A stretch of 64,000 bases of DNA from an uncultured Gemmatimonadales bacterium. Lineage in GTDB: Bacteria > Gemmatimonadota > Gemmatimonadetes > Longimicrobiales > RSA9. Each line of letters begins with the position of its first letter. Positions within the stretch are counted from its first letter, which is position 1. Location of the stretch: positions 1,792,001 to 1,856,000 of the forward strand of contig OY970192.1 of the NCBI GenBank assembly GCA_963708135.1. Reading direction: 5' to 3'. Positions 1 to 64,000 of this stretch are shown here, piece after piece. A program made the position numbers and the translations under genes. The notes under the pieces are model-generated. The model was not told the DNA's origin. It made no database searches and worked only from the letters and a program-made list of their open reading frames with translations.

Positions 1-1
1 G

Positions 2-544
2 CTGACCGAGGCGCTCATCGACGCACGCCGGTTCCCGCAGGCGACGTCCGAAGCACATCGCGTCCTGGCCATCGACTCATTGTTTCCGCTGGCGCTCTAC
101 AGCCTCGGGCTCGCCCAGGTGTACGCAGGCCAGCCGGACAGCGCCGTGCGCACGCTGCAGCAAGCCGTACGGCTCGCGCCCACGATCGTTCCGCTGCAGG
201 GCAGACTGCTCTTCGCGTACGCCGCGGCCGGGCGGTGGGACGACGTGGAACGGATGCGGGTACGGCTGCGACGCCCCGGCGGGGACCGTTCCGGCGGCGT
301 CCTCCCCGCCTTCGCCGACCTCGTGCTCGGGGAACCCGCGCCGCTCCTGCGCCTGGTCTCGACGCCCGCCGGCATGGATCGTTGGTCCGCCACCCTGCGG
401 ATGACGTTCGCTGCCCCCGGCTGCAACCCGCTCGCCGACCCGCTGTGGGCCGACGAGGGGTACCGGGCGGCCATGCGCCGCCTCGGTGTGGGGCCGTGTC
501 CGCAGACCGGGCCGTGGCCGCTGCCCCCGCGGCCGGGAAGCTGA
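2..544 (+). CDS. C-terminal part of a TPR-containing protein (probably Ser/Thr kinase-TPR type); starts before the window
   Basis: Frame open from position 2. TPR-like helices and a C-terminal 'GCNPLADPLW...RRLGVGPC..PWP' motif like the end of the kinase at 1194-3662. Confidence 0.7.
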   Translation: MTEALIDARRFPQATSEAHRVLAIDSLFPLALYSLGLAQVYAGQPDSAVRTLQQAVRLAPTIVPLQGRLLFAYAAAGRWDDVERMRVRLRRPGGDRSGGVLPAFADLVLGEPAPLLRLVSTPAGMDRWSATLRMTFAAPGCNPLADPLWADEGYRAAMRRLGVGPCPQTGPWPLPPRPGS

Positions 545-547
545 GAC

Positions 548-601
548 TTCGCCCGCGTCCGCTGCGACGACTGCGCCGCCGAGCGCCTGGTGGCCTTCTC
601 C
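548..601 (+). pseudogene. 54-bp fragment of an ISCR transposase gene (FARVRCDDCAAERLVAFS)
   Basis: Matches about 23246-23300 except for synonymous changes (tgc/tgt, ctg/ctc, gtg/gtc). Confidence 0.85.
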
Positions 602-621
602 CCGGGACCTCCCATCCATCC

Positions 622-662
622 CGAGGCTGAAGCCGCCGGTGCCCTGCCACGTGAGCATGTCG
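622..662 (-). pseudogene. 41-bp inverted fragment of an ISCR transposase gene (DMLTWQGTGGFSL)
   Basis: Reverse complement matches about 23774-23814 with one synonymous mismatch. Confidence 0.85.
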
Positions 663-970
663 CTGACACTGGCGGCCCTCGTGGCACTCGTGGGGTGTGG
701 CGGGTCGGCGAGCGACACGAACGCCGGAACCCAGGACGCGGCGGCTCCCGCCGCGACTGCGGCCGTGGCGGCCGTGGACGCGTGCTCCTTGCGGATCCCG
801 CACATGGCATCACCGCCGCCGTGGCAATGCTCGCTGTCCGGGTCGGCAAGCGCCAGCTAGGGCTTTCTCCGGTCGCCCTGCACATCGCGGGACCCGATGC
901 ACCGGCCTTCACGGGCCTCCGGAAGCTTGCGGCCGAGGCGGTCGGCCGGCTTCGGGCCGCCGGCGGCTAG

Positions 971-1130
971 TGGACCGTATCTGAAGTTCGGTGAGCACCG
1001 AGCCGGCGGAGCGGGCGCGAAGCGCAAGGCGCGAGGAGGAAGGAATAGCAGCGCTATTTCGACGACGAGCAACGCGGCGGGTCGCGTCCGATCCGCCGGC
1101 GAATGCCATCGCTACTTCGGATACGGTCCA
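971..1130. mobile_element. 160-bp MITE / internally deleted IS
   Basis: 17-bp terminal inverted repeats tggaccgtatc(t/c)gaagt (16/17 match), flanked by CTAG at 967-970 and 1131-1134; no transposase inside. Confidence 0.75.
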
Positions 1131-1146
1131 CTAGTTTCGCAACTAC

Positions 1147-1210
1147 GGTGACGTGATCCGTGCCAAGCTCGTGCTGCTCGCTGCCGACGGTCTTCAGAAC
1201 AAGGAGATCG
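1147..1210 (+). pseudogene. Fragment of an IS630-family transposase N-terminal HTH
   Basis: Translates YGDVIRAKLVLLAADGLQNKEI, resembling the IS630 'RAKIVLLAAEG.SN..IA' motif. Confidence 0.55.
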
Positions 1211-3662
1211 AGGCGGAGCCGCCGGGCGCGCTGCTGAATGGCGGAAAGTCGATAGAGACCTTGGAGGCGTTCACGATCGGCCATGGTAAGGTCGGAGCAC
1301 AGGCCCTGGCACCGATCCGCGCCATCAGGGCGCCGAATCGCGGATCTGCCTTGAGCGGATCGAACAACGGATCGCACGGAAGACTCTTGAGCCACAGCAA
1401 GGGCTCGCGCGCCTCGAGCGAGCGCTCGAGTGAGGTCATCGCCTTGTCGTATTCGCCAAATGCGATTGCGCTGATGGCGAGCTCGTAGTTCAGCGACGTC
1501 CGACCACGGCTCTGCTCCAATAGCACGCGCTCGCGGGCGGCGTCACGCCAGCGACCCTCGAGCGCATAGCCGAATACGAGATTGCTCCGACCGCCAAAGG
1601 TCAGCGAATCCAGCGCGTACGACGCCCGAAAATGCGCCAACGCGCTGTCGGCCTGACCGGCGAATCCGAACGTGTACCCGAGCTCGCGCTGCAAGAGGGC
1701 CTCATTCGGATCGAGCGACAGGGCACGCTTCATCCCGGCAATGCCCTCGTCGAGCCGCCCCGACAGTGCCAGATGGCTTGCGTAGATGCCCGACGCGCCC
1801 AGCGACAAGGGGTCGAGCTCGTACGCATGCTGACTGGCGGCCAGGGCTTCTGGCACCCGACCGACGGAGGCGAGCGCCAGCGCGTAGGCGAGCAACAGAT
1901 CGACATGATTCGGATTGAGCTCGACTGCGCGCTCGAGCGGAACGAGCGACTCTCCAAAGCGCATCTCGGCTCCGAGCGCATTCGACAGCGCGATGTAGGC
2001 TTCGGCAAGCGTCGTATCCACGGCGAGGGCAGCATCGGCGTTCTTGCGGACTTCGGCGACGATCGAATCGAGAGGGCCAATGCCCATCAGAGGCAGGGCC
2101 GCCTGCGCGACCGCGAGGTATGCGCGCGCCCGCGCGAAGCGTGGATCGTGCTCGAGCGCCTGACGAAAGAGCTGCTCCGCACCAATGAATTCCAGGCGAT
2201 CGAACGCATAGCGCCCGCGCAGCAGGAGGTCGTACGCCGAGTCGTCGGCGGTACCTCGAGCTCCGGCGGAGGCGACCTCGTTTCCGCCGAGCCTTGCCGG
2301 TGCCAGGCGCAGCTTCCCGGTGATGGCGCGGGTAATCGAATCCTGCATTCCGATCAGCGCGTCCGGCCGCCCGTCGAATGTCGCGCTCCAGAGCGCGACG
2401 TCGTCGGCGGTGCGCACGAGCTCCGCCGTGATGTGGAGACCGTTCATGGAGCCGCTCACGGTTCCCTGGACCACCGCGGCCACGCCGAGTGCCGAGGCGA
2501 CCTCGCGCGCATTCTTGCCTTTCACCTGCTGTGATGAGCTTCGCGCCCGGACGGTAAGCTCCGAAAGCGCGTTCAGCGCATCGCGCACGTGATCCGTGAC
2601 TCCATTCTGCAGGTAGTCCAGCGCCGTATCGCCGCTCGTGTTCTCGAACGGCAGGACGGCAATGGAGCGGATCGCACCCTCTTCTCCGCCAGCGAGCTCT
2701 CGCCAGAGAATGGCAAGCGCGACGAGCGCGGCCATGCCCACGACAATGGAGATCCGGAGACGCGAGGAAGTCGAGACCTGGGTGCGGATGTGCGGCCGAC
2801 CTGGCGGCAGGGTCTCGAGCGGCGTGTCCACCATCTCGAGCTCCCGTGCGACATCAGCGGCCGTTTGTGGCCGCTCTCCAGGCTGCTTTGCGAGGCAGCG
2901 CATCACGAGGCCCGCGAGTCGCCGTGGCGTTGCCGGTCTGAGAGACGCGATGTCGGCTGGATCCTCGATCGCATGCGCAACCAGCACCGCCTGCATGTTT
3001 CGCCCGGCGAACGGTGCCCGGCCGGCGAGCATCTCGTACGCCATGGCGCCAAACGCGTACAGGTCCACGCGGTGGTCGGCTGTCGGATCGCCCGCGGCCT
3101 GTTCTGGCGCCATGTACGCCGGAGTGCCGAGCGCGGTACCGACGGCGGTCATCGTGTCGTCGGCGAGCACGGCGCCGCTGATCGCTTTCGCGACACCGAA
3201 GTCGGTCACTACGGCCGAGTGGCCGGCCAGGAGCACGTTGTCCGGCTTTATGTCTCGATGGGTGATGCCCTTGCCGTGCGCGTACTCGAGTGCGCGCGCG
3301 ACGTCGCGCAGGATCGAGATCGTCTGCGGTATCGCAAGCTCCCCCTGCGATAATCGCTCGCGCAGCGACTCGCCCTCGACGTATGGCATCGTGTAATACG
3401 GGAGGCCGTCCATCTCTCCGGCGGAGATCAGCGAGACGACGTGCGGGTGCTGGAGTGTTGCGGCCAGGGAGATCTCGCGGCGGAAGCGTGCGGCCGAGCC
3501 ATCGCCCACGAGCCCGGCCGGGAGGACCTTCACCACGACCCGCCGTCCCAGCGCGACCTCCATCGCGAGATATACCCGCGACATACCTCCCCCGCCGAGC
3601 TCGCGCTCAATGGCGTAGGCATTTCCAAGCACCTCCTGGAGCCGGTCCCGGAAGTCGGGCAA
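1194..3662 (-). CDS. Ser/Thr protein kinase with TolB-N-like (IAVLPF) and TPR domains
   Basis: GGGGMSRV, HRDIKPDN, DFG, GTPAYMAPE, SIAVLPFEN and TPR repeats. TTG start at 3662 is inferred. Confidence 0.9.
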   Translation of the reverse strand: MPDFRDRLQEVLGNAYAIERELGGGGMSRVYLAMEVALGRRVVVKVLPAGLVGDGSAARFRREISLAATLQHPHVVSLISAGEMDGLPYYTMPYVEGESLRERLSQGELAIPQTISILRDVARALEYAHGKGITHRDIKPDNVLLAGHSAVVTDFGVAKAISGAVLADDTMTAVGTALGTPAYMAPEQAAGDPTADHRVDLYAFGAMAYEMLAGRAPFAGRNMQAVLVAHAIEDPADIASLRPATPRRLAGLVMRCLAKQPGERPQTAADVARELEMVDTPLETLPPGRPHIRTQVSTSSRLRISIVVGMAALVALAILWRELAGGEEGAIRSIAVLPFENTSGDTALDYLQNGVTDHVRDALNALSELTVRARSSSQQVKGKNAREVASALGVAAVVQGTVSGSMNGLHITAELVRTADDVALWSATFDGRPDALIGMQDSITRAITGKLRLAPARLGGNEVASAGARGTADDSAYDLLLRGRYAFDRLEFIGAEQLFRQALEHDPRFARARAYLAVAQAALPLMGIGPLDSIVAEVRKNADAALAVDTTLAEAYIALSNALGAEMRFGESLVPLERAVELNPNHVDLLLAYALALASVGRVPEALAASQHAYELDPLSLGASGIYASHLALSGRLDEGIAGMKRALSLDPNEALLQRELGYTFGFAGQADSALAHFRASYALDSLTFGGRSNLVFGYALEGRWRDAARERVLLEQSRGRTSLNYELAISAIAFGEYDKAMTSLERSLEAREPLLWLKSLPCDPLFDPLKADPRFGALMARIGARACAPTLPWPIVNASKVSIDFPPFSSAPGGSASISLF

Positions 3663-3922
3663 AAGGGTGATCCGCGAAGGACGGGGAGTCAGAGCGCCGG
3701 CGTGTTTGCGCCACACGGCCGCCGCATAAAGTTAGCGGAACCGCCCGGCAAGAGGAATGAGGCCCCCGGTCCAAGTGCCAGCTACCGCCTGTCCGTCCGT
3801 CCTCCGCTCCCCGGCCCGGCCCACACGGTGACAATCGAACCTTTGGACGGGTCGCCGTCCGATTCTGAAGCCGCGGTCGAGACGCTGCCCTGGCCGGCTC
3901 GGCCAGGTCGCGCGCCGCCGGA

Positions 3923-5570
3923 TCAGGACAGGCGCCGCAGCGCCGCCCTGGCCTCGTCCACGAAGTGGCGCAGGGGGGGGTCCGGCACGTCCATCCGGCG
4001 AAGGAACTGTTCGTAATGGAAGCGGGCCAGGTGCTTCGCGTAGGTGCGAAGCCGGGGGTCATCGTCTTCCTTTCCCTGCCAGCCCAGCGCCTGGTTGTAT
4101 CGCCAACCGGCGACCCAGAAGGTCGTGTCGGCGGTCGCGGCGAGGTGGAAGGCGTCCTCAGCCTGGGCCCAATGACCCGCTGCCGCCTGGCGCTCCCCTT
4201 CGAGGAAGTCGCGCAGCGCCGCGACCTGGTGCGTCGTGACGTCGCGCAGGAAGACGGAGGGCGGGGGGCCTTTGCTCCAGATCTGCCGGAGAAGTGCAAG
4301 GGTGATCGAGTCGGATAGTGCAAATAGGCTGTCGGCCGGCGCCCGGACCACGATCACCGGCCCCAGCGGTACGTGCGTGTCCGTGTTGTAGATCCCGAGA
4401 TCGAGCCGGACGCCCGCTCGCGCGCGCACCAGGGTGCCCTGCACGAAGCTCCCGGCCCCGAACCGGCGGCCGATCGCCGAGGCCTGGTCGGGGCTCAGGC
4501 TCCGAGCGGACCCGACCGCGGTGAGGATCCGGTAGCGATCCACGGCGCGGACGGGCCCCACGCCATCGAGCGTGCGGCTCACCGTCATCATCAGGTCGCC
4601 GCCCAACCTCGCCAGGGCCGAATCCGGGGCGCTCGGCACGAAGGGCAGCACGGCGATCATGGAGGCAGCCGGCGCGACCCCCGGCCGCCGGGCCCGCGCC
4701 ACCAGGAGCGTGCCGACCGCCATCAGCACCGCGGCCGCCACGACGACCATCGCCGTGCGGAGCGACCTGAACGGGATGTCCAGCGTGCGCCCCGGCGGCC
4801 GGGGCACAGGACGGGTCGTCGTGAGCGCCTCCACGAACTCGGACGCGCTGGAGAACCGGTCCGCGGGGACCTTCGCCAGTGCCCGCTCGATCGCCAGCTG
4901 CATCGGCGCCGGCACGGTTTCGCGCACGGTGCGCAGCGGGGGAACGGGGGCCGCCAACCGCCGCGCCAGGATCGCGTGGGGGGTCGGGCCCGTGTACGGC
5001 GGCTCGCCAGCCAGCATCTCGTACAGCACGCATCCGAGGCTGTAGACGTCCGAACGCCCGTCGAGCCGGTCCTCGCCCAGGGCCTGCTCCGGGCTCATGT
5101 ACAACGGCGTACCCACCGCGAGCCCGGTTTCCGTCAGCTTGTCGCTGCCCGCCGCCGAAACCGCCAGCGCGATCCCGAAGTCCGCCACGACGGCGTGTCC
5201 TCTCTCCAGCAGAATGTTCTCCGGCTTGATGTCGCGGTGAACGACTCCACGGTCGTGGGCATAGGTCAGCGCATCGGCCACGGCCCGCGTGATCTGGAGC
5301 GCGTCCTCGATCGGAAGCTGCTTCTCCCGGGCCAGGCGGTCCCGCAGGGACTCGCCCTCCACGTAGGGCATGACGTAGAACAAGAAGGATTGTCCACCCC
5401 CCGGGACGGTAGTCTCGCCGCTGTCGTAGAGCGGAAGAATATGCGGGTGCCGCAGGTTGGCGGTTGTCGTGATCTCGCGCAGGAACCGCTCGTGGCCCAC
5501 CGCCGCGGCCAGCTCCGGCCGCAGGACCTTGAGGGCGACCTTGCGTCGGTGCTTGAGATCCTCGGCGGAT
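3923..5570 (-). pseudogene. Ser/Thr protein kinase, 5'-truncated and probably internally deleted
   Basis: HRDIKPEN, DFG, GTPLYMSPE and IAVLPF present. The frame begins at AEDLKHRRKVALK without the Gly-rich loop, and the TPR region is cut short near 4025. Confidence 0.8.
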
Positions 5571-5719
5571 AGTTGTGCCGACGCCGGGCGGCCCCTCCGT
5601 CAATTTCCCGACGGACTTCAACGCGGGATTCCACTCCCGCTCGCGCGGAGGTCCGTCATGTAGTCGAAGACGACATCGGCGGGCGCGGCGATCGTGACGG
5701 CGTTGCGGACGACTCCCAT
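5571..5719 (-). pseudogene. SRPBCC/polyketide-cyclase family N-terminal fragment, frameshifted and fused to the kinase remnant
   Basis: MGVVRNAVTIAAPADVVFDYMTDLR followed, in another frame, by EWNPALKSVGKLTEGPPGVGTT. Confidence 0.65.
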
Positions 5720-6399
5720 GGATCCTCCCTCCTCTGCTCCGCAAGCGGCTCAACGCTCCTGAAATGAATGGCCAGGAGCAGGAGACTGCCCGGAACCGTG
5801 ATGCCCCACGGCAGACCGAACAGCAGCTGACCCACCGAGTAGCCGGGATGGAAATACGCGATGCAGAACAGCGGAATGATCAGCCCGTTCGCGATGAACA
5901 GGCGCCGCACCCACAGCTGCAGTCCCTCCTTCTGGAAGAGCGGAGCCGCGAACAGCGTGGACAGGCTCAGGAAGATGTAGCCCAGCGCATCCACGTCCCA
6001 GAAGAGGGAATGGGGCGTCTGATTGAGCACGGCGAGGGGGCCGGCCGTGCCCGCCGGATCCTCGAACGTCCAGGAATATCCAGCCGGGATGACGGTCGCC
6101 AGCTGCACCACGTAGTTCAGCGTGTTGTACGTCGTGTAGATGACAGCGAACGCCACGGCCGCACTGCCCCAGAACCTGTCCTCATCCCTGGCGGTGGCAT
6201 CGAGAACGAGCATCGCCAGCAGGAAGGGTACCGGCATCATGAGGGATGTGACGAAGGCGATGACCGCGTCCGTTGCCGGGCTCACCATGTCGAAGATCTG
6301 GAGGAACGCGCTGAGTACGTAGCCGAACGCCCCGACCAGCGCCGTCGTTGCCGCCCAGAAGCCGATCCTGTTGAGCGTCTTCTTCGTCTGCGGCGTCAT
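5656..6399 (-). CDS. Hypothetical integral membrane protein
   Basis: About six hydrophobic segments; RBS-like ggagg upstream; start overlaps the stop of the upstream gene. Confidence 0.75.
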   Translation of the reverse strand: MTPQTKKTLNRIGFWAATTALVGAFGYVLSAFLQIFDMVSPATDAVIAFVTSLMMPVPFLLAMLVLDATARDEDRFWGSAAVAFAVIYTTYNTLNYVVQLATVIPAGYSWTFEDPAGTAGPLAVLNQTPHSLFWDVDALGYIFLSLSTLFAAPLFQKEGLQLWVRRLFIANGLIIPLFCIAYFHPGYSVGQLLFGLPWGITVPGSLLLLAIHFRSVEPLAEQRREDPWESSATPSRSPRPPMSSSTT

Positions 6400-7004
6400 G
6401 CGTCCTCCTGTGCGGAAGCGATCCCATCGACATCGGTCATGAGCTCGCGAAGCCGGCGCACATAGCGGCCCACCGGCGCGCCGTCGGTCACCGCGTGATC
6501 GAAGACCACCGTCAGAGCCAGCACTTCACGGTCGCCCTCTGGGGCGCGCCGTCGTGCAATGCCCCCGACGCCAATGGCGAGGGGGTGAAGCCCCGAGGGG
6601 ATGCCCCAGGCGAGAACGCCGGGGCTGGCCATTCCGGTGGCGGTCACGACCACGGTCCCCATGGACTTCTTGATCCACATGGAGTGCACGCGCGGATACT
6701 CCGCCGCCGCGCGAGCGACGCAGCTCACGACCCAGGCCGTGAACCCGAGACCCCGGCCGGTTCGGCGTCTGAACGCCCGGATCCGATCGCGCACGTCCGT
6801 GACATCCATCTCGAGGAGGATCGGGATCTGCGCCCGCTTCTTCGCGAGTCGAAGCCAGTCCAGGGTCGCGTTTCGCTCGGGTCGGAACGGCACGACCCGG
6901 TATGGACCCACGCCGTCCTGGGCCGGGGCGGAGCTCGGACCGGCTCCGGTTGGAGCGCGGGTCGCGGGCGCGGTCTTCACCGAGCCCGACGCAGACGAGG
7001 GCAT
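6396..7004 (-). pseudogene. 2-oxoacid dehydrogenase acyltransferase (E2 catalytic-domain-like) protein with a probable internal deletion
   Basis: EMDVT, FTAWVVSCVARA and FDHAVTDGAP motifs; the central region appears missing at RVHSM|WIKKSMGTV. Confidence 0.7.
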
Positions 7005-7124
7005 TGCCGCCTCCGGCCAGGGGGGACCTGGGAACCAATATGGCTCCCCCGTGTGCCCGTGGGAATCTCCCCAAGGACCCCGCCGGGTCTCCTCTCGGAC
7101 CAGGCGACCTGTACAAGGACTGTC

Positions 7125-7681
7125 CACGCCTCGAGCGCTGGCGGGAGCGCGACATCAACTACTTCATGACCGCGCGGCTCACGCCTCAGCAACTCCATTA
7201 CCTGGTCGTAGATTGGGGCTGGGCGATGGGGAAGTGCCGCGACCCGCGCCTCGAGCGCTGGTTCCTGACGCAGCTCGACGTCGCGACCGAGCGTACGCAA
7301 GGCCTGTCTCATCAGGCGGATCGATTGACGTCCTTCTGGGATGGGCTGCCGCGCGGATTCGCCGGGGCCAGGGCGGAGATTCTGCTGCGCCAGAACCCGG
7401 ACGCGTTGCTGCGGCTCGCCGGCGCGCTGCAGGCGCCGGGGCTGCCGCGGCTGTTCTCGCTGAGCGACTACCTCGAGTGGGCGATGCAGCCGCGGCGCGA
7501 GCTCGGCGTCGCCGCCTCGCCGGTGGTCGAGCGCGAGCTCGCCGAGCTGTTCGCCTGGCGCGAATTCACAGCGGATCATGAGGAGTTTCGCGGTGCGCCG
7601 CCCCACTTCTGGTGGGACACCCTGCGCTCCGCGCCCGGCCCGGGCGGAAGGGGTGGGGCACCGTCTCGCTGGGTCGGATGA
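7125..7681 (+). pseudogene. Fragment of a hypothetical protein
   Basis: Protein-like composition and high GC3; no clear start; ends abruptly. Confidence 0.4.
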
Positions 7682-8032
7682 AGCTGGACGGCGGCGGAGC
7701 GGTCTGCGAATCCACGGCCGTGTCGAGTTGCTCGCACGTCCGGTAAAGGTCCCCTGACGGCTGCCGCGTACAGTGCGCACGGCGCCCTGGCGCCGGATCC
7801 TACATGGGTCGCTCCCTGGTCGGACGTAGGTGCCGTCGTGGCTGCAAATGCACAACCGGCCGGCCAGAATCTTCGCAATTCTGACCGGGCGGCCGGCCTT
7901 GGGGCCGCGCACAGTCTGCTGGGAGGCCGAGTAGTCGGCGGGCTTCACGGCGTGAATTCACGCGCTTGCGGACTTCCCGCCGAATGGCGCGAGCGAACTC
8001 CCTTCCCGAGGCGTTCCTCGGTGGCGGCTGGA

Positions 8033-8272
8033 TCAGGATCCGCTGCCGGCCCGCTCCAGCCGCTCCGCGATCCACATCTTCACGAGCGACTGCCGCGGCA
8101 CGCCCAGCCGTGCGGCCTCACGGTCCAGCGAGCGCACCATCCACGCGGGAAAATCAACGTTCACCCGGCGCTGCTCGAGCCCGGGGCGGTGGGCACCCGA
8201 CACGTCCAGGTAACGCATGATGTCCTTCCCCTCGTCGAATTCGCGCTCGAACCTATCCGCCTTCACCTTCAT
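8033..8272 (-). CDS. brnA: BrnA/CopG-like antitoxin
   Basis: RRVNVDFPAWM...LDREAARLGV.RQSLVKMWIAERL; overlaps the upstream toxin gene. Confidence 0.85.
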   Translation of the reverse strand: MKVKADRFEREFDEGKDIMRYLDVSGAHRPGLEQRRVNVDFPAWMVRSLDREAARLGVPRQSLVKMWIAERLERAGSGS

Positions 8273-8522
8273 ACAGTTCCACCTCCTCTGGGCGGGAGCG
8301 GCGGACCGAGATGAGTCGGATCCGCTCTTCGCGGTACGTGATCACGGCCGACCAGTGCGTGCCGGCAATCCGTCCCACGACCAGCAGCCGCGGCTCATCG
8401 ATCGTCCGGGCGGGAATCTCGATCCGGTTCTCGTCCTCCCAGAGCGCCACGGCCGCGTCGAAATCGATCCCGTGCTTCTCCTCGTTCGCCGTGCTCTTCG
8501 CCGGGTCGAATTCGAATTCCAT
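8253..8522 (-). CDS. brnT: BrnT family toxin
   Basis: MEFEFDPAKS..N..KHGIDF and IRLISVRRSR motifs. Confidence 0.9.
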   Translation of the reverse strand: MEFEFDPAKSTANEEKHGIDFDAAVALWEDENRIEIPARTIDEPRLLVVGRIAGTHWSAVITYREERIRLISVRRSRPEEVELYEGEGG

Positions 8523-9013
8523 AGTATAGAATCTATACCGCTGCAACCCCCTGCGGAAGCGCCGAGCTCACCTCGTCACTCGAAACACCACCGCGCCGCC
8601 ACCGCACAGCTGCCCGGCTACCGCGCGGCCGCCATCATCGGGGCGGGAGCAGCCGTCGGTGTTCCGGACATGACCTGCTCGCCGCGATCGCGATCCACAG
8701 CGGCGTCGCGGCGTGGATCAGATTTCCGAGTGTGCCGGCCCGGATCCTCACGTGCCCGAGAGCCCTCCGCGCCACGCGGCGACGAGTCGATCGGGTCGCC
8801 GCGATGCGTGTCAAACGGAACGTCCCGCAGTCCCGGGACCTGGCGGTTCCATCCGCGTGGATCATCTCGATCCTGAACGGGCCTTCCCCAGCTCGCGGCG
8901 CTGGCGGCCGGCCGCGGCCGAGGCCTGCCAATCTCGGACGCGACTACGAAGACGTCCGCAACCGTGCCATGTGTGGAAGGCCTCCGGCAGCCGCCGCGGC
9001 AGCCATTTCGCGG

Positions 9014-9589
9014 CTACATGGGTCGGAACAGCTCCTCCGTTTCGAGCACGAGCGCCGAGGCCGCGCCCGCCGGCTCCCAGGAGAGCCGCCCCTGCACCCG
9101 CTCCGGGTCTTCCGCGCCTTCGGCGAAGCGCCACGCCCACACCGCCCGCTCCTCCGGATCCACCACCCAGTACTCGGGCACGCCGAAGTCCCGGTAGCGC
9201 CGGGGCTTCTTCACCCGGTCGATGGACCCCGACGAGGGCGAGAGGATCTCCACCACGAGCCCCGGCGCCTCGTGGACGCCGCGACTCGTGATGCCGTCCC
9301 GCGCCGCGTTGGGGACGAAGAGCAGGTCCGGCCGCAGGAACTGCCCCTCCACGAAGAGCAGGTCCACGTCGGGAAGCACGACGCCCAGATGCTCGCGCTC
9401 GACATACTGCGACAGGGCGATGACGAGCTTCGCGAGGATGAACTGGTGGCCGGTGGAGGGCGCCGGCGTCACCAGCACCTCTCCATCGATGACCTCGTAC
9501 CGGTTGCCGTCATCCGGGAGGCGGGCGTACTCGTCATACGTCCAGGTGTAGCGCGTCGGGGTCGGGGTCACGGTTCTCGCCTCGCTCAC
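9014..9589 (-). CDS. Uma2 family (PD-(D/E)XK) endonuclease
   Basis: YEVIDGEV, PDLLFV, LVVEILSPS and GVPEYWVVDP motifs. Confidence 0.9.
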   Translation of the reverse strand: MSEARTVTPTPTRYTWTYDEYARLPDDGNRYEVIDGEVLVTPAPSTGHQFILAKLVIALSQYVEREHLGVVLPDVDLLFVEGQFLRPDLLFVPNAARDGITSRGVHEAPGLVVEILSPSSGSIDRVKKPRRYRDFGVPEYWVVDPEERAVWAWRFAEGAEDPERVQGRLSWEPAGAASALVLETEELFRPM

Positions 9590-10065
9590 GGGTGGACAAT
9601 GCGGCGGCCGACGGGGCGGGTCCATGGCGGGATCGGCCTTTCACCACGATACACCGAACGCCGCCGGTTGGCGACGGCGGCCGCTCTCGACCTGCGCGCG
9701 CGATCGGCGCTGCTACGCCCGCATCATGAACCGCTTCTCCTCGCGGCGCCCGCCGGCACGCTGCGGCCTGCGACGTACGGCTCCTGCTACCCACCGTCGC
9801 GCATGGCGCCCCGGGCGTGGGCGAGGTCGCCCTCCTTCGACTCGATCCGCTGTCCGCTTCCGGGAAGGGGCATGCGCATCCGGACGGCGCGCGGGCACGG
9901 GGCGGATCGCTCGGACTTCCCAAGCCCTCGCGTAGCAACTGGTTAGGCCGCGCCGCCATGCACGGCACGTTCCTTTCCTGCCGGAGAGGCCGCCACGGCC
10001 CGTGCCTGGGGCTGAATCCTCGCCGCGCGATGAGATGTCCAGCCTGAATCCGGGATCTGGAGAGG

Positions 10066-12522
10066 ATGCGAAACGTGCACCGCATATCCGCATTTCACGT
10101 CCTGGTCGTGTTCATGCTGGCCGTTGGCGTCGGCGCCACCACGGCCATCTTTTCCGTGGTGAACGGGGTGCTGCTGCGTCCCCTGGCCTTCCCGCACCCG
10201 CAGCAGCTCGTGCTGGTAGGCGAGCGGTCACCGCAGCTCCAGCAGGCGGCGCAGAACTTCCGCTTCTTCGATACTCCCTCCGCCGTCCTCGCCTGGCGGG
10301 AGCAGGCCACGGACCTTCAGGGGGTGGCGGCGCTGCAGCGCGCGTCGTTCACGCTCGATCAGCAGGGCCGGCCGCAAGCGTTGGACGGCGCGTCGGTGAC
10401 GCCGAATTTCTTCGATGTGCTCCAGGCGAAACCGGAGGTCGGGCGCTTCTTCACGCCGGCCGACGCGTCCGACAGCACCCACGCCATGGTGATCACGGAC
10501 GCGCTCTGGCGCTCGGCGTTCAACGCGGACCCCCGCGTGATCGGGCGCATGGTGGGCGCGCCCGGGCATGAAGCGCGCGTGATCGGCGTACTGCCGGACA
10601 ACTTCCGCATCGGTGGCAGCGAGCTGGGGCCGATGACGGCGGGCACCCGTACGGAGTTCTTCGTTCCCTTCGAGTTCGGACCGAGCTCCGGCCAGCTGCG
10701 AGCCGTCTGGTCGAATTTCAACTACACCGTGATCGGCCGGTTGAAGCCGGGCGTCAGCGTCGAGCACGCCCTGGCGCAGCTCAACACGATCCAGGCGCAC
10801 CTCGCCGCGGACGCGCCGGACAGGGCGCCCGGGATGACGCTGGAGGGAGAGATCACGCCGGTTCTCGACTACGCCACGAACGCCTCCCGGCAGGCGTTGT
10901 GGCTGCTGCTCGGCGCCGTCTGTGCGGTGCTGCTCATCATCAGCGTCAATCTCGGCGGATTGTGGGTGAGCCGGGTGGTCGACCGGCGCCGAGACTGGGC
11001 GATCCGGATCGCGCTTGGCGCCGAGCCCGGACGGCTGGCGCGAGGGGTCCTGTGGGAGGGGTCGATGTTGGGGGTGATCGGCGGTGTGGTCGGCGTGGCG
11101 TGTGCGGCCGCGGGCCTGCGGGGGCTGCTGGCACTGGCGCCGCAGGACATCCCGCGGCTGGACCAGGTGCACGTGGACGGGCGGGTGATGGGAGCGGGGC
11201 TGCTGCTTTCCGCGGCGGCGGGACTGCTTACGGCGCTCGTGCCGGCCCTGCGCGTGGCACGGGCCGATCCGCAGGGTTCGTTGAAGGGGGGCGGCCGCGC
11301 GGCGACGGCGGGGCCGGCGAGCGTACGGTCGCGGCAGGGGTTGATCGGCGTGCAGGCGGCGCTTACGACATCGCTCATCGCCGTGGCGGGGCTGCTTGGC
11401 TTCAGCCTCTATCGGCTGATGACCAGGCCGACGGGATTCTCGACCGAGCAGGCGGTCGAGGCGAGGGTAGTGATCGGCAACTACACCAACGCGCAACGCG
11501 ACCGAATCCTGCAGCAACTCCCGGCGGCCGTGACGGCGATTCCAGGCGTGCAGGCGGCCGGGTTGACGTCACATCTCCCGCTCCAGGGCGAAACCTGGAT
11601 CGACGGGGCCGGAGTGCCGGGCGAGCAGTACCCGCCGTCGCAGCAGCCGAGCGTGAACGTGCGCTTCATCGGCGGGGACTACTTCTCGACCATGCGAATT
11701 CCGCTCGTCGCGGGCCGGAATTTCCGCGAGGGCGATCGGCCGGCCGGATGGCCACCGAAGACGCGGGCCGAAGAGCAGACGATGCAGGAGGCCGTGATCA
11801 TCTCGGAGGCCACGGCGCGTCGCATCTGGCCGGGACGGGATCCGCGGACCCTGATCGGGCAGCCGATCGCGGTCAACGGTCTGACGCCGACCATCGTGGG
11901 CGTGGCAGCCGACGCACTCGACGGCACGCTGAGCTCCGCGGCGCCGCCGGTGGTCTATCAACCCTATTGGAACTGGGATCCCTATGCGTTTTCCCTCGTT
12001 CTACGGACGAGGATGCCGGTGAGCTCGATCGCGGGGCCGCTGCGGGCGGCAGTGTGGAACCTGGCGCCGAACGCCCCGATCACCGAGATCGAGCCCTTGC
12101 GCTCGCTGCGCGCCGCAGCGACGGCGCCGCAGCGCTATCAGTTCACGCTGCTCATGACCTTCGCCGCTCTGGCGCTGTTGCTCGCCGCGATCGGCGTGTA
12201 CGCGCTGGTGGCCCACAGCGTGGCGCAGCGGAAGAAGGAGCTGGCGATCCGGCTGGCGCTGGGCGCGCCGGCGGGCGCGATTCGCGGACTCATCGCGAAG
12301 CAGGCCCTGGCGCCGGTCGCGCTGGGCGCGCTGGCGGGACTGGCCGCGGCCCTGGCCGGCGGGCGGCTGCTGCGCAGCCTGGTCTACGGCGTCGGCGCGC
12401 GCGACCCGGTGACGCTCACCGCCGCGGTGGCGGTGGTGCTCGCCGCCGCGGCCGCCGCCTGCGTGCTGCCGGCGCGGCGAGCGACGCGGGTGGATCCGAA
12501 CGCGGCATTGCGGGCGGAGTGA
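10066..12522 (+). CDS. ADOP-type duplicated MacB/FtsX ABC permease, probably 5'-truncated
   Basis: LAVGVGATTAIFSVVNGVLLRPL, two IRxALGA motifs and PARRATRVDP. The usual N-terminal 'DLRYA.R' segment is absent. Confidence 0.85.
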   Translation: MRNVHRISAFHVLVVFMLAVGVGATTAIFSVVNGVLLRPLAFPHPQQLVLVGERSPQLQQAAQNFRFFDTPSAVLAWREQATDLQGVAALQRASFTLDQQGRPQALDGASVTPNFFDVLQAKPEVGRFFTPADASDSTHAMVITDALWRSAFNADPRVIGRMVGAPGHEARVIGVLPDNFRIGGSELGPMTAGTRTEFFVPFEFGPSSGQLRAVWSNFNYTVIGRLKPGVSVEHALAQLNTIQAHLAADAPDRAPGMTLEGEITPVLDYATNASRQALWLLLGAVCAVLLIISVNLGGLWVSRVVDRRRDWAIRIALGAEPGRLARGVLWEGSMLGVIGGVVGVACAAAGLRGLLALAPQDIPRLDQVHVDGRVMGAGLLLSAAAGLLTALVPALRVARADPQGSLKGGGRAATAGPASVRSRQGLIGVQAALTTSLIAVAGLLGFSLYRLMTRPTGFSTEQAVEARVVIGNYTNAQRDRILQQLPAAVTAIPGVQAAGLTSHLPLQGETWIDGAGVPGEQYPPSQQPSVNVRFIGGDYFSTMRIPLVAGRNFREGDRPAGWPPKTRAEEQTMQEAVIISEATARRIWPGRDPRTLIGQPIAVNGLTPTIVGVAADALDGTLSSAAPPVVYQPYWNWDPYAFSLVLRTRMPVSSIAGPLRAAVWNLAPNAPITEIEPLRSLRAAATAPQRYQFTLLMTFAALALLLAAIGVYALVAHSVAQRKKELAIRLALGAPAGAIRGLIAKQALAPVALGALAGLAAALAGGRLLRSLVYGVGARDPVTLTAAVAVVLAAAAAACVLPARRATRVDPNAALRAE

Positions 12523-12654
12523 CGGCCGGCTCGGCAGACCCTTCCGGCGTGACACCCTGTTCGCCCTGCTCCTCGCCGTGGGCGACACAGCCCGGGCGAT
12601 CAGGGCGCTCGGGCTGAAACCACTGCTCCGGTGCCGCAGTCACGGCTTGGCTAG

Positions 12655-14676
12655 CCCGAAGTTCCAGCGCGAGATTGGTATTAACTTGTTGCTGCCGATG
12701 CGGTTAGCTCTGGCAGCGGGTGCTTCGGTTCTGTCTACAACCGGCCGGAGAGCCCCAGGAGCTCGAAAGCTCGGCGCTGCAGGGGCGTCGGTTCAGTGAC
12801 GAGATCGAAGGTGGCCTCCGCGAGGCCGGGTGGGCTGCAGCGGTTCCTGGCGAGCGTGGCGAGGTCGGCCATGAGAGTGTGGAAGTCGTGGACGACCTCG
12901 CCGTTCTGCGTCCGCTTGGTGGCCGCCTTCTCCTCGGCGCCCCGGGAGCGCTGCGCCCGCGCGACGACCGAGGGGCGGCGGGCGCGGCCGGCGTCGGGCT
13001 CTCCGTCGCGGAAGAGGAGCGGAGCGAGGGCGCCCTGCATGTGCCAGAGGACATAGTAGGCCAGCATGCAGAGGAAGACGTGCGCGCGGACCCGGTCCGG
13101 GAGCCGGTGGTGAATCGGCCGCACCTCGAGGTCCACGGTTTTGAAACTGCGGAAGGCGCGCTCGATCCGGGCGAGATCCTTGTAGGCCTGGACGGCTGCC
13201 TCGCTGCCCAGCATGTCCGCGGGCACGCTGGTGCGGATCACGTAGACGCCGTCGAGGCTCGCTTCGCCCTCGATGCGCTCGGTGTTGCGGCGAAAGGTGA
13301 AACTCTCGTCGGTGATCTCGTAGTAGAAGTGCTTGCCCATCTTGTAGCGGCCGAGCACCCGGCCCACCCGGATCCCGATGGTGTCTTTGCCACGGAGCGG
13401 TCGGCGTTCGCGCAGGGTGGCCTTGCGGATCTTCTCCAACTCCCGCTCCGTACAGGCGAGCAGTTCGGCTCGCTTGCGCGCCCGCTCCTCGGCCAGGAAG
13501 GGATTCTTGCAGGCGATGAGCCGCTCTCCCGGGTGGTCTGCCGAGGTGATCTCAAAGAGGTCTTGCTCGTCGAAGAGCGAGAGCTGAAGCACCTCTTCCT
13601 CGACGAGGCTCGCAATGGCGGGAGCGCGCAGCGCACTGATCCAATCCAGCCCCTCCACCGGCCGCAGTTCGTCGCGGATGCGCGCCTCGGTGAGGAGCCC
13701 CCGGTCCGCCACAAACACCACCCGCCTCAGTCCGAAGCGGTCGCGCACCTTGTGGATCGCCGCGGCAAGCGTGGTCGGATCCGCCGTGTTGCCGGGGAAC
13801 ACCTCCACGGCCACCGGACAGCCGTCGCCGGCGCACAACAGCCCGACCACGATCTGCAGCTTGTCTTTCTTCCCGTCGCGGCTGTGGCCGAGCTTGGCCA
13901 ACGGGCAGCTGCGCCCTTCGAAGTACGTGGATGTCACGTCGTAGAGGAGCAGCGTGCCCTCCTTCAAGTGCCGCTCGGCCAGTGTGCGCTCGATCCGCCC
14001 CTGCCGCTGCCCCAGCCAGTCCAGCGCCGGATAGAGATCGTCCGCCGTAACCTCTCCCAGCTCGAGCACCTCCCCGAGCGTCGAGGTGGCCGTCGCCCGG
14101 GCCAGCCGGCGGGCGGTGGCCAGCTTCGAGGAAGGCTCCAGGATCCGGGAGACGATCATGCCCACCACCCGGTCCCGCTCGGGCGTGCGCCGGCTCGAGA
14201 GCAGCCGCTCGAGCCCCAGCTTCCGAAGCGTTCCCAGCACGGCCACCACATGCCCGTGCGGCAGGGTCCGCAGAACCCGCACACCCGCCTCCTCGGCGGG
14301 CACGAAGCGCTCGCCCCGCAACGCCCTCCGCACGAGCTCGATCACCGCGGGCGGCAGGTGCGAGATGTTGCCGACGGTCTCGTTCTTGACCTTGCCGCCT
14401 TCGCGGTACGTGCGGCGCAGCAGGTGAGTGACGTAGACCTTGCCCTTGTAGTGGCGGCGGGAGGTGGCCACGTGGACGGGGCCGGACCGAGCGGGCAAGG
14501 GGCAGCTCCGGGCGCATGGTTACCGTCTACAGTACACATGAAGCTACAGATTGGGGTGCACCCATGTCAATGGTCTTGATAGCTTCACGTTAGTGACTAC
14601 ATCCTGCAGCGCGAAATGGGGCTCAACCCCTTGCCCACCAAAGGATTGCACCCCTATCGTCCGGCGGAACTTCCGG
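12655..14676 (-). mobile_element. IS1634-family element
   Basis: Inverted ends cccgaagttcc / ccggaagttcc, flanked by CTAG at 12651 and 14677. Confidence 0.85.
12735..14498 (-). CDS. IS1634-family DDE transposase
   Basis: LLYDVTSTYFEG, VFVADRG, IERAFRSFK and RVRAHVFLCMLAYY motifs. Confidence 0.9.
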   Translation of the reverse strand: MPARSGPVHVATSRRHYKGKVYVTHLLRRTYREGGKVKNETVGNISHLPPAVIELVRRALRGERFVPAEEAGVRVLRTLPHGHVVAVLGTLRKLGLERLLSSRRTPERDRVVGMIVSRILEPSSKLATARRLARATATSTLGEVLELGEVTADDLYPALDWLGQRQGRIERTLAERHLKEGTLLLYDVTSTYFEGRSCPLAKLGHSRDGKKDKLQIVVGLLCAGDGCPVAVEVFPGNTADPTTLAAAIHKVRDRFGLRRVVFVADRGLLTEARIRDELRPVEGLDWISALRAPAIASLVEEEVLQLSLFDEQDLFEITSADHPGERLIACKNPFLAEERARKRAELLACTERELEKIRKATLRERRPLRGKDTIGIRVGRVLGRYKMGKHFYYEITDESFTFRRNTERIEGEASLDGVYVIRTSVPADMLGSEAAVQAYKDLARIERAFRSFKTVDLEVRPIHHRLPDRVRAHVFLCMLAYYVLWHMQGALAPLLFRDGEPDAGRARRPSVVARAQRSRGAEEKAATKRTQNGEVVHDFHTLMADLATLARNRCSPPGLAEATFDLVTEPTPLQRRAFELLGLSGRL

Positions 14677-17253
14677 CTAGCGCTTCACCACCTTCACCAT
14701 CCACGCGTCGGTGCGGTCGTTGCGCACGGTGACCACCGCGCGCTTCAAGTCATCCGAGATGGACACATCGGAGACCGGCAGGGGAATGGTGCCGAGGGAC
14801 TCCATCGCCCCCGGGCCGGTGAGCCGGTAGAGCGCGACCGACTGATCCGTGGGAAACACCGCCAGCAGGAGCGAGCCATCGGTGAGGAAGGCGGTGCCGG
14901 CATTTTCCGCGAAGATCGACTTCCACGGGGTGCTGGAGCCCTCGTCGAGGGAGATCATGCCCACGTCCAGGCCGTCCTTCTGCTCCGCATTCCAGCCCAG
15001 GTAGCTGATACGGCGGCCGGAGGGATCGGAGAGCATCTGTCCCAGGTCCCACAGGTCGGCGGGTTTGGGAATGACCCGGACGTGCCCGTGCTGGTTCACC
15101 ACGATCCGGTCGGCGGCGGCGGGAATCCAGCTCCATCCGCCGGCCACCGGCGTAAAGTCCACGATGCCGGAATCCGGAGGCAACTCGAACGTTTCCTGCT
15201 CGCCGCCGTCGCGCACATCCACCAGCGCGAAGTGCACCCGGCGATCGGGCCGGGTCGTGCCGAGGGCGAGGGTCACCGAATCGACCCAGTATGCGCCCAG
15301 CAGGCTGCCGGTCACCGGAAGCGTGAGCGTGTCGCCGCGGTCGTAGGGCGTGATCTCGATCCGCTCGTGCGGCTTTCCGTCGGTTGAGGGGAGCTCCCGG
15401 ATCCAGCGCAGCCGCGATCCGTCGGGCGCGATCTCCACCTGTACCGCGGCGGAGGTCTGAGCGATCCGAGCCGATTCGGGGAGACGTCCCGCCAGCAGGT
15501 CGGCAAAGGAGAGCTGCCAGACGCTATACTCGTAGGTTCCCTGGTCCAGCACCAGGCTGCGGCCGTCGCTGGTCAGCGAGAAATCCGTGATCGGACCGGG
15601 GATGGTATCCCAGCGGGCACTGAAGCGGCCGCGTGCGCGGTCGATCGGGATCCGGAGCAGGGAGAGGCTGGCGCCCGAGAGCCAGAGGGCGTTGGCCGCC
15701 TCCTGGCCGCCCAGAATATAAAAGTTGGAGTTGATCCGGCCGCCGATCCGGCCGTCGCGTCCCACCAGCTCCCAGACGCCGGCGCCGCCCTGGCGCACTT
15801 CGGCGAGGATCCACCCGCTGCCGGGTACCTCGAGCAGGCGTCCGATGCCGGATCCGGCCTGTTGCAGGTGGATGCTGTCGCGTGGCTCGCCCGCCAGCGT
15901 CGTGATCCGGAGCCAGAAATCCCGGGCGGACCCCATGGGTGGCCCGACCAGCAGGGAATCGCTGCCCAGGAATGTGGCCACGCCGTTGCCGACATAGCGC
16001 GGCGATCCGCCCAGGATTGAAACCAGCCAGCTGCCCAAGCGCTTGTCGATGGTACAGAACACCAGAAGATTGCGCCGGTCGGGGCTCCACTGGATGCCGT
16101 AGCCCGAAGTCGCGCCTTCCAGAATGACGCGTGATGCGGTGCCGCCGACATCGGTCACATTGACCGCATCGGTGCATCCACTCTCGCCGCAGCGGCGGCT
16201 GAAATAAGCCAGTTGCCTGCCGTCGCCCGAGACGGCCGGGCGCAGCACGTTCGCCGTGGCGGTGAGCTGGACCTTTGCTCCCAGAATGAGCCCGTGCGGG
16301 TGGGTGCCAAGCTTGGCGAGCAGGATTGCGGCGGCGAGGAGGACCACCCCGCCGCCTGCGGCGAAGGCCATCCAGCGCCGGCGCGAGCCCTCCCGCGCCG
16401 TCCCCGCCGCGCCCGCCTCCAGCGCTTCGCTGAACTCGCCGGCGCTGGCGAATCGGTCCGCCGGATTCTTGGCCAGGGCGCGGGCCACCGCCTGGGTCAC
16501 TCCGGGCGGAAGATCTTCGCGCAGCAGACCCAACGGCGTCGGATCCTCCGTCACCAAGCGGGCGATCATGGCCTGGGCGGTCGGCGCGGTAAGCGGCGGC
16601 ACTCCGGCCAGCATCTCGTAGAGCACGGCGCCGAGGGAATAGAGGTCGCTCCGGGCGTCGAGCTCACGCTGCCCCAGCGCCTGCTCCGGACTCATGTAGA
16701 GCGGGGTTCCCAAGGTGAAGCCGACCTCGGTCAGGCGCGTCCCACCCGCTTCGCTCACCGCCAGGGCGATGCCGAAATCCGTGAGCATCGCCTCCCCCTG
16801 GTGCAGTAGAATATTCTCCGGCTTGATGTCCCGATGGATCACGCCGTGCCGGTGGGCCACGTCCAGCGCGCCAGCGATCTGCCGGGTGAGATCCAGGGCC
16901 TCGGTCAGGCCCAGCCGCTTGTCCCGCGACATCCGTTCCCGCAGGGAGGCGCCAGCCACGTAGGGGATGACGCAATACAGCAGGCCCCCCTCAGCGCCGG
17001 AGTCGATGAGGGTCAGGATGTGCGGATGGTCCAGCCGAGCGGTGATGCGAATTTCGGAAAGGAAGCGGGAGACGCCCATCAGCAGGGCCAGCTCGGGGCG
17101 CAGCACCTTGAGGGCTACCTGCCGGTCGTGGCGCAGGTCGGCAGCGAGGTACACAGTCGCCATGCCTCCCCGTCCGATTTCCCGCTCGATGCGGTAGCGA
17201 CCGGCCAGGACGGCGCCCGGCTCGGGCATGCCGCCGGCTGCGGTATCTGTCAT
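14677..17253 (-). CDS. Ser/Thr protein kinase with a TolB/PD40-like beta-propeller
   Basis: GRGGMATVY, HRDIKPEN, DFG and GTPLYMSPE, then a TM helix and WSPDR/SGDGRQ repeats. Confidence 0.9.
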   Translation of the reverse strand: MTDTAAGGMPEPGAVLAGRYRIEREIGRGGMATVYLAADLRHDRQVALKVLRPELALLMGVSRFLSEIRITARLDHPHILTLIDSGAEGGLLYCVIPYVAGASLRERMSRDKRLGLTEALDLTRQIAGALDVAHRHGVIHRDIKPENILLHQGEAMLTDFGIALAVSEAGGTRLTEVGFTLGTPLYMSPEQALGQRELDARSDLYSLGAVLYEMLAGVPPLTAPTAQAMIARLVTEDPTPLGLLREDLPPGVTQAVARALAKNPADRFASAGEFSEALEAGAAGTAREGSRRRWMAFAAGGGVVLLAAAILLAKLGTHPHGLILGAKVQLTATANVLRPAVSGDGRQLAYFSRRCGESGCTDAVNVTDVGGTASRVILEGATSGYGIQWSPDRRNLLVFCTIDKRLGSWLVSILGGSPRYVGNGVATFLGSDSLLVGPPMGSARDFWLRITTLAGEPRDSIHLQQAGSGIGRLLEVPGSGWILAEVRQGGAGVWELVGRDGRIGGRINSNFYILGGQEAANALWLSGASLSLLRIPIDRARGRFSARWDTIPGPITDFSLTSDGRSLVLDQGTYEYSVWQLSFADLLAGRLPESARIAQTSAAVQVEIAPDGSRLRWIRELPSTDGKPHERIEITPYDRGDTLTLPVTGSLLGAYWVDSVTLALGTTRPDRRVHFALVDVRDGGEQETFELPPDSGIVDFTPVAGGWSWIPAAADRIVVNQHGHVRVIPKPADLWDLGQMLSDPSGRRISYLGWNAEQKDGLDVGMISLDEGSSTPWKSIFAENAGTAFLTDGSLLLAVFPTDQSVALYRLTGPGAMESLGTIPLPVSDVSISDDLKRAVVTVRNDRTDAWMVKVVKR

Positions 17254-17498
17254 ATGGCGCAAGCGTATCGGACGCGCCGCGCGGAGGCAAGGGTGGGCCG
17301 GGTATCAGGGACAAGGCATGAGGGATTGGGTGTCTAACTGTCCCGGTTAGGTTCCCAGCCCGAGGGATTGGTGATTGAGGATTGAGGATTGAGGAACGAG
17401 GTATCTTCAGAAGGTGTGGAAACGAGCAGAAGGCGGTGACACCTTTCGGTTGAGCCATCAACCACGGGCCTCGTGCCCGCACGAAAGGAGCCACCGCC

Positions 17499-18219
17499 GT
17501 GTCAAAGGTAACCAAGGAAGCGTCCTCGTCGTCAAGCGTGGTATGGGGACAGCTGGAGGGCTTTGCCCGCGAGCAGGTTCAGGTATTCGTCCAGCGGCTG
17601 CTCGCGGAAGAGATCGAAGGGCTCCTGGGCCGGCGGAAGTCGGAGCGGCGAGAGCCCGGATCGGAGCCGGTCTAGCGGAACGGCTACGGCAAGGCGCGTA
17701 GGCTGGCGTTGTCGAACGGCACGATCAAGGTTCGGCGCCCGCGGGTTCGAGGGCTGGAAGAGCGGTTCGAGAGCCGAATCCGTCCGCTGTTCAAGCGGCG
17801 CACGGAGGAAGTCAGCCATCTCCTGCCCCAGCTCTACCTGCACGGGCTGGCGCTCGGCGACTTCGAGCTCGCGCTGAGGGGGCTGCTGGGGGACGCTGCT
17901 CCCCTTTCGGCTGCTTCGATCGCTCGGCTGAAGGCGCAGTGGCAGCTCGAGTTCCAGGAGTGGCGGAGCCGTTCGCTGGCCGAGCTCGACATCGTGTACT
18001 GCTGGGCGGATGGCCTGTACGTAAAGGCCGGCATCGACGACGGCAAGGCGGCGCTCCTGGTGATCATCGGTGGGACCCGCGAGGGCGAGAAGGTCGTGCT
18101 CGCCGTGGAGAGCGGGCAGCGGGAGTCGCGCGAGTCGTGGCTGGGCGTACTGCGCGACCTGAAGGCCCGCGGCATGAACGCGCCCCGACTCCTGGTCGCC
18201 GACGGCCACCTGGGCATCA
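17499..18219 (+). pseudogene. IS256-family transposase with a nonsense mutation and 3' truncation
   Basis: In-frame TAG before RNGYGK; WADGLYVK and LLVADGHLG motifs; cut at about 18219. Confidence 0.85.
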
Positions 18220-18288
18220 TTGACCTGCCGGCGCCAACGACACACCTTGCCGAAGGTCACCGAAAGGGCGTTTGGATTCTCTGTCCCT
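18220..18288 (+). mobile_element. Orphan, diverged ISCR oriIS end
   Basis: ttgacc...ccgaaagggcgtttggattctctgtccct versus ttgacc...ccgaaacggcgtttggatttcctatccct in the full elements. Confidence 0.75.
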
Positions 18289-18608
18289 GACGGCGCGCCG
18301 AACCCGGTGACCGCTTCGCGATCCACGCGCGCCTTCTGCGTGGAACAGGCCAGGTCGGGGACGGCCTCCCTGTACAGTCGTTTTCTGGGGATTCCCGCCG
18401 ACTCCCTCGACTCCCGGCGCGGTCACCTCAACCGCCGCATCTGGACGGGGCGCCTCGAGGAGATGGTGCCCCGCGAGCACATGGAAGCGGAGGTGGCGAG
18501 GCTGTGCGAAGCGCGCCGGGCGCAGTATTTCTCGGAAGTGACCGGCCGGGAGGACGCCCGCGCGCTGCGGGAGCGCGGGGACCGGGCCGGCTGACCGTGA
18601 AGGTGAGC

Positions 18609-19440
18609 ATGGACTACGACGCAGCGCTCAGGGTGCAGCCGGGAACCGCGCGGCTGGCGGACATCGATCCCGGGTTCGAGGCCGACCACCTGAGCAAGAA
18701 GGAGGCGAAGCTGGAGCTGGACCGCAAGCGCAAGAAGGTCCGCGACATCCAGGGCCTTCTGTACGCAACGCCGGTCCCTCCCTCCTCGTGTGCCTGCAGG
18801 GCCTGGACACCGCCGGCAAGGACGGGACGATCAACCTCGTATTCAGCGCCATGAACCTCCACGGGGTGCCGCGTGGCGGGAGTCAAGCAGCCCTCGGCCG
18901 AGGAGATGGCGCACGACCTCCTGTGGCGGATCCACCGGCACACTCCCGGCCTCGGCGAACTCGTGATCTTCAACCGCTCGCACTACGAGGACGTGCTCGT
19001 GGTGCGGGTGCACGACCTGGTCCCGAGGGACGAGTGGTCCGTGCGCTACGACCGGATCAACGACTTCGAGCGCGAGCTGACCAACCACGGGACCGTCGTT
19101 CTCAAGTTCTACCTCCACATCTCGCTGCGGGAGCAGCTCAAGCGCTTCCGGGACCGACTGGAGCAGCCGGACAAGCAGTGGAAGATCAGCGAGTCCGATT
19201 ACGCCGAGCGGCCGTACCGGGACGAGTACAGGCAGGCATACGAGGAGGCGCGGTCCCGGTGCTCCACCGAGCACGCGCCGTGGTTCGTGATCCCGGCCGA
19301 CAAAATGTGGTTCCGGAACCTGGCCATCGCGCACATCGTCGTCGAGCGGCTGCAGGCGCTCGGCCTGGGCTACCCGGAGCCCACCGTGGACCTGGACCAC
19401 ATCCGCCGCGAGTACCGCGACGCCGGGGGCCGCCGAGGCC
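18609..19440 (+). pseudogene. ppk2: Polyphosphate kinase 2 (PPK2) family, frameshifted
   Basis: LQGLDTAGKDGTI, FNRSHYEDVLVVRV and APWFVIPADK spread over three frames; native stop codon lost. Confidence 0.85.
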
Positions 19441-19506
19441 GTGGACGGGCGGGATGCGGCCGGTATGGCGCCGGCGGGGAGCGGCGCGGAAGGACCCGGA
19501 GGTTCG

Positions 19507-19899
19507 ATGACCGGCAGTCATCCGCCCCGGACGGCGCTCGGCTGGCTCGACTCGGCCAACCTCCTCGCCCAGGTGGTGGCGAAGAGCTACGGCCTGGACT
19601 TCTCCGGCCGCGCCGACCCGCCCAAGGAGCTCACGATGGCGGGCCGGTTCGCGGCGCCTCCCGCGCACCCGGGCCGCTGGCCGGCGCTCCGCGTGCCGCT
19701 CCCGGCCTCGGCGTTCTTCGCCACGAAAGCCGAGAGCTTGCGGACCGAATTCGAGCCGGGACACCCCCGCATCACGGAGCCGGCCGCGTCGCGGCGGGAC
19801 GCCATCGTAGCGGACGGTGTCGATCGACTGGCGCACTCCGTCAGGCCAGAGGCGGGGTCCTCGAGCTCGGGGCACGCGAAGCGAGGCACGCCCTCATGA
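19507..19899 (+). CDS. Hypothetical protein
   Basis: ggagg RBS before the ATG; stop overlaps the next start (atga). Confidence 0.5.
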   Translation: MTGSHPPRTALGWLDSANLLAQVVAKSYGLDFSGRADPPKELTMAGRFAAPPAHPGRWPALRVPLPASAFFATKAESLRTEFEPGHPRITEPAASRRDAIVADGVDRLAHSVRPEAGSSSSGHAKRGTPS

Positions 19900-21692
19900 G
19901 GTCGCTGGAGCTTCCCGACCGGGTCCCGCCGCTTTCGGGCTGGTTCCTGCAGATGTACCGCCTGGTGTGGATCGTGGTCGGCGCGGGCGCGGTCGCCAGC
20001 ATGGTCATGGCCTACCGGATGGAGGTCCGGGCGCAGGCCGCCGTCCGCGCCGAACACGATGTCGGGCTCGTAACGGAGGGAGTGGCTCCCGAAGGCGTGC
20101 GCGTGCGCCCGTTGGGTGGCATGGCGCGGCGCGCCGGAGTCCGCGACGGCAATGTGCTCCTTCGGGTCAACGGTGAGCCGGCGCGGGTCGAGGCCGTGCC
20201 GCTCGGCAGGATGCTCGACGGACCCGAAGGCGGAACGGTCGCGGTCACGCTGAAGCAGCTCGACGGCCGGGTCCAGGACGTCACGCTGGTCCGCAGCAGC
20301 GCCTACCTGCGTGACGCCTACGCCGGCAGCGGGCTGACGTTCGCCCGCCGCCGCTGGATCGAGTTCAGCATGAACATGCTGCAGATGGTGCTGATCTTCC
20401 TGGCGGCGATCCTGCTCTTCCTGCGGCGCTCGCGTGAATCGGTTGCGGCGATGTTGGCGTTGGCGCTGCTGCTGATGCTGATCTCCGAGCAGGGGCTAGG
20501 ACTACCGGCATGGACACAACGGGTCGGCCTGGCGTCATGGAGCGTCCTTTTTTCGCTGGGAATCCTGCTGTTTCCGGACGGACGCTTCGTGTCGCGCTGG
20601 ACATGGGCCGGCGTGGCGGTGAGCGCCGTTCAGACAGTGTACTTCGTGGCCGCACGCTACTACTCGCCCATCCTGGTCGTCATCCTCGGATCCTACCTCG
20701 CCACGCTGGCCGTGGCGGTGACCGTTCGCTACCGCAAGACGCCGCCGGGCACCGAGCGCCAGCAGATCAAGTACTTCGTCCTGGGCGTGGCGGGGTGGGC
20801 CGGCTGCTTCATCCTGTCCATGTTCGCCACGCCCGCGATGCGTTGGGTCACTGACGAAGGGAGCCGCGCCTGGCTCTTTCTGGCTCAGAACGCCGTCGAA
20901 GCGCTGGGAGACATCCTGCTCGGCCTCGGCCTGCTCACGTCGCTGCTGCGTTATCGGCTCTACGACGCCGACAGCGCCATCAGCCGCTCGGTGGCCATCG
21001 GAGCCCTGACGGTCACGATGGTCGCCATCTTCGCCGGCTCCGAGCAGCTCATAGGGGCCCTCGGCGAGCAGTATTTCGGCCAGGACCTGGGCATCATGGC
21101 GAGCGGGCTGGGCGCGGCGGTGGCGGCGGCCATGATCGCTCCCCTGCACCACCGCATGCACGCCTGGGCGGAGCGGCGCTTCCGCACCGGTCTGGCCCGT
21201 CTGCGCGACGATTTCCCGCTGCTGCTGGCGGACCTGAGGGAGACGATGTCGGTGCGCGGAATCGCCGAGACCGTGCTGGACGTGGTCCTGCCCGTGGTGC
21301 GAGCCACGCGTGGAGTCGTCGTAGTGGGCGGGGCGGTCGAGGCGACGCGGGAGGTCCTCGGCGAGGCGCTCGATCGCTGGCGTGCCGATTGGTCGTGGGA
21401 GTCAGAGTCAGGGCTCGCCATCGACGGTGGCGATTCGCTGCTGCCGGTGCGCGTGCTCCTGGAGGCGCCCGGCCACGGCGCCATGGGCTGGCTGCTGCTG
21501 GGCCCACGCCCGGACGGAAGCCTGTTCGGCAAGGACGAATGCGAAGCGCTGACGCGGCTCGCCGACCCGCTGGCGCGCGCGCTCGACATCGCCCGCCAAC
21601 GCGACGAGCGCGAGGCCGGGTACGAGCGCCGGATCGCCGCACTGGAGGCGGCCATCCGGCCGGGATCGGAACACGTCGGAAGAACTGCCTGA
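19896..21692 (+). CDS. Multi-pass membrane protein with a PDZ-like and a GAF-like domain
   Basis: ARRAGVRDGNVLLRVNG (PDZ-like), several TM helices, RQQIKY, RYRLYDAD and LGPRPDG. Confidence 0.75.
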   Translation: MRSLELPDRVPPLSGWFLQMYRLVWIVVGAGAVASMVMAYRMEVRAQAAVRAEHDVGLVTEGVAPEGVRVRPLGGMARRAGVRDGNVLLRVNGEPARVEAVPLGRMLDGPEGGTVAVTLKQLDGRVQDVTLVRSSAYLRDAYAGSGLTFARRRWIEFSMNMLQMVLIFLAAILLFLRRSRESVAAMLALALLLMLISEQGLGLPAWTQRVGLASWSVLFSLGILLFPDGRFVSRWTWAGVAVSAVQTVYFVAARYYSPILVVILGSYLATLAVAVTVRYRKTPPGTERQQIKYFVLGVAGWAGCFILSMFATPAMRWVTDEGSRAWLFLAQNAVEALGDILLGLGLLTSLLRYRLYDADSAISRSVAIGALTVTMVAIFAGSEQLIGALGEQYFGQDLGIMASGLGAAVAAAMIAPLHHRMHAWAERRFRTGLARLRDDFPLLLADLRETMSVRGIAETVLDVVLPVVRATRGVVVVGGAVEATREVLGEALDRWRADWSWESESGLAIDGGDSLLPVRVLLEAPGHGAMGWLLLGPRPDGSLFGKDECEALTRLADPLARALDIARQRDEREAGYERRIAALEAAIRPGSEHVGRTA

Positions 21693-21877
21693 GGCTGGAG
21701 ATCTCGTTCCCGGGCTCTTCGGCTCCCTCGAGCCCCGCGACTCGGCGCCCGCCGCATCACCGGCTCCTCCCCCGATCTCGGTCGAGACCGTCGGTCCGGT
21801 TGGCTCGACTCACTCCGCCCTGGCATCCCGACCAACACCGGCCGGATCGGGGGGCTCCTTCAAAGGACTTCGCATTC

Positions 21878-22534
21878 ATGCCATCGGAACGATCCGAAAC
21901 CCCGCCTGACGATCCCCTTGGTGGTCGACACCCGACCAGTCATGAACAGATGGCGGGACGGCCCTGGGGCGCGTCATACCACGACGGCCCTGCGCCCTGG
22001 GATATAGACCGACCGCAGCCAGCCATTGTCCGCCTGGCGTCCCAGGGGAGTGTTCGCGGGACCGTACTCGATGCCGGTTGCGGGACGGGCGAGAACACTC
22101 TTCACATCGCGTCGCTGGCATTGCCCGTTCTGGGGGTCAACGTGGCGGAAACCGCCATCGCCCGACGGAAGGCCGACGATCGTGGGATCGAAGTCGAGTT
22201 CGCCGCGGCCGACGCGCTCCACCTGGAGAGCCTGGAGCGCACATTCGAGACGGTGCTGGACTGCGGACTGTTTCACACATTCGACGCCGACGAGCGAGCG
22301 ACGTACGTGGCGAGTCTCGGATCGGTGACCGGGCGTAGTGGTACCCTGTACGTATTGTGCTTCAGTAACGAGGATCCCGATACGGGGCCCCACACGATCC
22401 GCCCGGACGAGCTGAGAGCGGCGTTCACCGCCGCCGGTGGATGGAGTATCGCCGAGCTGAGCGCGGAGCGCATCGAGACGCGATTTCACGACAACGGCGC
22501 ACCGGCCTGGTTGGCGACCATCCAAAGGATTTAG
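21878..22534 (+). CDS. Class I SAM-dependent methyltransferase
   Basis: PWDIDRPQP, VLDAGCGTGEN and DCGLFHTF motifs. Confidence 0.9.
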   Translation: MPSERSETPPDDPLGGRHPTSHEQMAGRPWGASYHDGPAPWDIDRPQPAIVRLASQGSVRGTVLDAGCGTGENTLHIASLALPVLGVNVAETAIARRKADDRGIEVEFAAADALHLESLERTFETVLDCGLFHTFDADERATYVASLGSVTGRSGTLYVLCFSNEDPDTGPHTIRPDELRAAFTAAGGWSIAELSAERIETRFHDNGAPAWLATIQRI

Positions 22535-22632
22535 GCGTGCGTGGGCGCGCGCCGGCGGACCTGGCAGCGCCTCGGCGGACCCTCGCGCGTGCAGCACCGC
22601 CGAGCGGCCCTTGGTGGCGCCGGGCGGCCTCC

Positions 22633-22792
22633 TCAGTCCTGCGGCGCCATCGGCAGCTCGCGCACGTGCCGGCCCGTGAGCGCGAACCAGGCGTTGGTGA
22701 GCGCCGGGGCGGCGGGTGGGAGGCCCGGCTCGCCGACCCCCCCCGGGTCCTCGCGGCTGTCCACGATGTGCACGTCGATCTCGGGCGCCTCC
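22633..22792 (-). pseudogene. C-terminal fragment of a xanthine dehydrogenase/IorB-type molybdopterin subunit (repeated at 43942 and 55599)
   Basis: EAPEIDVHIVDS..PGGVGEPGLPPAAPALTNA.FALTG.HVRELP. Confidence 0.85.
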
Positions 22793-22794
22793 AG

Positions 22795-22819
22795 TGGAGC
22801 CGGCGGGAGTCGAACCCGC
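22795..22819 (-). repeat. 25-bp duplicate of the tmRNA 3' end (att-like), copy 1
   Basis: tggagccggcgggagtcgaacccgc, identical to 62515-62539. Confidence 0.95.
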
Positions 22820-22888
22820 ACCAGATCCCCCACCCCCGGATCGCGATTCGCCAGTAACCGCAACAACTATGAGCGGTTTCGACCGTCG

Positions 22889-24760
22889 GGGTGTGGGCCG
22901 CCAGGTCCGGCGCTGACGGCCGGCGCGTTGTCCCGCTCCGCCATGGTGGTGCCCCGGGTCTCGTCGAACCCTTCGGGGCATGCCCACCGTCGCACGCCCC
23001 CGATCCGTTTGGGTCCCGCCGCAGGCACAGGCGCACCGCCCAGGGCACTCCGCAACGCCACCCGCCCAGGCCGCCGTTTACCGCCGACGACGGCCCACGG
23101 CCACGCCCCTCTACCCCATCGTCCAGCACCACATCGAGGGCTTCCTGGCCCGGGCCGCCGAAGCCGATCCCTGGGGCGAGGGCGTGGCCGGCTGGGTCGA
23201 GGCCGACTTCCGGGCCTACCTCCGCTGCGGCATCCTGGCCCACGGCTTCGCCCGCGTCCGCTGTGACGACTGCGCCGCCGAGCGCCTCGTCGCCTTCTCC
23301 TGCAAGGGCCGCGGCGTCTGCCCCTCCTGCAACGCCCGCCGGATGGTCGAGGTCGCCGCGCACCTGAACGACGCCGTCCTGCCGCCGCTCCCGATCCGCC
23401 AATGGGTCCTCTCCGTCCCGAAGCGGATCCGCCCCTTCTTCCACCACGATCCCGCCCTTGCCGGCGCCGTGCTCCGGATCCTGCTCCGGGCCGTCCGCAC
23501 CCGCCTGCGTCACGGCAGTCCCGGTGCCGGCCCGGACGCGCAGATCGGCGCCGTCTCCTTCCTCCACCGCTTCGGCTCCGCCCTCAATCCCCACTTCCAC
23601 TTCCACGTCGTGGTTCTCAATGGCGTCTTCACCGGGACCGTGGACGGCGAGGTCCGCTTCGATGAGGCGACCCACTTTTCCGCCGACGACGCCTCCGCCC
23701 TCACGCCCGTCCTCCAGCGCCGCATCCTGCGCCTCTTCCAACGCCGCGGCCTCCTCGAGGAGCACACGGTGAACGACATGCTCACCTGGCAGGGCACCGG
23801 CGGCTTCAGCCTCGACGCCTCCGTCCGCATCCACGGCGCCGACCGGGCCGGCCGCGAGCGCCTCCTCCGCTACTGCGCCCGGCCGCCGTTTGCCCTCGAT
23901 CGCCTGCGGATCGAGCGTCAGTCCGGAGGGCGGGCCGACGACGACGCGGGGGTCCGCCGCGTGTTCTACCGACCCTCCCGGCCCACCTCCGACGGACGCG
24001 CTCTCCTCGCCCTCTCACCCCTCCAGTTTCTGGAAGCACTTTCCCAGCTGATCCCGCCGCCCCGGGTTCACCGCCACCGCTACCACGGCGTTCTCGCCCC
24101 CAACGCACGGCTCCGGCCCCGGGTCGTCGCCCTCGAACGCGACGCAGAGGCCCACGCGGACGAAGCCCACGGCGAGGGGCCCGGGGTCCACACCCACAAC
24201 GAGCCCGCTACCACCCTCACCGGCGCCGCCGCCCGCTCCCGCTGGGCCCAGCTCCTCGCCCGCATCTACGAGGTCTTCCCCCTCCGCTGCCCCGAGTGCG
24301 GCTCGCAGATGCGCATCATCGCTTTCCTCACCGACCCCGCGCCCGTGGGCGCCATCCTCCGACATCTCGACCTGCCCCATACCACACCGCCGCTCTCCCC
24401 CGCACGCGCTCCACCCCAAGTCGCCTTCGACCTCGACGCCGATTCCGTGCGCGCGATGCCGAAACAGGATCCCGTGCCGGCGGAAGACTTCGACCAGACG
24501 CCCGGCTTGGACGCGGCCGACCCCGAGCCCGTACCCGAGCTCGACCTCGACCAGACCCGCGGAGTCTGAGGGGCGGAGCCACGCCTGACACCCGCCTGAC
24601 GCAGCAGTCTCCACTCCATCGCCTCGGTTCGGCTCGGTTCGGCTTGCTCTCCGGCCCTCAAACCCTCCCACCCGTCCATCACGAGCACCCTTGACGCCTC
24701 GATCCCCAACCACGCACCCTACCGAAACCGGCCGAAACGGCGTTTGGATTTCCTATCCCT
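22889..24760 (+). mobile_element. ISCR/IS91-like element, copy 1 (variant 3' end)
   Basis: Left boundary shared with copy 2; ends in oriIS-like ggcgtttggatttcctatccct; no terminal IRs or TSD. Confidence 0.9.
22980..24569 (+). CDS. ISCR-type HUH rolling-circle transposase
   Basis: Zn motif CDDC...FSCKGRGVCPSC, HUH motif PHFHFH, RLLRYCARP and C-terminal CPECG. Confidence 0.92.
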   Translation: MPTVARPRSVWVPPQAQAHRPGHSATPPAQAAVYRRRRPTATPLYPIVQHHIEGFLARAAEADPWGEGVAGWVEADFRAYLRCGILAHGFARVRCDDCAAERLVAFSCKGRGVCPSCNARRMVEVAAHLNDAVLPPLPIRQWVLSVPKRIRPFFHHDPALAGAVLRILLRAVRTRLRHGSPGAGPDAQIGAVSFLHRFGSALNPHFHFHVVVLNGVFTGTVDGEVRFDEATHFSADDASALTPVLQRRILRLFQRRGLLEEHTVNDMLTWQGTGGFSLDASVRIHGADRAGRERLLRYCARPPFALDRLRIERQSGGRADDDAGVRRVFYRPSRPTSDGRALLALSPLQFLEALSQLIPPPRVHRHRYHGVLAPNARLRPRVVALERDAEAHADEAHGEGPGVHTHNEPATTLTGAAARSRWAQLLARIYEVFPLRCPECGSQMRIIAFLTDPAPVGAILRHLDLPHTTPPLSPARAPPQVAFDLDADSVRAMPKQDPVPAEDFDQTPGLDAADPEPVPELDLDQTRGV

Positions 24761-24763
24761 CGC

Positions 24764-25381
24764 ATGACGCCGCACGAGCTGCATGCCGCGCTGGACGGCG
24801 GCGCCGTGCTGCTCGACCTGCGCACCCCGCGGCCGTTCGCCGCCGAGCACGTGCCCGGCGCCGTGAACCTCCAGTTCAACCGCGCCGACCTGGCCGAGCG
24901 CGCCGAGATGATGCTGCCCATGGACGTGCCGCTGGTCGTCCACGCCGAGCCCGAGCCGATCGCGAAGATCGCCGCGAAGCTGCTGGCCGACGCCGGCTAC
25001 GACGTGCGCGGCTGGCTCGACGGCGGACTCGTCGCCTGGAAAAATGCCGGCTTCGAGACCGCCACGACGCCCGTGCTCACCGTGGACGAGCTGGAGGGGA
25101 GGCTGGGCGAGGTGCAGGTCGTGGACGCGCGCGAGCCGTTCGAGTACCGCTACGGCCACATCCCCGGCGCCGTGCTGCTGCCCTACACGGATGCGTGGGG
25201 GAAGAGCGGCGCGCTGCCGGCGGGCAGGCCCCTCGCCGTGGTCTGTGGCGACGAGGTGCGCAGCGCCGCCCTCGCCTCGCTGCTCCAGCGCGACGGCCGC
25301 GACGTGCGCCTCGTCACCGGCGGCACGACCGACTGGCTGGCGCGGGGGTTCGCGGTGGTGAAGGGCGCGCCGCCAGCTTAG
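24764..25381 (+). CDS. Tandem rhodanese-like domain protein
   Basis: LDLR...HVPGAVN and DARE..EY..GHIPGA; starts 3 bp after the oriIS end. Confidence 0.9.
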   Translation: MTPHELHAALDGGAVLLDLRTPRPFAAEHVPGAVNLQFNRADLAERAEMMLPMDVPLVVHAEPEPIAKIAAKLLADAGYDVRGWLDGGLVAWKNAGFETATTPVLTVDELEGRLGEVQVVDAREPFEYRYGHIPGAVLLPYTDAWGKSGALPAGRPLAVVCGDEVRSAALASLLQRDGRDVRLVTGGTTDWLARGFAVVKGAPPA

Positions 25382-25457
25382 CCTGGCGGCGACTACTCGA
25401 CGCAAGCAAGCCGCAGTTCAAGTGCCGCAGTCCAAGGTTGACACATTCATCGGCTCC

Positions 25458-26779
25458 CAGTACTGTCCGGTTAAGCTGAGATGATGATGCCGTAACGGAT
25501 TGCTACATGGTGCGTTACGACGTTTTGGTTGCCGCACCGATTTGAACTTCGCTCCTGCGCCGCTATCCTGCCCGGACCCCCCGGCCGGAGTAGCGCATGA
25601 ATCCCGGAAGCACGGTTTTCTCACAGGTGATGGCCCACGCATCTCGCTTCGCGCTCGATCGGTGCATCCGCCGCTACCACGGCAACCGGAGGGTCCGACG
25701 TTTCTCGTGTCGGGACCAGTTCCTCGCCATGGCCTTTGCCCAGCTCACCTACCGGGAGAGCCTGCGGGACCTCGAGGCCACCCTCGGGGCGGCCCCCGAG
25801 AAGCTGTACCATCTTGGCTTCCGTTCGCCGCTCTCTCGCAGCACGCTCGCCGATGCGAACGAGAATCGCGACTGGCGCATCTACGCCGATTTCGCTCAAC
25901 GCCTGATCGCAGACGCGCGTCGGCTCTACGCCGACGACACGTTGGGGATCGAGCTCACGAACACCGTCTACGCGCTGGATTCCACCACGATCGACCTGTG
26001 TTTGTCGCTGTTCCCCTGGGCCTCGTTTCGTACGAGCAAAGGCGGCGTGAAGCTGCATACACTGCTCGACTTGGCAGGCAGGATCCCCGCCTACGCCTGG
26101 ATCACGGACGCGAGCACCCACGATGTGCGCATCCTCGATGCGCTTATCCCGGAGCCCGGATCGATCTACGTCCTGGACCGCGGCTACGTCAACTTCGCCC
26201 GGCTCTACCGACTCGATCAGCACCGGGCCACCTTCGTCGTTCGCGCCAAGGCAAACCTCAAGTTCAACCGGCTCTCCTCAGGACCCGTCGATCGCACCAC
26301 CGGCGTCTTCTGTGATCAGATCATCCGCCTTGCGCTGCCCCGGTCTGCCAGGGCCTATCCCGACCGGCTTCGCCGCGTGCGTTTCAAGGACGCAGGGTCC
26401 GGGCAGGACCTCGTCCTTCTGACCAACAACGTCGCGCTGCCCGCCGTTACCGTGGCCGAGCTCTACCGCCTGCGGTGGCAGATCGAGCTCTTCTTCAAAT
26501 GGATCAAGCAGCACCTCAGGATCAAGCGCTTCTTCGGCACGAGCGCGAACGCTGTGCGCACGCAGATCTGGATCGCGATCAGCGTTTACGTCCTCGTCGC
26601 GATCGTCCGCAAGCGGCTCCGGATCGAGCGCGAACTCTACACAATTCTACAGATCCTGAGCGTCTATGCGTTCGAGAAAGCCCCTCTCGCACAAGTACTT
26701 ACGCGTTCGGCCTACACCCCCGAAGTCCCCTCCGATCGTAACCAGTTGTCGCTCTTCAACTTGTGACCGGACACTACTG
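25458..26779 (+). mobile_element. IS4-family element
   Basis: Inverted ends cagtactgtccggt / accggacactactg; 9-bp TSD atcggctcc. Confidence 0.95.
25597..26766 (+). CDS. IS4-family transposase (DUF4372 + DDE)
   Basis: YALDSTTIDL, LDRGY and YRLRWQIELFFKWIKQHL motifs. Confidence 0.95.
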   Translation: MNPGSTVFSQVMAHASRFALDRCIRRYHGNRRVRRFSCRDQFLAMAFAQLTYRESLRDLEATLGAAPEKLYHLGFRSPLSRSTLADANENRDWRIYADFAQRLIADARRLYADDTLGIELTNTVYALDSTTIDLCLSLFPWASFRTSKGGVKLHTLLDLAGRIPAYAWITDASTHDVRILDALIPEPGSIYVLDRGYVNFARLYRLDQHRATFVVRAKANLKFNRLSSGPVDRTTGVFCDQIIRLALPRSARAYPDRLRRVRFKDAGSGQDLVLLTNNVALPAVTVAELYRLRWQIELFFKWIKQHLRIKRFFGTSANAVRTQIWIAISVYVLVAIVRKRLRIERELYTILQILSVYAFEKAPLAQVLTRSAYTPEVPSDRNQLSLFNL

Positions 26780-26893
26780 ATCGGCTCCGTATATTTTTTG
26801 TCATCCCGCTGCTGCGCAGGCGCCCCACAGTCGTTCTCTGCATGGTGTCCCGCAGTGTCCCCAATCAGCTACACGATACGTGGACACGCCGAC

Positions 26894-28468
26894 ATGCTCA
26901 CGAGACGTGCATTGCCGCTGACATTGGCCGTTGCTGGGCTTGCTGGTGCCGGCTGCCACATGGATTCGCCTACCTCGGCCGACGTGATACGCCCAGCCCG
27001 GACGGCCGTGGATCTCGATCCACTCACGGACGTGATCCCGGGCCAGTACATCGTGATGCTGAGCGACACGGTTTCGGACGCTGCCAGCCTCGCAAATCAC
27101 GCAGTCCAGTCTGCTGGTGGGCACCTGCGCTTCACGTACGACCACGTGTTCAAGGGATTTGCTGCAAAAGTTCCATTGGGCGCCGTCGAAGGCCTGAGGC
27201 ACTTCCCCGGGGTCGCCGGAGTCTACCCCGACCACTACGTGCACATGGCCAGCCTCGGTTGGCACCTGGACCGGATCGACCAGCGCGATCTCCCGCTCGA
27301 CGGCCAGTACCGCCTGAATCGCCGTACCGGCAAGAACGTGCACATCTACATCCTGGACAACGGCGTCCGGATCACGCACGACGAGTTCAAGGACTCGCTC
27401 GGCGGCTCACGGGCGTCGAACGGGGCCAGTTCGTGAGTGATAGCCTGTGGTTTTGGTGTAAGCGGAACCGGAAGGAGCGGCCACGGGACCCATGTTGCGG
27501 CCCTGGCGGCGGGCCGTACCTTCGGGGCGGCCCCAGGCGCAAGCATCGTCAACGTGCGTGTTCTGGACTGCAATACAAATCCAGAAGGGTCCGGGAGTGA
27601 GAGTACCGTCGTTAAGGGGATGGACTGGGTCGCCGCGAACAAAGTGCGCCCTGCCGTCGTAAATCTTAGTCTCAACATCGTTGAAGCTCCTCCCAACGAC
27701 ACGGCATTGACAAGATCCGTCAATGCATTGCTCGGAGCCAACATTACTACAGTCGTCGGGGCGGCCGGAAATGCCAAAGCCAATGCCTGCTACTGGTTCC
27801 CCGGATCCGAGACCGGCGTCATCACCGTCGGATTCACGACCCTGAGCGATTCGATCGGTTACTACTCGAATCAGGGAAGTTGCGTGGATCTCTTCGCCCC
27901 GGGAGCAGACATCGTCTCGGCGTGGGATACCGGAGACAACGCCACGCATACGCTGAGTGGCAGCTCACAGGCCGCCCCTCTGGTTGCCGGCGCCGCAGCC
28001 CTCTACTTGCAGGACCATCTCAGTGCGACGCCGTCGGAAGTAAAGAATGACCTGGTGGGCACGGCTACCAGCGGGCGGCTATCGGGAATCACCCTCCCCG
28101 GGACCCCGAATCTACTCCTGTACGCGCTACGGCCATCGCCGCTCTCGGTCTCGGTCACGGGACCAACCTACATCTCCGCGAAGGGCACCTATACCTTCAC
28201 CGTGAGCTATTCGGGCTACGTGTCGCCCACGATTGACTGGACGGAAAAGCCGTGCTATGCGGCCGGAGACGGCTTCTGCACGTGGCACGATCTCGGCGGC
28301 GGGACGACCCAGAACCGGGTCCTCGCCCCTGATTGCACGGTTGGATACGACCTCTACGAGATCCGCGCCACCGTAACCGATTCAGACGGGCTGTATGCCA
28401 GCGACACCCACGATGTGCATCTCTGCAACGCCCCCGCCCCGGTGCCCAGTTCGCCGGGAGAGGACTGA
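26894..28468 (+). pseudogene. S8 subtilisin-like lipoprotein peptidase with I9 propeptide, frameshift near 27430
   Basis: PGQYIV, YILDNG, GHGTHVA, AAGN and LSGSSQAAP split over two frames. Confidence 0.88.
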
Positions 28469-29160
28469 TGGGCGTCGCCTTGCAGTTCCTGGCCGCTCCC
28501 GCTCCGGCGAACCGCGGACGAACCGGGAAACCACGGCACCGGCGCTTTCTCGCCGCCTGTTCGGTCCTCATGTTTGCACTGCTCGCCGGGGCGGCGTGCG
28601 ACCACTCACCGACTCGCCCTGCCGAGGAGCCGGACCTGAAGCCGGGGAAGCTCATCTACCAGTGGTGTCCCATCGACCAGACGGACTTCTGGCCATACGG
28701 CAAGCCGGCGGCGCCGACGGTCATCGTGGATGCGTTGCCAAGCCCGGTCCTCGAGTCTGGCCCGAATGCCGCACCATATTACCCTCTATCAGCCGAGCAG
28801 GAGGCCCGGATCACGGCACACGGTGCACGGATCCTGTACCGGTTCAACGCCAATATGGTACGTATCGAGGTCCCCACGGATTCGTTGGCGGCCATGGTGA
28901 AGGCTCCGCCGCTCGTTCTCGACGGTGTGCTTTCCGTCCCCGACACGCTGCACCACGATTACGTTTCGGATTTGGTCTTTGACCACACGCTCACTAGTGA
29001 CGATTCGTTGCTGGTGTTGCGGCTGGGCGGCTGGCCAGAGCGTCACGAGGCGGGGGATAACGTCCTTCATGCAACCATTCCTGATTCCATCGTGCCGGAG
29101 CTACGCAATCACGGCCTGATCTACTCGCTCGTGGACTTCACAGGTTGCGGCGCAGTCTGA
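28468..29160 (+). CDS. Hypothetical lipoprotein, copy 1
   Basis: Lipobox-like LAGAAC; tgatg coupling to the peptidase; paralogue at 35125. Confidence 0.75.
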   Translation: MGVALQFLAAPAPANRGRTGKPRHRRFLAACSVLMFALLAGAACDHSPTRPAEEPDLKPGKLIYQWCPIDQTDFWPYGKPAAPTVIVDALPSPVLESGPNAAPYYPLSAEQEARITAHGARILYRFNANMVRIEVPTDSLAAMVKAPPLVLDGVLSVPDTLHHDYVSDLVFDHTLTSDDSLLVLRLGGWPERHEAGDNVLHATIPDSIVPELRNHGLIYSLVDFTGCGAV

Positions 29161-29184
29161 CCGGCTTTCAATACAGCAGTCGAG

Positions 29185-29420
29185 CCTCCCTCCTCGTCGG
29201 CGACGTCGGCCGCTCCGACCTGCTCCTTCGGCGACCAGGCGCTCGACGTGCCGCCCTCGCCTCGCTCCTCCAGCGCGATGGCCGCGACGTGCGGCTCGTC
29301 ACCGGCGGCATGACCGACTGGCTGGCCCGGGGGTTCGCGGTGGCAAAGGGAACCGCGGCAGCTCAGGCTGGCGGCCACCAGTCAACGCAAACGCGCCGCG
29401 GCTCAGTTGCCGGACCTTAG
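29185..29420 (+). pseudogene. MBL-fold hydrolase scrap fused to a rhodanese C-terminal fragment
   Basis: SLLVGDVGRSDLL followed by AALASLLQRDGRDVRLVTGGMTDW, paralogous to 25265-25370. Confidence 0.7.
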
Positions 29421-30286
29421 TGGTTGACAGATTGAGGCATTTTCGCTTGCACATTCCACCACCTCGCCGCTGCGCAGGCGCTTAAATCGGTCCCGCAGCG
29501 CCCCCGATCAGCTACACCATGATGGGACACGCCGACATGTTCACGCGAAGTGCGTTGCTGCTGACACTGGCCGTTGCTGGGCTTGCTGGTACCGGTTGCC
29601 ACATGGATTCGCCTACCTCGGCCGACGTGATACGCCCAGCCGGACGGCCGTGGATCTTGAACCACTGACGGATGTCATCCCGGGCCAGTACATTGTGATG
29701 TTGGCCGACACAGTTTCTGACGCTGCCAGCCTCGCAAACCACGCAGTCCAATCTGCTGGTGGGCACCTGCGTTTCACGTACGACCACGTGTTCAAGGGGT
29801 TTGCTGCAAGAATTCCGTTGGCCGCCGTCGAAGGCCTGAGGCACTTCCCCGGGGTCGCCGGAGTCTACCCCGACCACTACGTGCACATGGCCAGCCTCGG
29901 TTGGGACCTGGACCGGATCGACCAGCGTGATCTCCCGCTCGACGGCCAGTACCGCCTGAATCGCCGTACCGGCAAGAACGTGCACATCTACATCCTGGAC
30001 AACGGCGTCCGGATCACGCACGACGAGTTCAAGGACTCGCTCGGCGGCTCACGGGCGTCGAACGGCGCGAATCTCCTCTTGGGCGATCTGCCCAGCGACA
30101 GCCTCTGGTTTTGCAATGGCGTCAGCGACGACGGCCTGAGCGGGCACGGAACGCATGTCGCGGCCCTCGCGGCCGGCCGGACCTTCGGGGCCGCACCGGG
30201 TGCGCGAATTGTCAATGTGCGCGTGTTGAATTGCAACAATGACGTTGAAGGGGCCGGCGCGGAAAGCACGCTGTTGGCAGGGCTAG

Positions 30287-31920
30287 GAGCGTGTCCGAGT
30301 AAGCACGCGCGCGCGTGTGCGCACGCGGGGATGTACACGCCGCCTTCGGTGATGTAGTTTGGCGGCAGCCCTTTTCGAGGAGTCTGCCGCGTGGCGAAAA
30401 CGTTTCGTCCGTACGATCCGGATCAGCTTCTGGTGCTGCCACCCTCGCTTCGGGAGTGGCTGCCGCCCGAGCACCTGGTCTACTTCGTGAGCGACCTGGT
30501 GGACACCCTGGATCTCTCGCGGATCTACGACAGCTACGACGAGGAGCGGGGCTATCCGCCCTACCACCCGCTGCTGATGACGAAGCTCATCCTCTATGGG
30601 CAGGTGGTGGGCGTGCGCAGCTCGCGGAAGATGCAGCGGGCGTGCCTGGAAGACGTGGCGTTCCGGGTCGTGTGCGCCGGGGCGAGCCCGGACTTCCGTA
30701 CGGTCGCGGATTTCCGCAAGCGGCACCTCAAGGCGCTGGCGGACCTGTTCACGCAGGTGCTCCAGCTGTGCAAAGCGGCGGGGCTGGTCAAGCTGGGGCA
30801 CGTGGCGATCGACGGCACGAAGGTCAAGGGGAACGCGAGCAAGCACAAGGCGATGAGCTACTCGCGCATGGTGGAGGAGGAGAAGCGGCTGAGGGCTGAG
30901 GTGAACCGTCTGTTGGCGCAAGCCGCGGCGGAGGACGCGGAAGAGGACCGGCGCTACGGCAAGGACTCGGCCGGCGAGGAGCTTCCGGAAGAGCTGCGGC
31001 GCCGTGAGAGCCGGCTGAAGAAGATCCAGGAAGCGAAGGCGGCGCTGGAAGCCCAGGTCCGGGGCCAGGCCAAGGCGGCGGGCATGGAGAAGCCCGAGGA
31101 GGCGAAGCCGGAGGGCAAGGCGCAGCGCAACTTCACCGATCCGGAGAGCCGGATTATGCTGAACAGCGAGAAGACCTTCGTGCAGGGCTATAACGCCCAA
31201 CTCGCCGTGGACGCCGAGCACCAGATCGTCGTGGCCGAGGACGTGGTGCAGCAGAGCAACGATAAGAACTTGCTGGTGCCGATGGTGGAAGCCGTTTGTG
31301 ATACTGTAGGCGAGACGCCGGAGGCGGTGAGCGCGGACGCGGGCTACTGGACGGAGGCGGACATCGAGCGGCTCGAGTGGTACGAGATCGACGTCTACGT
31401 GGCGCCGGAGAAGGTGCGTCACCGCGAGTGGCGTGAGGGGCCGCGGAGCGAGGGGCCGCCGCCGGCGGACGCGAGCACGAAGGAGCGCATGCGGCACAAG
31501 CTGCGGACCGCCGAAGGCCGCGCGCAGTACGACCGCCGCAAGGTCACCGTCGAGCCGGTGTGCGGGCAGATGAAGGATGTGATCGGACTGAGGCACTTCC
31601 TCCTGCGCGGTCACGAGAACGTGCGCGGTGAATGGCGCCTCGGCTGCACCGCACACAACCTGCTCAAGCTCTTCCGGGCGTGCCGTGCGGGGGTGACCTC
31701 CATCGACGAGGTGCTCGCCGCGGCGAAAGCGGGGCTCCATGTGGTAGTGGCCCCCGCCTGAGCGCCCCGATCGGGCGTAATGCGCCCGGTACAGAGCCGG
31801 AGAGGCGCCGAACACGGGGCGTGGGACCCGGGCGCACATCGATTGGGGCCGTCCCGGTCCCCGCCTACCCCGGCCGCGACCGGCCCAGCGATGGTTCGCG
31901 GCCATTACGGAGACGGGCTC
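30287..31920 (+). mobile_element. IS1182-family element
   Basis: Imperfect inverted ends gagcgtgtccgagtaa / gagcccgtctccgtaa; CTAG TSD. Confidence 0.9.
30391..31761 (+). CDS. IS1182-family transposase
   Basis: PDFRTVADFRKRH, AIDGTK, GYNAQ, ADAGY and VEPV.GQMK motifs. Confidence 0.92.
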   Translation: MAKTFRPYDPDQLLVLPPSLREWLPPEHLVYFVSDLVDTLDLSRIYDSYDEERGYPPYHPLLMTKLILYGQVVGVRSSRKMQRACLEDVAFRVVCAGASPDFRTVADFRKRHLKALADLFTQVLQLCKAAGLVKLGHVAIDGTKVKGNASKHKAMSYSRMVEEEKRLRAEVNRLLAQAAAEDAEEDRRYGKDSAGEELPEELRRRESRLKKIQEAKAALEAQVRGQAKAAGMEKPEEAKPEGKAQRNFTDPESRIMLNSEKTFVQGYNAQLAVDAEHQIVVAEDVVQQSNDKNLLVPMVEAVCDTVGETPEAVSADAGYWTEADIERLEWYEIDVYVAPEKVRHREWREGPRSEGPPPADASTKERMRHKLRTAEGRAQYDRRKVTVEPVCGQMKDVIGLRHFLLRGHENVRGEWRLGCTAHNLLKLFRACRAGVTSIDEVLAAAKAGLHVVVAPA

Positions 31921-32688
31921 CTAGAATGGGTATCCAATAACGAGGTCCGCCCGGCAGTCGTTAATTTGAGCGTGAACGTGCGACCGGATACATCTTTGAC
32001 TCGATTATCTGGTCGGCGGCAATATCACCGTCGTGGGCGCCGCAGGAAACAACAAGGGAGCGGACGCCTGTAATTGGTTCCCGGGATCGGAGCCAAGCGT
32101 GATCACTGTCGGATTCACGAACTCGAGCGATGTCGTCGATTCGAATTCGAATCAGGGAAGTTGCGTGGATCTCTTCGCCCCGGGAGCAGACATCGTCTCG
32201 GCGTGGGATACCGGAGACAACGCCACGCATACGCTGAGTGGCAGCTCACAGGCCGCCCCTCTGGTTGCCGGCGCCGCAGCCCTCTACTTGCAGGACCATC
32301 TCAGTGCGACGCCGTCGGAAGTAAAGAATGACCTGGTGGGCACGGCTACCAGCGGGCGGCTATCGGGAATCACCCTCCCCGGGACCCCGAATCTACTCCT
32401 GTACGCGCTACGGCCATCGCCGCTCTCGGTCTCGGTCACGGGACCAACCTACATCTCCGCGAAGGGCACCTATACCTTCACCGTGAGCTATTCGGGCTAC
32501 GTGTCGCCCACGATTGACTGGACGGAAAAGCCGTGCTATGCGGCCGGAGACGGCTTCTGCACGTGGCACGATCTCGGCGGCGGGACGACCCAGTGTCAAG
32601 GCCGGTTGAGAAGTTGACAGGTCCAACGGTTTAGAATTGGACACTTCCGTCGGTCTTGGCGCTAACGCGGCATGGGGGATCTCCTCTC

Positions 32689-33459
32689 TCAGTGGGTGGT
32701 GGTGAGGCCGGCGCCGCGGCGGTTGCGGAGACGATAGCTCTCGCCGCGGATGTTGATGGTGGTGGCGTGGTGCAGCAGCCGGTCCAGGAGCGCGGTGGCG
32801 AGGACCGGATCCGGAAAGATCTCGTCCCACTGCCCGTAGCTCTTGTTGCTGGTGAGGAGGATCGACTTGTTGGCCTCGTAGCGGCGGCTTACGGCCTCGA
32901 AGAGGAAGGTGGCGTCCTCGCTCTCGAGCGGGAGGTATCCCACCTCGTCGAGCAGGAAGAGATCGGCGCGGATGATGACGCGCAGGAGGATGTCGAGGCG
33001 GTTCTTCTCGCGCGCCACGCGGGAGCGGGTCACCAGCTCGTGGAGGCTGAGGAAGTAGGCGCGGTGCCCGCGCTCGATCGCCCGGATCGCGAGGGCCACG
33101 GCCAGGTGGCTCTTGCCGACCCCGCAGGGCCCGAGGAACACGACGTTCTCGCCCTGATGGAGAAAGCGCAGCGTGGCGAGCTCCCGGATGACCTCCTTCG
33201 GCACGGAGGGCTGGGCGTCGAAGTCGAAGCTCTCCAGGGTCTTGGGTGCCGGAATGCCGCTGAGCTTCAGGTTGGTGCTGACGCGGCGCTCGAAGCGGGT
33301 GGCGAGCTCGCGGCCGAGCAGCTCATCGAGCACTTCAACCGGGAGCTGCTCCTGCTTCTGCCCCTGCTCGAGGACGCTGTCCAGGGAGGCAAGCGCGGAC
33401 TCGAGCTTCAGGCGCCCGAGCTGGTCCCGCACCCGCTCATAGCTCACGGCCGCACTCAC
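32689..33459 (-). CDS. istB: IS21 helper ATPase
   Basis: GPCGVGKSH, LLDEVGY and LLDRLLHH motifs. Confidence 0.95.
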   Translation of the reverse strand: MSAAVSYERVRDQLGRLKLESALASLDSVLEQGQKQEQLPVEVLDELLGRELATRFERRVSTNLKLSGIPAPKTLESFDFDAQPSVPKEVIRELATLRFLHQGENVVFLGPCGVGKSHLAVALAIRAIERGHRAYFLSLHELVTRSRVAREKNRLDILLRVIIRADLFLLDEVGYLPLESEDATFLFEAVSRRYEANKSILLTSNKSYGQWDEIFPDPVLATALLDRLLHHATTINIRGESYRLRNRRGAGLTTTH

Positions 33460-34772
33460 GCCGCACCGTCCCCGAGGAGGCGCTCATACGCCGAGAGCGG
33501 CTGCACCTGGACCTGCGGAGCCGAGCGCTGGATCCGCTCCAGCAAGAGAATGCCTCCGCCTTGGCCCACCTGTACGTAGCTTGGCTGATGGCCTCGGCGG
33601 CGAGCGGCCGCTTCGGCGCTGCCGCGCGTGAGGCGTCGGATCTGCGCCGCGTGTTCGGGCAGGGTCACGCGGGGCGAGCCGCTGGGCCTTCTCCGATGGC
33701 ACGCGACCAGGTGCGCACCGAAGTAGACCGAGAAGGCGTCTCCCACCGCGCCCCCTTCCGAGCGGACCACCACCGTGCCACCCACCGCGATGGGATCCAC
33801 GCTGTAGCGCACCCCGCCGTAGCTGATGTGGCTGTCGGAGGGGACCGTACGGAGCTCCACCGGGCGCACGTCGTAGGCCGGCACGGCTGCGAGTGGCCGC
33901 AGGTGCGCGAGCTCGAGCGCATGGCGGTCGATCGGCCGCTGCCCGGTGGTGCCGTGGATCCGCACGTTGGCCACCGTGTCCAGCCAGACCGCAAGCTGCC
34001 GGTTCAGGTCCTCGAGGTCGGTGAAGGTGCGGCCCTCCAGGAACGAGGTCTTGAGGTAGCCCACGCCCCGCTCGACCTTCCCCTTCACCCGTGGCCAGTA
34101 CGGTGGGCTCGCCACCGGAAGGAAGCCGTGGTGCTCGGCGAAATCCAGGAAGCCCTTGTTCCAGCGCACCGTGCCGGTGGTGACGTCGTGCTGCTCGACC
34201 GCCTGCTTCATGTTGTTGACCAGGATCTCCTTCGGGATGCCGAGCGCATCGAAGGCACGAACGAGACAGGCCAGCAGCACCGGCAGCTTCGAGCTGGTCG
34301 TGAAGCGCGCGTACATCATCCGGCTGTAGCCCAGCACCATGACGAAGACGTAGAGCGTCCGGCGCTCGCCGCCCACCTCGATGCTGCCGCACTCCCCCCA
34401 GTCGATCTGGGCCTGCTGCCCCGGCAGCGTCTCGAAGCGCTCCGTCACCCGCCGCACGAACTCCTGCTTCAGCGGGCGCACGAACTCCCGCAGCAGCGTC
34501 AGTCCGCCACGATAGCCCTGCGCCCGGATCTCCTGGACGAGCACCGTGGCCGGCAGATCGAAGCACTCCAGCCGCGCCCGGATGTGCTCCTTGAACGGCT
34601 CCAGCTTCGAGACCCGTTTCGATCGCGGTTTCGGAAACGGCTCTCCCTCCTTTCGCTTCAGGTGGTTGTAGACGGTCTGGCGGCTGACGCCCAGCCGCTC
34701 GGCAATCCGACTCTTCTGCATGCCCTCGCGGGCCAGGAACTTGATCTGCATGGACCTCTCCCGTAGGATCAC
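33456..34772 (-). CDS. istA: IS21 transposase
   Basis: N-terminal HTH, FETLPGQQAQIDWG and KGKVER. The second catalytic Asp appears as Asn (LVNNMK). Confidence 0.92.
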   Translation of the reverse strand: MILRERSMQIKFLAREGMQKSRIAERLGVSRQTVYNHLKRKEGEPFPKPRSKRVSKLEPFKEHIRARLECFDLPATVLVQEIRAQGYRGGLTLLREFVRPLKQEFVRRVTERFETLPGQQAQIDWGECGSIEVGGERRTLYVFVMVLGYSRMMYARFTTSSKLPVLLACLVRAFDALGIPKEILVNNMKQAVEQHDVTTGTVRWNKGFLDFAEHHGFLPVASPPYWPRVKGKVERGVGYLKTSFLEGRTFTDLEDLNRQLAVWLDTVANVRIHGTTGQRPIDRHALELAHLRPLAAVPAYDVRPVELRTVPSDSHISYGGVRYSVDPIAVGGTVVVRSEGGAVGDAFSVYFGAHLVACHRRRPSGSPRVTLPEHAAQIRRLTRGSAEAAARRRGHQPSYVQVGQGGGILLLERIQRSAPQVQVQPLSAYERLLGDGAA

Positions 34773-35124
34773 TGGCGGAGCCCTCCGGTGCTCGGGAACG
34801 TCTTTAAGCTGACGCCCCGATTCTACGCACTGCGAGGGCTTCGTTCATCTCCCTGTCAACGTGGCCTCCCGCGCCTGCGGCGCTTCGGCCCTCGACTTCA
34901 CCTCCTCGACGGGAGTGTCCATTTTCAAACCGTCGCTCCTGTCCAGTTTACAACCGGTGGTGAGACCAGAACCGGGTCCTCGCCCCTGATTGCACGGTTG
35001 GATACGACCTCTACGAGATCCGCGCCACCGTAACCGATTCAGACGGGCTGTATGCCAGCGACACCCACGATGTGCATCTCTGCAACGCCCCCGCCCCGGT
35101 GCCCAGTTCGCCGGGAGAGGACTG

Positions 35125-35826
35125 ATGGGCGTCGCCTTGCAGTTCCTGGCCGCTCCCGCTCCGGCGAACCGCGGACGAACCGGGAAACCACGGCACCGGC
35201 GCTTTCTCGCCGCCTGTTCGGTCCTCATGTTTGCACTGCTCGCCGGGGCGGCGTGCGACCACTCACCGACTCGCCCTGCCGAGGAGCCGGACCTGAAGCC
35301 GGGGAAGCTCATCTACCAGTGGTGTCCCATCGACCAGACGGACTTCTGGCCATACGGCAAGCCGGCGGCGCCGACGGTCATCGTGGATGCGTTGCCAAGC
35401 CCGGTCCTCGAGTCTGGCCCGAATGCCGCACCATATTACCCTCTATCAGCCGAGCAGGAGGCCCGGATCACGGCACACGGTGCACGGATCCTGTACCGGT
35501 TCAACGCCAATATGGTACGTATCGAGGTCCCCACGGATTCGTTGCCGGTCATGGTGAAGGGTCCGCCCGACAGACCAGGCATTCTCGACGGCGTGCTTTC
35601 CGTCCCCGACACGCTGCACCACGACTATGTTTCCGAGCTCGTGTTCGACCACACCGTCACCAGCACCGACTCGTTACTCGTCTTGCGTCTGGGCGGTTGG
35701 CCGAAAAAGCGCGAGCCGGACTATCCAGTGCTCGACGCGATCATTCCCGACTCGATCGTGCCGGAGCTACGGAATCACGGCCTGATCCACTCCCTCGTGG
35801 ACTTCACAGGTTGCGGCGCAGTCTGA
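35125..35826 (+). CDS. Hypothetical lipoprotein, copy 2
   Basis: Identical to copy 1 in the 5' two-thirds, diverged in the 3' third. Confidence 0.75.
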   Translation: MGVALQFLAAPAPANRGRTGKPRHRRFLAACSVLMFALLAGAACDHSPTRPAEEPDLKPGKLIYQWCPIDQTDFWPYGKPAAPTVIVDALPSPVLESGPNAAPYYPLSAEQEARITAHGARILYRFNANMVRIEVPTDSLPVMVKGPPDRPGILDGVLSVPDTLHHDYVSELVFDHTVTSTDSLLVLRLGGWPKKREPDYPVLDAIIPDSIVPELRNHGLIHSLVDFTGCGAV

Positions 35827-35920
35827 CCGGCTTTAATAGCCAGGAGGCGCTCGACGTGCACGACGAGGGCCAGCGCGCACACACGAAGCGGAACGAATCC
35901 GAATCCAGGCGCACAGCGCC

Positions 35921-35985
35921 GGATTCCGCGGCCTGCGGCCGCTGGATTCGGATTCCGCGGCCTGGCGGCCGCTGGATTCGGATTC
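35921..35985. repeat. Tandem repeat, about 30 bp x2
   Basis: ggattccgcggcctg(g)cggccgctggattc occurs twice. Confidence 0.8.
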
Positions 35986-36053
35986 GAGGAGGCGGGGACG
36001 GGCTGCTGCGAGGATGTTCTCCCGGCCCGGCCTCGCCGTTCCGCAGTCGAGCT

Positions 36054-36137
36054 GCCGCCGTTCAAGCGCCGCCGTTCAAGCGCCGCCGTTCAAGCGCCGC
36101 CGTTCAGGTGCCGCCGTTCAGGTGCCGCCGTTCAGGT
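36054..36137. repeat. Tandem repeat, 14 bp x6
   Basis: gccgccgttcaagc x3, then gccgccgttcaggt x3. Confidence 0.95.
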
Positions 36138-36171
36138 GCCGCAGTCAGCCGTTCCCGCCGTCCCCCCCCCG

Positions 36172-36368
36172 TCAATGCAGCCATGCCCTCAGTGCGTACG
36201 CCGCGCCGAACCCGAGGTAGTTCCCCACCGCGTAGCCGAGCAGCCCCACGATGATCCCCGGCAGCACGAGCGCCGGCCAGTCCCGCGCGACGGCGACGGC
36301 CAGCGCGCTCGAGGGCCCGCCGACCGCCGCCTGCAATGCGACCGACAGGCTGCCGAGGTCCAGCTTCG
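36172..36368 (-). pseudogene. DUF819-like membrane protein, C-terminal fragment
   Basis: QAAVGGPSSA...WPALVLPGIIVGLLGYAVGNYLG, then a stop codon. Confidence 0.7.
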
Positions 36369-36377
36369 CTAAGCGCC

Positions 36378-36482
36378 GCGCCCGCGGCCGGGTCTACACG
36401 GTCGGCCACTCGAGCCACGACGTCCTCGAGTTCGTCGGGCTGCTGCGCTCCCACGGCATCGAGGAGGTGGCCGACGTGCGCG
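36378..36482 (+). pseudogene. DUF488-like N-terminal fragment
   Basis: VYTVGHSSHDVLEFVGLLRSHGIEEVADVR, cut by ISCR copy 2. Confidence 0.7.
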
Positions 36483-36582
36483 TGTGGGCTTGGGTGTGGG
36501 CCGCCAGGTCCGGCGCTGACGGCCGGCGCGTTGTCCCGCTCCGCCATGGTGGTGCCCCGGGTCTCGTCGAACCCTCCGGGGC

Positions 36583-38163
36583 ATGCCCACCGTCGCACGC
36601 CGCCGATCCGTTTGGGTCCCGCCGCAGGCGCAGGCGCACCGCCCAGGGCACTCCGCAACGCCACCCGCCCAGGCCGCCGTTTACCGCCGACGACGGCCCA
36701 CGGCCACGCCCCTCTACCCCATCGTCCAGCACCACATCGAGGGCTTCCTGGCCCGGGCCGCCGAAGCCGATCCCTGGGGCGAGGGCGTGGCCGGCTGGGT
36801 CGAGGCCGACTTCCGGGCCTACCTCCGCTGCGGCATCCTGGCCCACGGCTTCGCCCGCGTCCGCTGTGACGACTGCGCCGCCGAGCGCCTCGTCGCCTTC
36901 TCCTGCAAGGGCCGCGGCGTCTGCCCCTCCTGCAACGCCCGCCGGATGGTCGAGGTCGCCGCGCACCTGAACAACGCCGTCCTGCCGCCGCTCCCGATCC
37001 GCCAATGGGTCCTCTCCGTCCCGAAGCGGATCCGCCCCTTCTTCCACCACGATCCCGCCCTTGCCGGCGCCGTGCTCCGGATCCTGCTCCGGGCCGTCCG
37101 CACCCGCCTGCGTCACGGCAGTCCCGGTGCCGGCCCGGACGCGCAGATCGGCGCCGTCTCCTTCCTCCACCGCTTCGGCTCCGCCCTCAATCCCCACTTC
37201 CACTTCCACGTCGTGGTTCTCGATGGCGTCTTCACCGGGACCGTGGACGGCGAGGTCCGCTTCGATGAGGCGACCCACTTTTCCGCCGACGACGCCTCCG
37301 CCCTCACGCCCATCCTCCAGCGCCGCATCCTGCGCCTCTTCCAACGCCGCGGCCTCCTCGAGGAGCACACGGTGAACGACATGCTCACCTGGCAGGGCAC
37401 CGGCGGCTTCAGCCTCGACGCCTCCGTCCGCATCCACGGCGCCGACCGGGCCGGCCGCGAGCGCCTCCTCCGCTACTGCGCCCGGCCGCCGTTTGCCCTC
37501 GATCGCCTGCGGATCGAGCGTCAGTCCGGAGGGCGGGCCGACGACGACGCGGGGGTCCGCCGCGTGTTCTACCGACCCTCCCGGCCCACCTCCGACGGAC
37601 GCGCTCTCCTCGCCCTCTCACCCCTCCAGTTTCTGGAAGCACTTTCCCAGCTGATCCCGCCGCCCCGGGTTCACCGCCACCGCTACCACGGCGTTCTCGC
37701 CCCCAACGCACGGCTCCGGCCCCGGGTCGTCGCCCTCGAACGCGACGCAGAGGCCCACGCGGACGAAGCCCACGGCGAGGGGCCCGGGGTCCACACCCAC
37801 AACGAGCCCGCTACCACCCTCACCGGCGCCGCCGCCCGCTCCCGCTGGGCCCAGCTCCTCGCCCGCATCTACGAGGTCTTCCCCCTCCGCTGCCCCGAGT
37901 GCGGCTCGCAGATGCGCATCCTCGCTTTCCTCACCGACCCCGCGCCCGTGGGCGCCATCCTCCGACATCTCGACCTGCCCCACACCACACCGCCGCTCTC
38001 CCCCGCACGCGCTCCACCCCAAGCCGCACTCGCGCTCGACGCCGAGCCCCTCGCACCCGCCGATGCCCTGCCCCGCGACGACTTCGACCAGACGCCCGCG
38101 TTCGATCCGGCTGACCCCGAGCCCCTACCCGAGCTCGACCTCGACCAGACCCGCGGCGCCTGA
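36583..38163 (+). CDS. ISCR-type HUH transposase
   Basis: Same motifs as copy 1. Confidence 0.92.
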   Translation: MPTVARRRSVWVPPQAQAHRPGHSATPPAQAAVYRRRRPTATPLYPIVQHHIEGFLARAAEADPWGEGVAGWVEADFRAYLRCGILAHGFARVRCDDCAAERLVAFSCKGRGVCPSCNARRMVEVAAHLNNAVLPPLPIRQWVLSVPKRIRPFFHHDPALAGAVLRILLRAVRTRLRHGSPGAGPDAQIGAVSFLHRFGSALNPHFHFHVVVLDGVFTGTVDGEVRFDEATHFSADDASALTPILQRRILRLFQRRGLLEEHTVNDMLTWQGTGGFSLDASVRIHGADRAGRERLLRYCARPPFALDRLRIERQSGGRADDDAGVRRVFYRPSRPTSDGRALLALSPLQFLEALSQLIPPPRVHRHRYHGVLAPNARLRPRVVALERDAEAHADEAHGEGPGVHTHNEPATTLTGAAARSRWAQLLARIYEVFPLRCPECGSQMRILAFLTDPAPVGAILRHLDLPHTTPPLSPARAPPQAALALDAEPLAPADALPRDDFDQTPAFDPADPEPLPELDLDQTRGA

Positions 38164-38274
38164 ACGGCCAGGTGCGCCCGGCAACCGCTACAGGCGCCAG
38201 GTCACACCCACATCCGATGCCGAATCGACCGGAACCTCCACCCAATCCCGCTCGCCCGCCCATCACCCCCACCC

Positions 38275-38304
38275 TTGACCCGGCGAAACCACCCCGCCTA
38301 TCCT
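38275..38304 (+). promoter_or_regulatory. Putative outward-facing sigma70 promoter in oriIS (also at 40963, 45981 and 57638; variants at 24691 and 18220)
   Basis: TTGACC-N18-TATCCT; the TTGAC is kept in three diverged oriIS variants. Confidence 0.55.
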
Positions 38305-38344
38305 ACCGAAAGCAGCCGAAACGGCGTTTGGATTTCCTATCCCT

Positions 38345-39141
38345 TCGATCTCGAGCAGCGCGAGGGTCGCGTCCACCGGTACAAGGGCCACGCGGTGCGC
38401 AAGAACGTCGCACGGCGGTGGGGCCTGAGCACGCTGCGGCAACGCCTGGACGGCCAGGAGGACCCTTGGGGCGTGCTCTTCGGCGTTGCGGCAGAGCACC
38501 GGGCGGAAGGCGTCGACGATCTCGTCCCGTACTGGATTTACGACGTGCCCGGCGGAGCGAAGATCGAGCGGCGCGTGCCGATGTTTCCGTTCAGCCGCGA
38601 GACCGGGCAGCTCGTGCGGCTGCAGCGGGAGCTTGCCCTTTATCGGTTGGTATTCGGTCAGCCGCGGCAGGAGGATCTGCTCAAGTTCCTGACGGCGGAG
38701 GCGGCGGAGAGGTTGAGGGAGGCGCGGATCGATCTCGAGCCCCCGAGGCTGGTAGACGAGGATTGGGAGGCATGTGCCGACGTTGGAGCTGGAATTCGAT
38801 CAGCATTTCAGATCTACTTTGCGCATTGGGGCCTGCGTCTTCCGCCCAGAGTCCAGGCGGGGGTTCGCGGCACGCTTAAGGAAGCTGGGTGGCAGGTGAA
38901 GTTCTTGGCAGGTGAGGACGACGGCGGGCTCTACCTCGATTGCTACGCTCGCCACCGCATGACGAATGACAGGCACTTCAGAATTCGGCCAAGCGGTCAG
39001 CTTGAAGATCTGCCTGCTTTAAGAGACATGATTCTCTACCCGGCAGAGAGCAAAGAAGAGGAGCAGGAGGAGATTGCGCGCCAACATCGAGAGTGGAACG
39101 AGAATGTGTGGGAGATGCTCAGTCGCAAAGGATTCGCCTAA
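38345..39141 (+). pseudogene. 5'-truncated SF2 helicase C-terminus with an extra C-terminal domain
   Basis: Helicase motif VI-like DLEQREGRVHRYKGHAVR begins right at the oriIS junction; YRLVFGQPRQEDL follows. Confidence 0.75.
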
Positions 39142-39157
39142 GCCTTGGGCTGTTACC

Positions 39158-39685
39158 ATGGGAACGCTGCTACCGAGTATGGTGCCGATACGTCACTGGG
39201 TCGCCCAGGCGGCCTGCCTGATTTTTCTATTCGCTTGCGGGCAGGCTGCCGATGATTCGAGTCCTCCCGATGAGGCGGAACTCTATCGCCATCCTGATAC
39301 CCTACTCGCCGATCCCGACGCACAGTCGCAAACCGGAACCGAGCTTGCGCAAGCCGTCACAATCCGCGTTTCCGTTTTCGACTGGACTGAGAAGAAGCCG
39401 ATTCGGGGACAGACGGAGGTTTGGCTGCGGGGTGTTGGGTCATGGTACCCGGCGATGGCGTCGGGTGGTGATATTCGTGAGTACCCTGGGCGAGTAGTGG
39501 GTGCGATCGACACGCTGATATTCTACCCCATAGGTCGTGAGAGCCCGGAGCTCAAGGTGCCGGTGCCGATTACATCAACGCTCTGTCCCGCCGGCTGTGA
39601 CCGTGACGTAGTTCGTCTGGAGATCTGGGACGATCACTACGAAGCGTGGGGTCCGAACGGCATCGCCATGACGTTCCGACGTTGA
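39158..39685 (+). CDS. Hypothetical lipoprotein, lower GC, cassette-like
   Basis: Lipobox-like LFAC; ATG directly after gttacc. Confidence 0.6.
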   Translation: MGTLLPSMVPIRHWVAQAACLIFLFACGQAADDSSPPDEAELYRHPDTLLADPDAQSQTGTELAQAVTIRVSVFDWTEKKPIRGQTEVWLRGVGSWYPAMASGGDIREYPGRVVGAIDTLIFYPIGRESPELKVPVPITSTLCPAGCDRDVVRLEIWDDHYEAWGPNGIAMTFRR

Positions 39686-39765
39686 ACGACACTTGAAGGG
39701 CGATCAGGGGATCACCGTCTGGAACCCCGCTGACGCCGAGGACCCGCTATACGCCCACGTCCTGC

Positions 39766-41032
39766 TCCGGAGGGCGGGCCGACGACGACGCGGGGGTCCG
39801 CCGCGTGTTCTACCGACCCTCCCGGCCCACCTCCGACGGACGCGCTCTCCTCGCCCTCTCACCCCTCCAGTTTCTGGAAGCACTTTCCCAGCTGATCCCG
39901 CCGCCCCGGGTTCACCGCCACCGCTACCACGGCGTTCTCGCCCCCAACGCACGGCTCCGGCCCCGGGTCGTCGCCCTCGAACGCGACGCAGAGGCCCACG
40001 CGGACGAGCGCCGCATCCTGCGCCTCTTCCAACGCCGCGGCCTCCTCGAGGAGCACACGGTGAACGACATGCTCACCTGGCAGGGCACCGGCGGCTTCAG
40101 CCTCGACGCCTCCGTCCGCATCCACGGCGCCGACCGGGCCGGCCGCGAGCGCCTCCTCCGCTACTGCGCCCGGCCGCCGTTTGCCCTCGATCGCCTGCGG
40201 ATCGAGCGTCAGTCCGGAGGGCGGGCCGACGACGACGCGGGGGTCCGCCGCGTGTTCTACCGACCCTCCCGGCCCACCTCCGACGGACGCGCTCTCCTCG
40301 CCCTCTCACCCCTCCAGTTTCTGGAAGCACTTTCCCAGCTGATCCCGCCGCCCCGGGTTCACCGCCACCGCTACCACGGCGTTCTCGCCCCCAACGCACG
40401 GCTCCGGCCCCGGGTCGTCGCCCTCGAACGCGACGCAGAGGCCCACGCGGACGAAGCCCACGGCGAGGGGCCCGGGGTCCACACCCACAACGAGCCCGCT
40501 ACCACCCTCACCGGCGCCGCCGCCCGCTCCCGCTGGGCCCAGCTCCTCGCCCGCATCTACGAGGTCTTCCCCCTCCGCTGCCCCGAGTGCGGATCGGACA
40601 TGCGCATCCTCGCTTTCCTCACCGACCCCGCGCCCGTGGGCGCCATCCTCCGACATCTCGACCTGCCCCATACCACACCGCCGCTCTCCCCCGCACGCGC
40701 TCCACCCCAAGTCGCACTCGCGCTCGACGCCGAGCCCCTCGCACCCGCCAATGCCCTGCCCCGCGACGACTTCGACCAGACGCCCGCGTTCGATCCGGCT
40801 GACCCCGAGCCCCTACCCGAGCTCGACCTCGACCAGACCCGCGGCGCCTGAACGGCCAGGTGCGCCCGGCAACCGCTACAGGCGCCAGGTCACACCCACA
40901 TCCGATGCCGAATCGACCGGAACCTCCACCCAATCCCGCTCGCCCGCCCATCACCCCCACCCTTGACCCGGCGAAACCACCCCGCCTATCCTACCGAAAG
41001 CAGCCGAAACGGCGTTTGGATTTCCTATCCCT
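39766..41032 (+). mobile_element. ISCR element, copy 3: 5'-truncated with an internal duplication, oriIS intact
   Basis: 39766-40007 is repeated within 40008-40851; the HUH and N-terminal Zn motifs are missing. Confidence 0.9.
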
Positions 41033-41262
41033 CACGATCCGTGCGTATTCCGGCCGAATCCGTCCAGTGATTCCGGTCGAAGCCGGCCACCGATTCCGGA
41101 CCATTCCGTCCACCCGTTCCGGAGCAATCCGTCCACCGATTCCGGGGATTCCGTCCTGCCATTCCGGCGGAATCCGTCCACCCTTGGGGGAGCGAAGCCG
41201 ACGCTGGATGACCTGAACCAGACCAGCCGCCACCTTGTGCGGGTCCTGAACCCGGAGGAGAG

Positions 41263-42834
41263 ATGGCGGCGGAGAGGTTGTCCATGCGGAAGATCAAGGA
41301 GGTGCTGCGGCTGAAGGCTGCAGGCCATGGGAACCGGGCGATCGCCCGGAGCCTGCGGATCGCGCACAGCACGGTCCGCGAGTACCTGAACCGGGCCGAG
41401 GCGGCGGAGCTGGGCTGGCCGCTGCCGGAGGGGCTGACGGAGGCGGAGCTCGAGGCCCGGCTTTTTCCGCCGCCGCAGCCGTCGAACGTGGCGCGTCCGC
41501 TGCCGGACTGGGCGGAGGTGCACCGGGAGCTGAAGTCGAAGAAGCGGAGCGGCGTCACGCTCCAGCTGCTCTGGCTCGAGTACAAGGAGGACCACCCGTA
41601 CGGGCTCCAGTACAGCCAGTTCTGCGAGCGGTACCGGCGGTGGCGGGGCGGGCTCGACCTGGTGCTCCGGCAGGAGCACCGCGCCGGGGAGAAGGTCTTC
41701 GTGGACTTCGCCGGCCAGACGGTGCCGGTGGTGGACCGGGGCACCGGGGAGATCCGCGAGGCCGAGATCTTCGTCGGGGTGCTGGGCGCCAGCAACTACA
41801 CCTACGCCGAAGCGTGCTGGAGCCAGGAGCTGCCCGAGTGGATCGGCGCGCACGTGCGCATGTACGAGTACTTCGGCGGGGTGCCGCAGCTCACGGTCCC
41901 CGACAACCTGAAGGCAGGGGTCCGCCACGCCTGCTACTACGAGCCGGACCTGAACCCGACGTATCACGAGTTGGCGGTGCACTACGGCACGGCCGTGCTG
42001 CCAGCCCGGGTCCGGAAGCCGAGGGACAAGGCGAAGGCGGAAGCGGGCGTGCTCCTGGTGGAGCGGTGGATCCTGGCCCGGCTCCGGAAGCTGACCTTCT
42101 TCAGCCTGGCCGAGCTGAACCGGGAGATCGCTCGTCTGCTGGAGCTCCTGAACGACCGGCCCTTCCAGAAGCTGGAGGGCAGCCGCCGCTCGCTCTTCGA
42201 GACGCTGGACCGGCCGGCGCTTCTCCCGCTCCCCGAGCAGCGCTACGAGTTTGCCCGCTGGAAGAAGGCCCGGGTCAACATCGACTACCACATCGATGTC
42301 CTCGGCCACTACTACAGCGTGCCCCACACCCTCGTCCGCCAGCAGGTGGACGTGCGCATCACCCGCACGAGCGTCGAGATCCTGCACTCCGGCCGCCGGG
42401 TGGCGGCGCATCTGCGGAGCCACCGCAAGGGTGGCTTCAGCACGGAGCCCGGACACCGGCCCAAGGCGCACCAGAAGCATCTCGAGTGGACGCCGTCGCG
42501 AATCGTCGCCTGGGCCGAGAAGACCGGGCCCGCCACGGGCGAGCTGGCCCGGCAGATCCTCGAGAGCAAGCCGCACCCGGAGCAGGGCTATCGCGCCTGC
42601 CTCGGTCTCCTGAGGCTCGGCGATCGACACTCTCCTGAAAGGCTCGAGGCCGCCTGCGCCCGCGCGTTGCGGATCGGCGGCGTCTCGTACCGCTCGGTCA
42701 AGTCCATCCTCCAGAGCGGACTCGACCGCCTCCCCCTGGAAGAGCAGGCGAGCCTCACCCTGCCCCAGAACCATGAACATCTGCGCGGCGGGACCTACTA
42801 CGCCGCCGCCGCCAACGGAGCCCTCTCATGCTGA
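41263..42834 (+). CDS. istA: IS21 transposase
   Basis: AGEKVFVDFAG, VPDNLK and PRDKAKAE motifs. Confidence 0.95.
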   Translation: MAAERLSMRKIKEVLRLKAAGHGNRAIARSLRIAHSTVREYLNRAEAAELGWPLPEGLTEAELEARLFPPPQPSNVARPLPDWAEVHRELKSKKRSGVTLQLLWLEYKEDHPYGLQYSQFCERYRRWRGGLDLVLRQEHRAGEKVFVDFAGQTVPVVDRGTGEIREAEIFVGVLGASNYTYAEACWSQELPEWIGAHVRMYEYFGGVPQLTVPDNLKAGVRHACYYEPDLNPTYHELAVHYGTAVLPARVRKPRDKAKAEAGVLLVERWILARLRKLTFFSLAELNREIARLLELLNDRPFQKLEGSRRSLFETLDRPALLPLPEQRYEFARWKKARVNIDYHIDVLGHYYSVPHTLVRQQVDVRITRTSVEILHSGRRVAAHLRSHRKGGFSTEPGHRPKAHQKHLEWTPSRIVAWAEKTGPATGELARQILESKPHPEQGYRACLGLLRLGDRHSPERLEAACARALRIGGVSYRSVKSILQSGLDRLPLEEQASLTLPQNHEHLRGGTYYAAAANGALSC

Positions 42835-43581
42835 CGCACCAGACCCTCGACCAGCTCCACGAGCTCCGCCTCACCGGCATGGCCCAGGCCCTGGAAGAAC
42901 AGAATGCGCATGCCCGACGTCGAGAGCCTCGCCTTCGACGACCGTCTGGCCCTCCTCCTGGAACGGGAGATCACCTTCCGCGACGACCGGCGCCTCACCC
43001 GGCTCCTCCAGGTGGCCAAGCTCCATCTTCAAGCCGCCATCGAGGACCTCGACTTCCGAAGCCCTCGAGGACTGGAGCGATCCCTCATCCTGCGCCTCTC
43101 CAGCGGCCAGTGGATCCGCGACCACCAGAGCGTCCTGATCTCCGGCGCCACGGGCACCGGCAAGAGCTTCCTGGCCTGCGCCCTCGGTCACAGCGCCTGC
43201 CGCCAGGGCCTGTCCACCCGCTACTACCGCTTCTCCCGGCTCCTCGGAGAGCTGGCTCTGGCCCGGGCCGACGGCTCCTACGCCAAGCTCCTCGACCGCC
43301 TGGCCAAGACCCAACTCCTCATCCTCGATGACTTCGGCCTCGCTCCACTCACCGACTCCGAGCGCCGTGATCTCCTCGAGGTCCTCGAAGACCGCTACGG
43401 CCGACGCGCCACCCTCGTCACCAGCCAGCTGCCCGTCGAGCACTGGCACGCGGTCATGGGAGACGCCACATTCGCCGACGCCATCCTGGATCGGCTCGTC
43501 CACAACGCCCACACCATCACCCTGAAAGGAGCATCCATGCGGCGGAAGAAGAATCAGACCCCCGCCGTCGCCGAGTCCTGA
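42828..43581 (+). pseudogene. istB: IS21 helper ATPase with a frameshift near 42905
   Basis: MLTHQTLDQL is in one frame; GATGTGKS and LILDDFG are in another. Confidence 0.88.
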
Positions 43582-43704
43582 ACACGCCAGCGTCGCTTCG
43601 CTCCGACCGGGTGGACGGCATGGACCGGAACGGGTGGACGGCTTGCGCCGGAACCGCTGGACGGCTTCCTCCGGAACTCGTGGACGGAATCACCGGAATA
43701 GGCA

Positions 43705-44197
43705 CGATCCGCCCGGACGAGCTGAGAGCGGCGTTCACCGCCGCCGGTGGATGGAGTATCGCCGAGCTGAGCGCGGAGCGCATCGAGACGCGATTTCACG
43801 ACAACGGCGCACCGGCCTGGTTGGCGACCATCCAAAGGATTTAGGCGTGCGTGGGCGCGCGCCGGCGGACCTGGCAGCGCCTCGGCGGACCCTCGCGCGT
43901 GCAGCACCGCCGAGCGGCCCTTGGTGGCGCCGGCGGCCTCCTCAGTCCTGCGGCGCCATCGGCAGCTCGCGCACGTGCCGGCCCGTGAGCGCGAACCAGG
44001 CGTTGGTGAGCGCCGGGGCGGCGGGTGGGAGGCCCGGCTCGCCGACCCCCCCCGGGTCCTCGCGGCTGTCCACGATGTGCACGTCGATCTCGGGCGCCTC
44101 CAGTGGAGCCGGCGGGAGTCGAACCCGCACCAGATCCCCCACCCCCGGATCGCGATTCGCCAGTAACCGCAACAACTATGAGCGGTTTCGACCGTCG
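43705..44197 (+). repeat. Duplicate of 22395-22888 (methyltransferase 3' end, IorB fragment, tmRNA-end copy)
   Basis: Near-identical sequence. Confidence 0.95.
44104..44128 (-). repeat. 25-bp duplicate of the tmRNA 3' end, copy 2
   Basis: Identical to 62515-62539. Confidence 0.95.
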
Positions 44198-46050
44198 GGG
44201 TGTGGGCCGCCAGGTCCGGCGCTGACGGCCGGCGCGTTGTCCCGCTCCGCCATGGTGGTGCCCCGGGTCTCGTCGAACCCTTCGGGGCATGCCCACCGTC
44301 GCACGCCCCCGATCCGTTTGGGTCCCGCCGCAGGCGCAGGCGCACCGCCCAGGGCACTCCGCAACGCCACCCGCCCAGGCCGCCGTTTACCGCCGACGAC
44401 GGCCCACGGCCACGCCCCTCTACCCCATCGTCCAGCACCACATCGAGGGCTTCCTGGCCCGGGCCGCCGAAGCCGATCCCTGGGGCGAGGGCGTGGCCGG
44501 CTGGGTCGAGGCCGACTTCCGGGCCTACCTCCGCTGCGGCATCCTGGCCCACGGCTTCGCCCGCGTCCGCTGTGACGACTGCGCCGCCGAGCGCCTCGTC
44601 GCCTTCTCCTGCAAGGGCCGCGGCGTCTGCCCCTCCTGCAACGCCCGCCGGATGGTCGAGGTCGCCGCGCACCTGAACAACGCCGTCCTGCCGCCGCTCC
44701 CGATCCGCCAATGGGTCCTCTCCGTCCCGAAGCGGATCCGCCCCTTCTTCCACCACGATCCCGCCCTTGCCGGCGCCGTGCTCCGGATCCTGCTCCGGGC
44801 CGTCCGCACCCGCCTGCGTCACGGCAGTCCCGGTGCCGGCCCGGACGCGCAGATCGGCGCCGTCTCCTTCCTCCACCGCTTCGGCTCCGCCCTCAATCCC
44901 CACTTCCACTTCCACGTCGTGGTTCTCAATGGCGTCTTCACCGGGACCGTGGACGGCGAGGTCCGCTTCGATGAGGCGACCCACTTTTCCGCCGACGACG
45001 CCTCCGCCCTCACGCCCATCCTCCAGCGCCGCATCCTGCGCCTCTTCCAACGCCGCGGCCTCCTCGAGGAGCACACGGTGAACGACATGCTCACCTGGCA
45101 GGGCACCGGCGGCTTCAGCCTCGACGCCTCCGTCCGCATCCACGGCGCCGACCGGGCCGGCCGCGAGCGCCTCCTCCGCTACTGCGCCCGGCCGCCGTTT
45201 GCCCTCGATCGCCTGCGGATCGAGCGTCAGTCCGGAGGGCGGGCCGACGACGACGCGGGGGTCCGCCGCGTGTTCTACCGACCCTCCCGGCCCACCTCCG
45301 ACGGACGCGCTCTCCTCGCCCTCTCACCCCTCCAGTTTCTGGAAGCACTTTCCCAGCTGATCCCGCCGCCCCGGGTTCACCGCCACCGCTACCACGGCGT
45401 TCTCGCCCCCAACGCACGGCTCCGGCCCCGGGTCGTCGCCCTCGAACGCGACGCAGAGGCCCACGCGGACGAAGCCCACGGCGAGGGGCCCGGGGTCCAC
45501 ACCTACAACGAGCCCGCTACCACCCTCACCGGCGCCGCCGCCCGCTCCCGCTGGGCCCAGCTCCTCGCCCGCATCTACGAGGTCTTCCCCCTCCGCTGCC
45601 CCGAGTGCGGCTCGCAGATGCGCATCCTCGCTTTCCTCACCGACCCCGCGCCCGTGGGCGCCATCCTCCGACATCTCGACCTGCCCCACACCACACCGCC
45701 GCTCTCCCCCGCACGCGCTCCACCCCAAGCCGCACTCGCGCTCGACGCCGAGCCCCTCGCACCCGCCGATGCCCTGCCCCGCGACGACTTCGACCAGACG
45801 CCCGCGTTCGATCCGGCTGACCCCGAGCCCCTACCCGAGCTCGACCTCGACCAGACCCGCGGCGCCTGAACGGCCAGGTGCGCCCGGCAACCGCTACAGG
45901 CGCCAGGTCACACCCACATCCAATGCCGAATCGACCGGAACCTCCACCCAATCCCGCTCGCCCGCCCATCACCCCCACCCTTGACCCGGCGAAACCACCC
46001 CGCCTATCCTACCGAAAGCAGCCGAAACGGCGTTTGGATTTCCTATCCCT
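44198..46050 (+). mobile_element. ISCR element, copy 4
   Basis: Near-identical to copy 2; oriIS ends at 46050. Confidence 0.92.
44289..45869 (+). CDS. ISCR-type HUH transposase
   Basis: Same motifs as copy 1. Confidence 0.92.
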   Translation: MPTVARPRSVWVPPQAQAHRPGHSATPPAQAAVYRRRRPTATPLYPIVQHHIEGFLARAAEADPWGEGVAGWVEADFRAYLRCGILAHGFARVRCDDCAAERLVAFSCKGRGVCPSCNARRMVEVAAHLNNAVLPPLPIRQWVLSVPKRIRPFFHHDPALAGAVLRILLRAVRTRLRHGSPGAGPDAQIGAVSFLHRFGSALNPHFHFHVVVLNGVFTGTVDGEVRFDEATHFSADDASALTPILQRRILRLFQRRGLLEEHTVNDMLTWQGTGGFSLDASVRIHGADRAGRERLLRYCARPPFALDRLRIERQSGGRADDDAGVRRVFYRPSRPTSDGRALLALSPLQFLEALSQLIPPPRVHRHRYHGVLAPNARLRPRVVALERDAEAHADEAHGEGPGVHTYNEPATTLTGAAARSRWAQLLARIYEVFPLRCPECGSQMRILAFLTDPAPVGAILRHLDLPHTTPPLSPARAPPQAALALDAEPLAPADALPRDDFDQTPAFDPADPEPLPELDLDQTRGA

Positions 46051-46240
46051 GACGAGCTCACCGAGAGTATTTACATTTTGGATCGCCCAAGATATCGCCT
46101 CCACCTCAAACAAATGATGCGGGTGTTCTCAACAACTGGAAGCTAGAGGCAGTTAAGCAGCTTCAGACACTCATTGAAAAGGAATACGGAAAGACCTTGG
46201 AAACCCTTCTTATCCACCTTGCGAAGAGTTTGCATGAGTA
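46051..46240 (+). pseudogene. 3' fragment of an AT-rich hypothetical gene
   Basis: Open frame RAHREYLHFG...LAKSLHE* begins at the oriIS junction. Confidence 0.5.
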
Positions 46241-46294
46241 GCTATTCCTTCTATTGCCGCCTGAGGCAAAACACAAAATCATAGGGGAGGAAAC

Positions 46295-46681
46295 TTGAGC
46301 GATCGGGAGCAGGTTGTCGTAAAGACGTACAAGGGAAGGGAATCGAAAGCCGCAGAGCTGTTTCAAGAAGACGCAGCGAAAATGGCATTACAGGGTTACA
46401 TTCCGACATCGCAGAGTTGGGCTCCGGGTGCCTATGGGTGCGGCTCCTTCCTCTTCGCGCTGCTACTGTGCTTTGTCCTGATCGGATTCTTGGTTTTCAT
46501 TTACATGCTGCTGGTTAAGCCGGACGGAACACTTTCTGTAACGTACGAGCTGCGAATCGAAGTGCAAGGCTCGAAGCAATCTGCTCCAACCGCGGAAAAG
46601 ACATGCCCAAAGTGTGCGGAAAACGTAAAGGCGGCAGCTACTGTTTGTCGCTTCTGCGGACACAACTTCGAGCCGGCCTAA
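46295..46681 (+). CDS. Zinc-ribbon membrane protein (gene-cassette ORF)
   Basis: TM helix plus KTCPKCAE.VK..A.VCRFCG; ggagg RBS; stop codon lies inside the attC. Confidence 0.85.
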   Translation: MSDREQVVVKTYKGRESKAAELFQEDAAKMALQGYIPTSQSWAPGAYGCGSFLFALLLCFVLIGFLVFIYMLLVKPDGTLSVTYELRIEVQGSKQSAPTAEKTCPKCAENVKAAATVCRFCGHNFEPA

Positions 46682-46736
46682 CAAGGCCATGCAGGCGACG
46701 TCCGAAGACGCACGCGCCTGATGGCCGGCGTTAGGG
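46676..46736 (+). other. Integron attC site
   Basis: R'' gcctaac and R' gttagg; inner arms ggccatgcaggcg / cgcctgatggcc pair with one extrahelical G. Confidence 0.85.
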
Positions 46737-46894
46737 TTACAACAATGAAGCGTTCTCTCTGGAAACAAAGTCTTACCAAAAACTGGTGCCCTGCGTGGCC
46801 GTGCCCCGTTTGCCGAAAGGAGTCTGTAAAGCTTGTACCAAAATCACTTATATATAAAGAAAACGTCAATTCAAAACGAGCGCACAGCCATGAA

Positions 46895-48655
46895 CCTCCC
46901 GTATTCACCACGCGTAGGTTGAGCCGATTGAGCGCGTGATTTGGAATTCGGCGGCGGCGTGCGTGGCGCCCGGGCTGATTACGGGGACAGCCCCCCTTTC
47001 CCCCGGCGCGCCGCCGACGGCTCCGTGCTCCGATCGCTCCCCGCCCGAGAAGGCCTACGCTGGAGTGGGCAGGGCCAGGGCGGCGGGGGAGCCGCGGGCC
47101 GAGTAGCGCCGGCTCATTTCTCGCCAGAAGCGCTGCCACAGGTGCGCGCGGCCCGCGTCGATGACGAGCGTGAGTCGTCGGCCGCTCACCAGCACGCGTC
47201 CCGCCGCTTTGAGCACGAGTTGGCGGAAGCGCTGGCGGGTCATGACCTGACGTTCGCCGCACGAGACCAGTTCTGCGCCAGCTCTCAGCAGGTTGGCCGC
47301 GATGAGGCTCAGCAGCAGGCGCGCCTCGTTGGCGCCGAAGCTGTCGGTGTCGGGCTCGGGCGTGGCGACGCTCCGCCCGCGGTAGTGCTTCTTGGGCCGC
47401 GGCGCCGACGAGAGCGCCAGCGCCAGCGTGCTTTTCCAGTCCCCGAACTCCCGCTCGGCTTCTCCCCGCGCCCGGTAGCGCTCCAGCAGCGCCGGGCCGT
47501 CTACCTCTTCGGTGCTCGCGTTCGTGAGCAGGAAAAAATGGTCGAGGAACAGCTCCCCCTGCTCGTCCGAGCGCTCCAGCATCACGAGCACCACCCGGCG
47601 CGCATGGTCCCAGCGCCCGGCAGCATAGGTCAGCTCGTGCGTCCAGATCCGACCTTCGGCCGGCGGGTGTCCAGGCGGCCGCTTCAGGTACGGCGCCGCG
47701 AGTCTCTCCAGGCGTGCATTCCCACGCAGCCGGGCCACGTAGCGCACGCCCTCGTCCTCCAGCGTGGCCAGCAACTCGTTCTCCGGGAATCCCGCATCCA
47801 TGCGCAGCCACACCTGCTCCGCCTGCGTCTTCGCCCAGAGCACCGCGGGGACCACAAAGCCCAGCGCGCCTTGCGCCGTGTGCGCGTTTCCCTCTCGCAG
47901 CTCGGCCGCCAGGAAGTCTCCCAACTCCCAGCGCAGCACCAGCGGGTGGTAGCAGCAGCAGCCATAGTGCGCGTTCCACGAGCTGCCCGGCTGCAGCCCG
48001 TGCACTTCGACCGGCAGCGAATCCAGATCCAGCGTGACCTCCGCAACGCGCGGCGCGTTCCGGCCCCGCCGCCGCTCCGCACCCCGCAGCAGGAGCGTGG
48101 AAAGGCCCTGCCGGTTTCCCGGGTCGGCCAGCACCGCCAGGAGCCGCGACAGGGTTGGCTGAGAGGCCAGCCCGGAGGCCGCGCCCGCAGCCCCACCCCG
48201 CACCGGCGCCGTCCCCCGGCGCCGCGACACGGCCACGCGCAGCGCCGGATCGGCGCGCAGCAGGTCCGCATCCCGCTGGTCCGTCCATCCCTGCGCCAGC
48301 AGGAGCACCTGCGTGAGCATCAGCTCGAGGAAGTCGTGCGTGATCCGCGCGGGGTCGCGCGGGTCGTGCAGGTGGTGGTGGACCAGCGCCGGGAAGCCCA
48401 GCCGCTCCAGCAGCGCACGCAACAGCACCGCGCCCGCGTCCGAGGTCAGCCGCTCCGGTCGCGCCTCCACGCCCATCGAACGGTTGAAATCCAGCCGGAA
48501 AAGTGTACCTTGTTCTTCACCCATGGCGTGTTTGTCGTGTGGTCCGGAAGGATGGTTTGGTTTGCACCCCCATCTCACGGTCACACAGGCAGATGCGCCA
48601 TGGGCGCTTACGCCCTACACAACCCCTCCACTAACCCGCTCGTGAATACGGCAGG
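46895..48655 (-). mobile_element. IS1380-family element, copy 1
   Basis: IRs cct(c/g)ccgtattcac; 5-bp TSD atgaa. Confidence 0.95.
47055..48524 (-). CDS. IS1380 transposase
   Basis: LTSDAGA, LASQPTLSR, LDLDS, RMDAGF and YRARGEAE motifs. Confidence 0.92.
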   Translation of the reverse strand: MGEEQGTLFRLDFNRSMGVEARPERLTSDAGAVLLRALLERLGFPALVHHHLHDPRDPARITHDFLELMLTQVLLLAQGWTDQRDADLLRADPALRVAVSRRRGTAPVRGGAAGAASGLASQPTLSRLLAVLADPGNRQGLSTLLLRGAERRRGRNAPRVAEVTLDLDSLPVEVHGLQPGSSWNAHYGCCCYHPLVLRWELGDFLAAELREGNAHTAQGALGFVVPAVLWAKTQAEQVWLRMDAGFPENELLATLEDEGVRYVARLRGNARLERLAAPYLKRPPGHPPAEGRIWTHELTYAAGRWDHARRVVLVMLERSDEQGELFLDHFFLLTNASTEEVDGPALLERYRARGEAEREFGDWKSTLALALSSAPRPKKHYRGRSVATPEPDTDSFGANEARLLLSLIAANLLRAGAELVSCGERQVMTRQRFRQLVLKAAGRVLVSGRRLTLVIDAGRAHLWQRFWREMSRRYSARGSPAALALPTPA

Positions 48656-48684
48656 ATGAAGCATGGGACCCTGATTGGATTGAA

Positions 48685-50445
48685 CCTCCCGTATTCACCA
48701 CGCGTAGGTTGAGCCGATTGAGCGCGTGATTTGGAATTCGGCGGCGGCGTGCGTGGCGCCCGGGCTGATTACGGGGACAGCCCCCCTTTCCCCCGGCGCG
48801 CCGCCGACGGCTCCGTGCTCCGATCGCTCCCCGCCCGAGAAGGCCTACGCTGGAGTGGGCAGGGCCAGGGCGGCGGGGGAGCCGCGGGCCGAGTAGCGCC
48901 GGCTCATTTCTCGCCAGAAGCGCTGCCACAGGTGCGCGCGGCCCGCGTCGATGACGAGCGTGAGTCGTCGGCCGCTCACCAGCACGCGTCCCGCCGCTTT
49001 GAGCACGAGTTGGCGGAAGCGCTGGCGGGTCATGACCTGACGTTCGCCGCACGAGACCAGTTCTGCGCCAGCTCTCAGCAGGTTGGCCGCGATGAGGCTC
49101 AGCAGCAGGCGCGCCTCGTTGGCGCCGAAGCTGTCGGTGTCGGGCTCGGGCGTGGCGACGCTCCGCCCGCGGTAGTGCTTCTTGGGCCGCGGCGCCGACG
49201 AGAGCGCCAGCGCCAGCGTGCTTTTCCAGTCCCCGAACTCCCGCTCGGCTTCTCCCCGCGCCCGGTAGCGCTCCAGCAGCGCCGGGCCGTCTACCTCTTC
49301 GGTGCTCGCGTTCGTGAGCAGGAAAAAATGGTCGAGGAACAGCTCCCCCTGCTCGTCCGAGCGCTCCAGCATCACGAGCACCACCCGGCGCGCATGGTCC
49401 CAGCGCCCGGCAGCATAGGTCAGCTCGTGCGTCCAGATCCGACCTTCGGCCGGCGGGTGTCCAGGCGGCCGCTTCAGGTACGGCGCCGCGAGTCTCTCCA
49501 GGCGTGCATTCCCACGCAGCCGGGCCACGTAGCGCACGCCCTCGTCCTCCAGCGTGGCCAGCAACTCGTTCTCCGGGAATCCCGCATCCATGCGCAGCCA
49601 CACCTGCTCCGCCTGCGTCTTCGCCCAGAGCACCGCGGGGACCACAAAGCCCAGCGCGCCTTGCGCCGTGTGCGCGTTTCCCTCTCGCAGCTCGGCCGCC
49701 AGGAAGTCTCCCAACTCCCAGCGCAGCACCAGCGGGTGGTAGCAGCAGCAGCCATAGTGCGCGTTCCACGAGCTGCCCGGCTGCAGCCCGTGCACTTCGA
49801 CCGGCAGCGAATCCAGATCCAGCGTGACCTCCGCAACGCGCGGCGCGTTCCGGCCCCGCCGCCGCTCCGCACCCCGCAGCAGGAGCGTGGAAAGGCCCTG
49901 CCGGTTTCCCGGGTCGGCCAGCACCGCCAGGAGCCGCGACAGGGTTGGCTGAGAGGCCAGCCCGGAGGCCGCGCCCGCAGCCCCACCCCGCACCGGCGCC
50001 GTCCCCCGGCGCCGCGACACGGCCACGCGCAGCGCCGGATCGGCGCGCAGCAGGTCCGCATCCCGCTGGTCCGTCCATCCCTGCGCCAGCAGGAGCACCT
50101 GCGTGAGCATCAGCTCGAGGAAGTCGTGCGTGATCCGCGCGGGGTCGCGCGGGTCGTGCAGGTGGTGGTGGACCAGCGCCGGGAAGCCCAGCCGCTCCAG
50201 CAGCGCACGCAACAGCACCGCGCCCGCGTCCGAGGTCAGCCGCTCCGGTCGCGCCTCCACGCCCATCGAACGGTTGAAATCCAGCCGGAAAAGTGTACCT
50301 TGTTCTTCACCCATGGCGTGTTTGTCGTGTGGTCCGGAAGGATGGTTTGGTTTGCACCCCCATCTTACGGTCACACAGGCAGATGCGCCATGGGCGCTTA
50401 CGCCCTACACAACCCCTCCACTAACCCGCTCGTGAATACGACAGG
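48685..50445 (-). mobile_element. IS1380-family element, copy 2
   Basis: Same IRs as copy 1; 5-bp TSD ttgaa. Confidence 0.95.
48845..50314 (-). CDS. IS1380 transposase
   Basis: Protein identical to copy 1. Confidence 0.92.
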   Translation of the reverse strand: MGEEQGTLFRLDFNRSMGVEARPERLTSDAGAVLLRALLERLGFPALVHHHLHDPRDPARITHDFLELMLTQVLLLAQGWTDQRDADLLRADPALRVAVSRRRGTAPVRGGAAGAASGLASQPTLSRLLAVLADPGNRQGLSTLLLRGAERRRGRNAPRVAEVTLDLDSLPVEVHGLQPGSSWNAHYGCCCYHPLVLRWELGDFLAAELREGNAHTAQGALGFVVPAVLWAKTQAEQVWLRMDAGFPENELLATLEDEGVRYVARLRGNARLERLAAPYLKRPPGHPPAEGRIWTHELTYAAGRWDHARRVVLVMLERSDEQGELFLDHFFLLTNASTEEVDGPALLERYRARGEAEREFGDWKSTLALALSSAPRPKKHYRGRSVATPEPDTDSFGANEARLLLSLIAANLLRAGAELVSCGERQVMTRQRFRQLVLKAAGRVLVSGRRLTLVIDAGRAHLWQRFWREMSRRYSARGSPAALALPTPA

Positions 50446-51054
50446 TTGAATACACATTTACCGCCTGGGCGGAATGCGGACATCAATCTTGTAAACAGCA
50501 GTTTGCAATAGCTGGCGTAGGTGGCGTCTCACCTGAACAGACTGAGGACGGGTTTGAGTGGGAGGACTACTTCGCACCTCAAATCTGCCAACCCATGCCA
50601 GATATGTTGGATTTTCCAAAAAAATGTCCGGACGAAGTCAAAGAAGAACTCCGAGCGGCATTTGGGCTCTTCTGGTCGCACCAAGCTGCCTGTGCTGGTC
50701 GGATTCGCGTTTCCCTTGAGTGCCTGATGAACCACTTAGGTTAGGCATACCAAAACGAAAGAAAGATAAGAACGGAAAATATTTTGACTTATCTTATCTC
50801 TCCATGCGCGCATTGATGTCTTTGCAAAAGCAGAGCCGAATGTAGGTTCACATCTAATGGCGCTGAAATGGTTAGGAAACGCTGGAAGTCACAATGGAGA
50901 AGTCAGGAAAGACGACTTGCTGGATGCGTTCGAAATTATGGAGCATGCGCTAGTTGAGATCATAGACAAGCGCTCGGCCAAAGTTGCTGCCCTAGCCAAA
51001 AAAATTACAAAAAAACATGGTCGATAGAAACTCTACCTTGTCACTCAACCGGAC

Positions 51055-51447
51055 GTGTCACTCGTCGCGGGGCATCTGGAGGCGCACGTCCCGCCAGGCA
51101 CGCGGCTCACCCTGGCCGGCGACAGCTACGGCGCGCGCGCGGCCTCCATCGCGCCCGATCATTTTGCACTGCAGGCCGCCGACGCGGCGCTCCACGCCGT
51201 CTACGGCGTGCACCCGCTCGTAGTGCGCTCGGGCGGCACGGTGCCCATCGCCGAGCTCTTTCAGCGGCATCTCGGGTTGGACACCGTGTTCTTTTCCTTC
51301 AGCACGGCCGACGAGGACTTCCACGCTCCCAACGAGTTCTTCCGCGTGCACCGGCTGCACGAAGGGCTCGAGGCGTGGGCGCGCTACTGGGAGATTCTAG
51401 GCGAGCGGGGATCCAGCTCGCCAGGAGCGCCACCCCGGGGCGGCTGA
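51055..51447 (+). pseudogene. M20-family dipeptidase, C-terminal fragment
   Basis: RSGGTVPI and DEDFHAPNEFF; no N-terminal region. Confidence 0.8.
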
Positions 51448-51467
51448 AGGTTGAAGGAGCACGGCGG

Positions 51468-52460
51468 CTATCGGCTGACGAACTTCAGGAGCTGGCGCCC
51501 TCCGGTGTCGGCCAGGTAGACGACGCTGTCGCCCTGCACCGCGAGTGCGTGCGCCGTCACGACGTTGGCGGCCGTGGCCGGAATGTGGTCCACCTCGCGG
51601 AGATCGCGGTCGAGCATCACCACGAGGTCCGCCCCACCTTTCACCGCGAGGTACAGGCGCCCGCTCTCGCTCACGGCCACGTCGAAGACGCGCCCGGCGC
51701 TCCGGCCCGGCCGCCCCTCGCGCGGCCACTCCCCCAGATACGTGCCCGTGGTGTCGAACACCTGCAGACGCGCGTTCTCCCGGTCGGCCACGTAGACGCG
51801 GTCGAGTCCGCCCACCGCGATGCCGTGGGGGACGTGGAACTCACCTGGGTCTGCCCCCTCGTGGCCCCACTCGCGCACGAAGGCGCCCGTCCGGTCGAAG
51901 CGTGCCACTCGCGCGTTGATGTAACCGTCGCTCACGTAGAACGAGCCGTCGGCGCAGACGAACACGTCCGTCGGCTGATCGAAGTGCGTCGCGTCCCACC
52001 CCGGCGCGCGCCGGTGGCCGATCGTGCGAACGGGTGCGCCGTCGTGCGAGAACTCGAGCACCTGCTGCCGGCCGACGTCGGTCAGCCAGACGTTGTCGTC
52101 GGCGTCAACCGTCAGCGAATGCGGCACGAGGAACATCCCGGCGCCCCAGGAGTGCAGCAGCGCTCCGGTGACCGCGTCGAGCTCGAGCACCGTCGGCGCG
52201 GTGATTGGCTGCGTGGCCGTCGGCTCGAAGCTTCGCCCCGCCCGGTGGAACAGCAGCACATGACCGTGCGAGTCCAGCGCCACGCCCGAGACTTCACCGA
52301 GGCGCAGGCCGGGGGCAAGGCGTGGCCAACCCTCCACGCGCTTCCAGCGGGAAGTCGGTGCGCCCGACGCTGCGTGGCCCGGCTGCGGCGGTCGCGTAGG
52401 GCCATGCGGCCCGAGGGCCAGACATCCGGCGAGCAGAAGAGCTTTGCGGCTGCCAGGCAT
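51468..52460 (-). CDS. NHL-repeat protein, peptidyl-alpha-hydroxyglycine alpha-amidating lyase-like
   Basis: PHSLTVD..NVWLTDV, FDQPTDV, SDGY.NAR, PHGIA and VADREN motifs. Confidence 0.85.
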   Translation of the reverse strand: MPGSRKALLLAGCLALGPHGPTRPPQPGHAASGAPTSRWKRVEGWPRLAPGLRLGEVSGVALDSHGHVLLFHRAGRSFEPTATQPITAPTVLELDAVTGALLHSWGAGMFLVPHSLTVDADDNVWLTDVGRQQVLEFSHDGAPVRTIGHRRAPGWDATHFDQPTDVFVCADGSFYVSDGYINARVARFDRTGAFVREWGHEGADPGEFHVPHGIAVGGLDRVYVADRENARLQVFDTTGTYLGEWPREGRPGRSAGRVFDVAVSESGRLYLAVKGGADLVVMLDRDLREVDHIPATAANVVTAHALAVQGDSVVYLADTGGRQLLKFVSR

Positions 52461-52563
52461 CGGTCAGAGTCTCCCTTGCAGTACGTCAACGACGGCGGGC
52501 GGCGCGCATTCGCGCTCGACCACGCAGGGATGGGCGTGATCCGCGTCCAGCTCTTCGGTCACG

Positions 52564-52745
52564 CTAGCGACTTCCCATTTCGAGTTTGCGGCGCAGCTCC
52601 TCACGCCAGTTGAGCGCGACCACGATGTCGCGGTCGCGCTGGGCCGCGTCGCGCACGACGACGAAGCCCTTGCCGTCCGGGCGCACATCGAACCCGCCCA
52701 GCAGGCAGCTGAGGTTCGCGAACCGGTCCGTGCCGGCAGCATTGT
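52564..52745 (-). pseudogene. C-terminal scrap of a kinase/TolB-like propeller protein
   Basis: FDVRPDGKGFVVV...IVVALNWREELRRK. Confidence 0.55.
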
Positions 52746-53033
52746 CAATATGGGCCGAACGACCTCGGTCGGAACAGGGCGTTCCTCCTTGCTTCGCTCG
52801 CCCCAGGCCGCGTCGCGTCAAATGCTGTGACCGGTACGGCGAGATCGTCACCGGGATCCTGACGGCCGCGCACGGTACCGCATGAGGAGGCAAGGATCAT
52901 TCGACCGGGAATCCGATGGCGGCGGTTCGGCTCGATCGCCAGGGCGCGCGCGCGGCTGCCCGCCGCAGCGCGATCTTGCACTGCGGTAATCACCATGGTA
53001 ATATGACCATGGACACCATTCGAGAGCTTTATT

Positions 53034-53345
53034 ATGGCGAAGAAGAAGATCTCGGAAGCAGCCGTGGCGCCCTTCGCGCCAACCGGGGCGCCGCACACCG
53101 TGCAGGCCAGCACGTTCAAGGCGACGTGTCTCGAATTGATGGACGAAATCGAAGCGAGCGGATTCGAGGTCGTCGTCACCAAGCACGGCCGCCCCGTGGT
53201 GAAGGTGGGACCGGTGGAGCCGAGCGTCCCTTCTCCGTTGGGGTTTCTGCGCGGGACCGTCGTGGATGAGGGAGACTTGGTGAGCCCCGACCACGACGCA
53301 TGGAGCGAGGCGGTGGCGGACCCGCTCCACACGGATCGGAAGTAG
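53034..53345 (+). CDS. Phd/YefM-family antitoxin
   Basis: ASTFKATCLELMDE...VVVTKHGRPVVK. Confidence 0.88.
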   Translation: MAKKKISEAAVAPFAPTGAPHTVQASTFKATCLELMDEIEASGFEVVVTKHGRPVVKVGPVEPSVPSPLGFLRGTVVDEGDLVSPDHDAWSEAVADPLHTDRK

Positions 53346-53776
53346 TGGCGACCGTGCGCGCGGTGCGCGAGCGGCCCCAGCGCCGGCCGCGGCGCGCGCG
53401 CGCACCAAAGCGCGTGGCGGGTTCGGTGCTCTGGCGCGCGGTGGAGGAACCGGAGCGCGAAGACGCCCTGCTCCTGGACACGCACGTGTGGCTGTGGACG
53501 CTCGCCGGCACCACGGAGCGACTGGCCGCGCAGGCGGTCGCGCTCGTGCAGTCAGCCGCGGCCGCCGGCCGCCTCTACGTGAGCGACATTTCCTTCTGGG
53601 AGGTGTCGCTCAAGGCATCGAAACGGAAGCTGACGCTGGTGATCGATCCCACCCTCTGGCTCGAGCGCGCCGCGCGGGCACCGGGCATTCGCGCGCTGCC
53701 GCTCGCGCGCGAGGTGCTGATCCAGAGCACGCGCCTTCCGGGCGCTATGCACGGCGATCCCGCCGACCGCATGCTC
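53345..53776 (+). pseudogene. vapC: VapC/PIN toxin, 3'-truncated
   Basis: LLDTHVWLW, SDISFWE and HGDPADRML, then an abrupt junction; the final 'LVT.D' motif is missing. Confidence 0.82.
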
Positions 53777-53860
53777 TGCAGTGGACATTGCGCGCGGAGG
53801 ATAAGGTAGGCGCCACCTACAGGCTCACGGACACGAATCCCGTCCGCAGACATTAGCGAA

Positions 53861-53893
53861 AGCCCCCCGACCAACGGTCGGGGGGTTTTTTTT
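53861..53893 (+). terminator. Rho-independent terminator
   Basis: ccccccgacc-aac-ggtcgggggg stem-loop followed by a T8 tract. Confidence 0.85.
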
Positions 53894-53905
53894 AAAAAAT
53901 ATTTT

Positions 53906-54811
53906 CAGTACTGTCCGGTTAAGCTGAGATGATGATGCCGTAACGGATTGCTACGTGGTGCGTTACGACGTTTTGGTTGCCGCACCGATTTGAACTTCGC
54001 TGCTGCGCCGCTATCCTGCCCGGACCCCCCGGCCGGAGTGGCGCATGAATCCCGGAAGCACGGTTTTCTCACAGGTGATGGCCCACGCATCTCGCTTCGC
54101 GCTCGATCGGTGCATCCGCCGCTACCACGGCAACCGGAGGGTCCGACGTTTCTCGTGTCGGGACCAGTTCCTCGCCATGGCCTTTGCCCAGCTCACCTAC
54201 CGGGAGAGCCTGCGGGACCTCGAGGCCACCCTCGGGGCGGCCCCCGAGAAGCTGTACCATCTTGGCTTCCGTTCGCCGCTCTCTCGCAGCACGCTCGCCG
54301 ATGCGAACGAGAATCGCGACTGGCGCATCTACGCCGATTTCGCTCAACGCCTGATCGCAGACGCGCGTCGGCTCTACGCCGACGACACGTTGGGGATCGA
54401 GCTCACGAACACCGTCTACGCGCTGGATTCCACCACGATCGACCTGTGTTTGGACCAACGACGTCGCGCTGCCCGCCGTTACCGTGGCCGAGCTCTACCG
54501 CCTGCGGTGGCAGATCGAGCTCTTCTTCAAATGGATCAAGCAGCACCTCAGGATCAAGCGCTTCTTCGGCACGAGCGCGAACGCTTTGCGCACGCAGATC
54601 TGGATCGCGATCAGCGTTTACGTCCTCGTCGCGATCGTCCGCAAGCGGCTCCGGATCGAGCGCGAACTCTACACAATTCTACAGATCCTGAGCGTCTATG
54701 CGTTCGAGAAAGCCCCTCTCGCACAAGTACTTACGCGTTCGGCCTACACCCCCGAAGTCCCCTCCGATCGTAACCAGTTGTCGCGCTTCAACTTATAACC
54801 GGACACTACTG
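53906..54811 (+). mobile_element. IS4 element, copy 2, with an internal deletion of about 416 bp
   Basis: Same ends as 25458-26779; 9-bp TSD aaatatttt; deletion junction near 54451. Confidence 0.95.
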
Positions 54812-54826
54812 AAATATTTTCTAAAT

Positions 54827-55507
54827 TTACTTTTCTTCCTCGCCTTTTTCTTTCTTTTCTTTCTTCTCTTCCTTTTCTTCGCCTTCCTCGCCTTCGGCTT
54901 CCTCTTTGCCTTCCTTCTTCACGCCCTCAACGGCTTCTTCGAGATCTACCTCGGTCGGCTGGGCCAATTCTGCTTCGAGCTCTTCTTCGGACTTCGGCGG
55001 CTGGACGGCGGCGACGGTCATCTCCGGATCATCCACCAGAATCTCCACCTTACTGTGGTCCACCGGCAAATCCTTGACGCGGATGGCGTCCTCGAAATTT
55101 TTCAAAGCCGAAATATCCACGACAATCTCCGAAGGCAGGTCGCCCGGCAAGCTCTCGACTTCGACTTCATAAAGAGTCGGCACGAAAGTGCCCTGCAGTT
55201 CTTTGACCGCCGGAGATTCGCCGACGAATTCGATCGGCACGGTGGCCGTCAGTTTTTCCGCCATATTCACCTGGTAAAAATCCACGTGCGTAATCTGGCC
55301 TCGGGTGATGTGCTTCTGAATGTCTTGGATCAAGACCTTGACCGGCTCGGTCTCCCCCACTTGCAGGCCGACGATAGTGCTCTCGCCGGCGTCACGATAG
55401 ATTTTTTCAAAATCACCCGCCGGCACGGACAAGGAACGCGCCTCGATCCCGTGCCCGTACAGAACCCCGGGGATATAGCCGGCGTGGCGAAGTCCTTTCG
55501 CTTTTTC
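54827..55507 (-). pseudogene. rplY: 50S ribosomal protein L25 (Ctc-type), 5'-truncated, foreign composition
   Basis: GYIPGVLYG, HVDFYQV, VPIEFVGESPAVK, LPGDLP and an acidic/Lys tail; no start codon. Confidence 0.9.
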
Positions 55508-55854
55508 TGGGCGCGCGCCGGCGGACCTGGCAGCGCCTCGGCGGACCCTCGCGCGTGCAGCACCGCCGAGCGGCCCTTGGTGGCGCCGGGCGGCCTCCTC
55601 AGTCCTGCGGCGCCATCGGCAGCTCGCGCACGTGCCGGCCCGTGAGCGCGAACCAGGCGTTGGTGAGCGCCGGGGCGGCGGGTGGGAGGCCCGGCTCGCC
55701 GACCCCCCCCGGGTCCTCGCGGCTGTCCACGATGTGCACGTCGATCTCGGGCGCCTCCAGTGGAGCCGGCGGGAGTCGAACCCGCACCAGATCCCCCACC
55801 CCCGGATCGCGATTCGCCAGTAACCGCAACAACTATGAGCGGTTTCGACCGTCG
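55508..55854 (+). repeat. Third copy of the IorB-fragment / tmRNA-end segment (matches 22542-22888)
   Basis: Near-identical sequence; contains the 25-bp tmRNA end at 55761-55785. Confidence 0.95.
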
Positions 55855-57707
55855 GGGTGTGGGCCGCCAGGTCCGGCGCTGACGGCCGGCGCGTTGTCCC
55901 GCTCCGCCATGGTGGTGCCCCGGGTCTCGTCGAACCCTTCGGGGCATGCCCACCGTCGCACGCCCCCGATCCGTTTGGGTCCCGCCGCAGGCACAGGCGC
56001 ACCGCCCAGGGCACTCCGCAACGCCACCCGCCCAGGCCGCCGTTTACCGCCGACGACGGCCCACGGCCACGCCCCTCTACCCCATCGTCCAGCACCACAT
56101 CGAGGGCTTCCTGGCCCGGGCCGCCGAAGCCGATCCCTGGGGCGAGGGCGTGGCCGGCTGGGTCGAGGCCGACTTCCGGGCCTACCTCCGCTGCGGCATC
56201 CTGGCCCACGGCTTCGCCCGCGTCCGCTGTGACGACTGCGCCGCCGAGCGCCTCGTCGCCTTCTCCTGCAAGGGCCGCGGCGTCTGCCCCTCCTGCAACG
56301 CCCGCCGGATGGTCGAGGTCGCCGCGCACCTGAACGACGCCGTCCTGCCGCCGCTCCCGATCCGCCAATGGGTCCTCTCCGTCCCGAAGCGGATCCGCCC
56401 CTTCTTCCACCACGATCCCGCCCTTGCCGGCGCCGTGCTCCGGATCCTGCTCCGGGCCGTCCGCACCCGCCTGCGTCACGGCAGTCCCGGTGCCGGCCCG
56501 GACGCGCAGATCGGCGCCGTCTCCTTCCTCCACCGCTTCGGCTCCGCCCTCAATCCCCACTTCCACTTCCACGTCGTGGTTCTCGATGGCGTCTTCACCG
56601 GGACCGTGGACGGCGAGGTCCGCTTCGATGAGGCGACCCACTTTTCCGCCGACGACGCCTCCGCCCTCACGCCCGTCCTCCAGCGCCGCATCCTGCGCCT
56701 CTTCCAACGCCGCGGCCTCCTCGAGGAGCACACGGTGAACGACATGCTCACCTGGCAGGGCACCGGCGGCTTCAGCCTCGACGCCTCCGTCCGCATCCAC
56801 GGCGCCGACCGGGCCGGCCGCGAGCGGCTCCTCCGCTACTGCGCCCGGCCGCCGTTTGCCCTCGATCGCCTGCGGATCGAGCGTCAGTCCGGAGGGCGGG
56901 CCGACGACGACGCGGGGGTCCGCCGCGTGTTCTACCGACCCTCCCGGCCCACCTCCGACGGACGCGCCCTCCTCGCCCTCTCACCCCTCGAGTTTCTGGA
57001 AGCACTTTCCCGACTGATCCCGCCGCCCCGGGTTCACCGCCACCGCTACCACGGCGTTCTCGCCCCCAACGCACGGCTCCGGCCCCACGTCGTCGCCCTC
57101 CAACGCGACGCAGAGGCCCACGCGGACGAAGCCCACGGCGAGGGGCCCGGGGTCCACACCTACAACGAGCCCGCTACCACCCTCACCGGCGCCGCCGCCC
57201 GCTCCCGCTGGGCCCAGCTCCTCGCCCGCATCTACGAGGTCTTCCCCCTCCGCTGCCCCGAGTGCGGCTCGCAGATGCGCATCATCGCTTTCCTCACCGA
57301 CCCCGCGCCCGTGGGCGCCATCCTCCGACATCTCGACCTGCCCCACACCACACCGCCGCTCTCCCCCGCACGCGCTCCACCCCAAGCCGCACTCGCGCTC
57401 GACGCCGAGCCCCTCGCACCCGCCGATGCCCTGCCCCGCGACGACTTCGACCAGACGCCCGCGTTCGATCCGGCTGACCCCGAGCCCCTACCCGAGCTCG
57501 ACCTCGACCAGACCCGCGGCGCCTGAACGGCCAGGTGCGCCCGGCAACCGCTACAGGCGCCAGGTCACACCCACATCCGATGCCGAATCGACCGGAACCT
57601 CCACCCAATCCCGCTCGCCCGCCCATCACCCCCACCCTTGACCCGGCGAAACCACCCCGCCTATCCTACCGAAAGCAGCCGAAACGGCGTTTGGATTTCC
57701 TATCCCT
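55855..57707 (+). mobile_element. ISCR element, copy 5
   Basis: Near-identical to the other copies; oriIS ends at 57707. Confidence 0.92.
55946..57526 (+). CDS. ISCR-type HUH transposase
   Basis: Same motifs as copy 1. Confidence 0.92.
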   Translation: MPTVARPRSVWVPPQAQAHRPGHSATPPAQAAVYRRRRPTATPLYPIVQHHIEGFLARAAEADPWGEGVAGWVEADFRAYLRCGILAHGFARVRCDDCAAERLVAFSCKGRGVCPSCNARRMVEVAAHLNDAVLPPLPIRQWVLSVPKRIRPFFHHDPALAGAVLRILLRAVRTRLRHGSPGAGPDAQIGAVSFLHRFGSALNPHFHFHVVVLDGVFTGTVDGEVRFDEATHFSADDASALTPVLQRRILRLFQRRGLLEEHTVNDMLTWQGTGGFSLDASVRIHGADRAGRERLLRYCARPPFALDRLRIERQSGGRADDDAGVRRVFYRPSRPTSDGRALLALSPLEFLEALSRLIPPPRVHRHRYHGVLAPNARLRPHVVALQRDAEAHADEAHGEGPGVHTYNEPATTLTGAAARSRWAQLLARIYEVFPLRCPECGSQMRIIAFLTDPAPVGAILRHLDLPHTTPPLSPARAPPQAALALDAEPLAPADALPRDDFDQTPAFDPADPEPLPELDLDQTRGA

Positions 57708-58069
57708 CCGGCTTCCTCCACATCGGGGCGTGGCAATCATCCGTTCACGCGAAGCCGCAAAGCGCCGAAGGCAGTACACCGGTGTGTTGGGAACCTGCGT
57801 ACCGACGGCCCGTCCTGTGGCATGGATCCCAGCCATACCCGCCGAGTTCGGTTTTCTAGGTTGCGGGATTCGCGCCTTCGGCCCGTGCTGCCTTCGCGTG
57901 AACCGAGTGGAAGGACGCCCCCGAAGCCCGCGGTTGGCCGAGGGATGTCGCTCCGCCTCCTCCGCCACTCCGCGCGAACCGCGGATGTGTGAAGCGGGAC
58001 GAAGCGGGAACATGGATGCGTGCGCCGCACGGTTGCATCCTTGGCGGGACCCACTTCCGGAGAATCTTC

Positions 58070-60706
58070 ATGATGCGCCACGCCTGCCGCCGGGTGCTCC
58101 TCCTCCTGCTCTCGAGCAGCATGTCCCTGGCCGCCCAGACCCCATCCTCCCCCCGCGTCCGCCTCTCGCTGAACGAAGGGTGGCGCTTCTTCGCGGGCGA
58201 CGTCGCCGGCGCGGACGCCCCGGCCTTCGACGATGCCGCCTGGGCTCGCGTGGACCTGCCCCACACCTGGAACGCGAGCGACGCCCTGCGCAAGGAGCCG
58301 GAGTACCGCCGGGGCGCCGGCTGGTACCGGCGTCGCCTGGAGGTCACGCCGGCGATGACGGGCAAGCGCCTGTTCCTCTACTTCGAGGGCGCGAACCAGG
58401 TCGCGGACGTGTGGGTGAACGGGAAGTCCGCCGGGCGACACGTGGGCGGATACACGGCCTTCGCCATGGACGTGACGGACCTCGTCGTCCCCGGCACGAA
58501 CGTCGTGGCGGTTCGCGTGGACAACTCCTTCGACCCGGACATCCCGCCGCTCAGCGCCGACTTCACCTTCTACGGCGGCCTCTACCGCAACGTCTGGCTG
58601 CTGGCGACGGATCCCCTTCACGTCACCGTCCTCGACCACGCGTCGCCGGGCGTCTTCGGCGACGTGCCGGCCCTGGCGTCCGGGCGCGCGGCGGTGCGCG
58701 TGCGCGGCACCATTGCGAACGACGGCGCGGCGAAGCGCACCGCCCGCGTGGTCACGCGCGTCGTGGACGGCGACGGCGGCGAGGTGGCGACGGCGTCCTT
58801 CGACGTCCCCGTCGGCCCCCGTGCGACGGCGGCCTTCCAGCGGACGCTGCCGCCGATCACGGCGCCCAGGCTGTGGTCGCCGGACGAGCCCAACCTGTAC
58901 ACGCTGCGCACGGAGGTCCTCGACGGTGCCCGCCTGGCCGACCGCGTGGACGCGCCGCTCGGGCTGCGCTGGTACGCGTGGGATGCGCAGAAGGGCTTCT
59001 CCCTCAACGGCAAGCCCTACCAGCTGCATGGCACGAACCGGCACCAGGACGTGCGCGGGCTGGGGAACGCGCTGCCGGACGCGCTGCAGCGCCGCGACGT
59101 CGCCCTGGTGAAGTCCACCGGCTTCGACTTCCTGCGCCTCGCCCACTACCCGCAGGCGCCCGCGGTGCTGGACGAGGCCGACCGGACCGGCGTCGCGCTC
59201 TGGGAGGAGATCCCGGTCGTCAACACGATCACCATGTCGGAGGCGTTCGCCGCCAACGCCGAGCGCATGGTGACCGAGATGGTGAAGCAGCACTACGACC
59301 ACCCGTCGGTGCTGTTCTGGGGCTACATGAACGAGATCATGCTCGTGCCCCCGAAGCCGATGCCGGCCGGGTACGTGGACGCCGTCGTCGCACTGGCGAA
59401 GCGGCTGAACGCGCGCGTGAAGGCGGAGGACACCACGCGCCCGACCGTCATGGCCGTGTTCGGGCACGACACCACTTCCGCGCTACACGCGGTGCCGGAC
59501 ATCCTCGGGCTGAACCTGTACTTCGGCTGGTATTACGGGGCGCTGCCGGACTTCGGCGCGTACGTGGACTCGCTGCACGCCGCCTACCCCGGCAAGCCGC
59601 TCATGATCAGCGAGTACGGCGCGGGCGACGACGAGCGCATCCACGCGGCGTCGCCCCGGCGGCTGGACTTCTCGACCGAGTACGAGCAACGCTACCACGA
59701 GGGGACGTTCCCCCAGGTCCTCGCCCGGCCGTGGCTGCTCGGCAGCGCGCTCTGGAACCAGTTCGACTTCGGCTCCTGGAACCGCAACGACGTGCAGCCA
59801 ATGGTCAACGACAAGGGACTCTTCTACTTCGATCGCCGGCCCAAGGATGTGGCCTACTACTACATGGCCCGCCTGCGACGCGACCCCGTCCTGCACATCG
59901 CCGTCCGCGACTGGCCGGCGCGCGCCGGCAGCACGCCCGCGGACCGGACGACCGAGGTGGTCGTGTACAGCAACGCGTCTTCCGCATCACTCGCGTTGGA
60001 TGGGACGGCGCTGGGCGAGCGGCCGGTCCAGAACGGCCGCGCTTCCTGGGAGGTGATCCTGCACGACGGCGAGAACCGGCTGGAGGCGCGTGCGAGCTTC
60101 CAGGGGCGGGAGCTCACGGACGCGGCGGTGGTGCGCTACCGGGATCGGAGCACCCTGTTCGCCAGGCCTGATGTTTCCCCCGCGACGGCGCCTGCTGCCG
60201 CCCCGTCGGCGCCGGGCACGGCGTTCCGCTTCCCGCCCGCCGCCGAGATCGCCGTCAACGTGGGCGCCACCTGGCAGTTCATCGACCGCGCCGGCGTCAC
60301 CTGGGAGCCGGATCGCGCATACACGCCCGGGAGTTGGGGCTGGGTCGGCGGCGGCGCCCCCGCCTCAACTAACCACCGCATCTACGACACGGCCGACGAT
60401 CCGCTCCTGCAGACCGCCCGCGAGGGCGCCGCCGCCTGGCGCTTCGACGTGCCCGACGGTCGCTACGAGGTCGAGCTGCGCTTCGTCGAGACGCTGCACG
60501 ACAACCCCGGGGAGCGCGTCTTCGACGTGGACGTGAACGGCCTCACTCTGGCCGAGAGGCTGGACCTCGCCGCGGTGCCCGGCCGCTGGCACGCGCGCAC
60601 GGTGGTGGTGGAGGTGGACGCCGCGGACGGGCACGGAATCGTGGCGAAGCTGAGCGCGCGGGCGGGGACGACGACCATCAGCGCGATCCGGGTGACGCGC
60701 CGCTGA
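58070..60706 (+). CDS. Glycoside hydrolase family 2 (beta-galactosidase-like) with a C-terminal malectin-like domain
   Basis: Signal peptide, LYFEGAN, YGGLYR, GTNRHQD, RLAHYPQ, YMNE, ISEYG and RVFDVDVNG. Confidence 0.92.
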   Translation: MMRHACRRVLLLLLSSSMSLAAQTPSSPRVRLSLNEGWRFFAGDVAGADAPAFDDAAWARVDLPHTWNASDALRKEPEYRRGAGWYRRRLEVTPAMTGKRLFLYFEGANQVADVWVNGKSAGRHVGGYTAFAMDVTDLVVPGTNVVAVRVDNSFDPDIPPLSADFTFYGGLYRNVWLLATDPLHVTVLDHASPGVFGDVPALASGRAAVRVRGTIANDGAAKRTARVVTRVVDGDGGEVATASFDVPVGPRATAAFQRTLPPITAPRLWSPDEPNLYTLRTEVLDGARLADRVDAPLGLRWYAWDAQKGFSLNGKPYQLHGTNRHQDVRGLGNALPDALQRRDVALVKSTGFDFLRLAHYPQAPAVLDEADRTGVALWEEIPVVNTITMSEAFAANAERMVTEMVKQHYDHPSVLFWGYMNEIMLVPPKPMPAGYVDAVVALAKRLNARVKAEDTTRPTVMAVFGHDTTSALHAVPDILGLNLYFGWYYGALPDFGAYVDSLHAAYPGKPLMISEYGAGDDERIHAASPRRLDFSTEYEQRYHEGTFPQVLARPWLLGSALWNQFDFGSWNRNDVQPMVNDKGLFYFDRRPKDVAYYYMARLRRDPVLHIAVRDWPARAGSTPADRTTEVVVYSNASSASLALDGTALGERPVQNGRASWEVILHDGENRLEARASFQGRELTDAAVVRYRDRSTLFARPDVSPATAPAAAPSAPGTAFRFPPAAEIAVNVGATWQFIDRAGVTWEPDRAYTPGSWGWVGGGAPASTNHRIYDTADDPLLQTAREGAAAWRFDVPDGRYEVELRFVETLHDNPGERVFDVDVNGLTLAERLDLAAVPGRWHARTVVVEVDAADGHGIVAKLSARAGTTTISAIRVTRR

Positions 60707-62203
60707 TCGTGGGCGGGCCAGCGGAGGGCCGCAGCGGGAGAGCCGGCCCCCCGCTCCCCCCTGCCGGGCACCGGTGCCGGTCGGTCGCCGGTCCGCCGCG
60801 GCGATCCAGCTGCCGCGCCAGCTGCGGGTTGGGCAATCCGGACGTGCCGTCGATCCTCGCCGGCAGCTCCTTGACGGGCCGTCCGAGCAGCCGATAGCCG
60901 CCGTAGAAATCGTTCGTGTACACCGTCCGCGGCCAGGGGCGGGAGCGGATGCGCGCGGCCTCCACGCGCCACGCGCGCGCCGCGTACCCCCGACCCTCCC
61001 GATGGGTCGCGAGCGCCTCGCGCGCGCCGGCCGCCGCGCGCAGGCCGAAGAGGGCGACACACGCGCCCAGCGCCAGCGCGAGACCCGGCAGCGGCGGCGT
61101 TCCGCGGACGCCGCCCATCCGGCGGCGGCGACCCCGACGAGCAGGTACAGCCCCGGCAGCAGCGGCGAGAGAAGGCGCGCATCCATCGGCGTGGCTGCGT
61201 CCACCACCGAGATGGATACCACCAGGAAGAGCAGGTACGCTGCCCCGAACGCGGTCCAGATCGCCAGCTCACCCCGGTCGCAGGAGCGCCAGCGGCGGCG
61301 CACGCCCACGATCAGCCATGCGGCCACGAGGGCGCAGACGGCGGCCATGAGCAGGTGCGGGGACGGATCGGGGACGAGCCAGAACGCCACGGTGCGCATC
61401 CCTTCCAGCACCTGCGTCGCGCCCAGCGGATGCCACGCCAGCGTCCGGTTCGTGGCGCTGCCGCCCGCCAGCCGATTCCGCGCGAGCCAGAGCGCGAGCG
61501 GGAGCGCGCTCACCACCGTCCAGGTGAGCGCCTCGCCCAGGCGCCGTCGCCACGGCCACCCCGGCCGCAGCAGCAGGACCGCTCCCCCGACGCCGATCAC
61601 GACCACGCCCGCGTACCTGAGCAGCACGCCCGCCGCCGCGAAGGCCGCGCCTGCAAGCAATGCCTTGCGATTGCCGTTCGCGGCTAGCCGCAGGAAGTAC
61701 AGGGCCCACACCAGCACCAGCAACGCGGGCACATCCGTCCAGGCGCGTGTGCTGAGCGCGAGCGCCGGACCGCCGAACGCGAGCAACCCGGCTGAGATCA
61801 GCCCCGCCAGCCGTGAGCGGGCCGTGCGCAGCGCCACCCACCCAACGGACCCCACCAGGGCCGCGAACGCCACGATCGCCAGGCAGCGCGCGCCTGCCTC
61901 CACCGGCAGGCTCAGCATCAGCAAGGCGGCGAGCAGGGACGAATAGAGCGGCGGGAAGTGCGTCACCGGCGCAGGAACACCGTTCGGCGCGATCGCGATG
62001 AAGCCGTTACCGCCAGCGAGGTGCCTGGCAGCGTCGAGATAGATGATGCTGTCGGGCGTGAGGCCGATCCCGGAGGACGTCACGAATAGCGCGGCCAGCG
62101 CGGCCAGAATCACAAGCGCGAACAACGCGGCGTAGTAACTCCGGTCGGCGCGTGCCGCGGCGACGTGATCGCCCCCCGGATGAGGGGGGGACAGGGTAGG
62201 CAC
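60678..62203 (-). pseudogene. GT-C/PMT-like membrane glycosyltransferase, frameshift near 61100
   Basis: TPDSIIYL, HFPPLYS, many TM helices and DARLLSP; the tail continues in another frame. Confidence 0.7.
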
Positions 62204-62469
62204 GATGTCCTCGGGGCAGGGCTGGATCGCGCACGGCCGTAAAGCCGAGTACGAAGAGGTCCGGGCGTGTGCCGTCCGGGTCCTTAGCAATTTCGCGCTA
62301 CCGGCTTCGCACCGTCAACGGTTCAGTGGATGGAAGGCCCGCCGACAAGGCCATGGCATGCCGCTCCCCGGAGCCTGCGGCACCACCGTCCCCGCCACAC
62401 GGCCGTCCTCGAGGATCCGGACGCAGAACCCACAAGACGGGGACGCGGGTGAGACGGAGTCGAGCGCCG

Positions 62470-62509
62470 GAAAACGAACGCGCCCGGCGATCCGAAGATC
62501 ACCGGGCGC
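62470..62509 (-). terminator. Terminator downstream of ssrA
   Basis: On the minus strand: gcgcccggtgatc-ttcg-gatcgccgggcgc followed by gttcgtttt. Confidence 0.75.
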
Positions 62510-62514
62510 TTCAA

Positions 62515-62879
62515 TGGAGCCGGCGGGAGTCGAACCCGCGTCCGCGAATCGATCCCTCAGTGCATCTACGTGCGTAGTCCACCGTTCTCAGTTTCTCGCT
62601 CCCTCATCGGCCGGTGGACGGCCCCGTCGGGAACCAGCCTCGCTGTGTCTCATCCGGCCGCGGCAAGGCGGCACGACCGGACCAGCCCGATTTGTCGATG
62701 CCTCTGGTCACGCCTCGGGCCCGGCCCGTCCAGAGACAGGTTGCGAAAGGTCAGACCTTACGCAGCCAGCGCCATGTTTGAGTTGGCACTTGTGATGTTT
62801 TCCCGCTGGTTTTACGAGGGCACGGGTCCTCGGCACGCGACACCGACTTCACGAAACACGTCGAAACCAGGTCGGCCCC
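62515..62879 (-). ncRNA. ssrA: tmRNA
   Basis: 5' GGGGCCGACCTGGTTTCGAC, 3' GGTTCGACTCCCGCCGGCTCCA, about 365 nt; tag ORF ANSNMALAA* at 62758-62787. Confidence 0.97.
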
Positions 62880-62914
62880 TACACCCGATATTCTAGCGGA
62901 ATTCGCCCCCCGCG

Positions 62915-64000
62915 TCAACCTCGAGCGGTCCCTGCGACGCTGACCCTGTTGCGGCCGGATCTCTTTGACTCGTAAAGCATTGCGTCCGCGCTCTGGACCA
63001 GGTCGGCGGGGCCGGGGACGGACTCCGGGCACGCCGAAACACCGAAGGATGCGCTCACCGGCACCCTCCTGCCCGACCATGCCACCTCCATCCGCTCGAT
63101 CCGCACCCGCAGCCGCTCCGCGAGCTCCCTCGCGGCCTCGGCGCCCGTCTCCGGCAGCAGCACGACGAACTCCTCGCCGCCGAAACGGGCGGCGTGGTCC
63201 GTCTCGCGCAGCGAATCGGAGAGCACGCCGGCGAGCGCGCGCAGCACGGCGTCGCCTGCTTCGTGGCCGTGCGTGTCGTTGACGCGCTTGAAGTGGTCGA
63301 TGTCCAGCATGAGCAGCGCGAGCGGCCGCTCGTAGCGGTCGAACCGGGCCGCCTCCTGCGCCAGCCGGGTCTCGAACGCGCGCCGGTTGTAGAGGCCGGT
63401 GAGGGCGTCGCGGCGCACGTCCTCCTGGAGCGCGCCGAACGCTTCCGCGTGCCGGAGCTGGAGCGCCGCGTAGGGGGCCACGGCCTCCACCGCCGCCACT
63501 GCCTCCGGCTCCAGCCGCTGCGCGACCGTCGTCCACACCGCGATCACACCGATCACGTTCTCGCCGCCCTCGACCAGCGGGATGGCCGCCGCGGCGCGCG
63601 GCTCGACCTTCCACCGCTCGCCCGGGGCGCCGATCGGGAGGCGATGCGGCGCGTCGCGGCGCCGCTCGCGCCGGATCGGCGCCTTCTGGTGTGCCGCGAC
63701 CCCGGTCTCCGACTCCTGCGCGCCGAAGGTGGCGCCCGCCTTCGGCCCGCCATCCTCGCCGACCACCGCCAGGATCCGGCCGTGCTCTCCGTGCCAGGCG
63801 CAGACCGCCGCGCCCGTGGCGTCCGCGAGCGTGCGGGCGGATTCGGCCAGCTCGCCCGCGAACGCGCCGAGCTGGATCTCCTGCGGCAGGCGCCGCAGCA
63901 CCTGGACGATCTCCCTCGAGCGTAGCCGCCCCGCATCCGCGGCCCGGTCGCGCAACTCCGCGCGCGTGAAGGCGCGGATATACCTGCCCCAGCGCTCCAG
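62915..64000 (-). CDS. GAF-GGDEF diguanylate cyclase (starts beyond the window)
   Basis: DALTGLYNRR, DIDHFKRVND.HGH and RFGGEEF motifs. Confidence 0.92.
   Translation of the reverse strand: MERWGRYIRAFTRAELRDRAADAGRLRSREIVQVLRRLPQEIQLGAFAGELAESARTLADATGAAVCAWHGEHGRILAVVGEDGGPKAGATFGAQESETGVAAHQKAPIRRERRRDAPHRLPIGAPGERWKVEPRAAAAIPLVEGGENVIGVIAVWTTVAQRLEPEAVAAVEAVAPYAALQLRHAEAFGALQEDVRRDALTGLYNRRAFETRLAQEAARFDRYERPLALLMLDIDHFKRVNDTHGHEAGDAVLRALAGVLSDSLRETDHAARFGGEEFVVLLPETGAEAARELAERLRVRIERMEVAWSGRRVPVSASFGVSACPESVPGPADLVQSADAMLYESKRSGRNRVSVAGTARG

Follow-up and report, generated by a model that had tools for sequence, protein, structure and literature searches.

The question raised by this locus is how co-oriented copies of a single transposon, each joined to different DNA, came to lie one behind another near a tmRNA gene (ssrA). 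The window, by which we mean the whole stretch of 64,000 nucleotides analyzed here, comes from the genome of a soil Gemmatimonadaceae host (G000), assembled as a single contig of 5.45 Mb. All oriIS-bearing copies are co-oriented within a low-GC, IS-ridden accessory region that contains no integrase. The reading that we favor, with some reservation, is that of a new ISCR-clade array built by one-ended rolling-circle transposition and tandem accretion. The array looks like the product of the known ISCR1 process in another phylum and not like a new kind of system. To our knowledge, nearly all ISCR elements described so far come from resistance regions in clinical proteobacteria.

This element has not been described before. 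It belongs to the ISCR clade of the IS91 family and is a rolling-circle transposon of the HUH/Y2 type, 1,863 bp long, with terIS (GTGTGGGCTTGG...) as its end upstream of tnpA and oriIS (...GGATTTCCTATCCCT) as its end downstream. Four full tnpA ORFs (526–529 aa) all match Pfam Y2_Tnp (E about 1e-23) and Zn_Tnp_IS91 (E about 1e-17), and the H-F-H motif is visible in the transposase sequence. In NCBIfam, ISCR clade Ia scores best (E 2e-83), at 280.5 bits against a curated cut-off of 925; the IS91 equivalog score (96.1 bits) is likewise below its cut-off (125), and we therefore regard the element as a distant member rather than an equivalog of the named ISCRs. Its transposase is 46–50% identical to IS91/ISCR transposases of proteobacterial plasmids. 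Pfam, NCBIfam and protein identity thus agree with the ISCR/IS91-type HUH assignment made in the original prediction.

The oriIS motif GGCGTTTGGATTTCCTATCCCT is found as an exact match ending at 24760, 38344, 41032, 46050 and 57707, and with three mismatches at 18288. All six ends are on the plus strand, pointing toward ssrA as had been proposed. Only three other matches occur genome-wide (3–4 mismatches, at 3.846 and 4.787–4.788 Mb), and every Y2_Tnp match in the genome falls inside the window apart from one degenerate fragment at 3.845 Mb, so that the close copies are all in the window, in one orientation. The same oriIS end or near-matches to it are present in G012, G188, G187, G190 and G037. 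For the terIS end, four independent junctions in G000, G051 and G012 give the definition: their left flanks are unrelated, and all four start GTGTGGGCTTGGGTGTGG. The folding energy of terIS is no better than that of shuffled sequence and so gives no sign of the expected subterminal hairpin. Terminal inverted repeats and target-site duplications are both absent, as for the IS91 family and ISCR clade: the ten bases on either side of copies A, B, D and E are unrelated. The ten bases to the right of each oriIS end also differ and the flanks are unrelated, in agreement with the earlier claim of a different downstream sequence at each end. No GTTC/CTTG-type tetranucleotide adjoins oriIS, where the flanks read GACG, CGCA, TCGA, CACG, GACG and CCGG in the window and CCTT, CAGC and CGTG in relatives.

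The copies, their associated features and ssrA are arranged as follows:

547–601, plus strand: ISCR tnpA remnant (element positions 705–759)
622–662, minus strand: ISCR tnpA remnant (element positions 1233–1273)
18217–18288, plus strand: 72-bp oriIS-end remnant, 'oriIS0', sharing 93% identity with the oriIS end of the ISCR fragment that adjoins ssrA in G012
22393–22541, plus strand: 149-bp flank of copy A, comprising the 3′ end of a methyltransferase gene (21389–22534) and a spacer
22542–24760, plus strand: copy A, a 347-bp block (22542–22888) followed by the ISCR body (22889–24760)
22795–22819: scar of copy A, an ssrA 3′-end match inside the block
22980–24569, plus strand: tnpA of copy A, 529 aa
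36482–38344, plus strand: copy B, the canonical complete element of 1,863 bp, with an intact terIS beginning GTGTGGGCTTGGGTGTGGGCC
36583–38163, plus strand: tnpA of copy B, 526 aa; oriIS end at 38344
39766–41032, plus strand: copy C, rearranged and 5′-truncated, with oriIS intact
41042–43704, plus strand: IS21-family element (istA 41263–42834, istB 42904–43581)
43712–46050, plus strand: copy D, the 149 bp of the copy A flank (9 bp of it at 41033–41041), block and ISCR body
43852–44197, plus strand: block of copy D, 346 bp, with scar at 44104–44128
44198–46050, plus strand: ISCR body of copy D, with tnpA at 44289–45869
55508–57707, plus strand: copy E, a 347-bp block (55508–55854) with scar at 55761–55785, then the body (55855–57707)
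55946–57526, plus strand: tnpA ORF of copy E
62515–62879, minus strand: tmRNA gene ssrA, tag ANSNMALAA, with its terminator hairpin in 57708–62514

The two small remnants indicate that the ISCR-affected zone extends nearly to the start of the window. Six oriIS ends had been predicted; the five exact ones stand, and the end at 18288 belongs to the 72-bp remnant, which is no full copy and whose left neighbor is an IS256 transposase fragment (17676–18220). The gene fragment noted beyond it is a frameshifted PPK2 gene. Copy A ends in a divergent variant (final 190 bp, 79% identity), copy B has neither the upstream block nor the scar, and copy C consists of element positions 1381–1622 (39766–40007) followed by 1175–2200 (40007–41032). 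Copy E cuts, with its left end, a foreign second copy of the ribosomal protein L25 gene (54830–55510, minus strand), and its oriIS is the border of the low-GC zone on the ssrA side.

Three observations carry the argument for read-through: (i) terIS of copies A, D and E lacks its terminal 10 nt, and a block of about 347 bp is common to all three upstream; (ii) A and D additionally share 149 bp derived from the 3′ end of the methyltransferase gene, a duplication that marks this segment as co-mobilized flank and (iii) the oriIS of copy C runs straight into base 1 of the A-type flank of D once the IS21 element and its 7-bp duplication (CGATCCG at 41035–41041 and 43705–43711) are subtracted. The IS21 element sits within this direct joint, and with its subtraction the ISCR element's own upstream flank, predicted to follow 41032, is recovered. 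Judged from its sequence, the C|D joint is of the tandem or circle type. Together these are the footprints expected of one-ended rolling-circle transposition with tandem accretion, as proposed for ISCR1; co-mobilization of DNA beyond terIS is seen here as a footprint only.

In such a scheme replication would begin at oriIS and run back through tnpA. With a damaged terIS there would be no proper stop, and A, D and E would move one-ended, dragging upstream DNA with them. Incoming units would be joined directly to a resident oriIS, as at the C|D joint, through insertion at its nick site or through a circle recombining with the resident copy. By both routes the copies would come to lie head to tail, separated by foreign DNA, as has been proposed for ISCR1. 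IS91-family elements are described in PMC13181058 as failing to terminate in 1–14% of events, making no duplications and forming oriIS–terIS circles. Tandem units and a circle-into-resident-copy model are described for ISCR1 in PMC10819877, and ISCR movement by rolling-circle read-through is called still disputed in PMC9376610.

Several features of the copies count against this history. The body of D is 99.3% identical to that of E vs 98.1% to that of A, and D lacks the divergent 3′ end of A. Thus, D is no plain copy of the present A and gene conversion must be invoked, which the mosaic differences fit. The missing start of the L25 gene was not found to the right of copy E, so that simple histories fail and later deletions or inter-copy exchanges must be assumed. 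Differences among copies are also mostly non-synonymous (9 vs 3 and 8 vs 3).

The DNA between the copies, and that from the last oriIS to ssrA, is listed below, with strand where one was assigned:

24761–36481: A–B cargo, 65.7% GC
24764–25381: rhodanese gene, in the A–B cargo
25458–26780: IS4-family element, in the A–B cargo
26847–29173 and 29490–35838: duplicated subtilase segment, the second copy split by IS1182 and IS21 elements
36175–36393, minus strand: DUF819 C-terminal fragment, in the A–B cargo
38345–39765: B–C cargo, 61.7% GC, with no family match in any frame
46051–55507: D–E cargo, a mixture of AT-rich DNA, IS copies and gene fragments, including an M20 peptidase fragment and an NHL-repeat gene (family matches)
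46051–46890 (50% GC) and 50451–51054 (47% GC): AT-rich DNA, split by two IS1380 copies
46891–48660 and 48681–50450: the IS1380 copies, 20 bp apart, in the D–E cargo
53034–53809: Phd/PIN toxin–antitoxin pair, in the D–E cargo
53906–54812: deleted IS4 copy, in the D–E cargo
54830–55510, minus strand: truncated L25 gene, in the D–E cargo, cut by copy E
57708–62514: DNA from the last oriIS to ssrA, 71.8% GC, the genome average
57989–60706, plus strand: GH2 glycosidase, between oriIS of E and ssrA
60365–62290, minus strand: PMT_2 glycosyltransferase, between oriIS of E and ssrA

Cargo GC ranges from 47 to 69% vs 72% for the genome, and the low-GC zone spans window positions of about 3–58 kb. The cargo varies in composition and abounds in gene fragments and in six other IS families; no resistance genes were recognized in the array. 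The predicted rhodanese and GH2 genes were both recovered by family matching. A helicase C-terminus had been placed after 38344, but none of the 16 frames of at least 55 aa in 38301–39746 matches Pfam at E ≤ 0.01, and the two longest have no NCBIfam match. The supposed integron cassettes after 46050 likewise find no support: the sole contents of that DNA are a zinc-ribbon ORF and a DUF4145 fragment, and inverted repeats number zero in 46000–46950, with one weak pair in 50400–51100. An integron (IntI with attC cassettes) was rejected on the absence of Phage_integrase matches and attC-like repeats from the window, and with no integron parts there the proposed analogy to one falls as well. An integrase-borne tmRNA island was likewise rejected, as there is no integrase and the native flank of ssrA is in place.

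What the read-through proposal retains, then, are the three terIS-damaged copies, the two captured lengths and the oriIS-to-flank joint. Its further claim, that circles brought in the cargo, is not favored over cargo that was already in place, and the six other IS families count against proof that ISCR carried in the DNA between copies. The same families, with their nested and tandem insertions and the many gene fragments, suggest the strongest competing explanation, in which an old accessory island lay near ssrA, a 2.2-kb unit (block plus ISCR) hopped locally, direct-repeat deletions and exchanges scrambled the flanks and ISCR brought no cargo at all. We consider this unlikely. Untargeted hopping would not be expected to place the C|D joint at the exact last base of a resident oriIS, and the longer flank of D speaks for variable termination, although the left borders of A and E do coincide (22542 = 55508), which would fit a unit of fixed length. 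The low GC across about 3–58 kb suits an old island and the mosaic differences suit copies exchanging sequence, but a directional process is needed for the co-orientation of 6/6 ends and of most clusters in relatives, and no gene halves flank E or B.

The relation of the array to ssrA is a separate matter. An exact copy of the 25-nt tmRNA 3′ end (62515–62539) lies in the same orientation at 22795–22819, 44104–44128 and 55761–55785, upstream in three copies as had been claimed, at 160 bp from tnpA, and nowhere else in the genome. This scar is att-like, and no cognate integrase was found in the window, where none of the seven genomic Phage_integrase matches falls. The description of the array as anchored at ssrA is true loosely at most: the accessory region ends at the oriIS of copy E, 4.8 kb from ssrA, and the intervening DNA has the GC content of the genome. 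The G000 ssrA retains its ancestral downstream flank, which argues that nothing integrated at its core; 64 nt beside it are common to the displaced flank behind an ssrA fragment in G004. The scar flank resembles ssrA flanks of the family, matching the host's own ssrA flank at 13/25 positions in G000 (p=0.024) and 14/25 in G012 (p=0.001) vs 8/25 across hosts. Scar-to-ISCR junctions are present in only 2/401 genomes of the order (G000 and G012) and 0/60 metagenome loci, as expected of a lineage-specific captured scar and not of a general targeting device. The scar looks like an imported attR-type remnant; we infer that it consists of the 3′ end of ssrA and some 20 nt of the terminator, acquired elsewhere. 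In a related genome it may have been captured by an ancestral copy that sat within an ssrA-linked island, about 85 nt from the island's far end, and the scar would since have moved along with the element.

In related genomes, ISCR clusters lie downstream of ssrA and within 40 kb of its 3′ end in 4/12 assessable genomes (G000, G051, G012 and G187), with most or all copies pointing at ssrA. Same-direction clusters of the element's ISCR clade comprise three copies in G051 and 3/4 copies in G187, and same-direction pairs occur in G009, G133, G188 and G121 (two copies each); DNA lies between the copies of such clusters. No Y2_Tnp match at all was obtained in G274 and G315, which are congeners of G187.

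Improbable, in our estimation, is a scar still active in Gemmatimonadales, with ISCR units repeatedly delivered to the DNA next to the ssrA 3′ end although no integrase resides there. Delivery could proceed by short-homology recombination at the invariant 25-nt ssrA end, by an integrase acting in trans or by a locus preference of the HUH transposase. Attachment-driven accretion, to which we give the same low probability, would make the 25-nt core upstream of tnpA an attachment site for core-bounded units, moved to the vicinity of ssrA by a tmRNA-specific integrase in trans or by short-homology recombination. In three copies the scar, a direct repeat of the ssrA 3′ end, precedes tnpA by 160 bp, which invites this idea, as does the attLR 119 bp upstream of the ISCR2 transposase gene in the CR2-sul2 unit (PMC9376610). 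G012 has the same junction, again with a scar flank resembling its own ssrA flank, and a 67-bp repeat (ssrA end and flank, 86.6% identity) brackets a 6.2-kb ISCR-bearing insert there; short ssrA 3′-end duplications also occur in G004, G005 and G006. All three scars of the window, however, lie in an identical 347-bp block, which fits copying and not separate integrations, and the core at the G000 ssrA is unoccupied beside its ancestral flank. The arrays of G051 and G187 have no scar, the junction is rare among genomes and metagenome loci, and integrase matches are absent both from the window and from the surroundings of ssrA in G012, G051, G187 and G014. That a 2-kb repeat was joined wrongly or multiplied during metagenome assembly is very improbable: the assembly is a single contig whose best public run, a soil metagenome, may be its sample, the repeats are 98–99.7% alike and the public contigs (low-depth runs) bridge no ISCR junction, but substitutions and truncation point are individual to each copy and the flanks unique, the IS21 insertion in the C|D joint bears a biological signature in its clean 7-bp duplication and similar arrays appear in independent assemblies.

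On the favored reading of one-ended transposition with tandem accretion, the array is a natural record of read-through in an unrelated phylum of the soil, where antibiotic selection plays no part. An intact reference copy stands near three that have lost 10 nt of terIS, the co-mobilized flank comes in graded lengths and an oriIS-to-flank joint is preserved, and the defined ends of the element are a ready construct pair, with intact and damaged terIS, for work on termination. The recurring position of ISCR downstream of ssrA without an integrase is a separate lead on accessory DNA at tmRNA genes; if delivery to this site were real, ssrA would be a platform where a rolling-circle transposon, and no integrase, accretes foreign genes.

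Among known systems, integrase-borne tRNA/tmRNA islands share with the array direct repeats of a gene 3′ end and low-GC accessory DNA downstream of ssrA, whereas the array has no integrase, carries the repeats inside transposon copies and leaves the native flank undisplaced. Eukaryotic Helitrons combine rolling-circle HUH transposition with weak-terminator read-through and gene-fragment capture. The L25, DUF819, M20 and DUF4145 fragments may resemble such captures, but the element is bacterial, its transposase has no helicase domain and it is no member of that group. IS91, IS801 and IS1294 are closer in domain architecture, distinct oriIS and terIS, lack of duplications and one-ended transposition (as described in PMC13181058), and differ in that the present element has neither a GTTC/CTTG-type tetranucleotide at oriIS nor orf121; it also scores below the NCBIfam IS91 cut-off. 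The CR2-sul2 unit of GIsul2, according to PMC9376610, has an att-like sequence upstream of its transposase gene (119 bp vs 160 bp here) and gathers beside the attachment gene of its island, but there an integrase gene accompanies the unit and has been shown to mobilize it, whereas here none was found in the window or near ssrA in three relatives, and the ssrA core is unoccupied. ISCR1 differs in setting and detail: the present array lies in a soil Gemmatimonadaceae chromosome, its protein is just 46–50% identical to those of plasmid ISCR/IS91 elements, no resistance genes were recognized in it, its cargo differs per unit whereas amplified ISCR1 arrays repeat one unit, and what was captured is an attR-like scar of ssrA where ISCR1 has an integron segment. 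Toleman 2006 is said to have set out the model for ISCR1 in complex class 1 integrons. As ISCR1 is described in PMC13393415 and PMC10819877, the likeness extends to an HUH IS91/ISCR transposase, loss of terIS with a fixed upstream piece that travels along (the 3′-CS of ISCR1, the 347-bp block here), partial duplications of that upstream piece at varied lengths, varied DNA joined exactly at oriIS and head-to-tail arrays.

The array in G000, the Gemmatimonadales genome under study (a single contig of 5.45 Mb, 72% GC, with the window at 1,792,001–1,856,000), is a real, well-preserved ISCR-type array, and its element is a new family member that behaves like ISCR1. Four intact ORFs of 526–529 aa and one truncated ORF lie on the + strand upstream of the tmRNA 3′ end, and Pfam recognises Zn_Tnp_IS91 and Y2_Tnp in the four intact ones. 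In NCBIfam they fit 'ISCR element clade Ia' best (E 2e-83, 280 bits); the score with the IS91 equivalog is 96 bits, and both values are under the curated cut-offs. IS91/ISCR transposases of proteobacterial plasmids are 46–50% identical to the window protein. Searching public contigs with the transposase gave one usable locus, the sole related contig found, from an uncultured Gemmatimonadaceae bacterium. Among the literature matches listed for Gemmatimonads and IS91, mostly resistome surveys, none describes such an element.

Copies of the element, their upstream blocks and the tmRNA gene
22542–24760, + strand, copy A
36482–38344, + strand, copy B
39766–41032, + strand, copy C
43712–46050, + strand, copy D
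55508–57707, + strand, copy E
22542–22888, 347-bp block of copy A
43852–44197, 347-bp block of copy D
55508–55854, 347-bp block of copy E
62515–62879, − strand, tmRNA gene (ssrA)

The oriIS end, located downstream of tnpA, reads …CCTATCCCT. The 22-mer GGCGTTTGGATTTCCTATCCCT is present on the + strand without mismatch at the ends at 24760, 38344, 41032, 46050 and 57707 and with three mismatches at 18288; outside the window there are only three weaker matches in the whole genome. The six co-oriented oriIS ends of the original prediction are thus borne out (6/6 on the + strand), as are the different sequences behind them, the following bases being unrelated, and the absence of target duplications at the ends examined. 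The end at 18288 is indeed of oriIS type and on the same strand, but only 72 bp of it remain, next to a fragment of an IS256 transposase. At the other end, upstream of tnpA, GTGTGGGCTTGGGTGTGG is the shared start of copy B, one copy in G051 and two in G012 (both relatives), and since these four starts follow four unrelated left flanks, they define terIS and an element length of 1,863 bp. In copies A, D and E the first 10 nt of terIS are missing and the same 347-bp block stands in their place; it contains a scar of ssrA, ∼20 nt similar to the terminator of ssrA and ∼85 nt also found in a G012 copy. The sole family traces elsewhere in G000 are two oriIS-like ends 784 bp apart (genome 4,787,217–4,788,087, − strand) and a single degenerate ISCR fragment whose end resembles oriIS (genome 3,845,430–3,846,386, + strand). 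Behind copy A, a rhodanese ORF begins 4 nt past the last base of oriIS (24761–24766). Outward promoters are present in the oriIS of ISCR1, and the proximity of the rhodanese start may be analogous.

Concentration of the copies at ssrA, the first check proposed, was confirmed because Y2_Tnp and oriIS matches are confined almost wholly to the window; the one Y2_Tnp match of G000 outside it is a degenerate fragment at 3.845 Mb. Among the genomes with both features placed, ISCR relatives are found ≤40 kb downstream of ssrA in G000, G051, G012 and G187, and without ssrA adjacency in eight others (G133, G021, G065, G145, G009, G416, G571 and G447). All placed copies in G000, G051 and G012 aim at ssrA; in G187, which belongs to another family and whose ISCR is only ∼50% identical, three fragments point toward ssrA and one away, and Y2_Tnp has no match in its congeners G274 and G315. 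As the genomes are related and few, the downstream-of-ssrA pattern is a lead, not a statistic. These tallies include the unpublished genomes G015, G016, G020, G043 and G147, with no conclusion resting solely on them; G015 also appears among the many identical ssrA 3′ ends of the flank comparisons. Away from ssrA, same-direction clusters with intervening DNA occur in G009, G133, G188 and G121, copies of mixed orientation occur in G190 and G145, and no tRNA genes adjoin such clusters in the stretches examined. Neither the window nor the surroundings of ssrA in G012, G051, G187 and G014 contain a tyrosine integrase. The GC skew of G000 is too noisy to place the origin and terminus for a replication-strand account of the uniform orientation.

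Two further ssrA regions deserve description. In G187 (C1:3652000–3700000) a second, divergent ISCR lineage lies downstream of ssrA as three 5′-truncated copies that keep oriIS, with beta-lactamase-family (PF00144), metallo-hydrolase, PIN and histidine-kinase genes as cargo. G009 and G014 have genes 3–19 kb downstream of ssrA whose G000 homologues lie, in the same order, ∼205–250 kb from ssrA (genome 1,601,800–1,650,000, with ssrA at 1,854,515). The GC content in between is mostly genome-like, and rearrangement is therefore as likely as a giant island in G000.

The predicted tmRNA 3′ end in three copies is exact: in the whole genome, the final 25 nt of the gene are repeated at three places only (22795, 44104 and 55761). 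Downstream of ssrA itself, G000 shares 64 nt with the flank that in G004 follows a second, displaced ssrA 3′ fragment, so the G000 gene keeps its ancestral flank; the array has not inserted at ssrA. The flank of the scar is similar to ssrA flanks of the family. Position by position, it matches the ssrA flank of its own host at 13/25 positions in G000 (p 0.024) and 14/25 in G012 (p 0.001), versus 8/25, at chance, across hosts. Of 401 genomes of the order, G000 and G012 alone have the scar-to-ISCR junction, which the G051 copy (91% identical) lacks; in metagenomes, none of 60 loci with the scar-to-ISCR 22-mer had an ISCR, all being ordinary tRNA-like genes of other organisms. We read the scar as attR-type, captured once in a sub-lineage. 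The 253 bp to its left score 22 against the DNA downstream of ssrA (shuffles, 21.1 ± 2.7), a level of homology no higher than chance, and have no match in the ssrA loci of relatives. In G004, G005, G006 and G012 the ssrA 3′ end is duplicated over short stretches, in direct orientation, 125–6,300 bp downstream, showing that ssrA is often used for integration in the family.

Footprints of read-through are found at copies A, C and D. A methyltransferase gene has its stop codon just before copy A, and the last 149 bp of this gene recur to the left of the block of D. An IS21 element (41042–43704, with a 7-bp duplication) lies between the oriIS of C and copy D; when it is subtracted, the last base of the C oriIS abuts the first base of the 149-bp flank. 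An oriIS joined to the element's own upstream flank has the appearance of a rolling-circle product that ran past its terminator, and the C–D joint could have formed either (i) by insertion at a resident oriIS or (ii) by recombination of a circle with a resident copy. No circle joints or pieces bridging ISCR junctions were present among the contigs listed from three low-depth DNA runs of one study, and no RNA run containing this DNA was listed.

Composition and content of the DNA between the copies (cargo)
GC, segments between copies: 47–69%
GC, 4.8 kb from oriIS E to ssrA: 71.8%
GC, genome: 72%
Insertion sequences: IS1634; IS256 (fragment); IS4 (two); IS1182; IS21 (two); IS1380 (two)
Gene fragments: PPK2, DUF819, M20 peptidase, DUF4145, L25
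Other: duplicated subtilase segment; Phd/PIN toxin–antitoxin pair

The GC content past oriIS E, compared with that between copies, places the border of the low-GC zone exactly at oriIS. Entry by ISCR could not be shown for any of the cargo. The proposed 'tmRNA-anchored cargo library' is only partly supported. Two of the six cargo labels fail: the 'helicase C-terminus' predicted after 38344 is not borne out, no frame matching a helicase or any family, and the 'integron cassettes' after 46050 are AT-rich DNA without integrase, attC-like repeats or cassette structure. A close relative of GH2 (75% identity) occurs in one of 30 related genomes searched, and GH2, PMT_2, the methyltransferase and PPK2 gave no synteny matches in the ssrA regions of relatives.

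Several cargo segments are repeated. Two IS1380-family elements (46891–50450; 1,770 bp each, 99.8% identical) lie head to tail, 20 bp apart, in a stretch of 47–50% GC. The subtilase-bearing segment at 26847–29173 recurs at 29490–35838 (93–96% identity), where it is interrupted by an IS1182 and an IS21 element, and part of the rhodanese region is duplicated (25247–25427 and 29230–29412, 83% identity). The IS4-family element (53906–54812 and 25458–26780) reaches ∼56× word depth in soil-metagenome contigs versus 2–9× for neighbouring unique DNA, so it must be present in several copies or be widespread among the organisms of that soil.

Some features are at odds with a simple history. The body of D is 99.3% identical to E versus 98.1% to A, and the divergent last 190 bp of A are absent from it; amino-acid differences are mosaic among the four ORFs, so the copies have swapped sequence. 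The left end of E truncates an additional, low-GC gene for ribosomal protein L25, the start portion of which was not found on the other side of E, and two halves of one gene were not found around B. These features require subsequent deletions, or exchanges between the direct repeats. Continuity of open frames across removed copies is uninformative because frames are open by chance at 68% GC. The L25/Ctc copy itself (54830–55510, − strand) is 5′-truncated, has 54% GC and ends in a tail rich in Glu and Lys; its native counterpart lies at 880,701 in the genome, and the nearest Atlas clusters, from Chloroflexota and a candidate phylum, are a lead only.

Among the literature matches listed for IS91 and tmRNA, none concerns an ISCR–ssrA link. 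In the CR2-sul2 unit an island integrase acts on an att site located 119 bp ahead of the ISCR2 gene (PMC9376610), a tested example of one route by which the link could arise. IS91-family transposition (PMC13181058) starts at oriIS and ends at terIS upstream of tnpA, overruns the terminator in 1–14% of events, makes no duplications and forms oriIS–terIS circles. ISCR1 (PMC13393415 and PMC10819877) has lost terIS and always carries along part of the integron 3′-CS, and the same circle model has been proposed for its tandem units. The array described here matches the ISCR1 pattern, with the 347-bp block in the role of the 3′-CS.

Follow-up and report, generated by a model that had tools for sequence, protein, structure and literature searches.

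Three copies of the 3' end of the tmRNA gene (ssrA) lie displaced from that gene within the 64-kb window (the whole stretch of 64,000 nucleotides analysed here), and they are probably copies of one captured fragment carried as passengers of IS91-family (ISCR-like) rolling-circle insertion sequences. We consider it likely that these 25-mers were carried along as relics and do not represent three island attachment sites. The tmRNA gene, its native 25-mer and the three displaced ends are positioned as follows:

62512..62879, minus strand: tmRNA gene ssrA (ARAGORN; Rfam RF00023, 166 bits)
62515-62539, match on the plus strand: native 25-mer within ssrA
22795..22819, plus strand: displaced tmRNA 3' end, copy A, exact match (T-arm, acceptor 3' strand, discriminator)
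44104..44128, plus strand: displaced tmRNA 3' end, copy B, exact match
55761..55785, plus strand: displaced tmRNA 3' end, copy C, exact match

The 25-mer (TGGAGCCGGCGGGAGTCGAACCCGC) has four exact plus-strand matches in the window, at 22795, 44104, 55761 and 62515, so that a direct repeat identical to the ssrA 3' end at 25/25 bases occurs three times on the same strand. Further copies with up to 3 mismatches were not found in the window, and 0/100 dinucleotide-preserving shuffles of the window gave any 25-mer match. ARAGORN and Rfam both report a single tmRNA gene in the window, with its lower coordinate at 62512 or 62515, and the encoded tag peptide is ANSNMALAA. On the tmRNA strand the 25-mer consists of T-stem (5), T-loop (7), T-stem (5), acceptor 3' strand (7) and the discriminator A, and it ends exactly where the tmRNA gene ends, CCA not being encoded. 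The identity block typical of tRNA-type att sites likewise spans the stretch between T-arm and 3' terminus, and by its predicted anatomy the 25-mer is of att-core type, having the T-arm-to-discriminator shape expected of such a block. The displaced copies are located 6.75, 18.4 and 39.7 kb from ssrA.

Rightward, each displaced end is followed by a short spacer and then by an IS91-family element. Anatomy, boundaries, insertion sites and identities were observed directly in the window, where the following elements are found:

22820..22888, plus strand: 69-bp spacer with inverted repeat AACCGC...GCGGTT (copies at 44129-44197 and 55786-55854)
22889..24760, plus strand: IS copy A (tnpA 22980-24569, 529 aa)
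44198..46050, plus strand: IS copy B (tnpA 44289-45869; the unit with passenger starts at 43703/43712)
55508..57707, plus strand: complete 2,200-bp unit C, a 347-bp passenger and a 1,853-bp IS at 55855-57707 (tnpA 55946-57526)
36492..38344, plus strand: IS copy D, full-length at 1,853 bp, without the tmRNA piece and without the 69 bp
39766..41032, plus strand: IS copy E, partial; 242 bp are duplicated internally, and the oriIS end is intact
18215..18288, plus strand: degenerate IS91-type oriIS relic (19/22 at the terminal motif), 4.6 kb upstream of copy A in the same orientation

The initial annotation had placed exact 25-bp ssrA 3' ends in direct orientation at 22795, 44104 and 55761, at distances of about 6.7, 18 and 40 kb, and had each followed by about 70 bp with an aaccgc...gcggtt inverted repeat and then an ISCR-type element. 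The exact-match search and shuffles confirmed the first of these statements, the measured distances agree, and the downstream sequence resolves into 69 bp plus an IS91-family element. Three IS elements with a tmRNA end were likewise correctly noted, but there are five IS copies in all (D and E had been missed) in addition to the degenerate oriIS relic. Similarly, the repeat had been described rightward of the 25-mer, correctly as regards the 69 bp and the IS, but its left extension of 253-402 bp had escaped notice.

The transposases of the elements behind the displaced ends are 526-529 aa long and contain the Pfam domains Zn_Tnp_IS91 and Y2_Tnp; PF04986 (E ~1e-23) and PF14319 (E ~1e-17) match in the four full copies, and the partial copy has PF04986 only. 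Identity is 33-34% to the ISCR1/ISVsa3 family over 84-85% of the length, about 40% to other named IS91-family proteins on plasmids, and 49% to the best plasmid match. The right end of copy A is recombinant, since its last ~370 bp stem from a divergent variant. A tandem IS duplication is also present at 46891-50450.

With the left extension included, the 25-mers sit inside a repeat of 2.2-2.4 kb, whose left part covers the terminal 53 codons of a gene for a molybdenum oxidoreductase and the 3' end of a methyltransferase gene:

22633..22794, minus strand: truncated molybdopterin-binding aldehyde dehydrogenase / IorB-like large subunit, last 53 codons and stop (copies at 43942-44103 and 55599-55760)
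21389..22534, plus strand: methyltransferase ORF upstream of copy A (TPMT-type domain, profile 5-192 of 218)

The oxidoreductase fragment is cut exactly at the 25-mer. It matches residues 710-761 of 771 in 8gy3_C (E 1.2e-7), placing the cut at codon ~718 of ~771; its plasmid homologues are annotated as molybdopterin cofactor-binding, and its short homologues are named isoquinoline 1-oxidoreductase beta. The methyltransferase gene looks whole at copy A because the TPMT-type domain occupies its last ~190 codons, while only its last 142 bp are repeated in B (43703-43844) and it is absent from C. The passenger of unit C begins at the equivalent of 22542 and contains the oxidoreductase fragment, the 25-mer and the 69 bp. 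Passengers A and B differ at 1 position in 496 bp, and A and C at 0 in 347 bp. What borders the 25-mer on the left is this piece of an oxidoreductase gene and not a natural ssrA downstream region.

Boundaries of the repeats are asymmetric: the right one is always the oriIS end of the IS, and the left one varies. The oriIS right end (...GGCGTTTGGATTTCCTATCCCT) has a 22-bp terminal motif that is exact in 5/5 copies, and the flanks diverge straight after it. Expressed in the coordinates of copy A, the left ends are nested at 22889 (D), 22542 (C) and 22393 (B), and A itself runs on into the whole-looking methyltransferase gene. A constant oriIS end combined with a variable left end is the signature of one-ended rolling-circle transposition. 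The left end of copy D carries a terIS-like subterminal palindrome with a 9-bp stem, ending 7 nt from the terminus; D alone ends there, so the canonical left end is defined by this copy only. The four termini read ...CACCC, ...GCCCA, ...CTCCA and ...TCGTG on the bottom strand and differ from the GTTC/CTTG/CTCG of the studied IS91 members. On the cleaved strand the bases beside oriIS are TGCG, CGTC, CCGG and TCGA (copies A to D), none of them a GTTC/CTTG-like target tetranucleotide.

An insertion site can be read at unit C, and the junction between E and B is preserved around a second type of element:

54830..55507, minus strand: ribosomal protein L25/Ctc gene without its first ~11 codons (Pfam Ribosomal_L25p and TL5_C)
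41042..43704, plus strand: IS21-family element (istA 41263-42834, istB 42904-43581)

The missing L25 start was found by a frame check directly past the right end of unit C, as 11 in-frame codons from an ATG at 57708-57740 (minus strand); alignments of the truncated L25 to PDB chains start at residues 11-13. The flanks of unit C are contiguous in frame and a target duplication is absent; C appears to have inserted simply, and without duplication, into the L25 gene. The IS21 element, flanked by a 7-bp target duplication (CGATCCG at 41035-41041 and 43705-43711), interrupts the junction of the E oriIS end with the B passenger. When this element is taken out with its 7-bp duplication, the E oriIS abuts sequence identical to A from 22393 (68/68 bases shown). 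Past the right end of the IS at copies A and D, the other half of each interrupted gene was not found, and these two are therefore not demonstrably simple insertions.

The three copies of the 69-bp spacer are 100% identical, and their inverted repeat has the form AACCGC-11 nt-GCGGTT. Possibly the spacer is an arm left by an ssrA-integrating element that has since been lost. It has no match in the phage and plasmid collections or in the rest of the window: plasmid matches to the passenger all lie left of it, in the oxidoreductase fragment, and when the 25-mer and spacer were searched together against phage records, three matches of 24-25/25 were obtained, within the 25-mer. A larger inverted repeat, pairing 22826-22837 with 22885-22895, crosses the D-type boundary, and 5/200 shuffles fold as well; with so few shuffles doing so, the 69 bp could belong to the IS element. 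Across the left and right ends folding gave z-scores of -2.2 to +0.5, which are suggestive for the 69-bp region only. When the junction-spanning ORF (P0121) was used as protein query, the sole near-full-length match was P0122, the other 95 covering the oxidoreductase part only. P0122 is encoded on a 54,116-bp contig of another, related assembly, which also has three transposase copies. Between the two ORFs 4/12 codons differ in the 69-bp part and 0/62 in the 25-mer and oxidoreductase part, a pattern that simple passive descent, on these codon counts, does not explain.

These observations bear on an alternative that we regard as unlikely, namely that the 69 bp, perhaps with the 25-mer, are the true left end of the IS and that D is 5'-truncated, the element having either inserted into a tmRNA gene or att site or adopted the T-arm hairpin as its terminator. 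The inverted repeat across the D-type boundary would fit such an arrangement, as would a unit that ends precisely at the tmRNA terminus and the spacing of the hairpins, the T-arm (5-bp stem, 7-nt loop) being 8 nt from the terminus and the D-type hairpin 7 nt from its own. Divergence of P0122 only in the 69-bp part would also be expected if that part recombines with other IS variants. However, D has a good subterminal palindrome of its own at equal distance to the ATG, the 69 bp are unmatched in the plasmid and phage collections and elsewhere in the window, and terminal hairpins are common in DNA of 68% G+C. Moreover, the 25/25 identity of the 25-mer with the host ssrA speaks for a recent capture and not for a long-standing feature of the IS.

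If the 25-mers were functional att sites, as the initial annotation proposed, an ssrA-specific integrase encoded elsewhere would integrate ISCR circles at ssrA and excise segments of 6.7, 18 or 40 kb. The exact T-arm-to-discriminator block in direct orientation with ssrA and the presence of all copies within 40 kb of that gene are in keeping with this proposal, as is the position of the 25-mer 160 bp upstream of tnpA, resembling attLR 119 bp upstream of rcr2 in GIsul2 (PMC9376610). Even so, it is very unlikely. No tyrosine or serine recombinase was found in the window by Pfam (PF00589, PF00239, PF07508) among 250 ORFs (58 + 96 + 96), comprising all those of at least 70 aa outside confirmed genes and the main ORFs, and the earlier statement that no integrase is recognisable in the 64 kb therefore holds. 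The lone 'integrase core' (rve) match is the IS21 transposase, and the 60.4-62.5 kb region beside the tmRNA gene gave only a weak PMT_2 match. DNA is identical on both sides of all three copies, meaning that none is an island/chromosome junction. The boundaries of the repeated units lie away from the 25-mer, at 55508 and 57707 for C and, for B, where the 22393-equivalent meets an oriIS end. The gene ssrA itself has native-looking surroundings:

62480..62509, minus strand: intrinsic terminator directly downstream of ssrA (13-bp stem, T-rich tail)
62890-62918: promoter-like site near ssrA

Host-like genes follow beyond the terminator, and the ssrA flank is this terminator, whereas an integrated unit would have the oxidoreductase fragment there. 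Homology of the native ssrA downstream region with the left flank of the copies is at chance level, being equalled by 4.8% of 5,000 random 31-mers. With identical flanks, boundaries elsewhere and an ssrA that keeps its own terminator, a role of the copies as attL/attR of ssrA-integrated islands is not supported; nor is one of the nested segments as integrase substrates, given the lack of an integrase in the window and unit boundaries off the 25-mer. What stands of the earlier interpretation is that an IS91/ISCR-type element carries a captured, att-like piece from T-arm to discriminator, a support that does not extend to att function. Deletion between 25-mers would most simply be ascribed to RecA acting on the 2.2-kb repeats.

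Two variants of integration were set aside. A tandem-island model needs ssrA and the outermost flanks to differ from the internal ones specifically, and there is no such difference. In secondary-site integration into the oxidoreductase gene, a T-loop crossover would leave target bases instead of tmRNA bases in the 3' half of the 25-mer, and it was rejected as the source of that junction.

There is a remote chance that the 25-mer and the 69-bp arm are a working attP-like site, recombined with ssrA by a tmRNA-specific tyrosine integrase whose gene lies in another part of the 5.4-Mb genome or is brought in by an incoming element. Action of such an enzyme in trans would not be absurd given GIsul2 (PMC9376610). 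Were this the case, an IS91-family element would gain a second, site-specific route by which up to 40 kb could be delivered or excised at the tmRNA gene, and the GIsul2/CR2-sul2 principle would extend to tRNA-type sites and to a distant lineage. It is also very unlikely that the 2.2-kb block was merely copied by segmental duplication, through replication slippage or unequal homologous recombination, without its passenger having transposed, which the repeat-rich, recombining character of the region (e.g. the mosaic right end of A and the tandem IS duplication) could suggest, but all copies stop precisely at the oriIS terminal motif, C appears to be a clean insertion inside the L25 gene, and the E|B junction sets oriIS exactly against passenger.

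For the preferred reading, capture and carriage by the IS91-family element, we infer in which order the events took place, where the 25-mer and 69 bp came from, and that the cutting was by the transposase. The canonical element would be ~1,853 bp (as D), with a terIS-like palindrome at the left, the HUH/Y2 transposase gene and oriIS at the right; transposition would proceed from oriIS leftward through the element, and failed termination at terIS would carry left-hand DNA along. An IS copy would first have lain 69 bp from a duplicate of the tmRNA 3' end, most likely attR/attP of a lost ssrA-integrating element, and have given rise to a read-through unit ending at the tmRNA 3' terminus. This unit would have landed in the molybdenum oxidoreductase gene beside the methyltransferase gene, where units with passengers of 347 bp (C) and 496 bp (B) could have arisen by further read-through. 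C would then have entered the L25 gene, and B would have been placed head-to-tail behind E, either by inserting where a resident oriIS was nicked or through a circular intermediate that recombined there. Later, the IS21 element would have split the E|B junction, and homologous recombination would have given A its foreign right end. That the first unit ends exactly at the last tmRNA base is a striking coincidence for a random stop. It is a smaller possibility that the tRNA-like T-arm acted as a surrogate terIS for the HUH transposase, which would account for the first read-through having stopped precisely at the tmRNA terminus.

One-ended transposition is known from IS91, IS801, IS1294 and IS1294b, whose HUH/Y2 transposase with a zinc-binding N-terminal domain is shared by the elements described here. 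As in these elements, the oriIS and terIS ends are distinct (terIS here being putative), no target duplication is present at C, the sole copy with a readable insertion site, and a constant oriIS end is paired with a variable far end carrying adjacent DNA; the mechanism is set out in PMC13181058. That source gives failure of termination in 1-14% of events, or about half with TnpA expressed alone, and insertion without target duplication for family members (PMC13181058). In contrast, the protein is only ~40% identical to named IS91-family transposases on plasmids, the end tetranucleotides are not GTTC/CTTG/CTCG, the host chromosome has 68% G+C, and the passenger is non-coding debris with no resistance or virulence gene. 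ISCR elements (ISCR1; ISCR2 = ISVsa3 family) belong to the same superfamily, also contain TTCCTAT in the right end, capture DNA on the terIS side and form head-to-tail IS-passenger-IS arrangements. They differ in protein sequence (33-34% identity), in the terIS-like palindrome seen in D, and in that no integron or resistance context is found here. Toleman and colleagues reportedly described ISCRs in 2006 as being without a clear terIS.

GIsul2 offers a further parallel. According to PMC9376610, its integrase moves an ISCR2-related CR2-sul2 unit via an att site 119 bp upstream of rcr2; the integrase, three att sites and excision products are documented there experimentally, and the unit boundaries are the att cores. 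Likewise, an att-like sequence lies here upstream of an IS91-type transposase gene (160 bp, against 119 bp in GIsul2) in direct orientation with the chromosomal att. Unlike GIsul2, no integrase is encoded in the window, the boundaries are off the 25-mer and nothing is integrated at ssrA. The direct repeat of the ssrA 3' end, from T-arm to 3' terminus, is shared with genomic islands and prophages that integrate at the tmRNA gene, but here the window has no integrase, the repeat flanks are mutually identical and a truncated gene forms the outer flank. Elements integrated in this way were reportedly treated by Williams in J Bacteriol in 2003. Among the literature titles examined, none reports that an IS91/ISCR element carries a tmRNA end, which is not proof of absence.

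Island finders that rely on tRNA/tmRNA 3'-end repeats would wrongly call "islands" of 7-40 kb at this locus. Within 40 kb the locus offers a natural record of one-ended rolling-circle transposition that is uncommonly easy to read, with nested passenger layers, an apparently clean insertion site and an oriIS-to-passenger head-to-tail junction preserved together, in an IS91-family lineage far from the clinical ISCRs, where the one-ended mechanism is mostly inferred. Use of the captured att remnant by an integrase, if true, would link two mobility systems, but such use has no support in the present evidence.

Searching the genome contigs for the transposase gave one locus, an internal IS fragment (89% nucleotide identity over 545 bp) on a 2.8-kb MAG contig; the locus is fragmentary, and no tmRNA piece accompanies the fragment on that contig. 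The 90% cluster of transposases contains five distinct sequences from the window's own 5,445,952-bp contig, equal to the number of copies in the window, a count that would miss any identical duplicates in other parts of the genome. On plasmid pADP-1, ISPps1 is too distant for alignment of the left end, and a motif similar to the oriIS terminal motif lies 170 bp past its transposase gene.

The 25-bp sequence identical to the 3' end of the tmRNA gene (ssrA) occurs in four exact copies, all on the plus strand, at 22795, 44104, 55761 and 62515, the last of these lying within ssrA itself. The first three are the displaced ends reported in the initial annotation, and their exactness, shared strand and distances from ssrA were all confirmed. 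Further copies with up to three mismatches were not found in the window, and none of 100 shuffled sequences contained a match. The following features define the native gene.

62512/62515-62879, minus strand, tmRNA gene (ssrA), the sole tmRNA gene in the window
62890-62918, promoter-like site of ssrA
62480-62509, intrinsic terminator of ssrA with a 13-bp stem, five bases past the ssrA 3' end

Read on the tmRNA strand, the 25-mer comprises the T-arm (stem, loop and stem), the acceptor 3' strand and the discriminator A, so that identity runs from the first T-arm base to the last encoded base of tmRNA. Surveys by Williams reportedly describe a block from the T-arm to the 3' end as the classical stretch of identity for integrases whose target is the T-loop in tRNA-type genes. 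Behind each displaced copy come an identical 69 bp, within which lies an AACCGC/GCGGTT inverted repeat, and then a gene for a protein of 526-529 amino acids with Pfam domains Zn_Tnp_IS91 and Y2_Tnp, in agreement with the earlier description of about 70 bp with an inverted repeat followed by an ISCR.

Self-comparison and alignments place the 25-mers within a longer repeat. Its right end, ...GGCGTTTGGATTTCCTATCCCT, is exact at five sites (24760, 38344, 41032, 46050 and 57707), and at all five the flanks differ from the first base past the IS. Leftward, the repeat reaches beyond the 25-mer by 253 bp in copy C (from 55508) and by 402 bp in copies A and B (from 22393 and 43703). The five IS copies are listed below.

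22889-24760, IS copy A, tmRNA piece present
44198-46050, IS copy B, tmRNA piece present
55855-57707, IS copy C, tmRNA piece present
36492-38344, IS copy D, full-length, without the tmRNA piece and without the 69 bp
39766-41032, IS copy E, partial
18215-18288, a sixth, degenerate relic of the right (oriIS) end in the same orientation, matching 19/22 at the terminal motif and alignable over about 75 bp

Copy D starts 69 bp to the right of the expected position of the tmRNA piece, while copy E is rearranged and carries a 242-bp internal duplication. Between copy A and copies B, C and D there are about 7 differences in the first 2 kb, against 115 in the last ~370 bp (24390-24760), and the transposase of A is three codons longer at the C-terminus. 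Comparison of the copies indicates that A is a mosaic that has recombined with a divergent IS variant not seen elsewhere in the window. The relic is joined to part of an IS256-type element (Transposase_mut, 17709-18290). From the relic to copy A, 4.6 kb hold a PPK2-domain ORF, a methyltransferase, an oxidoreductase fragment and the tmRNA piece, and may themselves constitute an older oriIS-passenger-IS unit.

Each displaced 25-mer is directly adjoined on its left by the 3' part of a gene on the tmRNA strand, namely the final 53 codons and stop codon of a molybdopterin-binding oxidoreductase large subunit. These residues align with positions 710-761 of the 771-residue chain 8gy3_C (E 1.2e-7). 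At the DNA level the fragment matches plasmid genes with molybdopterin cofactor-binding or xanthine dehydrogenase family annotations, and its short homologues in databases carry the name isoquinoline 1-oxidoreductase beta subunit. Some 93% of the gene is lacking, with the break exactly at the tmRNA terminus. No natural ssrA has a truncated gene of this kind directly downstream, and the 25-mer/oxidoreductase boundary is read from the sequence as a secondary junction. Farther left is the 3' end of a methyltransferase gene, seemingly whole upstream of A (TPMT profile 5-192 of 218), reduced to its last 142 bp in B and absent from C. To the left of copy D, 36175-36491 encodes the C-terminus of a DUF819 membrane protein (profile 316-377 of 379), the gene being cut toward the IS as the oxidoreductase fragment is; the rest of this gene was looked for past the right end of D and not found.

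We consider the displaced tmRNA ends to be probably a passenger, captured by an IS91-family element through one-ended rolling-circle transposition. IS91-family elements are described as having two unlike ends, starting at oriIS downstream of the transposase gene (tnpA) and stopping at terIS upstream; termination fails in 1-14% of events, or in about half if TnpA is expressed alone, and DNA beyond terIS is then co-mobilised with no target duplication (PMC13181058). The copies share a constant oriIS end and have nested left ends which, in A coordinates, fall at 22889 (D), 22542 (C) and 22393 (B). The D-type left end folds into an imperfect palindrome with a 9-bp stem 7 nt from the terminus, looks like the published terIS and is here called terIS-like.

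Unit C, i.e. passenger plus IS, spans 55508-57707 (2,200 bp) and is bordered on the left by the following gene.

54830-55507, minus strand, ribosomal protein L25/Ctc gene (Pfam Ribosomal_L25p and TL5_C)

The L25 frame beside the unit begins at profile position 11, and in solved L25 structures the alignment starts at chain residues 11-13 (among chains aligning from the fragment's first residue). The 33 bases past the right end of the unit (57708-57740, minus strand) provide an ATG and ten codons in the same frame as L25; an open frame whose ATG is correctly spaced is estimated to arise by chance in ~3% of cases. No target duplication was found at unit C. It thus appears, from the reading frames, to be a clean insertion into the L25 gene. 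This gene is lower in G+C than the DNA around it and encodes a long tail rich in Glu and Lys; it may be an acquired paralogue and not the housekeeping gene.

The left boundary of B is interrupted by another element.

41042-43704, IS21-family element with matching inverted ends and a 7-bp target duplication, CGATCCG (41035-41041 / 43705-43711)

With this element taken out, the oriIS end of E abuts sequence identical to A from 22393 (68/68 bases compared). On this alignment the apparent left boundary of B is the oriIS junction. Such a head-to-tail join of oriIS and passenger is expected from a circular intermediate, and equally from insertion at a resident oriIS nick.

Several details fit poorly. 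The first unit ends on the very last tmRNA base, which would be coincidental for a random read-through stop. In geometry the T-arm hairpin (5-bp stem and 7-nt loop, 8 nt from its terminus) is similar to the D-type hairpin, which lies 7 nt from its own terminus. As an idea only, the T-arm hairpin might have stood in for a terminator; hairpins are frequent in DNA as rich in G+C as this (68% for the window). The four termini and the bases beside oriIS are unlike the GTTC/CTTG/CTCG sites of studied IS91-family members. A different reading of the 69 bp, namely that it belongs to the IS element and that D is truncated, seems to us unlikely, yet is retained because of two observations that favour it. 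A larger inverted repeat (22826-22837 with 22885-22895) spans the D-type boundary, and only 5 of 200 shuffles fold equally well. In addition, P0122, a 73-aa homologue of the junction-spanning ORF, encoded in another assembly on a 54,116-bp contig with three transposase copies, differs in 0/62 codons of the tmRNA piece and oxidoreductase part and in 4/12 of the 69-bp part, so that divergence is confined to the latter.

The initial annotation had viewed the displaced ends as att sites. An att site made by integration is a junction whose two sides differ in history. None of the three copies is such a junction, because the same DNA lies on both sides of all three; A and C show 0 differences over 347 bp, and A and B 1 over 496 bp. 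Downstream of the native ssrA come its terminator, a PMT_2-like gene and a GH2 gene of host-like composition, and the weak likeness of this downstream sequence to the oxidoreductase flank is at chance level (4.8% of 5,000 random 31-mers score equally). With identical flanks on the copies and a native flank at ssrA, their origin as att sites at this gene was not upheld. A tandem array of one island type is expected to have identical internal junctions, but requires the shared left flank beside the real ssrA and a distinct chromosomal flank at the outermost copy, neither of which is seen.

As had been observed, no integrase is recognisable in the 64 kb: tyrosine and serine recombinase families gave no match among 250 ORFs of the window (58 + 96 + 96), and an rve match at 33456-34772 is an IS21 transposase. 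Capture of an ssrA att site by the IS is plausible as history, while the associated functional model, an integrase acting in trans with excision of nested segments, is unsupported. The closest precedent for the integrase idea, and a real one, is GIsul2. Its third att site, attLR, is positioned 119 bp upstream of rcr2, and in a recA-deficient background the island integrase both cuts out the CR2-sul2 unit and inserts it (PMC9376610). In GIsul2 the unit boundaries are att cores and the integrase is present, whereas this window has neither.

Returning to passenger capture, outward from the IS the passenger consists first of the 69 bp with the tmRNA end, then of the oxidoreductase fragment, intergenic DNA and the 3' end of the methyltransferase gene. 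Anatomy, boundaries and identities are observed; we infer the sequence of events and the origin of the 25-mer as follows. An IS copy would first have lain 69 bp from a duplicate of the tmRNA 3' end, e.g. attR/attP of an ssrA-integrating element now unrecognisable, of which the IS-ridden 35 kb beside ssrA may be a remnant. Read-through would have produced a unit ending at the tmRNA terminus, which would then have inserted in an oxidoreductase gene, and further read-through from that site could have given units B and C. The IS21 insertion, the rearrangement of E and the gain of a foreign right end by A would be later changes. We regard the locus as an ordinary case of IS91-family passenger capture, though unusually well preserved.

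By sequence comparison the IS is a previously undescribed IS91-family member. Its transposase has 33-34% identity to ISCR1 and ISVsa3 (ISCR2) family proteins over 84-85% of length, and about 40% to other IS91-family transposases, with a best plasmid match of 49%; the earlier label of ISCR names the right superfamily but is loose. Relatives at 75-84% identity are found on metagenome contigs and in one 4.46-Mb genome. A transposase scan of genome contigs returned one fragmentary locus. Clustered sequences include five distinct transposases from the 5,445,952-bp host contig, equal to the copy number in the window, although identical duplicates would merge in such clusters.

Other mobile and repeated sequences are found in the window. 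Two tandem element copies (46891-48660 and 48681-50450), 99.8% identical and 20 bp apart, encode a 509-aa DDE_Tnp_1_4 transposase. An IS4-like element at 25458-26780 encodes a 389-aa DUF4372 and DDE_Tnp_1 protein (25597-26766), and its second copy at 53906-54812 has an internal deletion of ~415 bp. A subtilase gene (Inhibitor_I9 and Peptidase_S8) is present as several fragments and partial duplicates at 26660-32617 and 34966-35838 (27785-28312 matching 32066-32593; 26847-27423 matching 29490-30065; 28309-29173 matching 34966-35838). These are broken by an IS with a DUF772/DDE transposase (30391-31761) and adjoin a second IS21-type pair (32689-34772). At 8036-8567 (BrnT and CopG-type antitoxin, minus strand) and 53007-53806 (Phd/YefM and PIN domain, plus strand) are two toxin-antitoxin pairs of type II. 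The left part of the window also contains a Uma2-family endonuclease gene (9014-9625) and three Ser/Thr protein kinase genes (1194-5500 and 14677-17262), two of them with TPR repeats or PD40 domains.

What the first reader, a model, noticed from the sequence alone, without database searches (positions are those of the whole stretch)
46051..51054. Integron cassette array fragment captured behind oriIS (attC without intI)
Seen: an abrupt GC drop at oriIS 46050, a canonical 61-bp attC between a zinc-ribbon gene and a DUF4145 gene, and a possible truncated attC left half (ctctaccttgtcactcaaccggac, 51031-51054) after the second gene. No intI is present. Inference: the ISCR sampled another organism's integron array and may supply its promoter. 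This would be an environmental analogue of ISCR1-linked complex class 1 integrons.
Basis: partly seen in the sequence, partly recalled or inferred. Interest (0 to 1): 0.7.

Follow-up and report, generated by a model that had tools for sequence, protein, structure and literature searches.

The report
Orphan integron cassettes behind rolling-circle transposon
A 1.5-kb scrap of foreign gene-cassette DNA, holding one intact recombination site, one intact gene and one gene wrecked by two later insertion sequences, sits directly behind the end of a rolling-circle jumping gene in a bacterium where no intact integron integrase was found; it is likely DNA the jumping gene landed in, and similar arrangements are already known.

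Summary
46676-46736 is a canonical attC: 49.9 bits, E 3.6e-9, with a model built from other sites. 51031-51054 is the left arm of a second attC, cut off at a join to a broken dipeptidase gene. GC falls from 72% to 46% exactly at the oriIS end (46050). No intact intI was found, though a broken remnant lies 1 Mb away. The real fragment is about 1.47 kb. IS91-type elements carry DNA from the terIS side; DNA behind oriIS is target. The five co-oriented IS91 copies show read-through, an oriIS circle junction and recombination, so the cassettes were likely hit by an IS91 copy and then fixed by recombination between copies. Only 1 of 40 oriIS-motif loci in relatives has an attC behind it, so there is no strong integron preference. 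The layout differs from complex class 1 integrons (no integron on the terIS side). The scan noted similar IS91-end patchworks in other genomes. Verdict: a new member of a known kind.

The parts
44289..45869 (+). IS91/ISCR-type HUH (Y2) transposase, copy 4 of five co-oriented copies; its natural terIS is replaced by a tmRNA 3'-end copy and upstream host DNA
   Evidence: Pfam Y2_Tnp and Zn_Tnp_IS91 over cut-off; NCBIfam ISCR clade Ia 277 bits and IS91 96 bits, both under cut-off; boundaries
45981..46010 (+). Outward sigma-70-like promoter candidate (TTGACC, 18 nt, TATCCT)
   Evidence: 1 found, 0.4 expected; TTGAC at -100..-41 of the end in 16 of 40 relatives' loci against 2 of 40 in a downstream control; untested
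46034..46050 (+). oriIS end; the sequence switches to foreign DNA at 46050/46051
46051..46298 (+). 3' remnant of an unidentified ORF, cut at oriIS, with an internal stop and a probable frameshift
   Evidence: no credible homologue
46295..46681 (+). Intact 128-aa membrane zinc-ribbon (UPF0547) gene; its start overlaps the previous stop and its stop codon lies in the attC R'' box
46676..46736 (+). Canonical 61-bp attC (bottom strand folds)
46745..51027 (+). DUF4145 cassette gene (246 aa when whole), broken by two IS1380 insertions and two 5-bp duplications near 50736 and 50789
   Evidence: pieces 88-95% identical to P0121 in changing frames; duplications; weak HEPN-like leads
46895..48655 (-). 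IS1380-family element, 5-bp target duplication ATGAA
   Evidence: 99.8-99.9% identical to three copies elsewhere in the genome
48685..50445 (-). Second, independent IS1380 insertion, 5-bp target duplication TTGAA
51031..51054 (+). Left arm of a second attC (degenerate R''), truncated at a non-homologous join
51054..51447 (+). 3' remnant of an M20 dipeptidase gene; a contig of run X1 reads the gene uncut across 51054
53906..54811 (+). Internally deleted host IS4 with a 9-bp target duplication, inserted at the end of a foreign rplY fragment
54827..55507 (-). 5'-truncated bL25 (rplY) gene, 54% GC; named homologues mostly Patescibacteria; abuts IS91 copy 5
   Evidence: 36% identical to the host's own rplY
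55508..57707 (+). IS91 copy 5 (no terIS), closing the block that begins at 46051
41016..41041 (+). oriIS of copy 3 joined directly to sequence found inside the methyltransferase gene upstream of copy 1 (22393): circle-type junction; IS21 (41042-43704) inserted just after it

Best explanation
This is a decayed 1.47-kb piece of an integron cassette array (gene remnant, intact zinc-ribbon gene, attC, dead DUF4145 gene, half attC) joined exactly to the oriIS end of an IS91/ISCR element, and it likely marks DNA that such an element inserted into and that was then likely fixed in the host's IS91 array by recombination between near-identical copies. Shown: the anatomy, the exact left junction in mid-gene, the right junction in mid-attC with one shared base, two later host IS1380 insertions, five co-oriented IS91 copies with distinct SNP patterns, and no intact integrase. 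Inferred: (i) the transposase joined oriIS to a cassette gene in a donor replicon or in incoming DNA; (ii) the piece entered the array by homologous crossover in the IS91 body, with an illegitimate join at the far end that cut the dipeptidase gene; (iii) the outward promoter of oriIS would transcribe the zinc-ribbon gene; (iv) the AT-rich DNA then drew IS1380 insertions. Without an integrase the attC would be idle.
For: Direction of IS91 carriage and the target next to oriIS: PMC13181058, PMC3189936 (passages). The DNA these copies do share lies on their terIS side: copies 4 and 5 carry different lengths of DNA from upstream of copy 1, starting at 22393 and 22542, and copy 3's oriIS is joined to position 22393. 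Recombination between copies: mosaic SNPs, and copy 1 is 98-99% identical to copy 4 until about 350 bp from its end, then 54-72%. Behind copy 1 lies a rhodanese gene 80% identical to a host paralogue, as expected if a relative's end plus downstream DNA was swapped in. All IS91 parts are co-oriented in 6 of 6 multi-part clusters of relatives. A second oriIS-cassette junction exists in G042, whose other contigs hold further attC sites. An uncut dipeptidase allele in run X1 fixes the right junction at 51054. The host has four Ku genes and comEC. PMC3189936 proposes that IS801 fragments act mainly as recombination regions (passages).
Against: No donor replicon and no empty-site allele for the left junction was found, so the order of events is inferred. 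Copy 4's 3' end is 99-100% identical to copies 2, 3 and 5, so this junction carries no foreign-end signature like copy 1's. No target consensus follows oriIS in 26 loci, unlike the tetranucleotide of IS91 proper. The block is also sandwiched between two oriIS ends, which fits read-through capture by copy 5. Ku and comEC are common genes and do not show that they acted here. Promoter activity is untested.
Confidence: 0.55

Rival explanations
1. The cassette fragment was already in the island, from another transfer or from the host lineage's own decayed integron. An IS91 copy inserted into it in place, and deletions trimmed both ends. The IS91 is then only a neighbour and a possible promoter.
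For: The host has a broken intI with a weak attC-like site 1 Mb away; 102 of 251 genomes sampled from the phylum have an intI over cut-off. In G042 the attC behind oriIS is 94 bp, like four other attC sites of that genome. CALINs are thought to arise by rearrangements mediated by transposable elements (bioRxiv 10.1101/2022.09.11.507474, passages).
Against: The 5' part of the cut ORF was not seen on the terIS side of copies 3 or 4 (sequence). The fragment is 49% GC, below the 55-68% of six arrays from the same class. No near-identical copy of the fragment lies elsewhere in the genome.
Confidence: 0.22
2. Rolling-circle capture: copy 5, which lacks terIS, read through the upstream DNA and ended at 46051 or at the previous oriIS, so that 46051-55507 is its cargo and the left junction is a circle junction.
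For: One such circle junction is present at copy 3. A two-oriIS sandwich has been proposed to capture the gene between them (PMC12772301, passages citing Yuan et al.). Tandem ISCR1-qnrVC6-ISCR1-blaPER-1 exists (PMC10885872).
Against: The block is a mosaic of at least four unrelated pieces (49% GC cassettes, 70% GC dipeptidase/NHL genes, a cut PIN toxin gene, a 54% GC CPR-like rplY). Its inner joins carry no oriIS or terIS, so read-through cannot have built it; it could only move it. No second copy of the block exists in the genome.
Confidence: 0.13
3. The arrangement is partly an assembly product: alternative IS91-flanking haplotypes or chimeric reads were strung into one array.
For: A contig of run X1 at depth 7 reads the dipeptidase gene uncut across 51054. 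All near-identical copies of the element lie within 36 kb of one contig.
Against: Host IS1380 and IS4 copies sit in the foreign pieces with target duplications, and an X1 contig runs from inside IS1380 into the DUF4145 gene. The five copies have distinct SNP blocks. The left junction is exact to the base. Independent genomes show co-oriented IS91 clusters.
Confidence: 0.08
4. An integrase acting in trans inserted a cassette at a secondary genomic site (attC x attG), giving a SALIN that happens to lie next to oriIS.
For: A single complete attC and no intact integrase fit the SALIN definition.
Against: Neither end of the fragment lies at an attC crossover point: the left end is mid-gene at oriIS, the right end is inside the left arm of a second attC.
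Confidence: 0.02

Closest known systems
SALIN / small CALIN (attC sites lacking an integron integrase; bioRxiv 10.1101/2022.09.11.507474, passages)
   Same: A cassette gene with a canonical attC and no integrase gene nearby.
   Different: One and a half attC sites; the ends are an IS91 oriIS junction and an illegitimate join, not attC x attG crossovers.
ISCR1 variable region of complex class 1 integrons, including ISCR1-qnrVC6-ISCR1-blaPER-1 (PMC6218425 Results; PMC10885872, PMC8876359 and PMC3575428, passages)
   Same: Foreign genes on the oriIS side, in the direction of an outward promoter; tandem co-oriented elements; qnrVC alleles are cassette genes traced to chromosomal integrons.
   Different: No class 1 integron or 3'-CS on the terIS side, no resistance gene, most cargo dead, transposase under the ISCR clade Ia cut-off.
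IS801/IS91 one-ended transposition and partial copies as recombination regions (PMC3189936 and PMC13181058, passages)
   Same: HUH Y2 transposase, oriIS essential end, carriage of upstream DNA, oriIS circle junctions, truncated copies.
   Different: No tetranucleotide target consensus was found here; the copies cluster beside tmRNA and several carry a tmRNA 3'-end copy in place of terIS.
ISCR28 in the sul4 module (PMC12772301, passages)
   Same: attC sites reported at the end of, or right after, an ISCR gene in environmental bacteria.
   Different: There the module is tied to integrase genes and to sul4; here the attC is 625 bp behind oriIS and belongs to an unrelated cassette.

Membership tests
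attC site (46676-46736) | R'' RYYYAAC and R' GTTRRRY boxes with 5-6 nt spacers | tested here: met
   GCCTAAC and GTTAGGG, 6 of 7 complementary; the last base departs from Y (consensus recalled)
attC site (46676-46736) | Complementary L boxes with an extrahelical base; bottom-strand hairpin | tested here: met
   7 of 7 with an extra G; z -5.1; covariance model 49.9 bits
attC site (46676-46736) | Recombined by an IntI integrase | not testable with these tools
   needs an excision or suicide-conjugation assay
attC site (51031-51054) | Complete site able to fold | tested here: not met
   left arm only, R'' core ACC; no model hit, no hairpin; arm type confirmed
Complete integron | intI and attI next to the array | tested here: not met
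   no intI over cut-off in the genome; a broken remnant 1 Mb away; attI not searched
SALIN | Single attC with a CDS, no integrase or other att site nearby | tested here: met
   one complete attC in the window; a half-site also present; IntegronFinder itself was not run
CALIN | Two or more attC sites without integrase | tested here: not met
   only one complete site
IS91/ISCR family | HUH Y2 transposase with zinc-binding N-terminus | tested here: met
   PF04986 and PF14319 over cut-off; NCBIfam IS91 and ISCR Ia models match under cut-off
IS91/ISCR family | Distinct oriIS and terIS ends, no target duplication | tested here: met
   conserved oriIS end; a conserved left end in copy 2 and in G012, G025, G032; no duplication seen at copy 2
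IS91/ISCR family | Tetranucleotide target next to oriIS | tested here: not met
   no consensus over 26 junctions
IS91/ISCR family | One-ended carriage of terIS-side DNA | tested here: met
   by sequence signature only: copies 4 and 5 and the copy 3 junction
Complex class 1 integron | Class 1 integron with 3'-CS on the terIS side of ISCR1, often a second 3'-CS | tested here: not met
   the terIS side holds a tmRNA 3'-end copy, a methyltransferase piece and IS21; no intI
Complex class 1 integron | Outward promoter in oriIS drives the downstream gene | tested here: inconclusive
   conserved -35-like box; no expression data

The most novel reading that the evidence does not exclude
The tmRNA-linked IS91 array is a standing trap for community DNA: near-identical IS91 copies act as recombination anchors that pull in whatever follows a relative's oriIS, end joining seals the far side, and the conserved outward promoter expresses the catch. 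That makes it an integrase-free platform that has taken up integron cassettes and even a Patescibacteria-like ribosomal-protein gene. Integron pieces may be over-represented (an attC or intI fragment within 0.8 kb behind 3 of 46 oriIS-motif ends examined, counting the six of this genome).
Probability: 0.15. Interest if true: 0.6.

Novelty: new member of a known kind. Interest (0 to 1): 0.3.

Why it matters
It is a clean environmental example of cassette DNA leaving the integron system and coming to rest behind an IS91/ISCR end with an outward promoter. That is the route by which genes such as qnrVC are found behind ISCR1 in clinical strains. The locus keeps a readable order of events: circle junction, swapped end, cut attC, later IS hits. 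It carries no resistance gene and most of its cargo is dead, so it changes little by itself. It would matter more if these arrays were shown to take up community DNA, including CPR DNA, on a continuing basis.

Tried and rejected
Heuristic attC scan of the genome: 17 candidates, only the window's site canonical; the fold filter missed true long sites, so the covariance model was used. The genome-wide model search scored only 150 of 11,097 candidates and returned the window's site alone, but missed a 26.7-bit site found later, so 'only attC' means only strong one. Twenty regions on the 5' side of relatives' intI genes gave no arrays; arrays lay on the 3' side. First ORF: one spurious repeat-protein hit and no Atlas hit at 0.9 or more. 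DUF4145 homologue P0121: model pLDDT 91.5, no PDB match at E 0.001 or better; HEPN toxins 7bxo and 7ae6 at probability 0.9 but E 0.1-0.2, and PD-T7-4 at E 0.002, are leads only. The zinc-ribbon model had pTM 0.34 and was not searched. Plasmid homologues of DUF4145 were at most 36% identical in the 20 of 130 records listed and were not followed; no plasmid match to the attC. The genomic context of the closest DUF4145 homologues could not be fetched, so their cassette status is untested. The four viral-contig matches to the oriIS motif looked like chance matches in low-GC DNA and were left out. Run X1 (contigs only, possibly the source sample, not independent): no listed contig bridges 46050 or 51054, and there is a hole at 50799-50841; holes prove nothing. 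Depth on an IS91 piece was 9.9 where shared 31-mers occur 3.8 times, against 24.9 for IS21 (2.9), 30.5 for IS1380 (5.0), 56.3 for IS4 (7.4) and 7.3 for a single-copy piece. This is a weak hint of fewer IS91 copies in that run; the tool states that depth is no copy number. Donor assignment by attC similarity was uninformative (34-47 matches to ten sites). Toleman 2006 and Xia 2010 were not held. No RNA run was examined.
Full report
Setting. The window is C1:1,792,001-1,856,000 of a single-contig, 5.45-Mb, 72% GC genome, 97.65% complete. The one named relative found for the transposase is from an uncultured Gemmatimonadaceae genome, 67% identical; the host's own taxonomy was not determined. All five near-identical copies of an IS91/ISCR-type element lie in the window, on the + strand, ending at 24760, 38344, 41032, 46050 and 57707, downstream of a tmRNA gene at 62515-62879.

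Observation. GC falls from 0.724 to 0.457 at 46050/46051. The attC at 46676-46736 has canonical boxes, folds on the bottom strand with z -5.1 and scores 49.9 bits, E 3.6e-9, with a covariance model built from seven attC sites of other DNA. The same model recovered many held-out array sites. The stop codon of the intact 128-aa UPF0547 zinc-ribbon gene lies in R'', and the next gene starts 8 nt after R'. Of 47 metagenomic loci with near full-length homologues of the zinc-ribbon gene (47 of the 80 returned), 6 have a model-scored attC within 150 nt after the gene (two share one sequence) and 9 have one somewhere in the locus. The family is thus a real but not exclusive cassette family. The motif at 51031-51054 is the left arm of a second attC: its 15-mer begins a complete attC in 5 of 5 viral-contig matches, but R'' is degenerate and the rest is missing. 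No intI passes the TIGR02249 cut-off. A frameshifted C-terminal intI remnant with a 26.7-bit attC-like site lies about 1 Mb away.

About 3.5 kb of the 5.0-kb interval is two separate IS1380 insertions, each with its own 5-bp target duplication and 99.8-99.9% identical to three copies elsewhere in the genome. They and two frame-shifting 5-bp duplications break a DUF4145 gene whose pieces are 88-95% identical to a 246-aa homologue. The duplications may be footprints of excised elements (inference). The first ORF is cut at oriIS and has an internal stop. The foreign fragment is therefore about 1.47 kb with one intact gene. At 51054 it is joined, with one shared base, to the 3' part of an M20 dipeptidase gene; a contig of run X1 reads that gene uncut across the same base. 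Further right follow an NHL-repeat gene, a cut PIN toxin gene, and a 5'-truncated rplY whose named homologues are mostly Patescibacteria and which carries a host IS4 with a 9-bp duplication at its end; then comes copy 5. The cassettes are one tile of a patchwork.

Mechanism. In IS91 and IS801, transposition starts at oriIS, failure to stop at terIS carries adjacent DNA (upstream DNA in IS801), the target tetranucleotide lies next to oriIS, and circles join oriIS to the terminating end (PMC13181058 and PMC3189936, passages). The window shows these signatures on the expected side. Copy 2 keeps a left end also seen in G012, G025 and G032. Copies 1, 4 and 5 lack it; copies 4 and 5 carry different lengths of the DNA upstream of copy 1; and copy 3's oriIS is joined to the very base (22393) where copy 4's extra DNA begins. 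DNA behind an oriIS is therefore target or circle junction, not cargo of that copy. The copies have mosaic SNPs. Copy 1 switches from 98-99% to 54-72% identity for most of its last 350 bp and is followed by a gene 80% identical to a host paralogue, the pattern expected when a relative's end and its downstream DNA recombine in. I infer the same route for the cassettes (0.55). Insertion in place into a resident fragment (0.22), read-through cargo of copy 5 (0.13), an assembly artefact (0.08) and integrase-mediated insertion (0.02) are the rivals. A promoter-like site at 45981-46010 points outward, and TTGAC lies at -100..-41 in 16 of 40 relatives' ends against 2 of 40 in a control stretch. Activity is untested, and only the zinc-ribbon gene could benefit.

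Is there a link to integrons? Forty non-redundant loci with the oriIS motif (up to one mismatch; some may be chance matches) from searches of 151 and 401 genomes were scanned; 38 had at least 700 bp downstream. One (G042, L223) has a truncated cassette and a 94-bp attC 125 bp behind oriIS; that genome has at least nine attC sites and no intI match in a fragmented assembly. One (G035) has a C-terminal intI fragment about 530 bp behind oriIS. With this genome's six ends that makes 3 of 46. That is more than random placement would give, but it is explained equally well by shared residence in accessory DNA. No target consensus was found.

Comparison. By definition this is a SALIN-like remnant. The analogy with complex class 1 integrons holds for genes on the oriIS side under an outward promoter, and qnrVC6, an allele of a cassette gene traced to Vibrio chromosomal integrons, is known behind ISCR1 (whether its attC is retained there I did not see). 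It fails on the defining class 1 integron at the terIS side. attC sites right after ISCR28 have been reported. Searches listed no paper on cassette remnants behind IS91 ends in this group of bacteria. The library lacks most subscription papers, Toleman 2006 and Xia 2010 were not held, and no supplements were read. Papers were seen as passages, plus the Results section of PMC6218425. Earlier notes of the scan describe similar co-oriented IS91-end patchworks in other genomes and gave the lead to PMC3189936.

Reliability. Host insertion sequences with target duplications inside the foreign pieces, distinct haplotypes of the copies and co-oriented clusters in 6 of 6 relatives' multi-part regions argue that the locus is real. 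Contigs of run X1 match 46059-46867 without a difference and run from IS1380 into the DUF4145 gene, but that run may be the source sample and raw reads were not available.

Verdict. A real, canonical attC in a small, mostly dead cassette remnant at an IS91 oriIS junction; a new member of a known kind; interest 0.3.

Noticed in passing
window:54827-55507, with IS4 at 53906-54811: A 5'-truncated rplY of Patescibacteria-like affinity, with a host IS4 inserted at its 3' end, abuts IS91 copy 5: apparent CPR DNA in this chromosome.
   Followed up: partly
window:22796, 44105, 55762 and tmRNA at 62515-62879; also L039, L041, L043, L047: Copies of the tmRNA 3' end sit just upstream of IS91 copies 1, 4 and 5, and similar pairs occur in relatives.
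   Followed up: partly
L202, L209, L210, L211, L215, L220, L227, L228, L238, L239, L256: In 11 of 40 relatives' loci the oriIS end is followed by one or more repeats of its own terminal motif, like a short telomere. Unexplained.
   Followed up: no
window:24420-24760: The last 350 bp of IS91 copy 1 are mostly 54-72% identical to the other copies and are followed by a rhodanese gene 80% identical to a host paralogue: a swapped-in end.
   Followed up: partly
L180, L188, L193, L197: In relatives of the same class, attC arrays lie on the 3' side of intI and on the same strand (reverse-type layout); none were found on the 5' side in 20 regions.
   Followed up: partly
G000:C1:2843601-2844447 (L003): Frameshifted C-terminal intI remnant with a degenerate attC-like site: a dead host integron.
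   Followed up: partly
window:38345-39141: Behind copy 2's oriIS lies the C-terminal part of a helicase matching PADLOC ZacC (E 5e-48).
   Followed up: no
window:50736-50798: Two 5-bp tandem duplications 53 bp apart shift the DUF4145 frame; possibly footprints of excised elements in a host with four Ku genes.
   Followed up: partly
window:26847-35838: Two diverged copies of a subtilase gene and its neighbour, interrupted by several insertion sequences.
   Followed up: no
window:39766-40454: IS91 copy 3 is 5'-truncated and has a 242-bp internal piece repeated in front of it.
   Followed up: no

Follow-up and report, generated by a model that had tools for sequence, protein, structure and literature searches.

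The window, by which we mean the whole stretch of 64,000 nucleotides that was analysed, belongs to the chromosome of a soil bacterium placed in the Longimicrobiales (Gemmatimonadota) by the names of the matches to its rplY. This complete host gene lies elsewhere, in the prs-rplY-pth setting, and the window contains a piece of a second such gene next to an insertion sequence. The question is where this piece came from, how it arrived and whether it still does anything. The earlier note, made from the letters alone, had taken it for a Patescibacteria-like ribosomal protein L25 fragment next to an ISCR flank; every element that it described was found, in place or a few bases off (Table 1). We propose that positions 53777-55507, after subtraction of an inserted IS4-family element, form a block of 814 bp that is likely to be chromosomal DNA of a Doudnabacteria-like member of the Patescibacteria (CPR), now inert in the Longimicrobiales chromosome. 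In addition to the final ~226 codons of rplY, the block has a hairpin and the end, 25 codons long, of a reading frame that converges on the gene; it sits in a 45-kb region dense with insertion sequences and cut genes.

Table 1. Features of the locus, with positions in the window, strand and basis of the assignment
Feature	Positions	Strand	Basis
Host antitoxin gene of Phd/YefM type, partner of the cut PIN gene and upstream of it	53034..53345	+	PhdYeFM_antitox
PIN-domain (vapC-like) toxin gene, 3' end cut after ...DPADRML	53300..53776	+	Pfam, X1 contig
Distal part of the foreign block: open tail, hairpin, left 9-bp duplication	53777..53904	.	sequence, fold
IS4-family insertion sequence (DUF4372 + DDE_Tnp_1), internally deleted	53905..54812	+	Pfam, copies, ends
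Right copy of the 9-bp target duplication AAATATTTT	54813..54821	.	sequence
Foreign rplY (bL25/CTC) fragment	54827..55507	-	Pfam, alignment, trees, composition
Accessory 'upstream module' of IS91-family copies A, B and C	55508..55854	+	common left end
Core IS91-family element (copy A)	55855..57708	+	Pfam, copy comparison

The rplY fragment and its affinity

The fragment comprises 226 codons (54830-55507) followed by a TAA stop at 54827-54829. Pfam detected the Ribosomal_L25p domain (PF01386) with an E value of 4.1e-20 and 72.5 bits against a cut-off of 23.6, the match spanning profile positions 12-82 of 82 (10-82 in a second Pfam run). The Ribosomal_TL5_C domain (PF14693) is complete (E 6.2e-19, positions 1-84 of 84), and an acidic tail is present at the C-terminus. 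The same two domains and tail are found in bL25/CTC proteins such as the products of the host rplY and of B. subtilis ctc; unlike these, the fragment lacks the start codon and the first ~22 residues, as revealed by alignment with 17 homologues, in agreement with the truncation that the earlier note had described. The native start is absent, the DNA upstream being the IS91 module, and the fragment lies outside the prs-rplY-pth setting shared by the host copy and B. subtilis. In the same alignment, no internal stop or frameshift was found across the 226 codons; an intact frame of this length could indicate selection instead of youth.

The AT-richer codons remarked on from the letters are borne out by the composition. 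The fragment has 55.5% GC and a GC3 of 0.67, compared to 71% and 0.96 for the host rplY and 72% GC for the genome, in which only 14 of 15,558 intervals of 700 bp have a GC content of 56% or less. The fragment shares 35% identity with the host rplY product, and 30-41% with the L25 of 58 out of 60 Gemmatimonadota relatives, the other two giving no match.

An unbiased search of 5.8 billion proteins yielded best matches that are 69, 61 and 58% identical to the fragment, and ten of the twelve listed matches whose source name gives an organism are Patescibacteria. Among GTDB species genomes, the best 80 of 591 confirmed matches fall in CPR-labelled or unreliably labelled bins (0.7-1.1 Mb in the five bins checked), the ranking being biased towards CPR as the peptide pattern used for this search is not matched by host L25. 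In the order of the Doudnabacteria genome G061, 118 of 121 genomes encode an L25 with 41-58% identity to the fragment along most of its length, and one split copy reaches 58-63%. Identity to named Bacillota, Actinomycetota, Pseudomonadota and Bacteroidota records is 25-37%. A metagenome scan whose rows were taken up by matches to the low-complexity pattern EEKEEKKE gave at least 14 relatives, the best at 48% identity, and no donor context.

Three trees placed the fragment in a clade of 13 rows (100/99), whose sole reliably named member is a single metagenome-assembled genome, Candidatus Doudnabacteria RIFCSPHIGHO2_02_FULL_46_11. Within this clade the fragment pairs with the protein P0003 (100/99; 100/98 in the third tree), the 69% match, which is encoded on a 5.7-kb contig in ENA. 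In the third tree all 20 CPR-named rows, picked by similarity to the fragment, share one side of a 94/89 branch with this clade, and the Gemmatimonadota lie outside together with the named non-CPR references, which number only eight; the split was recovered in 100% of 200 bootstrap trees. A phylogeny and a comparison with the host gene had been suggested by the earlier note as checks, and both agree with its Patescibacteria-like assignment: the fragment stands among the CPR L25 proteins, divided from the Gemmatimonadota by a 100/99 branch, and is distinct from the separate, complete host copy. Judged by its sequence, the fragment is foreign and CPR-like, and Doudnabacteria-like within the CPR. 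As the best match is only 69% identical, no specific donor is named.

A source in a non-CPR lineage, or passage through an intermediate carrier (plasmid, phage or other bacterium) instead of direct transfer from a Patescibacteria cell, appears unlikely. In its favour, the closest matches do not exceed 69% identity and one match at 53% is labelled Methylomirabilota, and the GC content of the fragment is higher than the 48% of the nearest named relative's locus. In addition, the IS91-family element is native to Gemmatimonadota, so that any IS91 step would have taken place in a Gemmatimonadota replicon, perhaps not this chromosome. However, the Methylomirabilota-labelled protein falls on the CPR side of the third tree, where it pairs with a Doudnabacteria protein (100/97), and loci in CPR-labelled genomes go up to 58-61% GC. 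Signs of a carrier were not seen either, as none of 26 pattern matches in IMG/VR encodes a relative and the matches in phage and plasmid records are at most 38% identical, all from named non-CPR organisms. The CPR origin that we favour is compatible with an intermediate Gemmatimonadota carrier.

The presence of several CPR pieces in the region was also considered, and was ruled out for the low-GC interval 46051-46890. Of its 120 listed matches, three carry an organism name (Accumulibacter, Nitrospinae and Obscuribacterales), and all three are outside the CPR.

Junctions and insertion sequences

At the left junction, the block abuts a toxin-antitoxin pair of which the toxin gene is cut. The antitoxin matches PhdYeFM_antitox with an E value of 1.1e-5, under the curated cut-off. 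The PIN reading frame (53300-53809) matches the Pfam PIN profile with an E value of 1.1e-7 at positions 2-96 of 120 only. A contig of soil run X1, which may be the source sample, carries a near-identical vapC allele that covers 53576-53776 with two differences and diverges directly after 53776, continuing with different letters but still in frame. The cut vapC that the earlier note had placed near 53776 is thus confirmed by both the profile and the allele.

The distal part of the block starts with an open tail of 25 codons on the + strand (53778-53852; stop at 53853-53855). It is followed at about 53864-53886 by a hairpin with a 10-bp G+C stem and then T8 on the + strand, the neighbouring terminator of the earlier note. 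A simple terminator scan missed this hairpin, which was folded separately; the fold of 53850-53900 has a dG of -27.4 kcal/mol and a z of -5.7. In the sense direction of L25, A8 comes before the stem and only a weak U tract after it. At the Doudnabacteria locus L003, to which the tail and hairpin were compared, the downstream genes are unrelated. The interval 53777-53904 occurs once in the genome. It is continuous with 54822-55507, as indicated by the 9-bp duplication of the IS4 copy.

This IS4 copy separates the rplY fragment from the hairpin. Family membership is given by DDE_Tnp_1 and DUF4372 in a full copy (Pfam), inverted ends and a duplication of fixed length. The copy in the block has ends formed by inverted CAGTACTGTCCGG... 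and is bordered by a perfect 9-bp duplication, AAATATTTT, at 53896-53904 and 54813-54821. Seven other copies in the genome, among them the one at 25458-26780 of the window, match it with 99-100% identity, and perfect 9-bp duplications were found in 7 of the 7 IS4 copies that have both ends. Its length is 908 bp compared to ~1323 bp for the full element: positions 1-548 and 549-908 align to full copies, which have ~416 extra bases of the transposase gene in between. The earlier note was right that this is the IS4 found at 25458 with a perfect target duplication, and its description of the copy has to be corrected for the internal deletion. Its argument that the fragment once resided in a cell where this IS4 was active is sound, given the identity among copies and the regular duplications. 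The insertion of this host IS4-family element, which separated the stop codon from the hairpin, postdates the arrival of the block, and the internal loss of ~416 bases is later still.

At the right junction, homology among the IS91-family copies starts exactly at 55508. Copy D and the element of the relative G032 are both without the 347-bp module (55508-55854) and begin at the position equivalent to 55855. The transposase reading frame (55946-57526, 526 residues) matches Y2_Tnp (E 3.3e-23) and Zn_Tnp_IS91 (E 1.7e-17) in Pfam. The right end at 57708, which may resemble the oriIS of ISCR elements, is conserved across all five copies. The left and right ends differ from each other and do not form terminal inverted repeats; next to copies A, B and C no target duplication could be seen, nor was there a constant target tetranucleotide beside the right ends. 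Relatives of the element, with 67-93% nucleotide identity, are found in many genomes of the host family and order. Of the join to an 'ISCR upstream module' at 55508 in the earlier note, the junction stands, whereas the element is IS91-family by Pfam and the module is accessory and not part of the core. Within the module, a 45-nt look-alike of the tmRNA 3' end at 55758-55802 (- strand) scores 21.3 bits in Rfam, below the gathering score of 47. A frame of 52 residues (55602-55757, - strand), perhaps similar to the end of a molybdopterin oxidoreductase, gave no Pfam match.

The junctions also bear on whether CPR reads were misjoined into a Gemmatimonadota contig by chimera formation or contamination, which we consider very improbable. 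The genome is apparently metagenome-derived, with an estimated contamination of 3.14%, and parts of it are present in run X1. No listed contig of runs X1-X3 bridges 53776/53777 or 55507/55508, so that the joins rest on the assembly and the anatomy of the insertion sequences, and X1 has the intact vapC allele in place of the 53776 join. Over 53400-56100, no contig of these runs crosses the IS4 deletion point, 53777-53854 and 54856-55037 are uncovered, and X2 and X3 gave only distant IS4 relatives. However, a chimera would need two independent false joins. The IS4 copy in the block, nearly or fully identical to the other genome copies, has its proper duplication on both low-GC flanks, whereas a repeat-driven misjoin would fall inside the insertion sequence without reproducing a duplication. 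On the other side, the block meets the exact common end of a family-specific IS91 unit. In addition, a 385-nt contig of X1 is identical to 55052-55436, with a depth of 5 that is about equal to those of the flanks (5.6 and 4.5), and this run shows the DNA in no other context.

Proposed history of the block

We propose a history in which a larger foreign segment would have entered a Gemmatimonadota replicon by illegitimate integration, the block being its probable leftover. The IS91-family unit of 2.2 kb, module plus core, would then have inserted into rplY at about codon 22. Two routes could lead from there to the present arrangement. One is one-ended transposition, in which rolling-circle replication reading past the terIS side would have mobilised the 814 bp together with the IS91 copy and left both next to the cut vapC. 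The other is a loss of the 5' part of rplY through recombination or deletion between the five IS91 copies, which lie on the same strand.

In two published sources, terIS is located upstream of the transposase gene, and failed termination, at a reported 1-14%, mobilises adjacent DNA (PMC13181058, PMC13393415). An in-window precedent for such read-through is provided by copy B, which holds 149-155 bp of the 3' end of the methyltransferase gene that flanks copy C, abruptly joined to the right end of copy E. The rplY fragment was possibly moved in this way. Had the IS91 unit with its cargo just inserted into vapC, the remainder of this gene would be expected after 57708; it is absent there in every frame, and it is not elsewhere in the genome either, where the 30-letter continuation taken from the X1 allele has no match. 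Either route therefore needs at least one extra rearrangement.

Ribosomal function, including 5S rRNA binding in the 50S subunit, is unlikely for the truncated L25 as predicted from its sequence, since the native start and the first ~22 residues, part of the Ribosomal_L25p domain, are missing. The rplY fragment is most likely a non-functional remnant of horizontal transfer. That it was retained as a working protein, for example in a stress role like that of CTC or as an L25 C-terminal-domain product made from an internal start, is scarcely credible: the uninterrupted frame, the complete TL5_C domain with its acidic tail and the gene call on record (P0002, 201 residues, internal TTG start) would fit such a role, but the called product is without 47 residues of the N-terminal domain, no sigma-70-like promoter was found by a scan of 53600-55700, the in-frame sequence 5' of the fragment is antisense IS91 DNA, the GC3 indicates little adaptation to the host, an insertion sequence lies between gene and hairpin, and the same truncated gene was found in none of the 60 relatives searched.

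Known systems and biological meaning

The element at the right junction resembles IS91, IS1294 and ISCR1/2, for which one-ended transposition is known, in its Y2 HUH transposase, zinc-binding N-terminal domain and two unlike ends, and in the lack of a visible target duplication at copies A, B and C. Foreign or flanking DNA is found upstream of the transposase gene, the side on which terIS lies in the cited sources and on which adjacent DNA is mobilised (PMC13181058, PMC13393415). Unlike in those cases, the cargo here is inert and part of a ribosomal protein gene, not a gene for resistance or catabolism, the host is a Gemmatimonadota bacterium from soil, the right ends are not accompanied by a constant target tetranucleotide, and the transposition is one that we infer.

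To our knowledge, transferred DNA seldom includes parts of core ribosomal protein genes, and few documented transfers run from Patescibacteria to ordinary bacteria. For groundwater, Gios et al. (2025, mSystems) predicted 29 transfers in which Patescibacteria passed genes to other organisms (PMC12455944). The likeness lies in CPR acting as gene donors to unrelated community members; those transfers concern whole genes and were deduced by software across metagenome-assembled genomes, whereas the present case is a truncated core gene with both junctions visible, in a single-contig genome of a phylum that the consulted part of that study does not name.

The junctions, the host's own gene and the later insertion-sequence events are all in one contig, and the locus would thus provide a clean, datable case of CPR DNA in a Gemmatimonadota chromosome. 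In addition, an IS91-family element of a non-clinical phylum is seen here to accumulate short neighbouring pieces: the module of 347 bp, the end of the methyltransferase gene and perhaps the rplY fragment. Knowledge of ribosomes and of IS91 mechanics is unchanged. The finding is mainly useful as a lead on possible encounters in soil between this Longimicrobiales population and a Doudnabacteria-like one. That the fragment is a trace of physical contact, left by a Doudnabacteria-like CPR epibiont that lives or once lived on this Longimicrobiales lineage and whose lysed chromosome was the source of the DNA, is a decidedly doubtful reading; if true, it would give the first host lead for a soil CPR lineage.

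The rplY fragment and the L25 of the host

The window covers G000:C1:1792001-1856000 of the host genome, a single contig of 5.45 Mb with a GC content of 72%. The earlier note described a truncated and AT-richer rplY in it, and both features were confirmed. In Pfam, the fragment matches positions 12-82 of the 82-position Ribosomal_L25p profile (E 4.1e-20) and the whole of Ribosomal_TL5_C (E 6.2e-19; see table). Alignment with 17 homologues revealed that it lacks about the first 22 residues of the family and is colinear from there through to the acidic tail, free of frameshifts; the in-frame sequence upstream is antisense IS91-family DNA only. The fragment has a GC content of 55.5% and a GC3 of 0.67, compared to 71% and 0.96 for the host's own rplY. 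A GC content of 56% or less was found in only 14 of 15,558 700-bp windows of the genome, and the genome has only 22 segments of 58% or less, of which three lie within the window.

Coordinates of the features (window positions unless a contig is named)
Feature	Position	Strand	GC	Remarks
rplY (bL25/CTC) fragment	54830-55507	-		226 residues, stop-free; Pfam
Host's own complete rplY	G000:C1:880683-881369			between prs and pth
IS4-family element	53905-54812			DUF4372 + DDE_Tnp_1 (Pfam)
347-bp accessory module	55508-55854, 43852-44197, 22542-22888			IS91 copies A, B, C
tmRNA 3'-end look-alike	55758-55802	-		45 nt
ssrA	62515-62879			4.8 kb past copy A
Methyltransferase 3' end	43700-43851, 22387-22541			at copies B, C
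IS21	41041-43699
Partial IS91 copy E with the duplication preceding it	39766-41033
Low-GC piece	46051-46890		53%	directly after right end of copy B
Tandem DDE_Tnp_1_4 insertion sequences	46891-48660, 48681-50450			99.8% alike
DUF4145-domain gene piece	50451-51050		51%	frameshifted, spread over three reading frames
Subtilase gene pieces with Inhibitor_I9 propeptide	26847-30236, 32027-32593, 34966-35838		62-65%

The host rplY product is 35% identical to the fragment, and its own closest organism-named relatives are from Longimicrobiales or Gemmatimonadota (55-68% identity). Sixty relatives from the host's family or order, among them the unpublished genomes G015, G016, G019 and G038, were compared: in 58 of them L25 has 30-41% identity to the fragment, and a second copy resembling the fragment was found in none of the 60.

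Phylogenetic position of the fragment

In a search of 5.8 billion proteins, the top matches (69, 61 and 58% identity) were metagenome proteins without a name. Among the matches listed, 12 carried an organism name: ten Patescibacteria (CPR), one Methylomirabilota and one 'bacterium'. In a scan of GTDB species genomes, the best 80 of 591 confirmed matches were from CPR-labelled or unreliably labelled bins, with a Candidatus Doudnabacteria at the top (57%); this ranking is biased, as the peptide pattern used does not fit the host L25. The bin labels 'Gammaproteobacteria', 'Bdellovibrionales' and 'Saccharibacteria' were distrusted, since all five genomes checked are 0.7-1.1 Mb. In the order to which the Doudnabacteria genome G061 belongs, 118 of 121 genomes have an L25, 41-58% identical over most of the fragment, and one split copy there reaches 58-63%. 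Named non-CPR L25 from plasmid and phage records is 25-38% identical.

Three L25 trees were computed with LG+C20+F+G4, a quick one of 98 rows and careful ones of 58 and 51 rows. The two smaller trees leave out lower-ranked CPR loci, and loci L061-L082 are absent from every tree. The 51-row tree was built without five of the ten Gemmatimonadota rows and includes eight named references (three Bacillota, one Actinomycetota, two Alphaproteobacteria, one Gammaproteobacteria and one Bacteroidota). All three trees paired the fragment with its 69% match, P0003 (100/99 with 58 rows, 100/98 with 51, and an SH-aLRT of 99 in the quick tree). A clade of 13 rows encloses the pair, with 100/99 in each careful tree and an SH-aLRT of 99 in the quick one; it includes the L25 of Candidatus Doudnabacteria RIFCSPHIGHO2_02_FULL_46_11, identical to the protein P0011. 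In the 51-row tree, one side of a 94/89 branch, present in 100% of 200 bootstrap trees, held the fragment together with all 20 CPR-named rows, whose selection by similarity to the fragment limits the test. Here three Doudnabacteria-labelled rows form the sister group of the clade with the fragment, a weakly supported placement (86/79), and the Methylomirabilota-labelled L25, probably misbinned, pairs with a Doudnabacteria protein (100/97). The Gemmatimonadota L25 form a separate group (100/99). The protein search and phylogeny called for by the earlier note thus agree with its view that the fragment is Patescibacteria-like, and set it apart from the host L25. These data support foreign, Patescibacteria-like housekeeping DNA, with the nearest protein at 69% identity.

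Insertion sequences around the block and proposed routes to the present arrangement

The region from 12.7 to 57.7 kb is dense with insertion sequences (five IS91-family, two IS21, two IS4, a tandem DDE_Tnp_1_4 pair and others) and contains cut genes for PPK2, subtilase pieces, M20 peptidase and PIN. The subtilase pieces are repeated, diverged (87-94% identity) and interspersed with IS elements; the DUF4145 piece is flanked by the tandem pair and the cut M20 peptidase gene. The low-GC piece beside IS91 copy B holds an ORF (46295-46681) whose product, a zinc-ribbon membrane protein of the UPF0547 type, has numerous relatives in metagenomes, at identities of up to 79%. A CPR origin of this piece was rejected, because the three organism-named of 120 matches listed (Accumulibacter, Nitrospinae, Obscuribacterales) are all non-CPR; the region therefore gathers DNA of several sources.

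The IS4-family element beside rplY has ends CAGTACTGTCCGG... and is flanked on both sides by AAATATTTT. As claimed earlier, it is the same IS4 as at 25458 (99-100% identical to other genome copies, including 25458-26780) with a 9-bp target duplication, but about 416 internal bases are absent. Perfect 9-bp duplications were found at all seven genome copies having both ends. Excision in silico joins 53777-53904 and 54822-55507 into one 814-bp block with the 5'-less rplY, its stop codon, a hairpin (10-bp G+C stem, folding dG -27.4 kcal/mol, z -5.7) and, on the + strand, a 25-codon open tail pointing at the hairpin. The terminator claimed beside rplY is present, but as its T8 run lies 3' of the hairpin on the + strand, it fits the convergent tail better than rplY.

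The genome has five IS91-family copies (A-E; transposase Y2_Tnp + Zn_Tnp_IS91 by Pfam), all of them in this region and on the same strand. Relatives at 67-93% nucleotide identity occur in many genomes of the host family and order, in a search including unpublished G015, G016, G019 and G038, indicating an element native to the host lineage. Copy D and a copy in the relative G032 start at the equivalent of 55855, with ten more bases shared leftwards, so the 347 bp preceding it in copies A, B and C are accessory. This module contains the tmRNA look-alike (Rfam 21.3 bits, below the gathering score). Four variants of copy A recur in the divergent copy C, and a cluster of eight others at 56827-57101 is private to A; as the copies are mosaics, exchange among them has occurred. 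Copy B is accompanied by a piece of 149-155 bp from the 3' end of the methyltransferase gene next to copy C. The left end of this piece directly adjoins the right end of partial copy E, and IS21 inserted later at this join. The piece looks like a product of read-through (one-ended) transposition plus tandem insertion. A 242-bp internal transposase duplication (39766-40007 = 40213-40454) precedes copy E.

The available parts of two published accounts place terIS upstream of the transposase gene and give failed termination as 1-14%, with adjacent DNA mobilised (PMC13181058; PMC13393415). As the rplY block adjoins copy A on this side, and given the published read-through and the methyltransferase piece of copy B, we propose two routes of roughly equal weight. 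A forerunner of copy A inside a foreign rplY-bearing segment would have taken 814 bp along by read-through, the unit being dropped at the present site. Alternatively, the foreign segment would already have been resident when an IS91 unit inserted into it, the remainder being lost by recombination or deletion between IS91 copies on the same strand. Neither route alone accounts for the loss of the vapC 3' end.

Outer junctions and meaning of the remnant

Both joins claimed, with the IS91-family upstream module at 55508 and with a cut vapC near 53776, were placed there by homology. Homology to the other IS91-family copies begins exactly at 55508. On the left, the PIN/vapC ORF matches its Pfam profile to position 96 of 120, and a 261-nt contig from X1, a soil metagenome run holding parts of the host genome, spans 53576-53776 with two differences and then diverges in frame. 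Since this contig continues with other letters, the vapC-derived sequence ends at 53776. The X1 continuation has no match anywhere in the host genome, and no vapC-like sequence was found 3' of copy A. The X1 allele, with two differences in 201 nt and intact beyond 53776, points to a related strain that lacks the junction, or to strain heterogeneity within the sample. Another X1 contig (385 nt, depth 5; flank depths 5.6 and 4.5) is identical to 55052-55436, and X1 may be the source sample; no X1 sequence bridges either outer junction. An assembly chimera, with CPR reads wrongly joined into a Gemmatimonadota contig, is very improbable on anatomical grounds, as it requires two false joins, the low-GC block is interrupted by an IS4 of the host with a regular target duplication, and on its opposite side the block meets the IS91 unit precisely at the end shared by the copies.

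The DNA may have passed from CPR directly into the host chromosome or through another Gemmatimonadota replicon. A CPR epibiont as its source, a proposal whose whole basis is the taxonomy of the fragment, appears unlikely. We found nothing specific in print on a Gemmatimonadota-Patescibacteria host link, and claim no absence of one; 29 transfers out of Patescibacteria were predicted earlier in groundwater, according to the available part of that study (PMC12455944). The rplY block is most likely an inert remnant of a transferred gene within an IS-rich region, one more case of a kind already known, and its main, moderate interest is as a lead on contact between CPR and their hosts.
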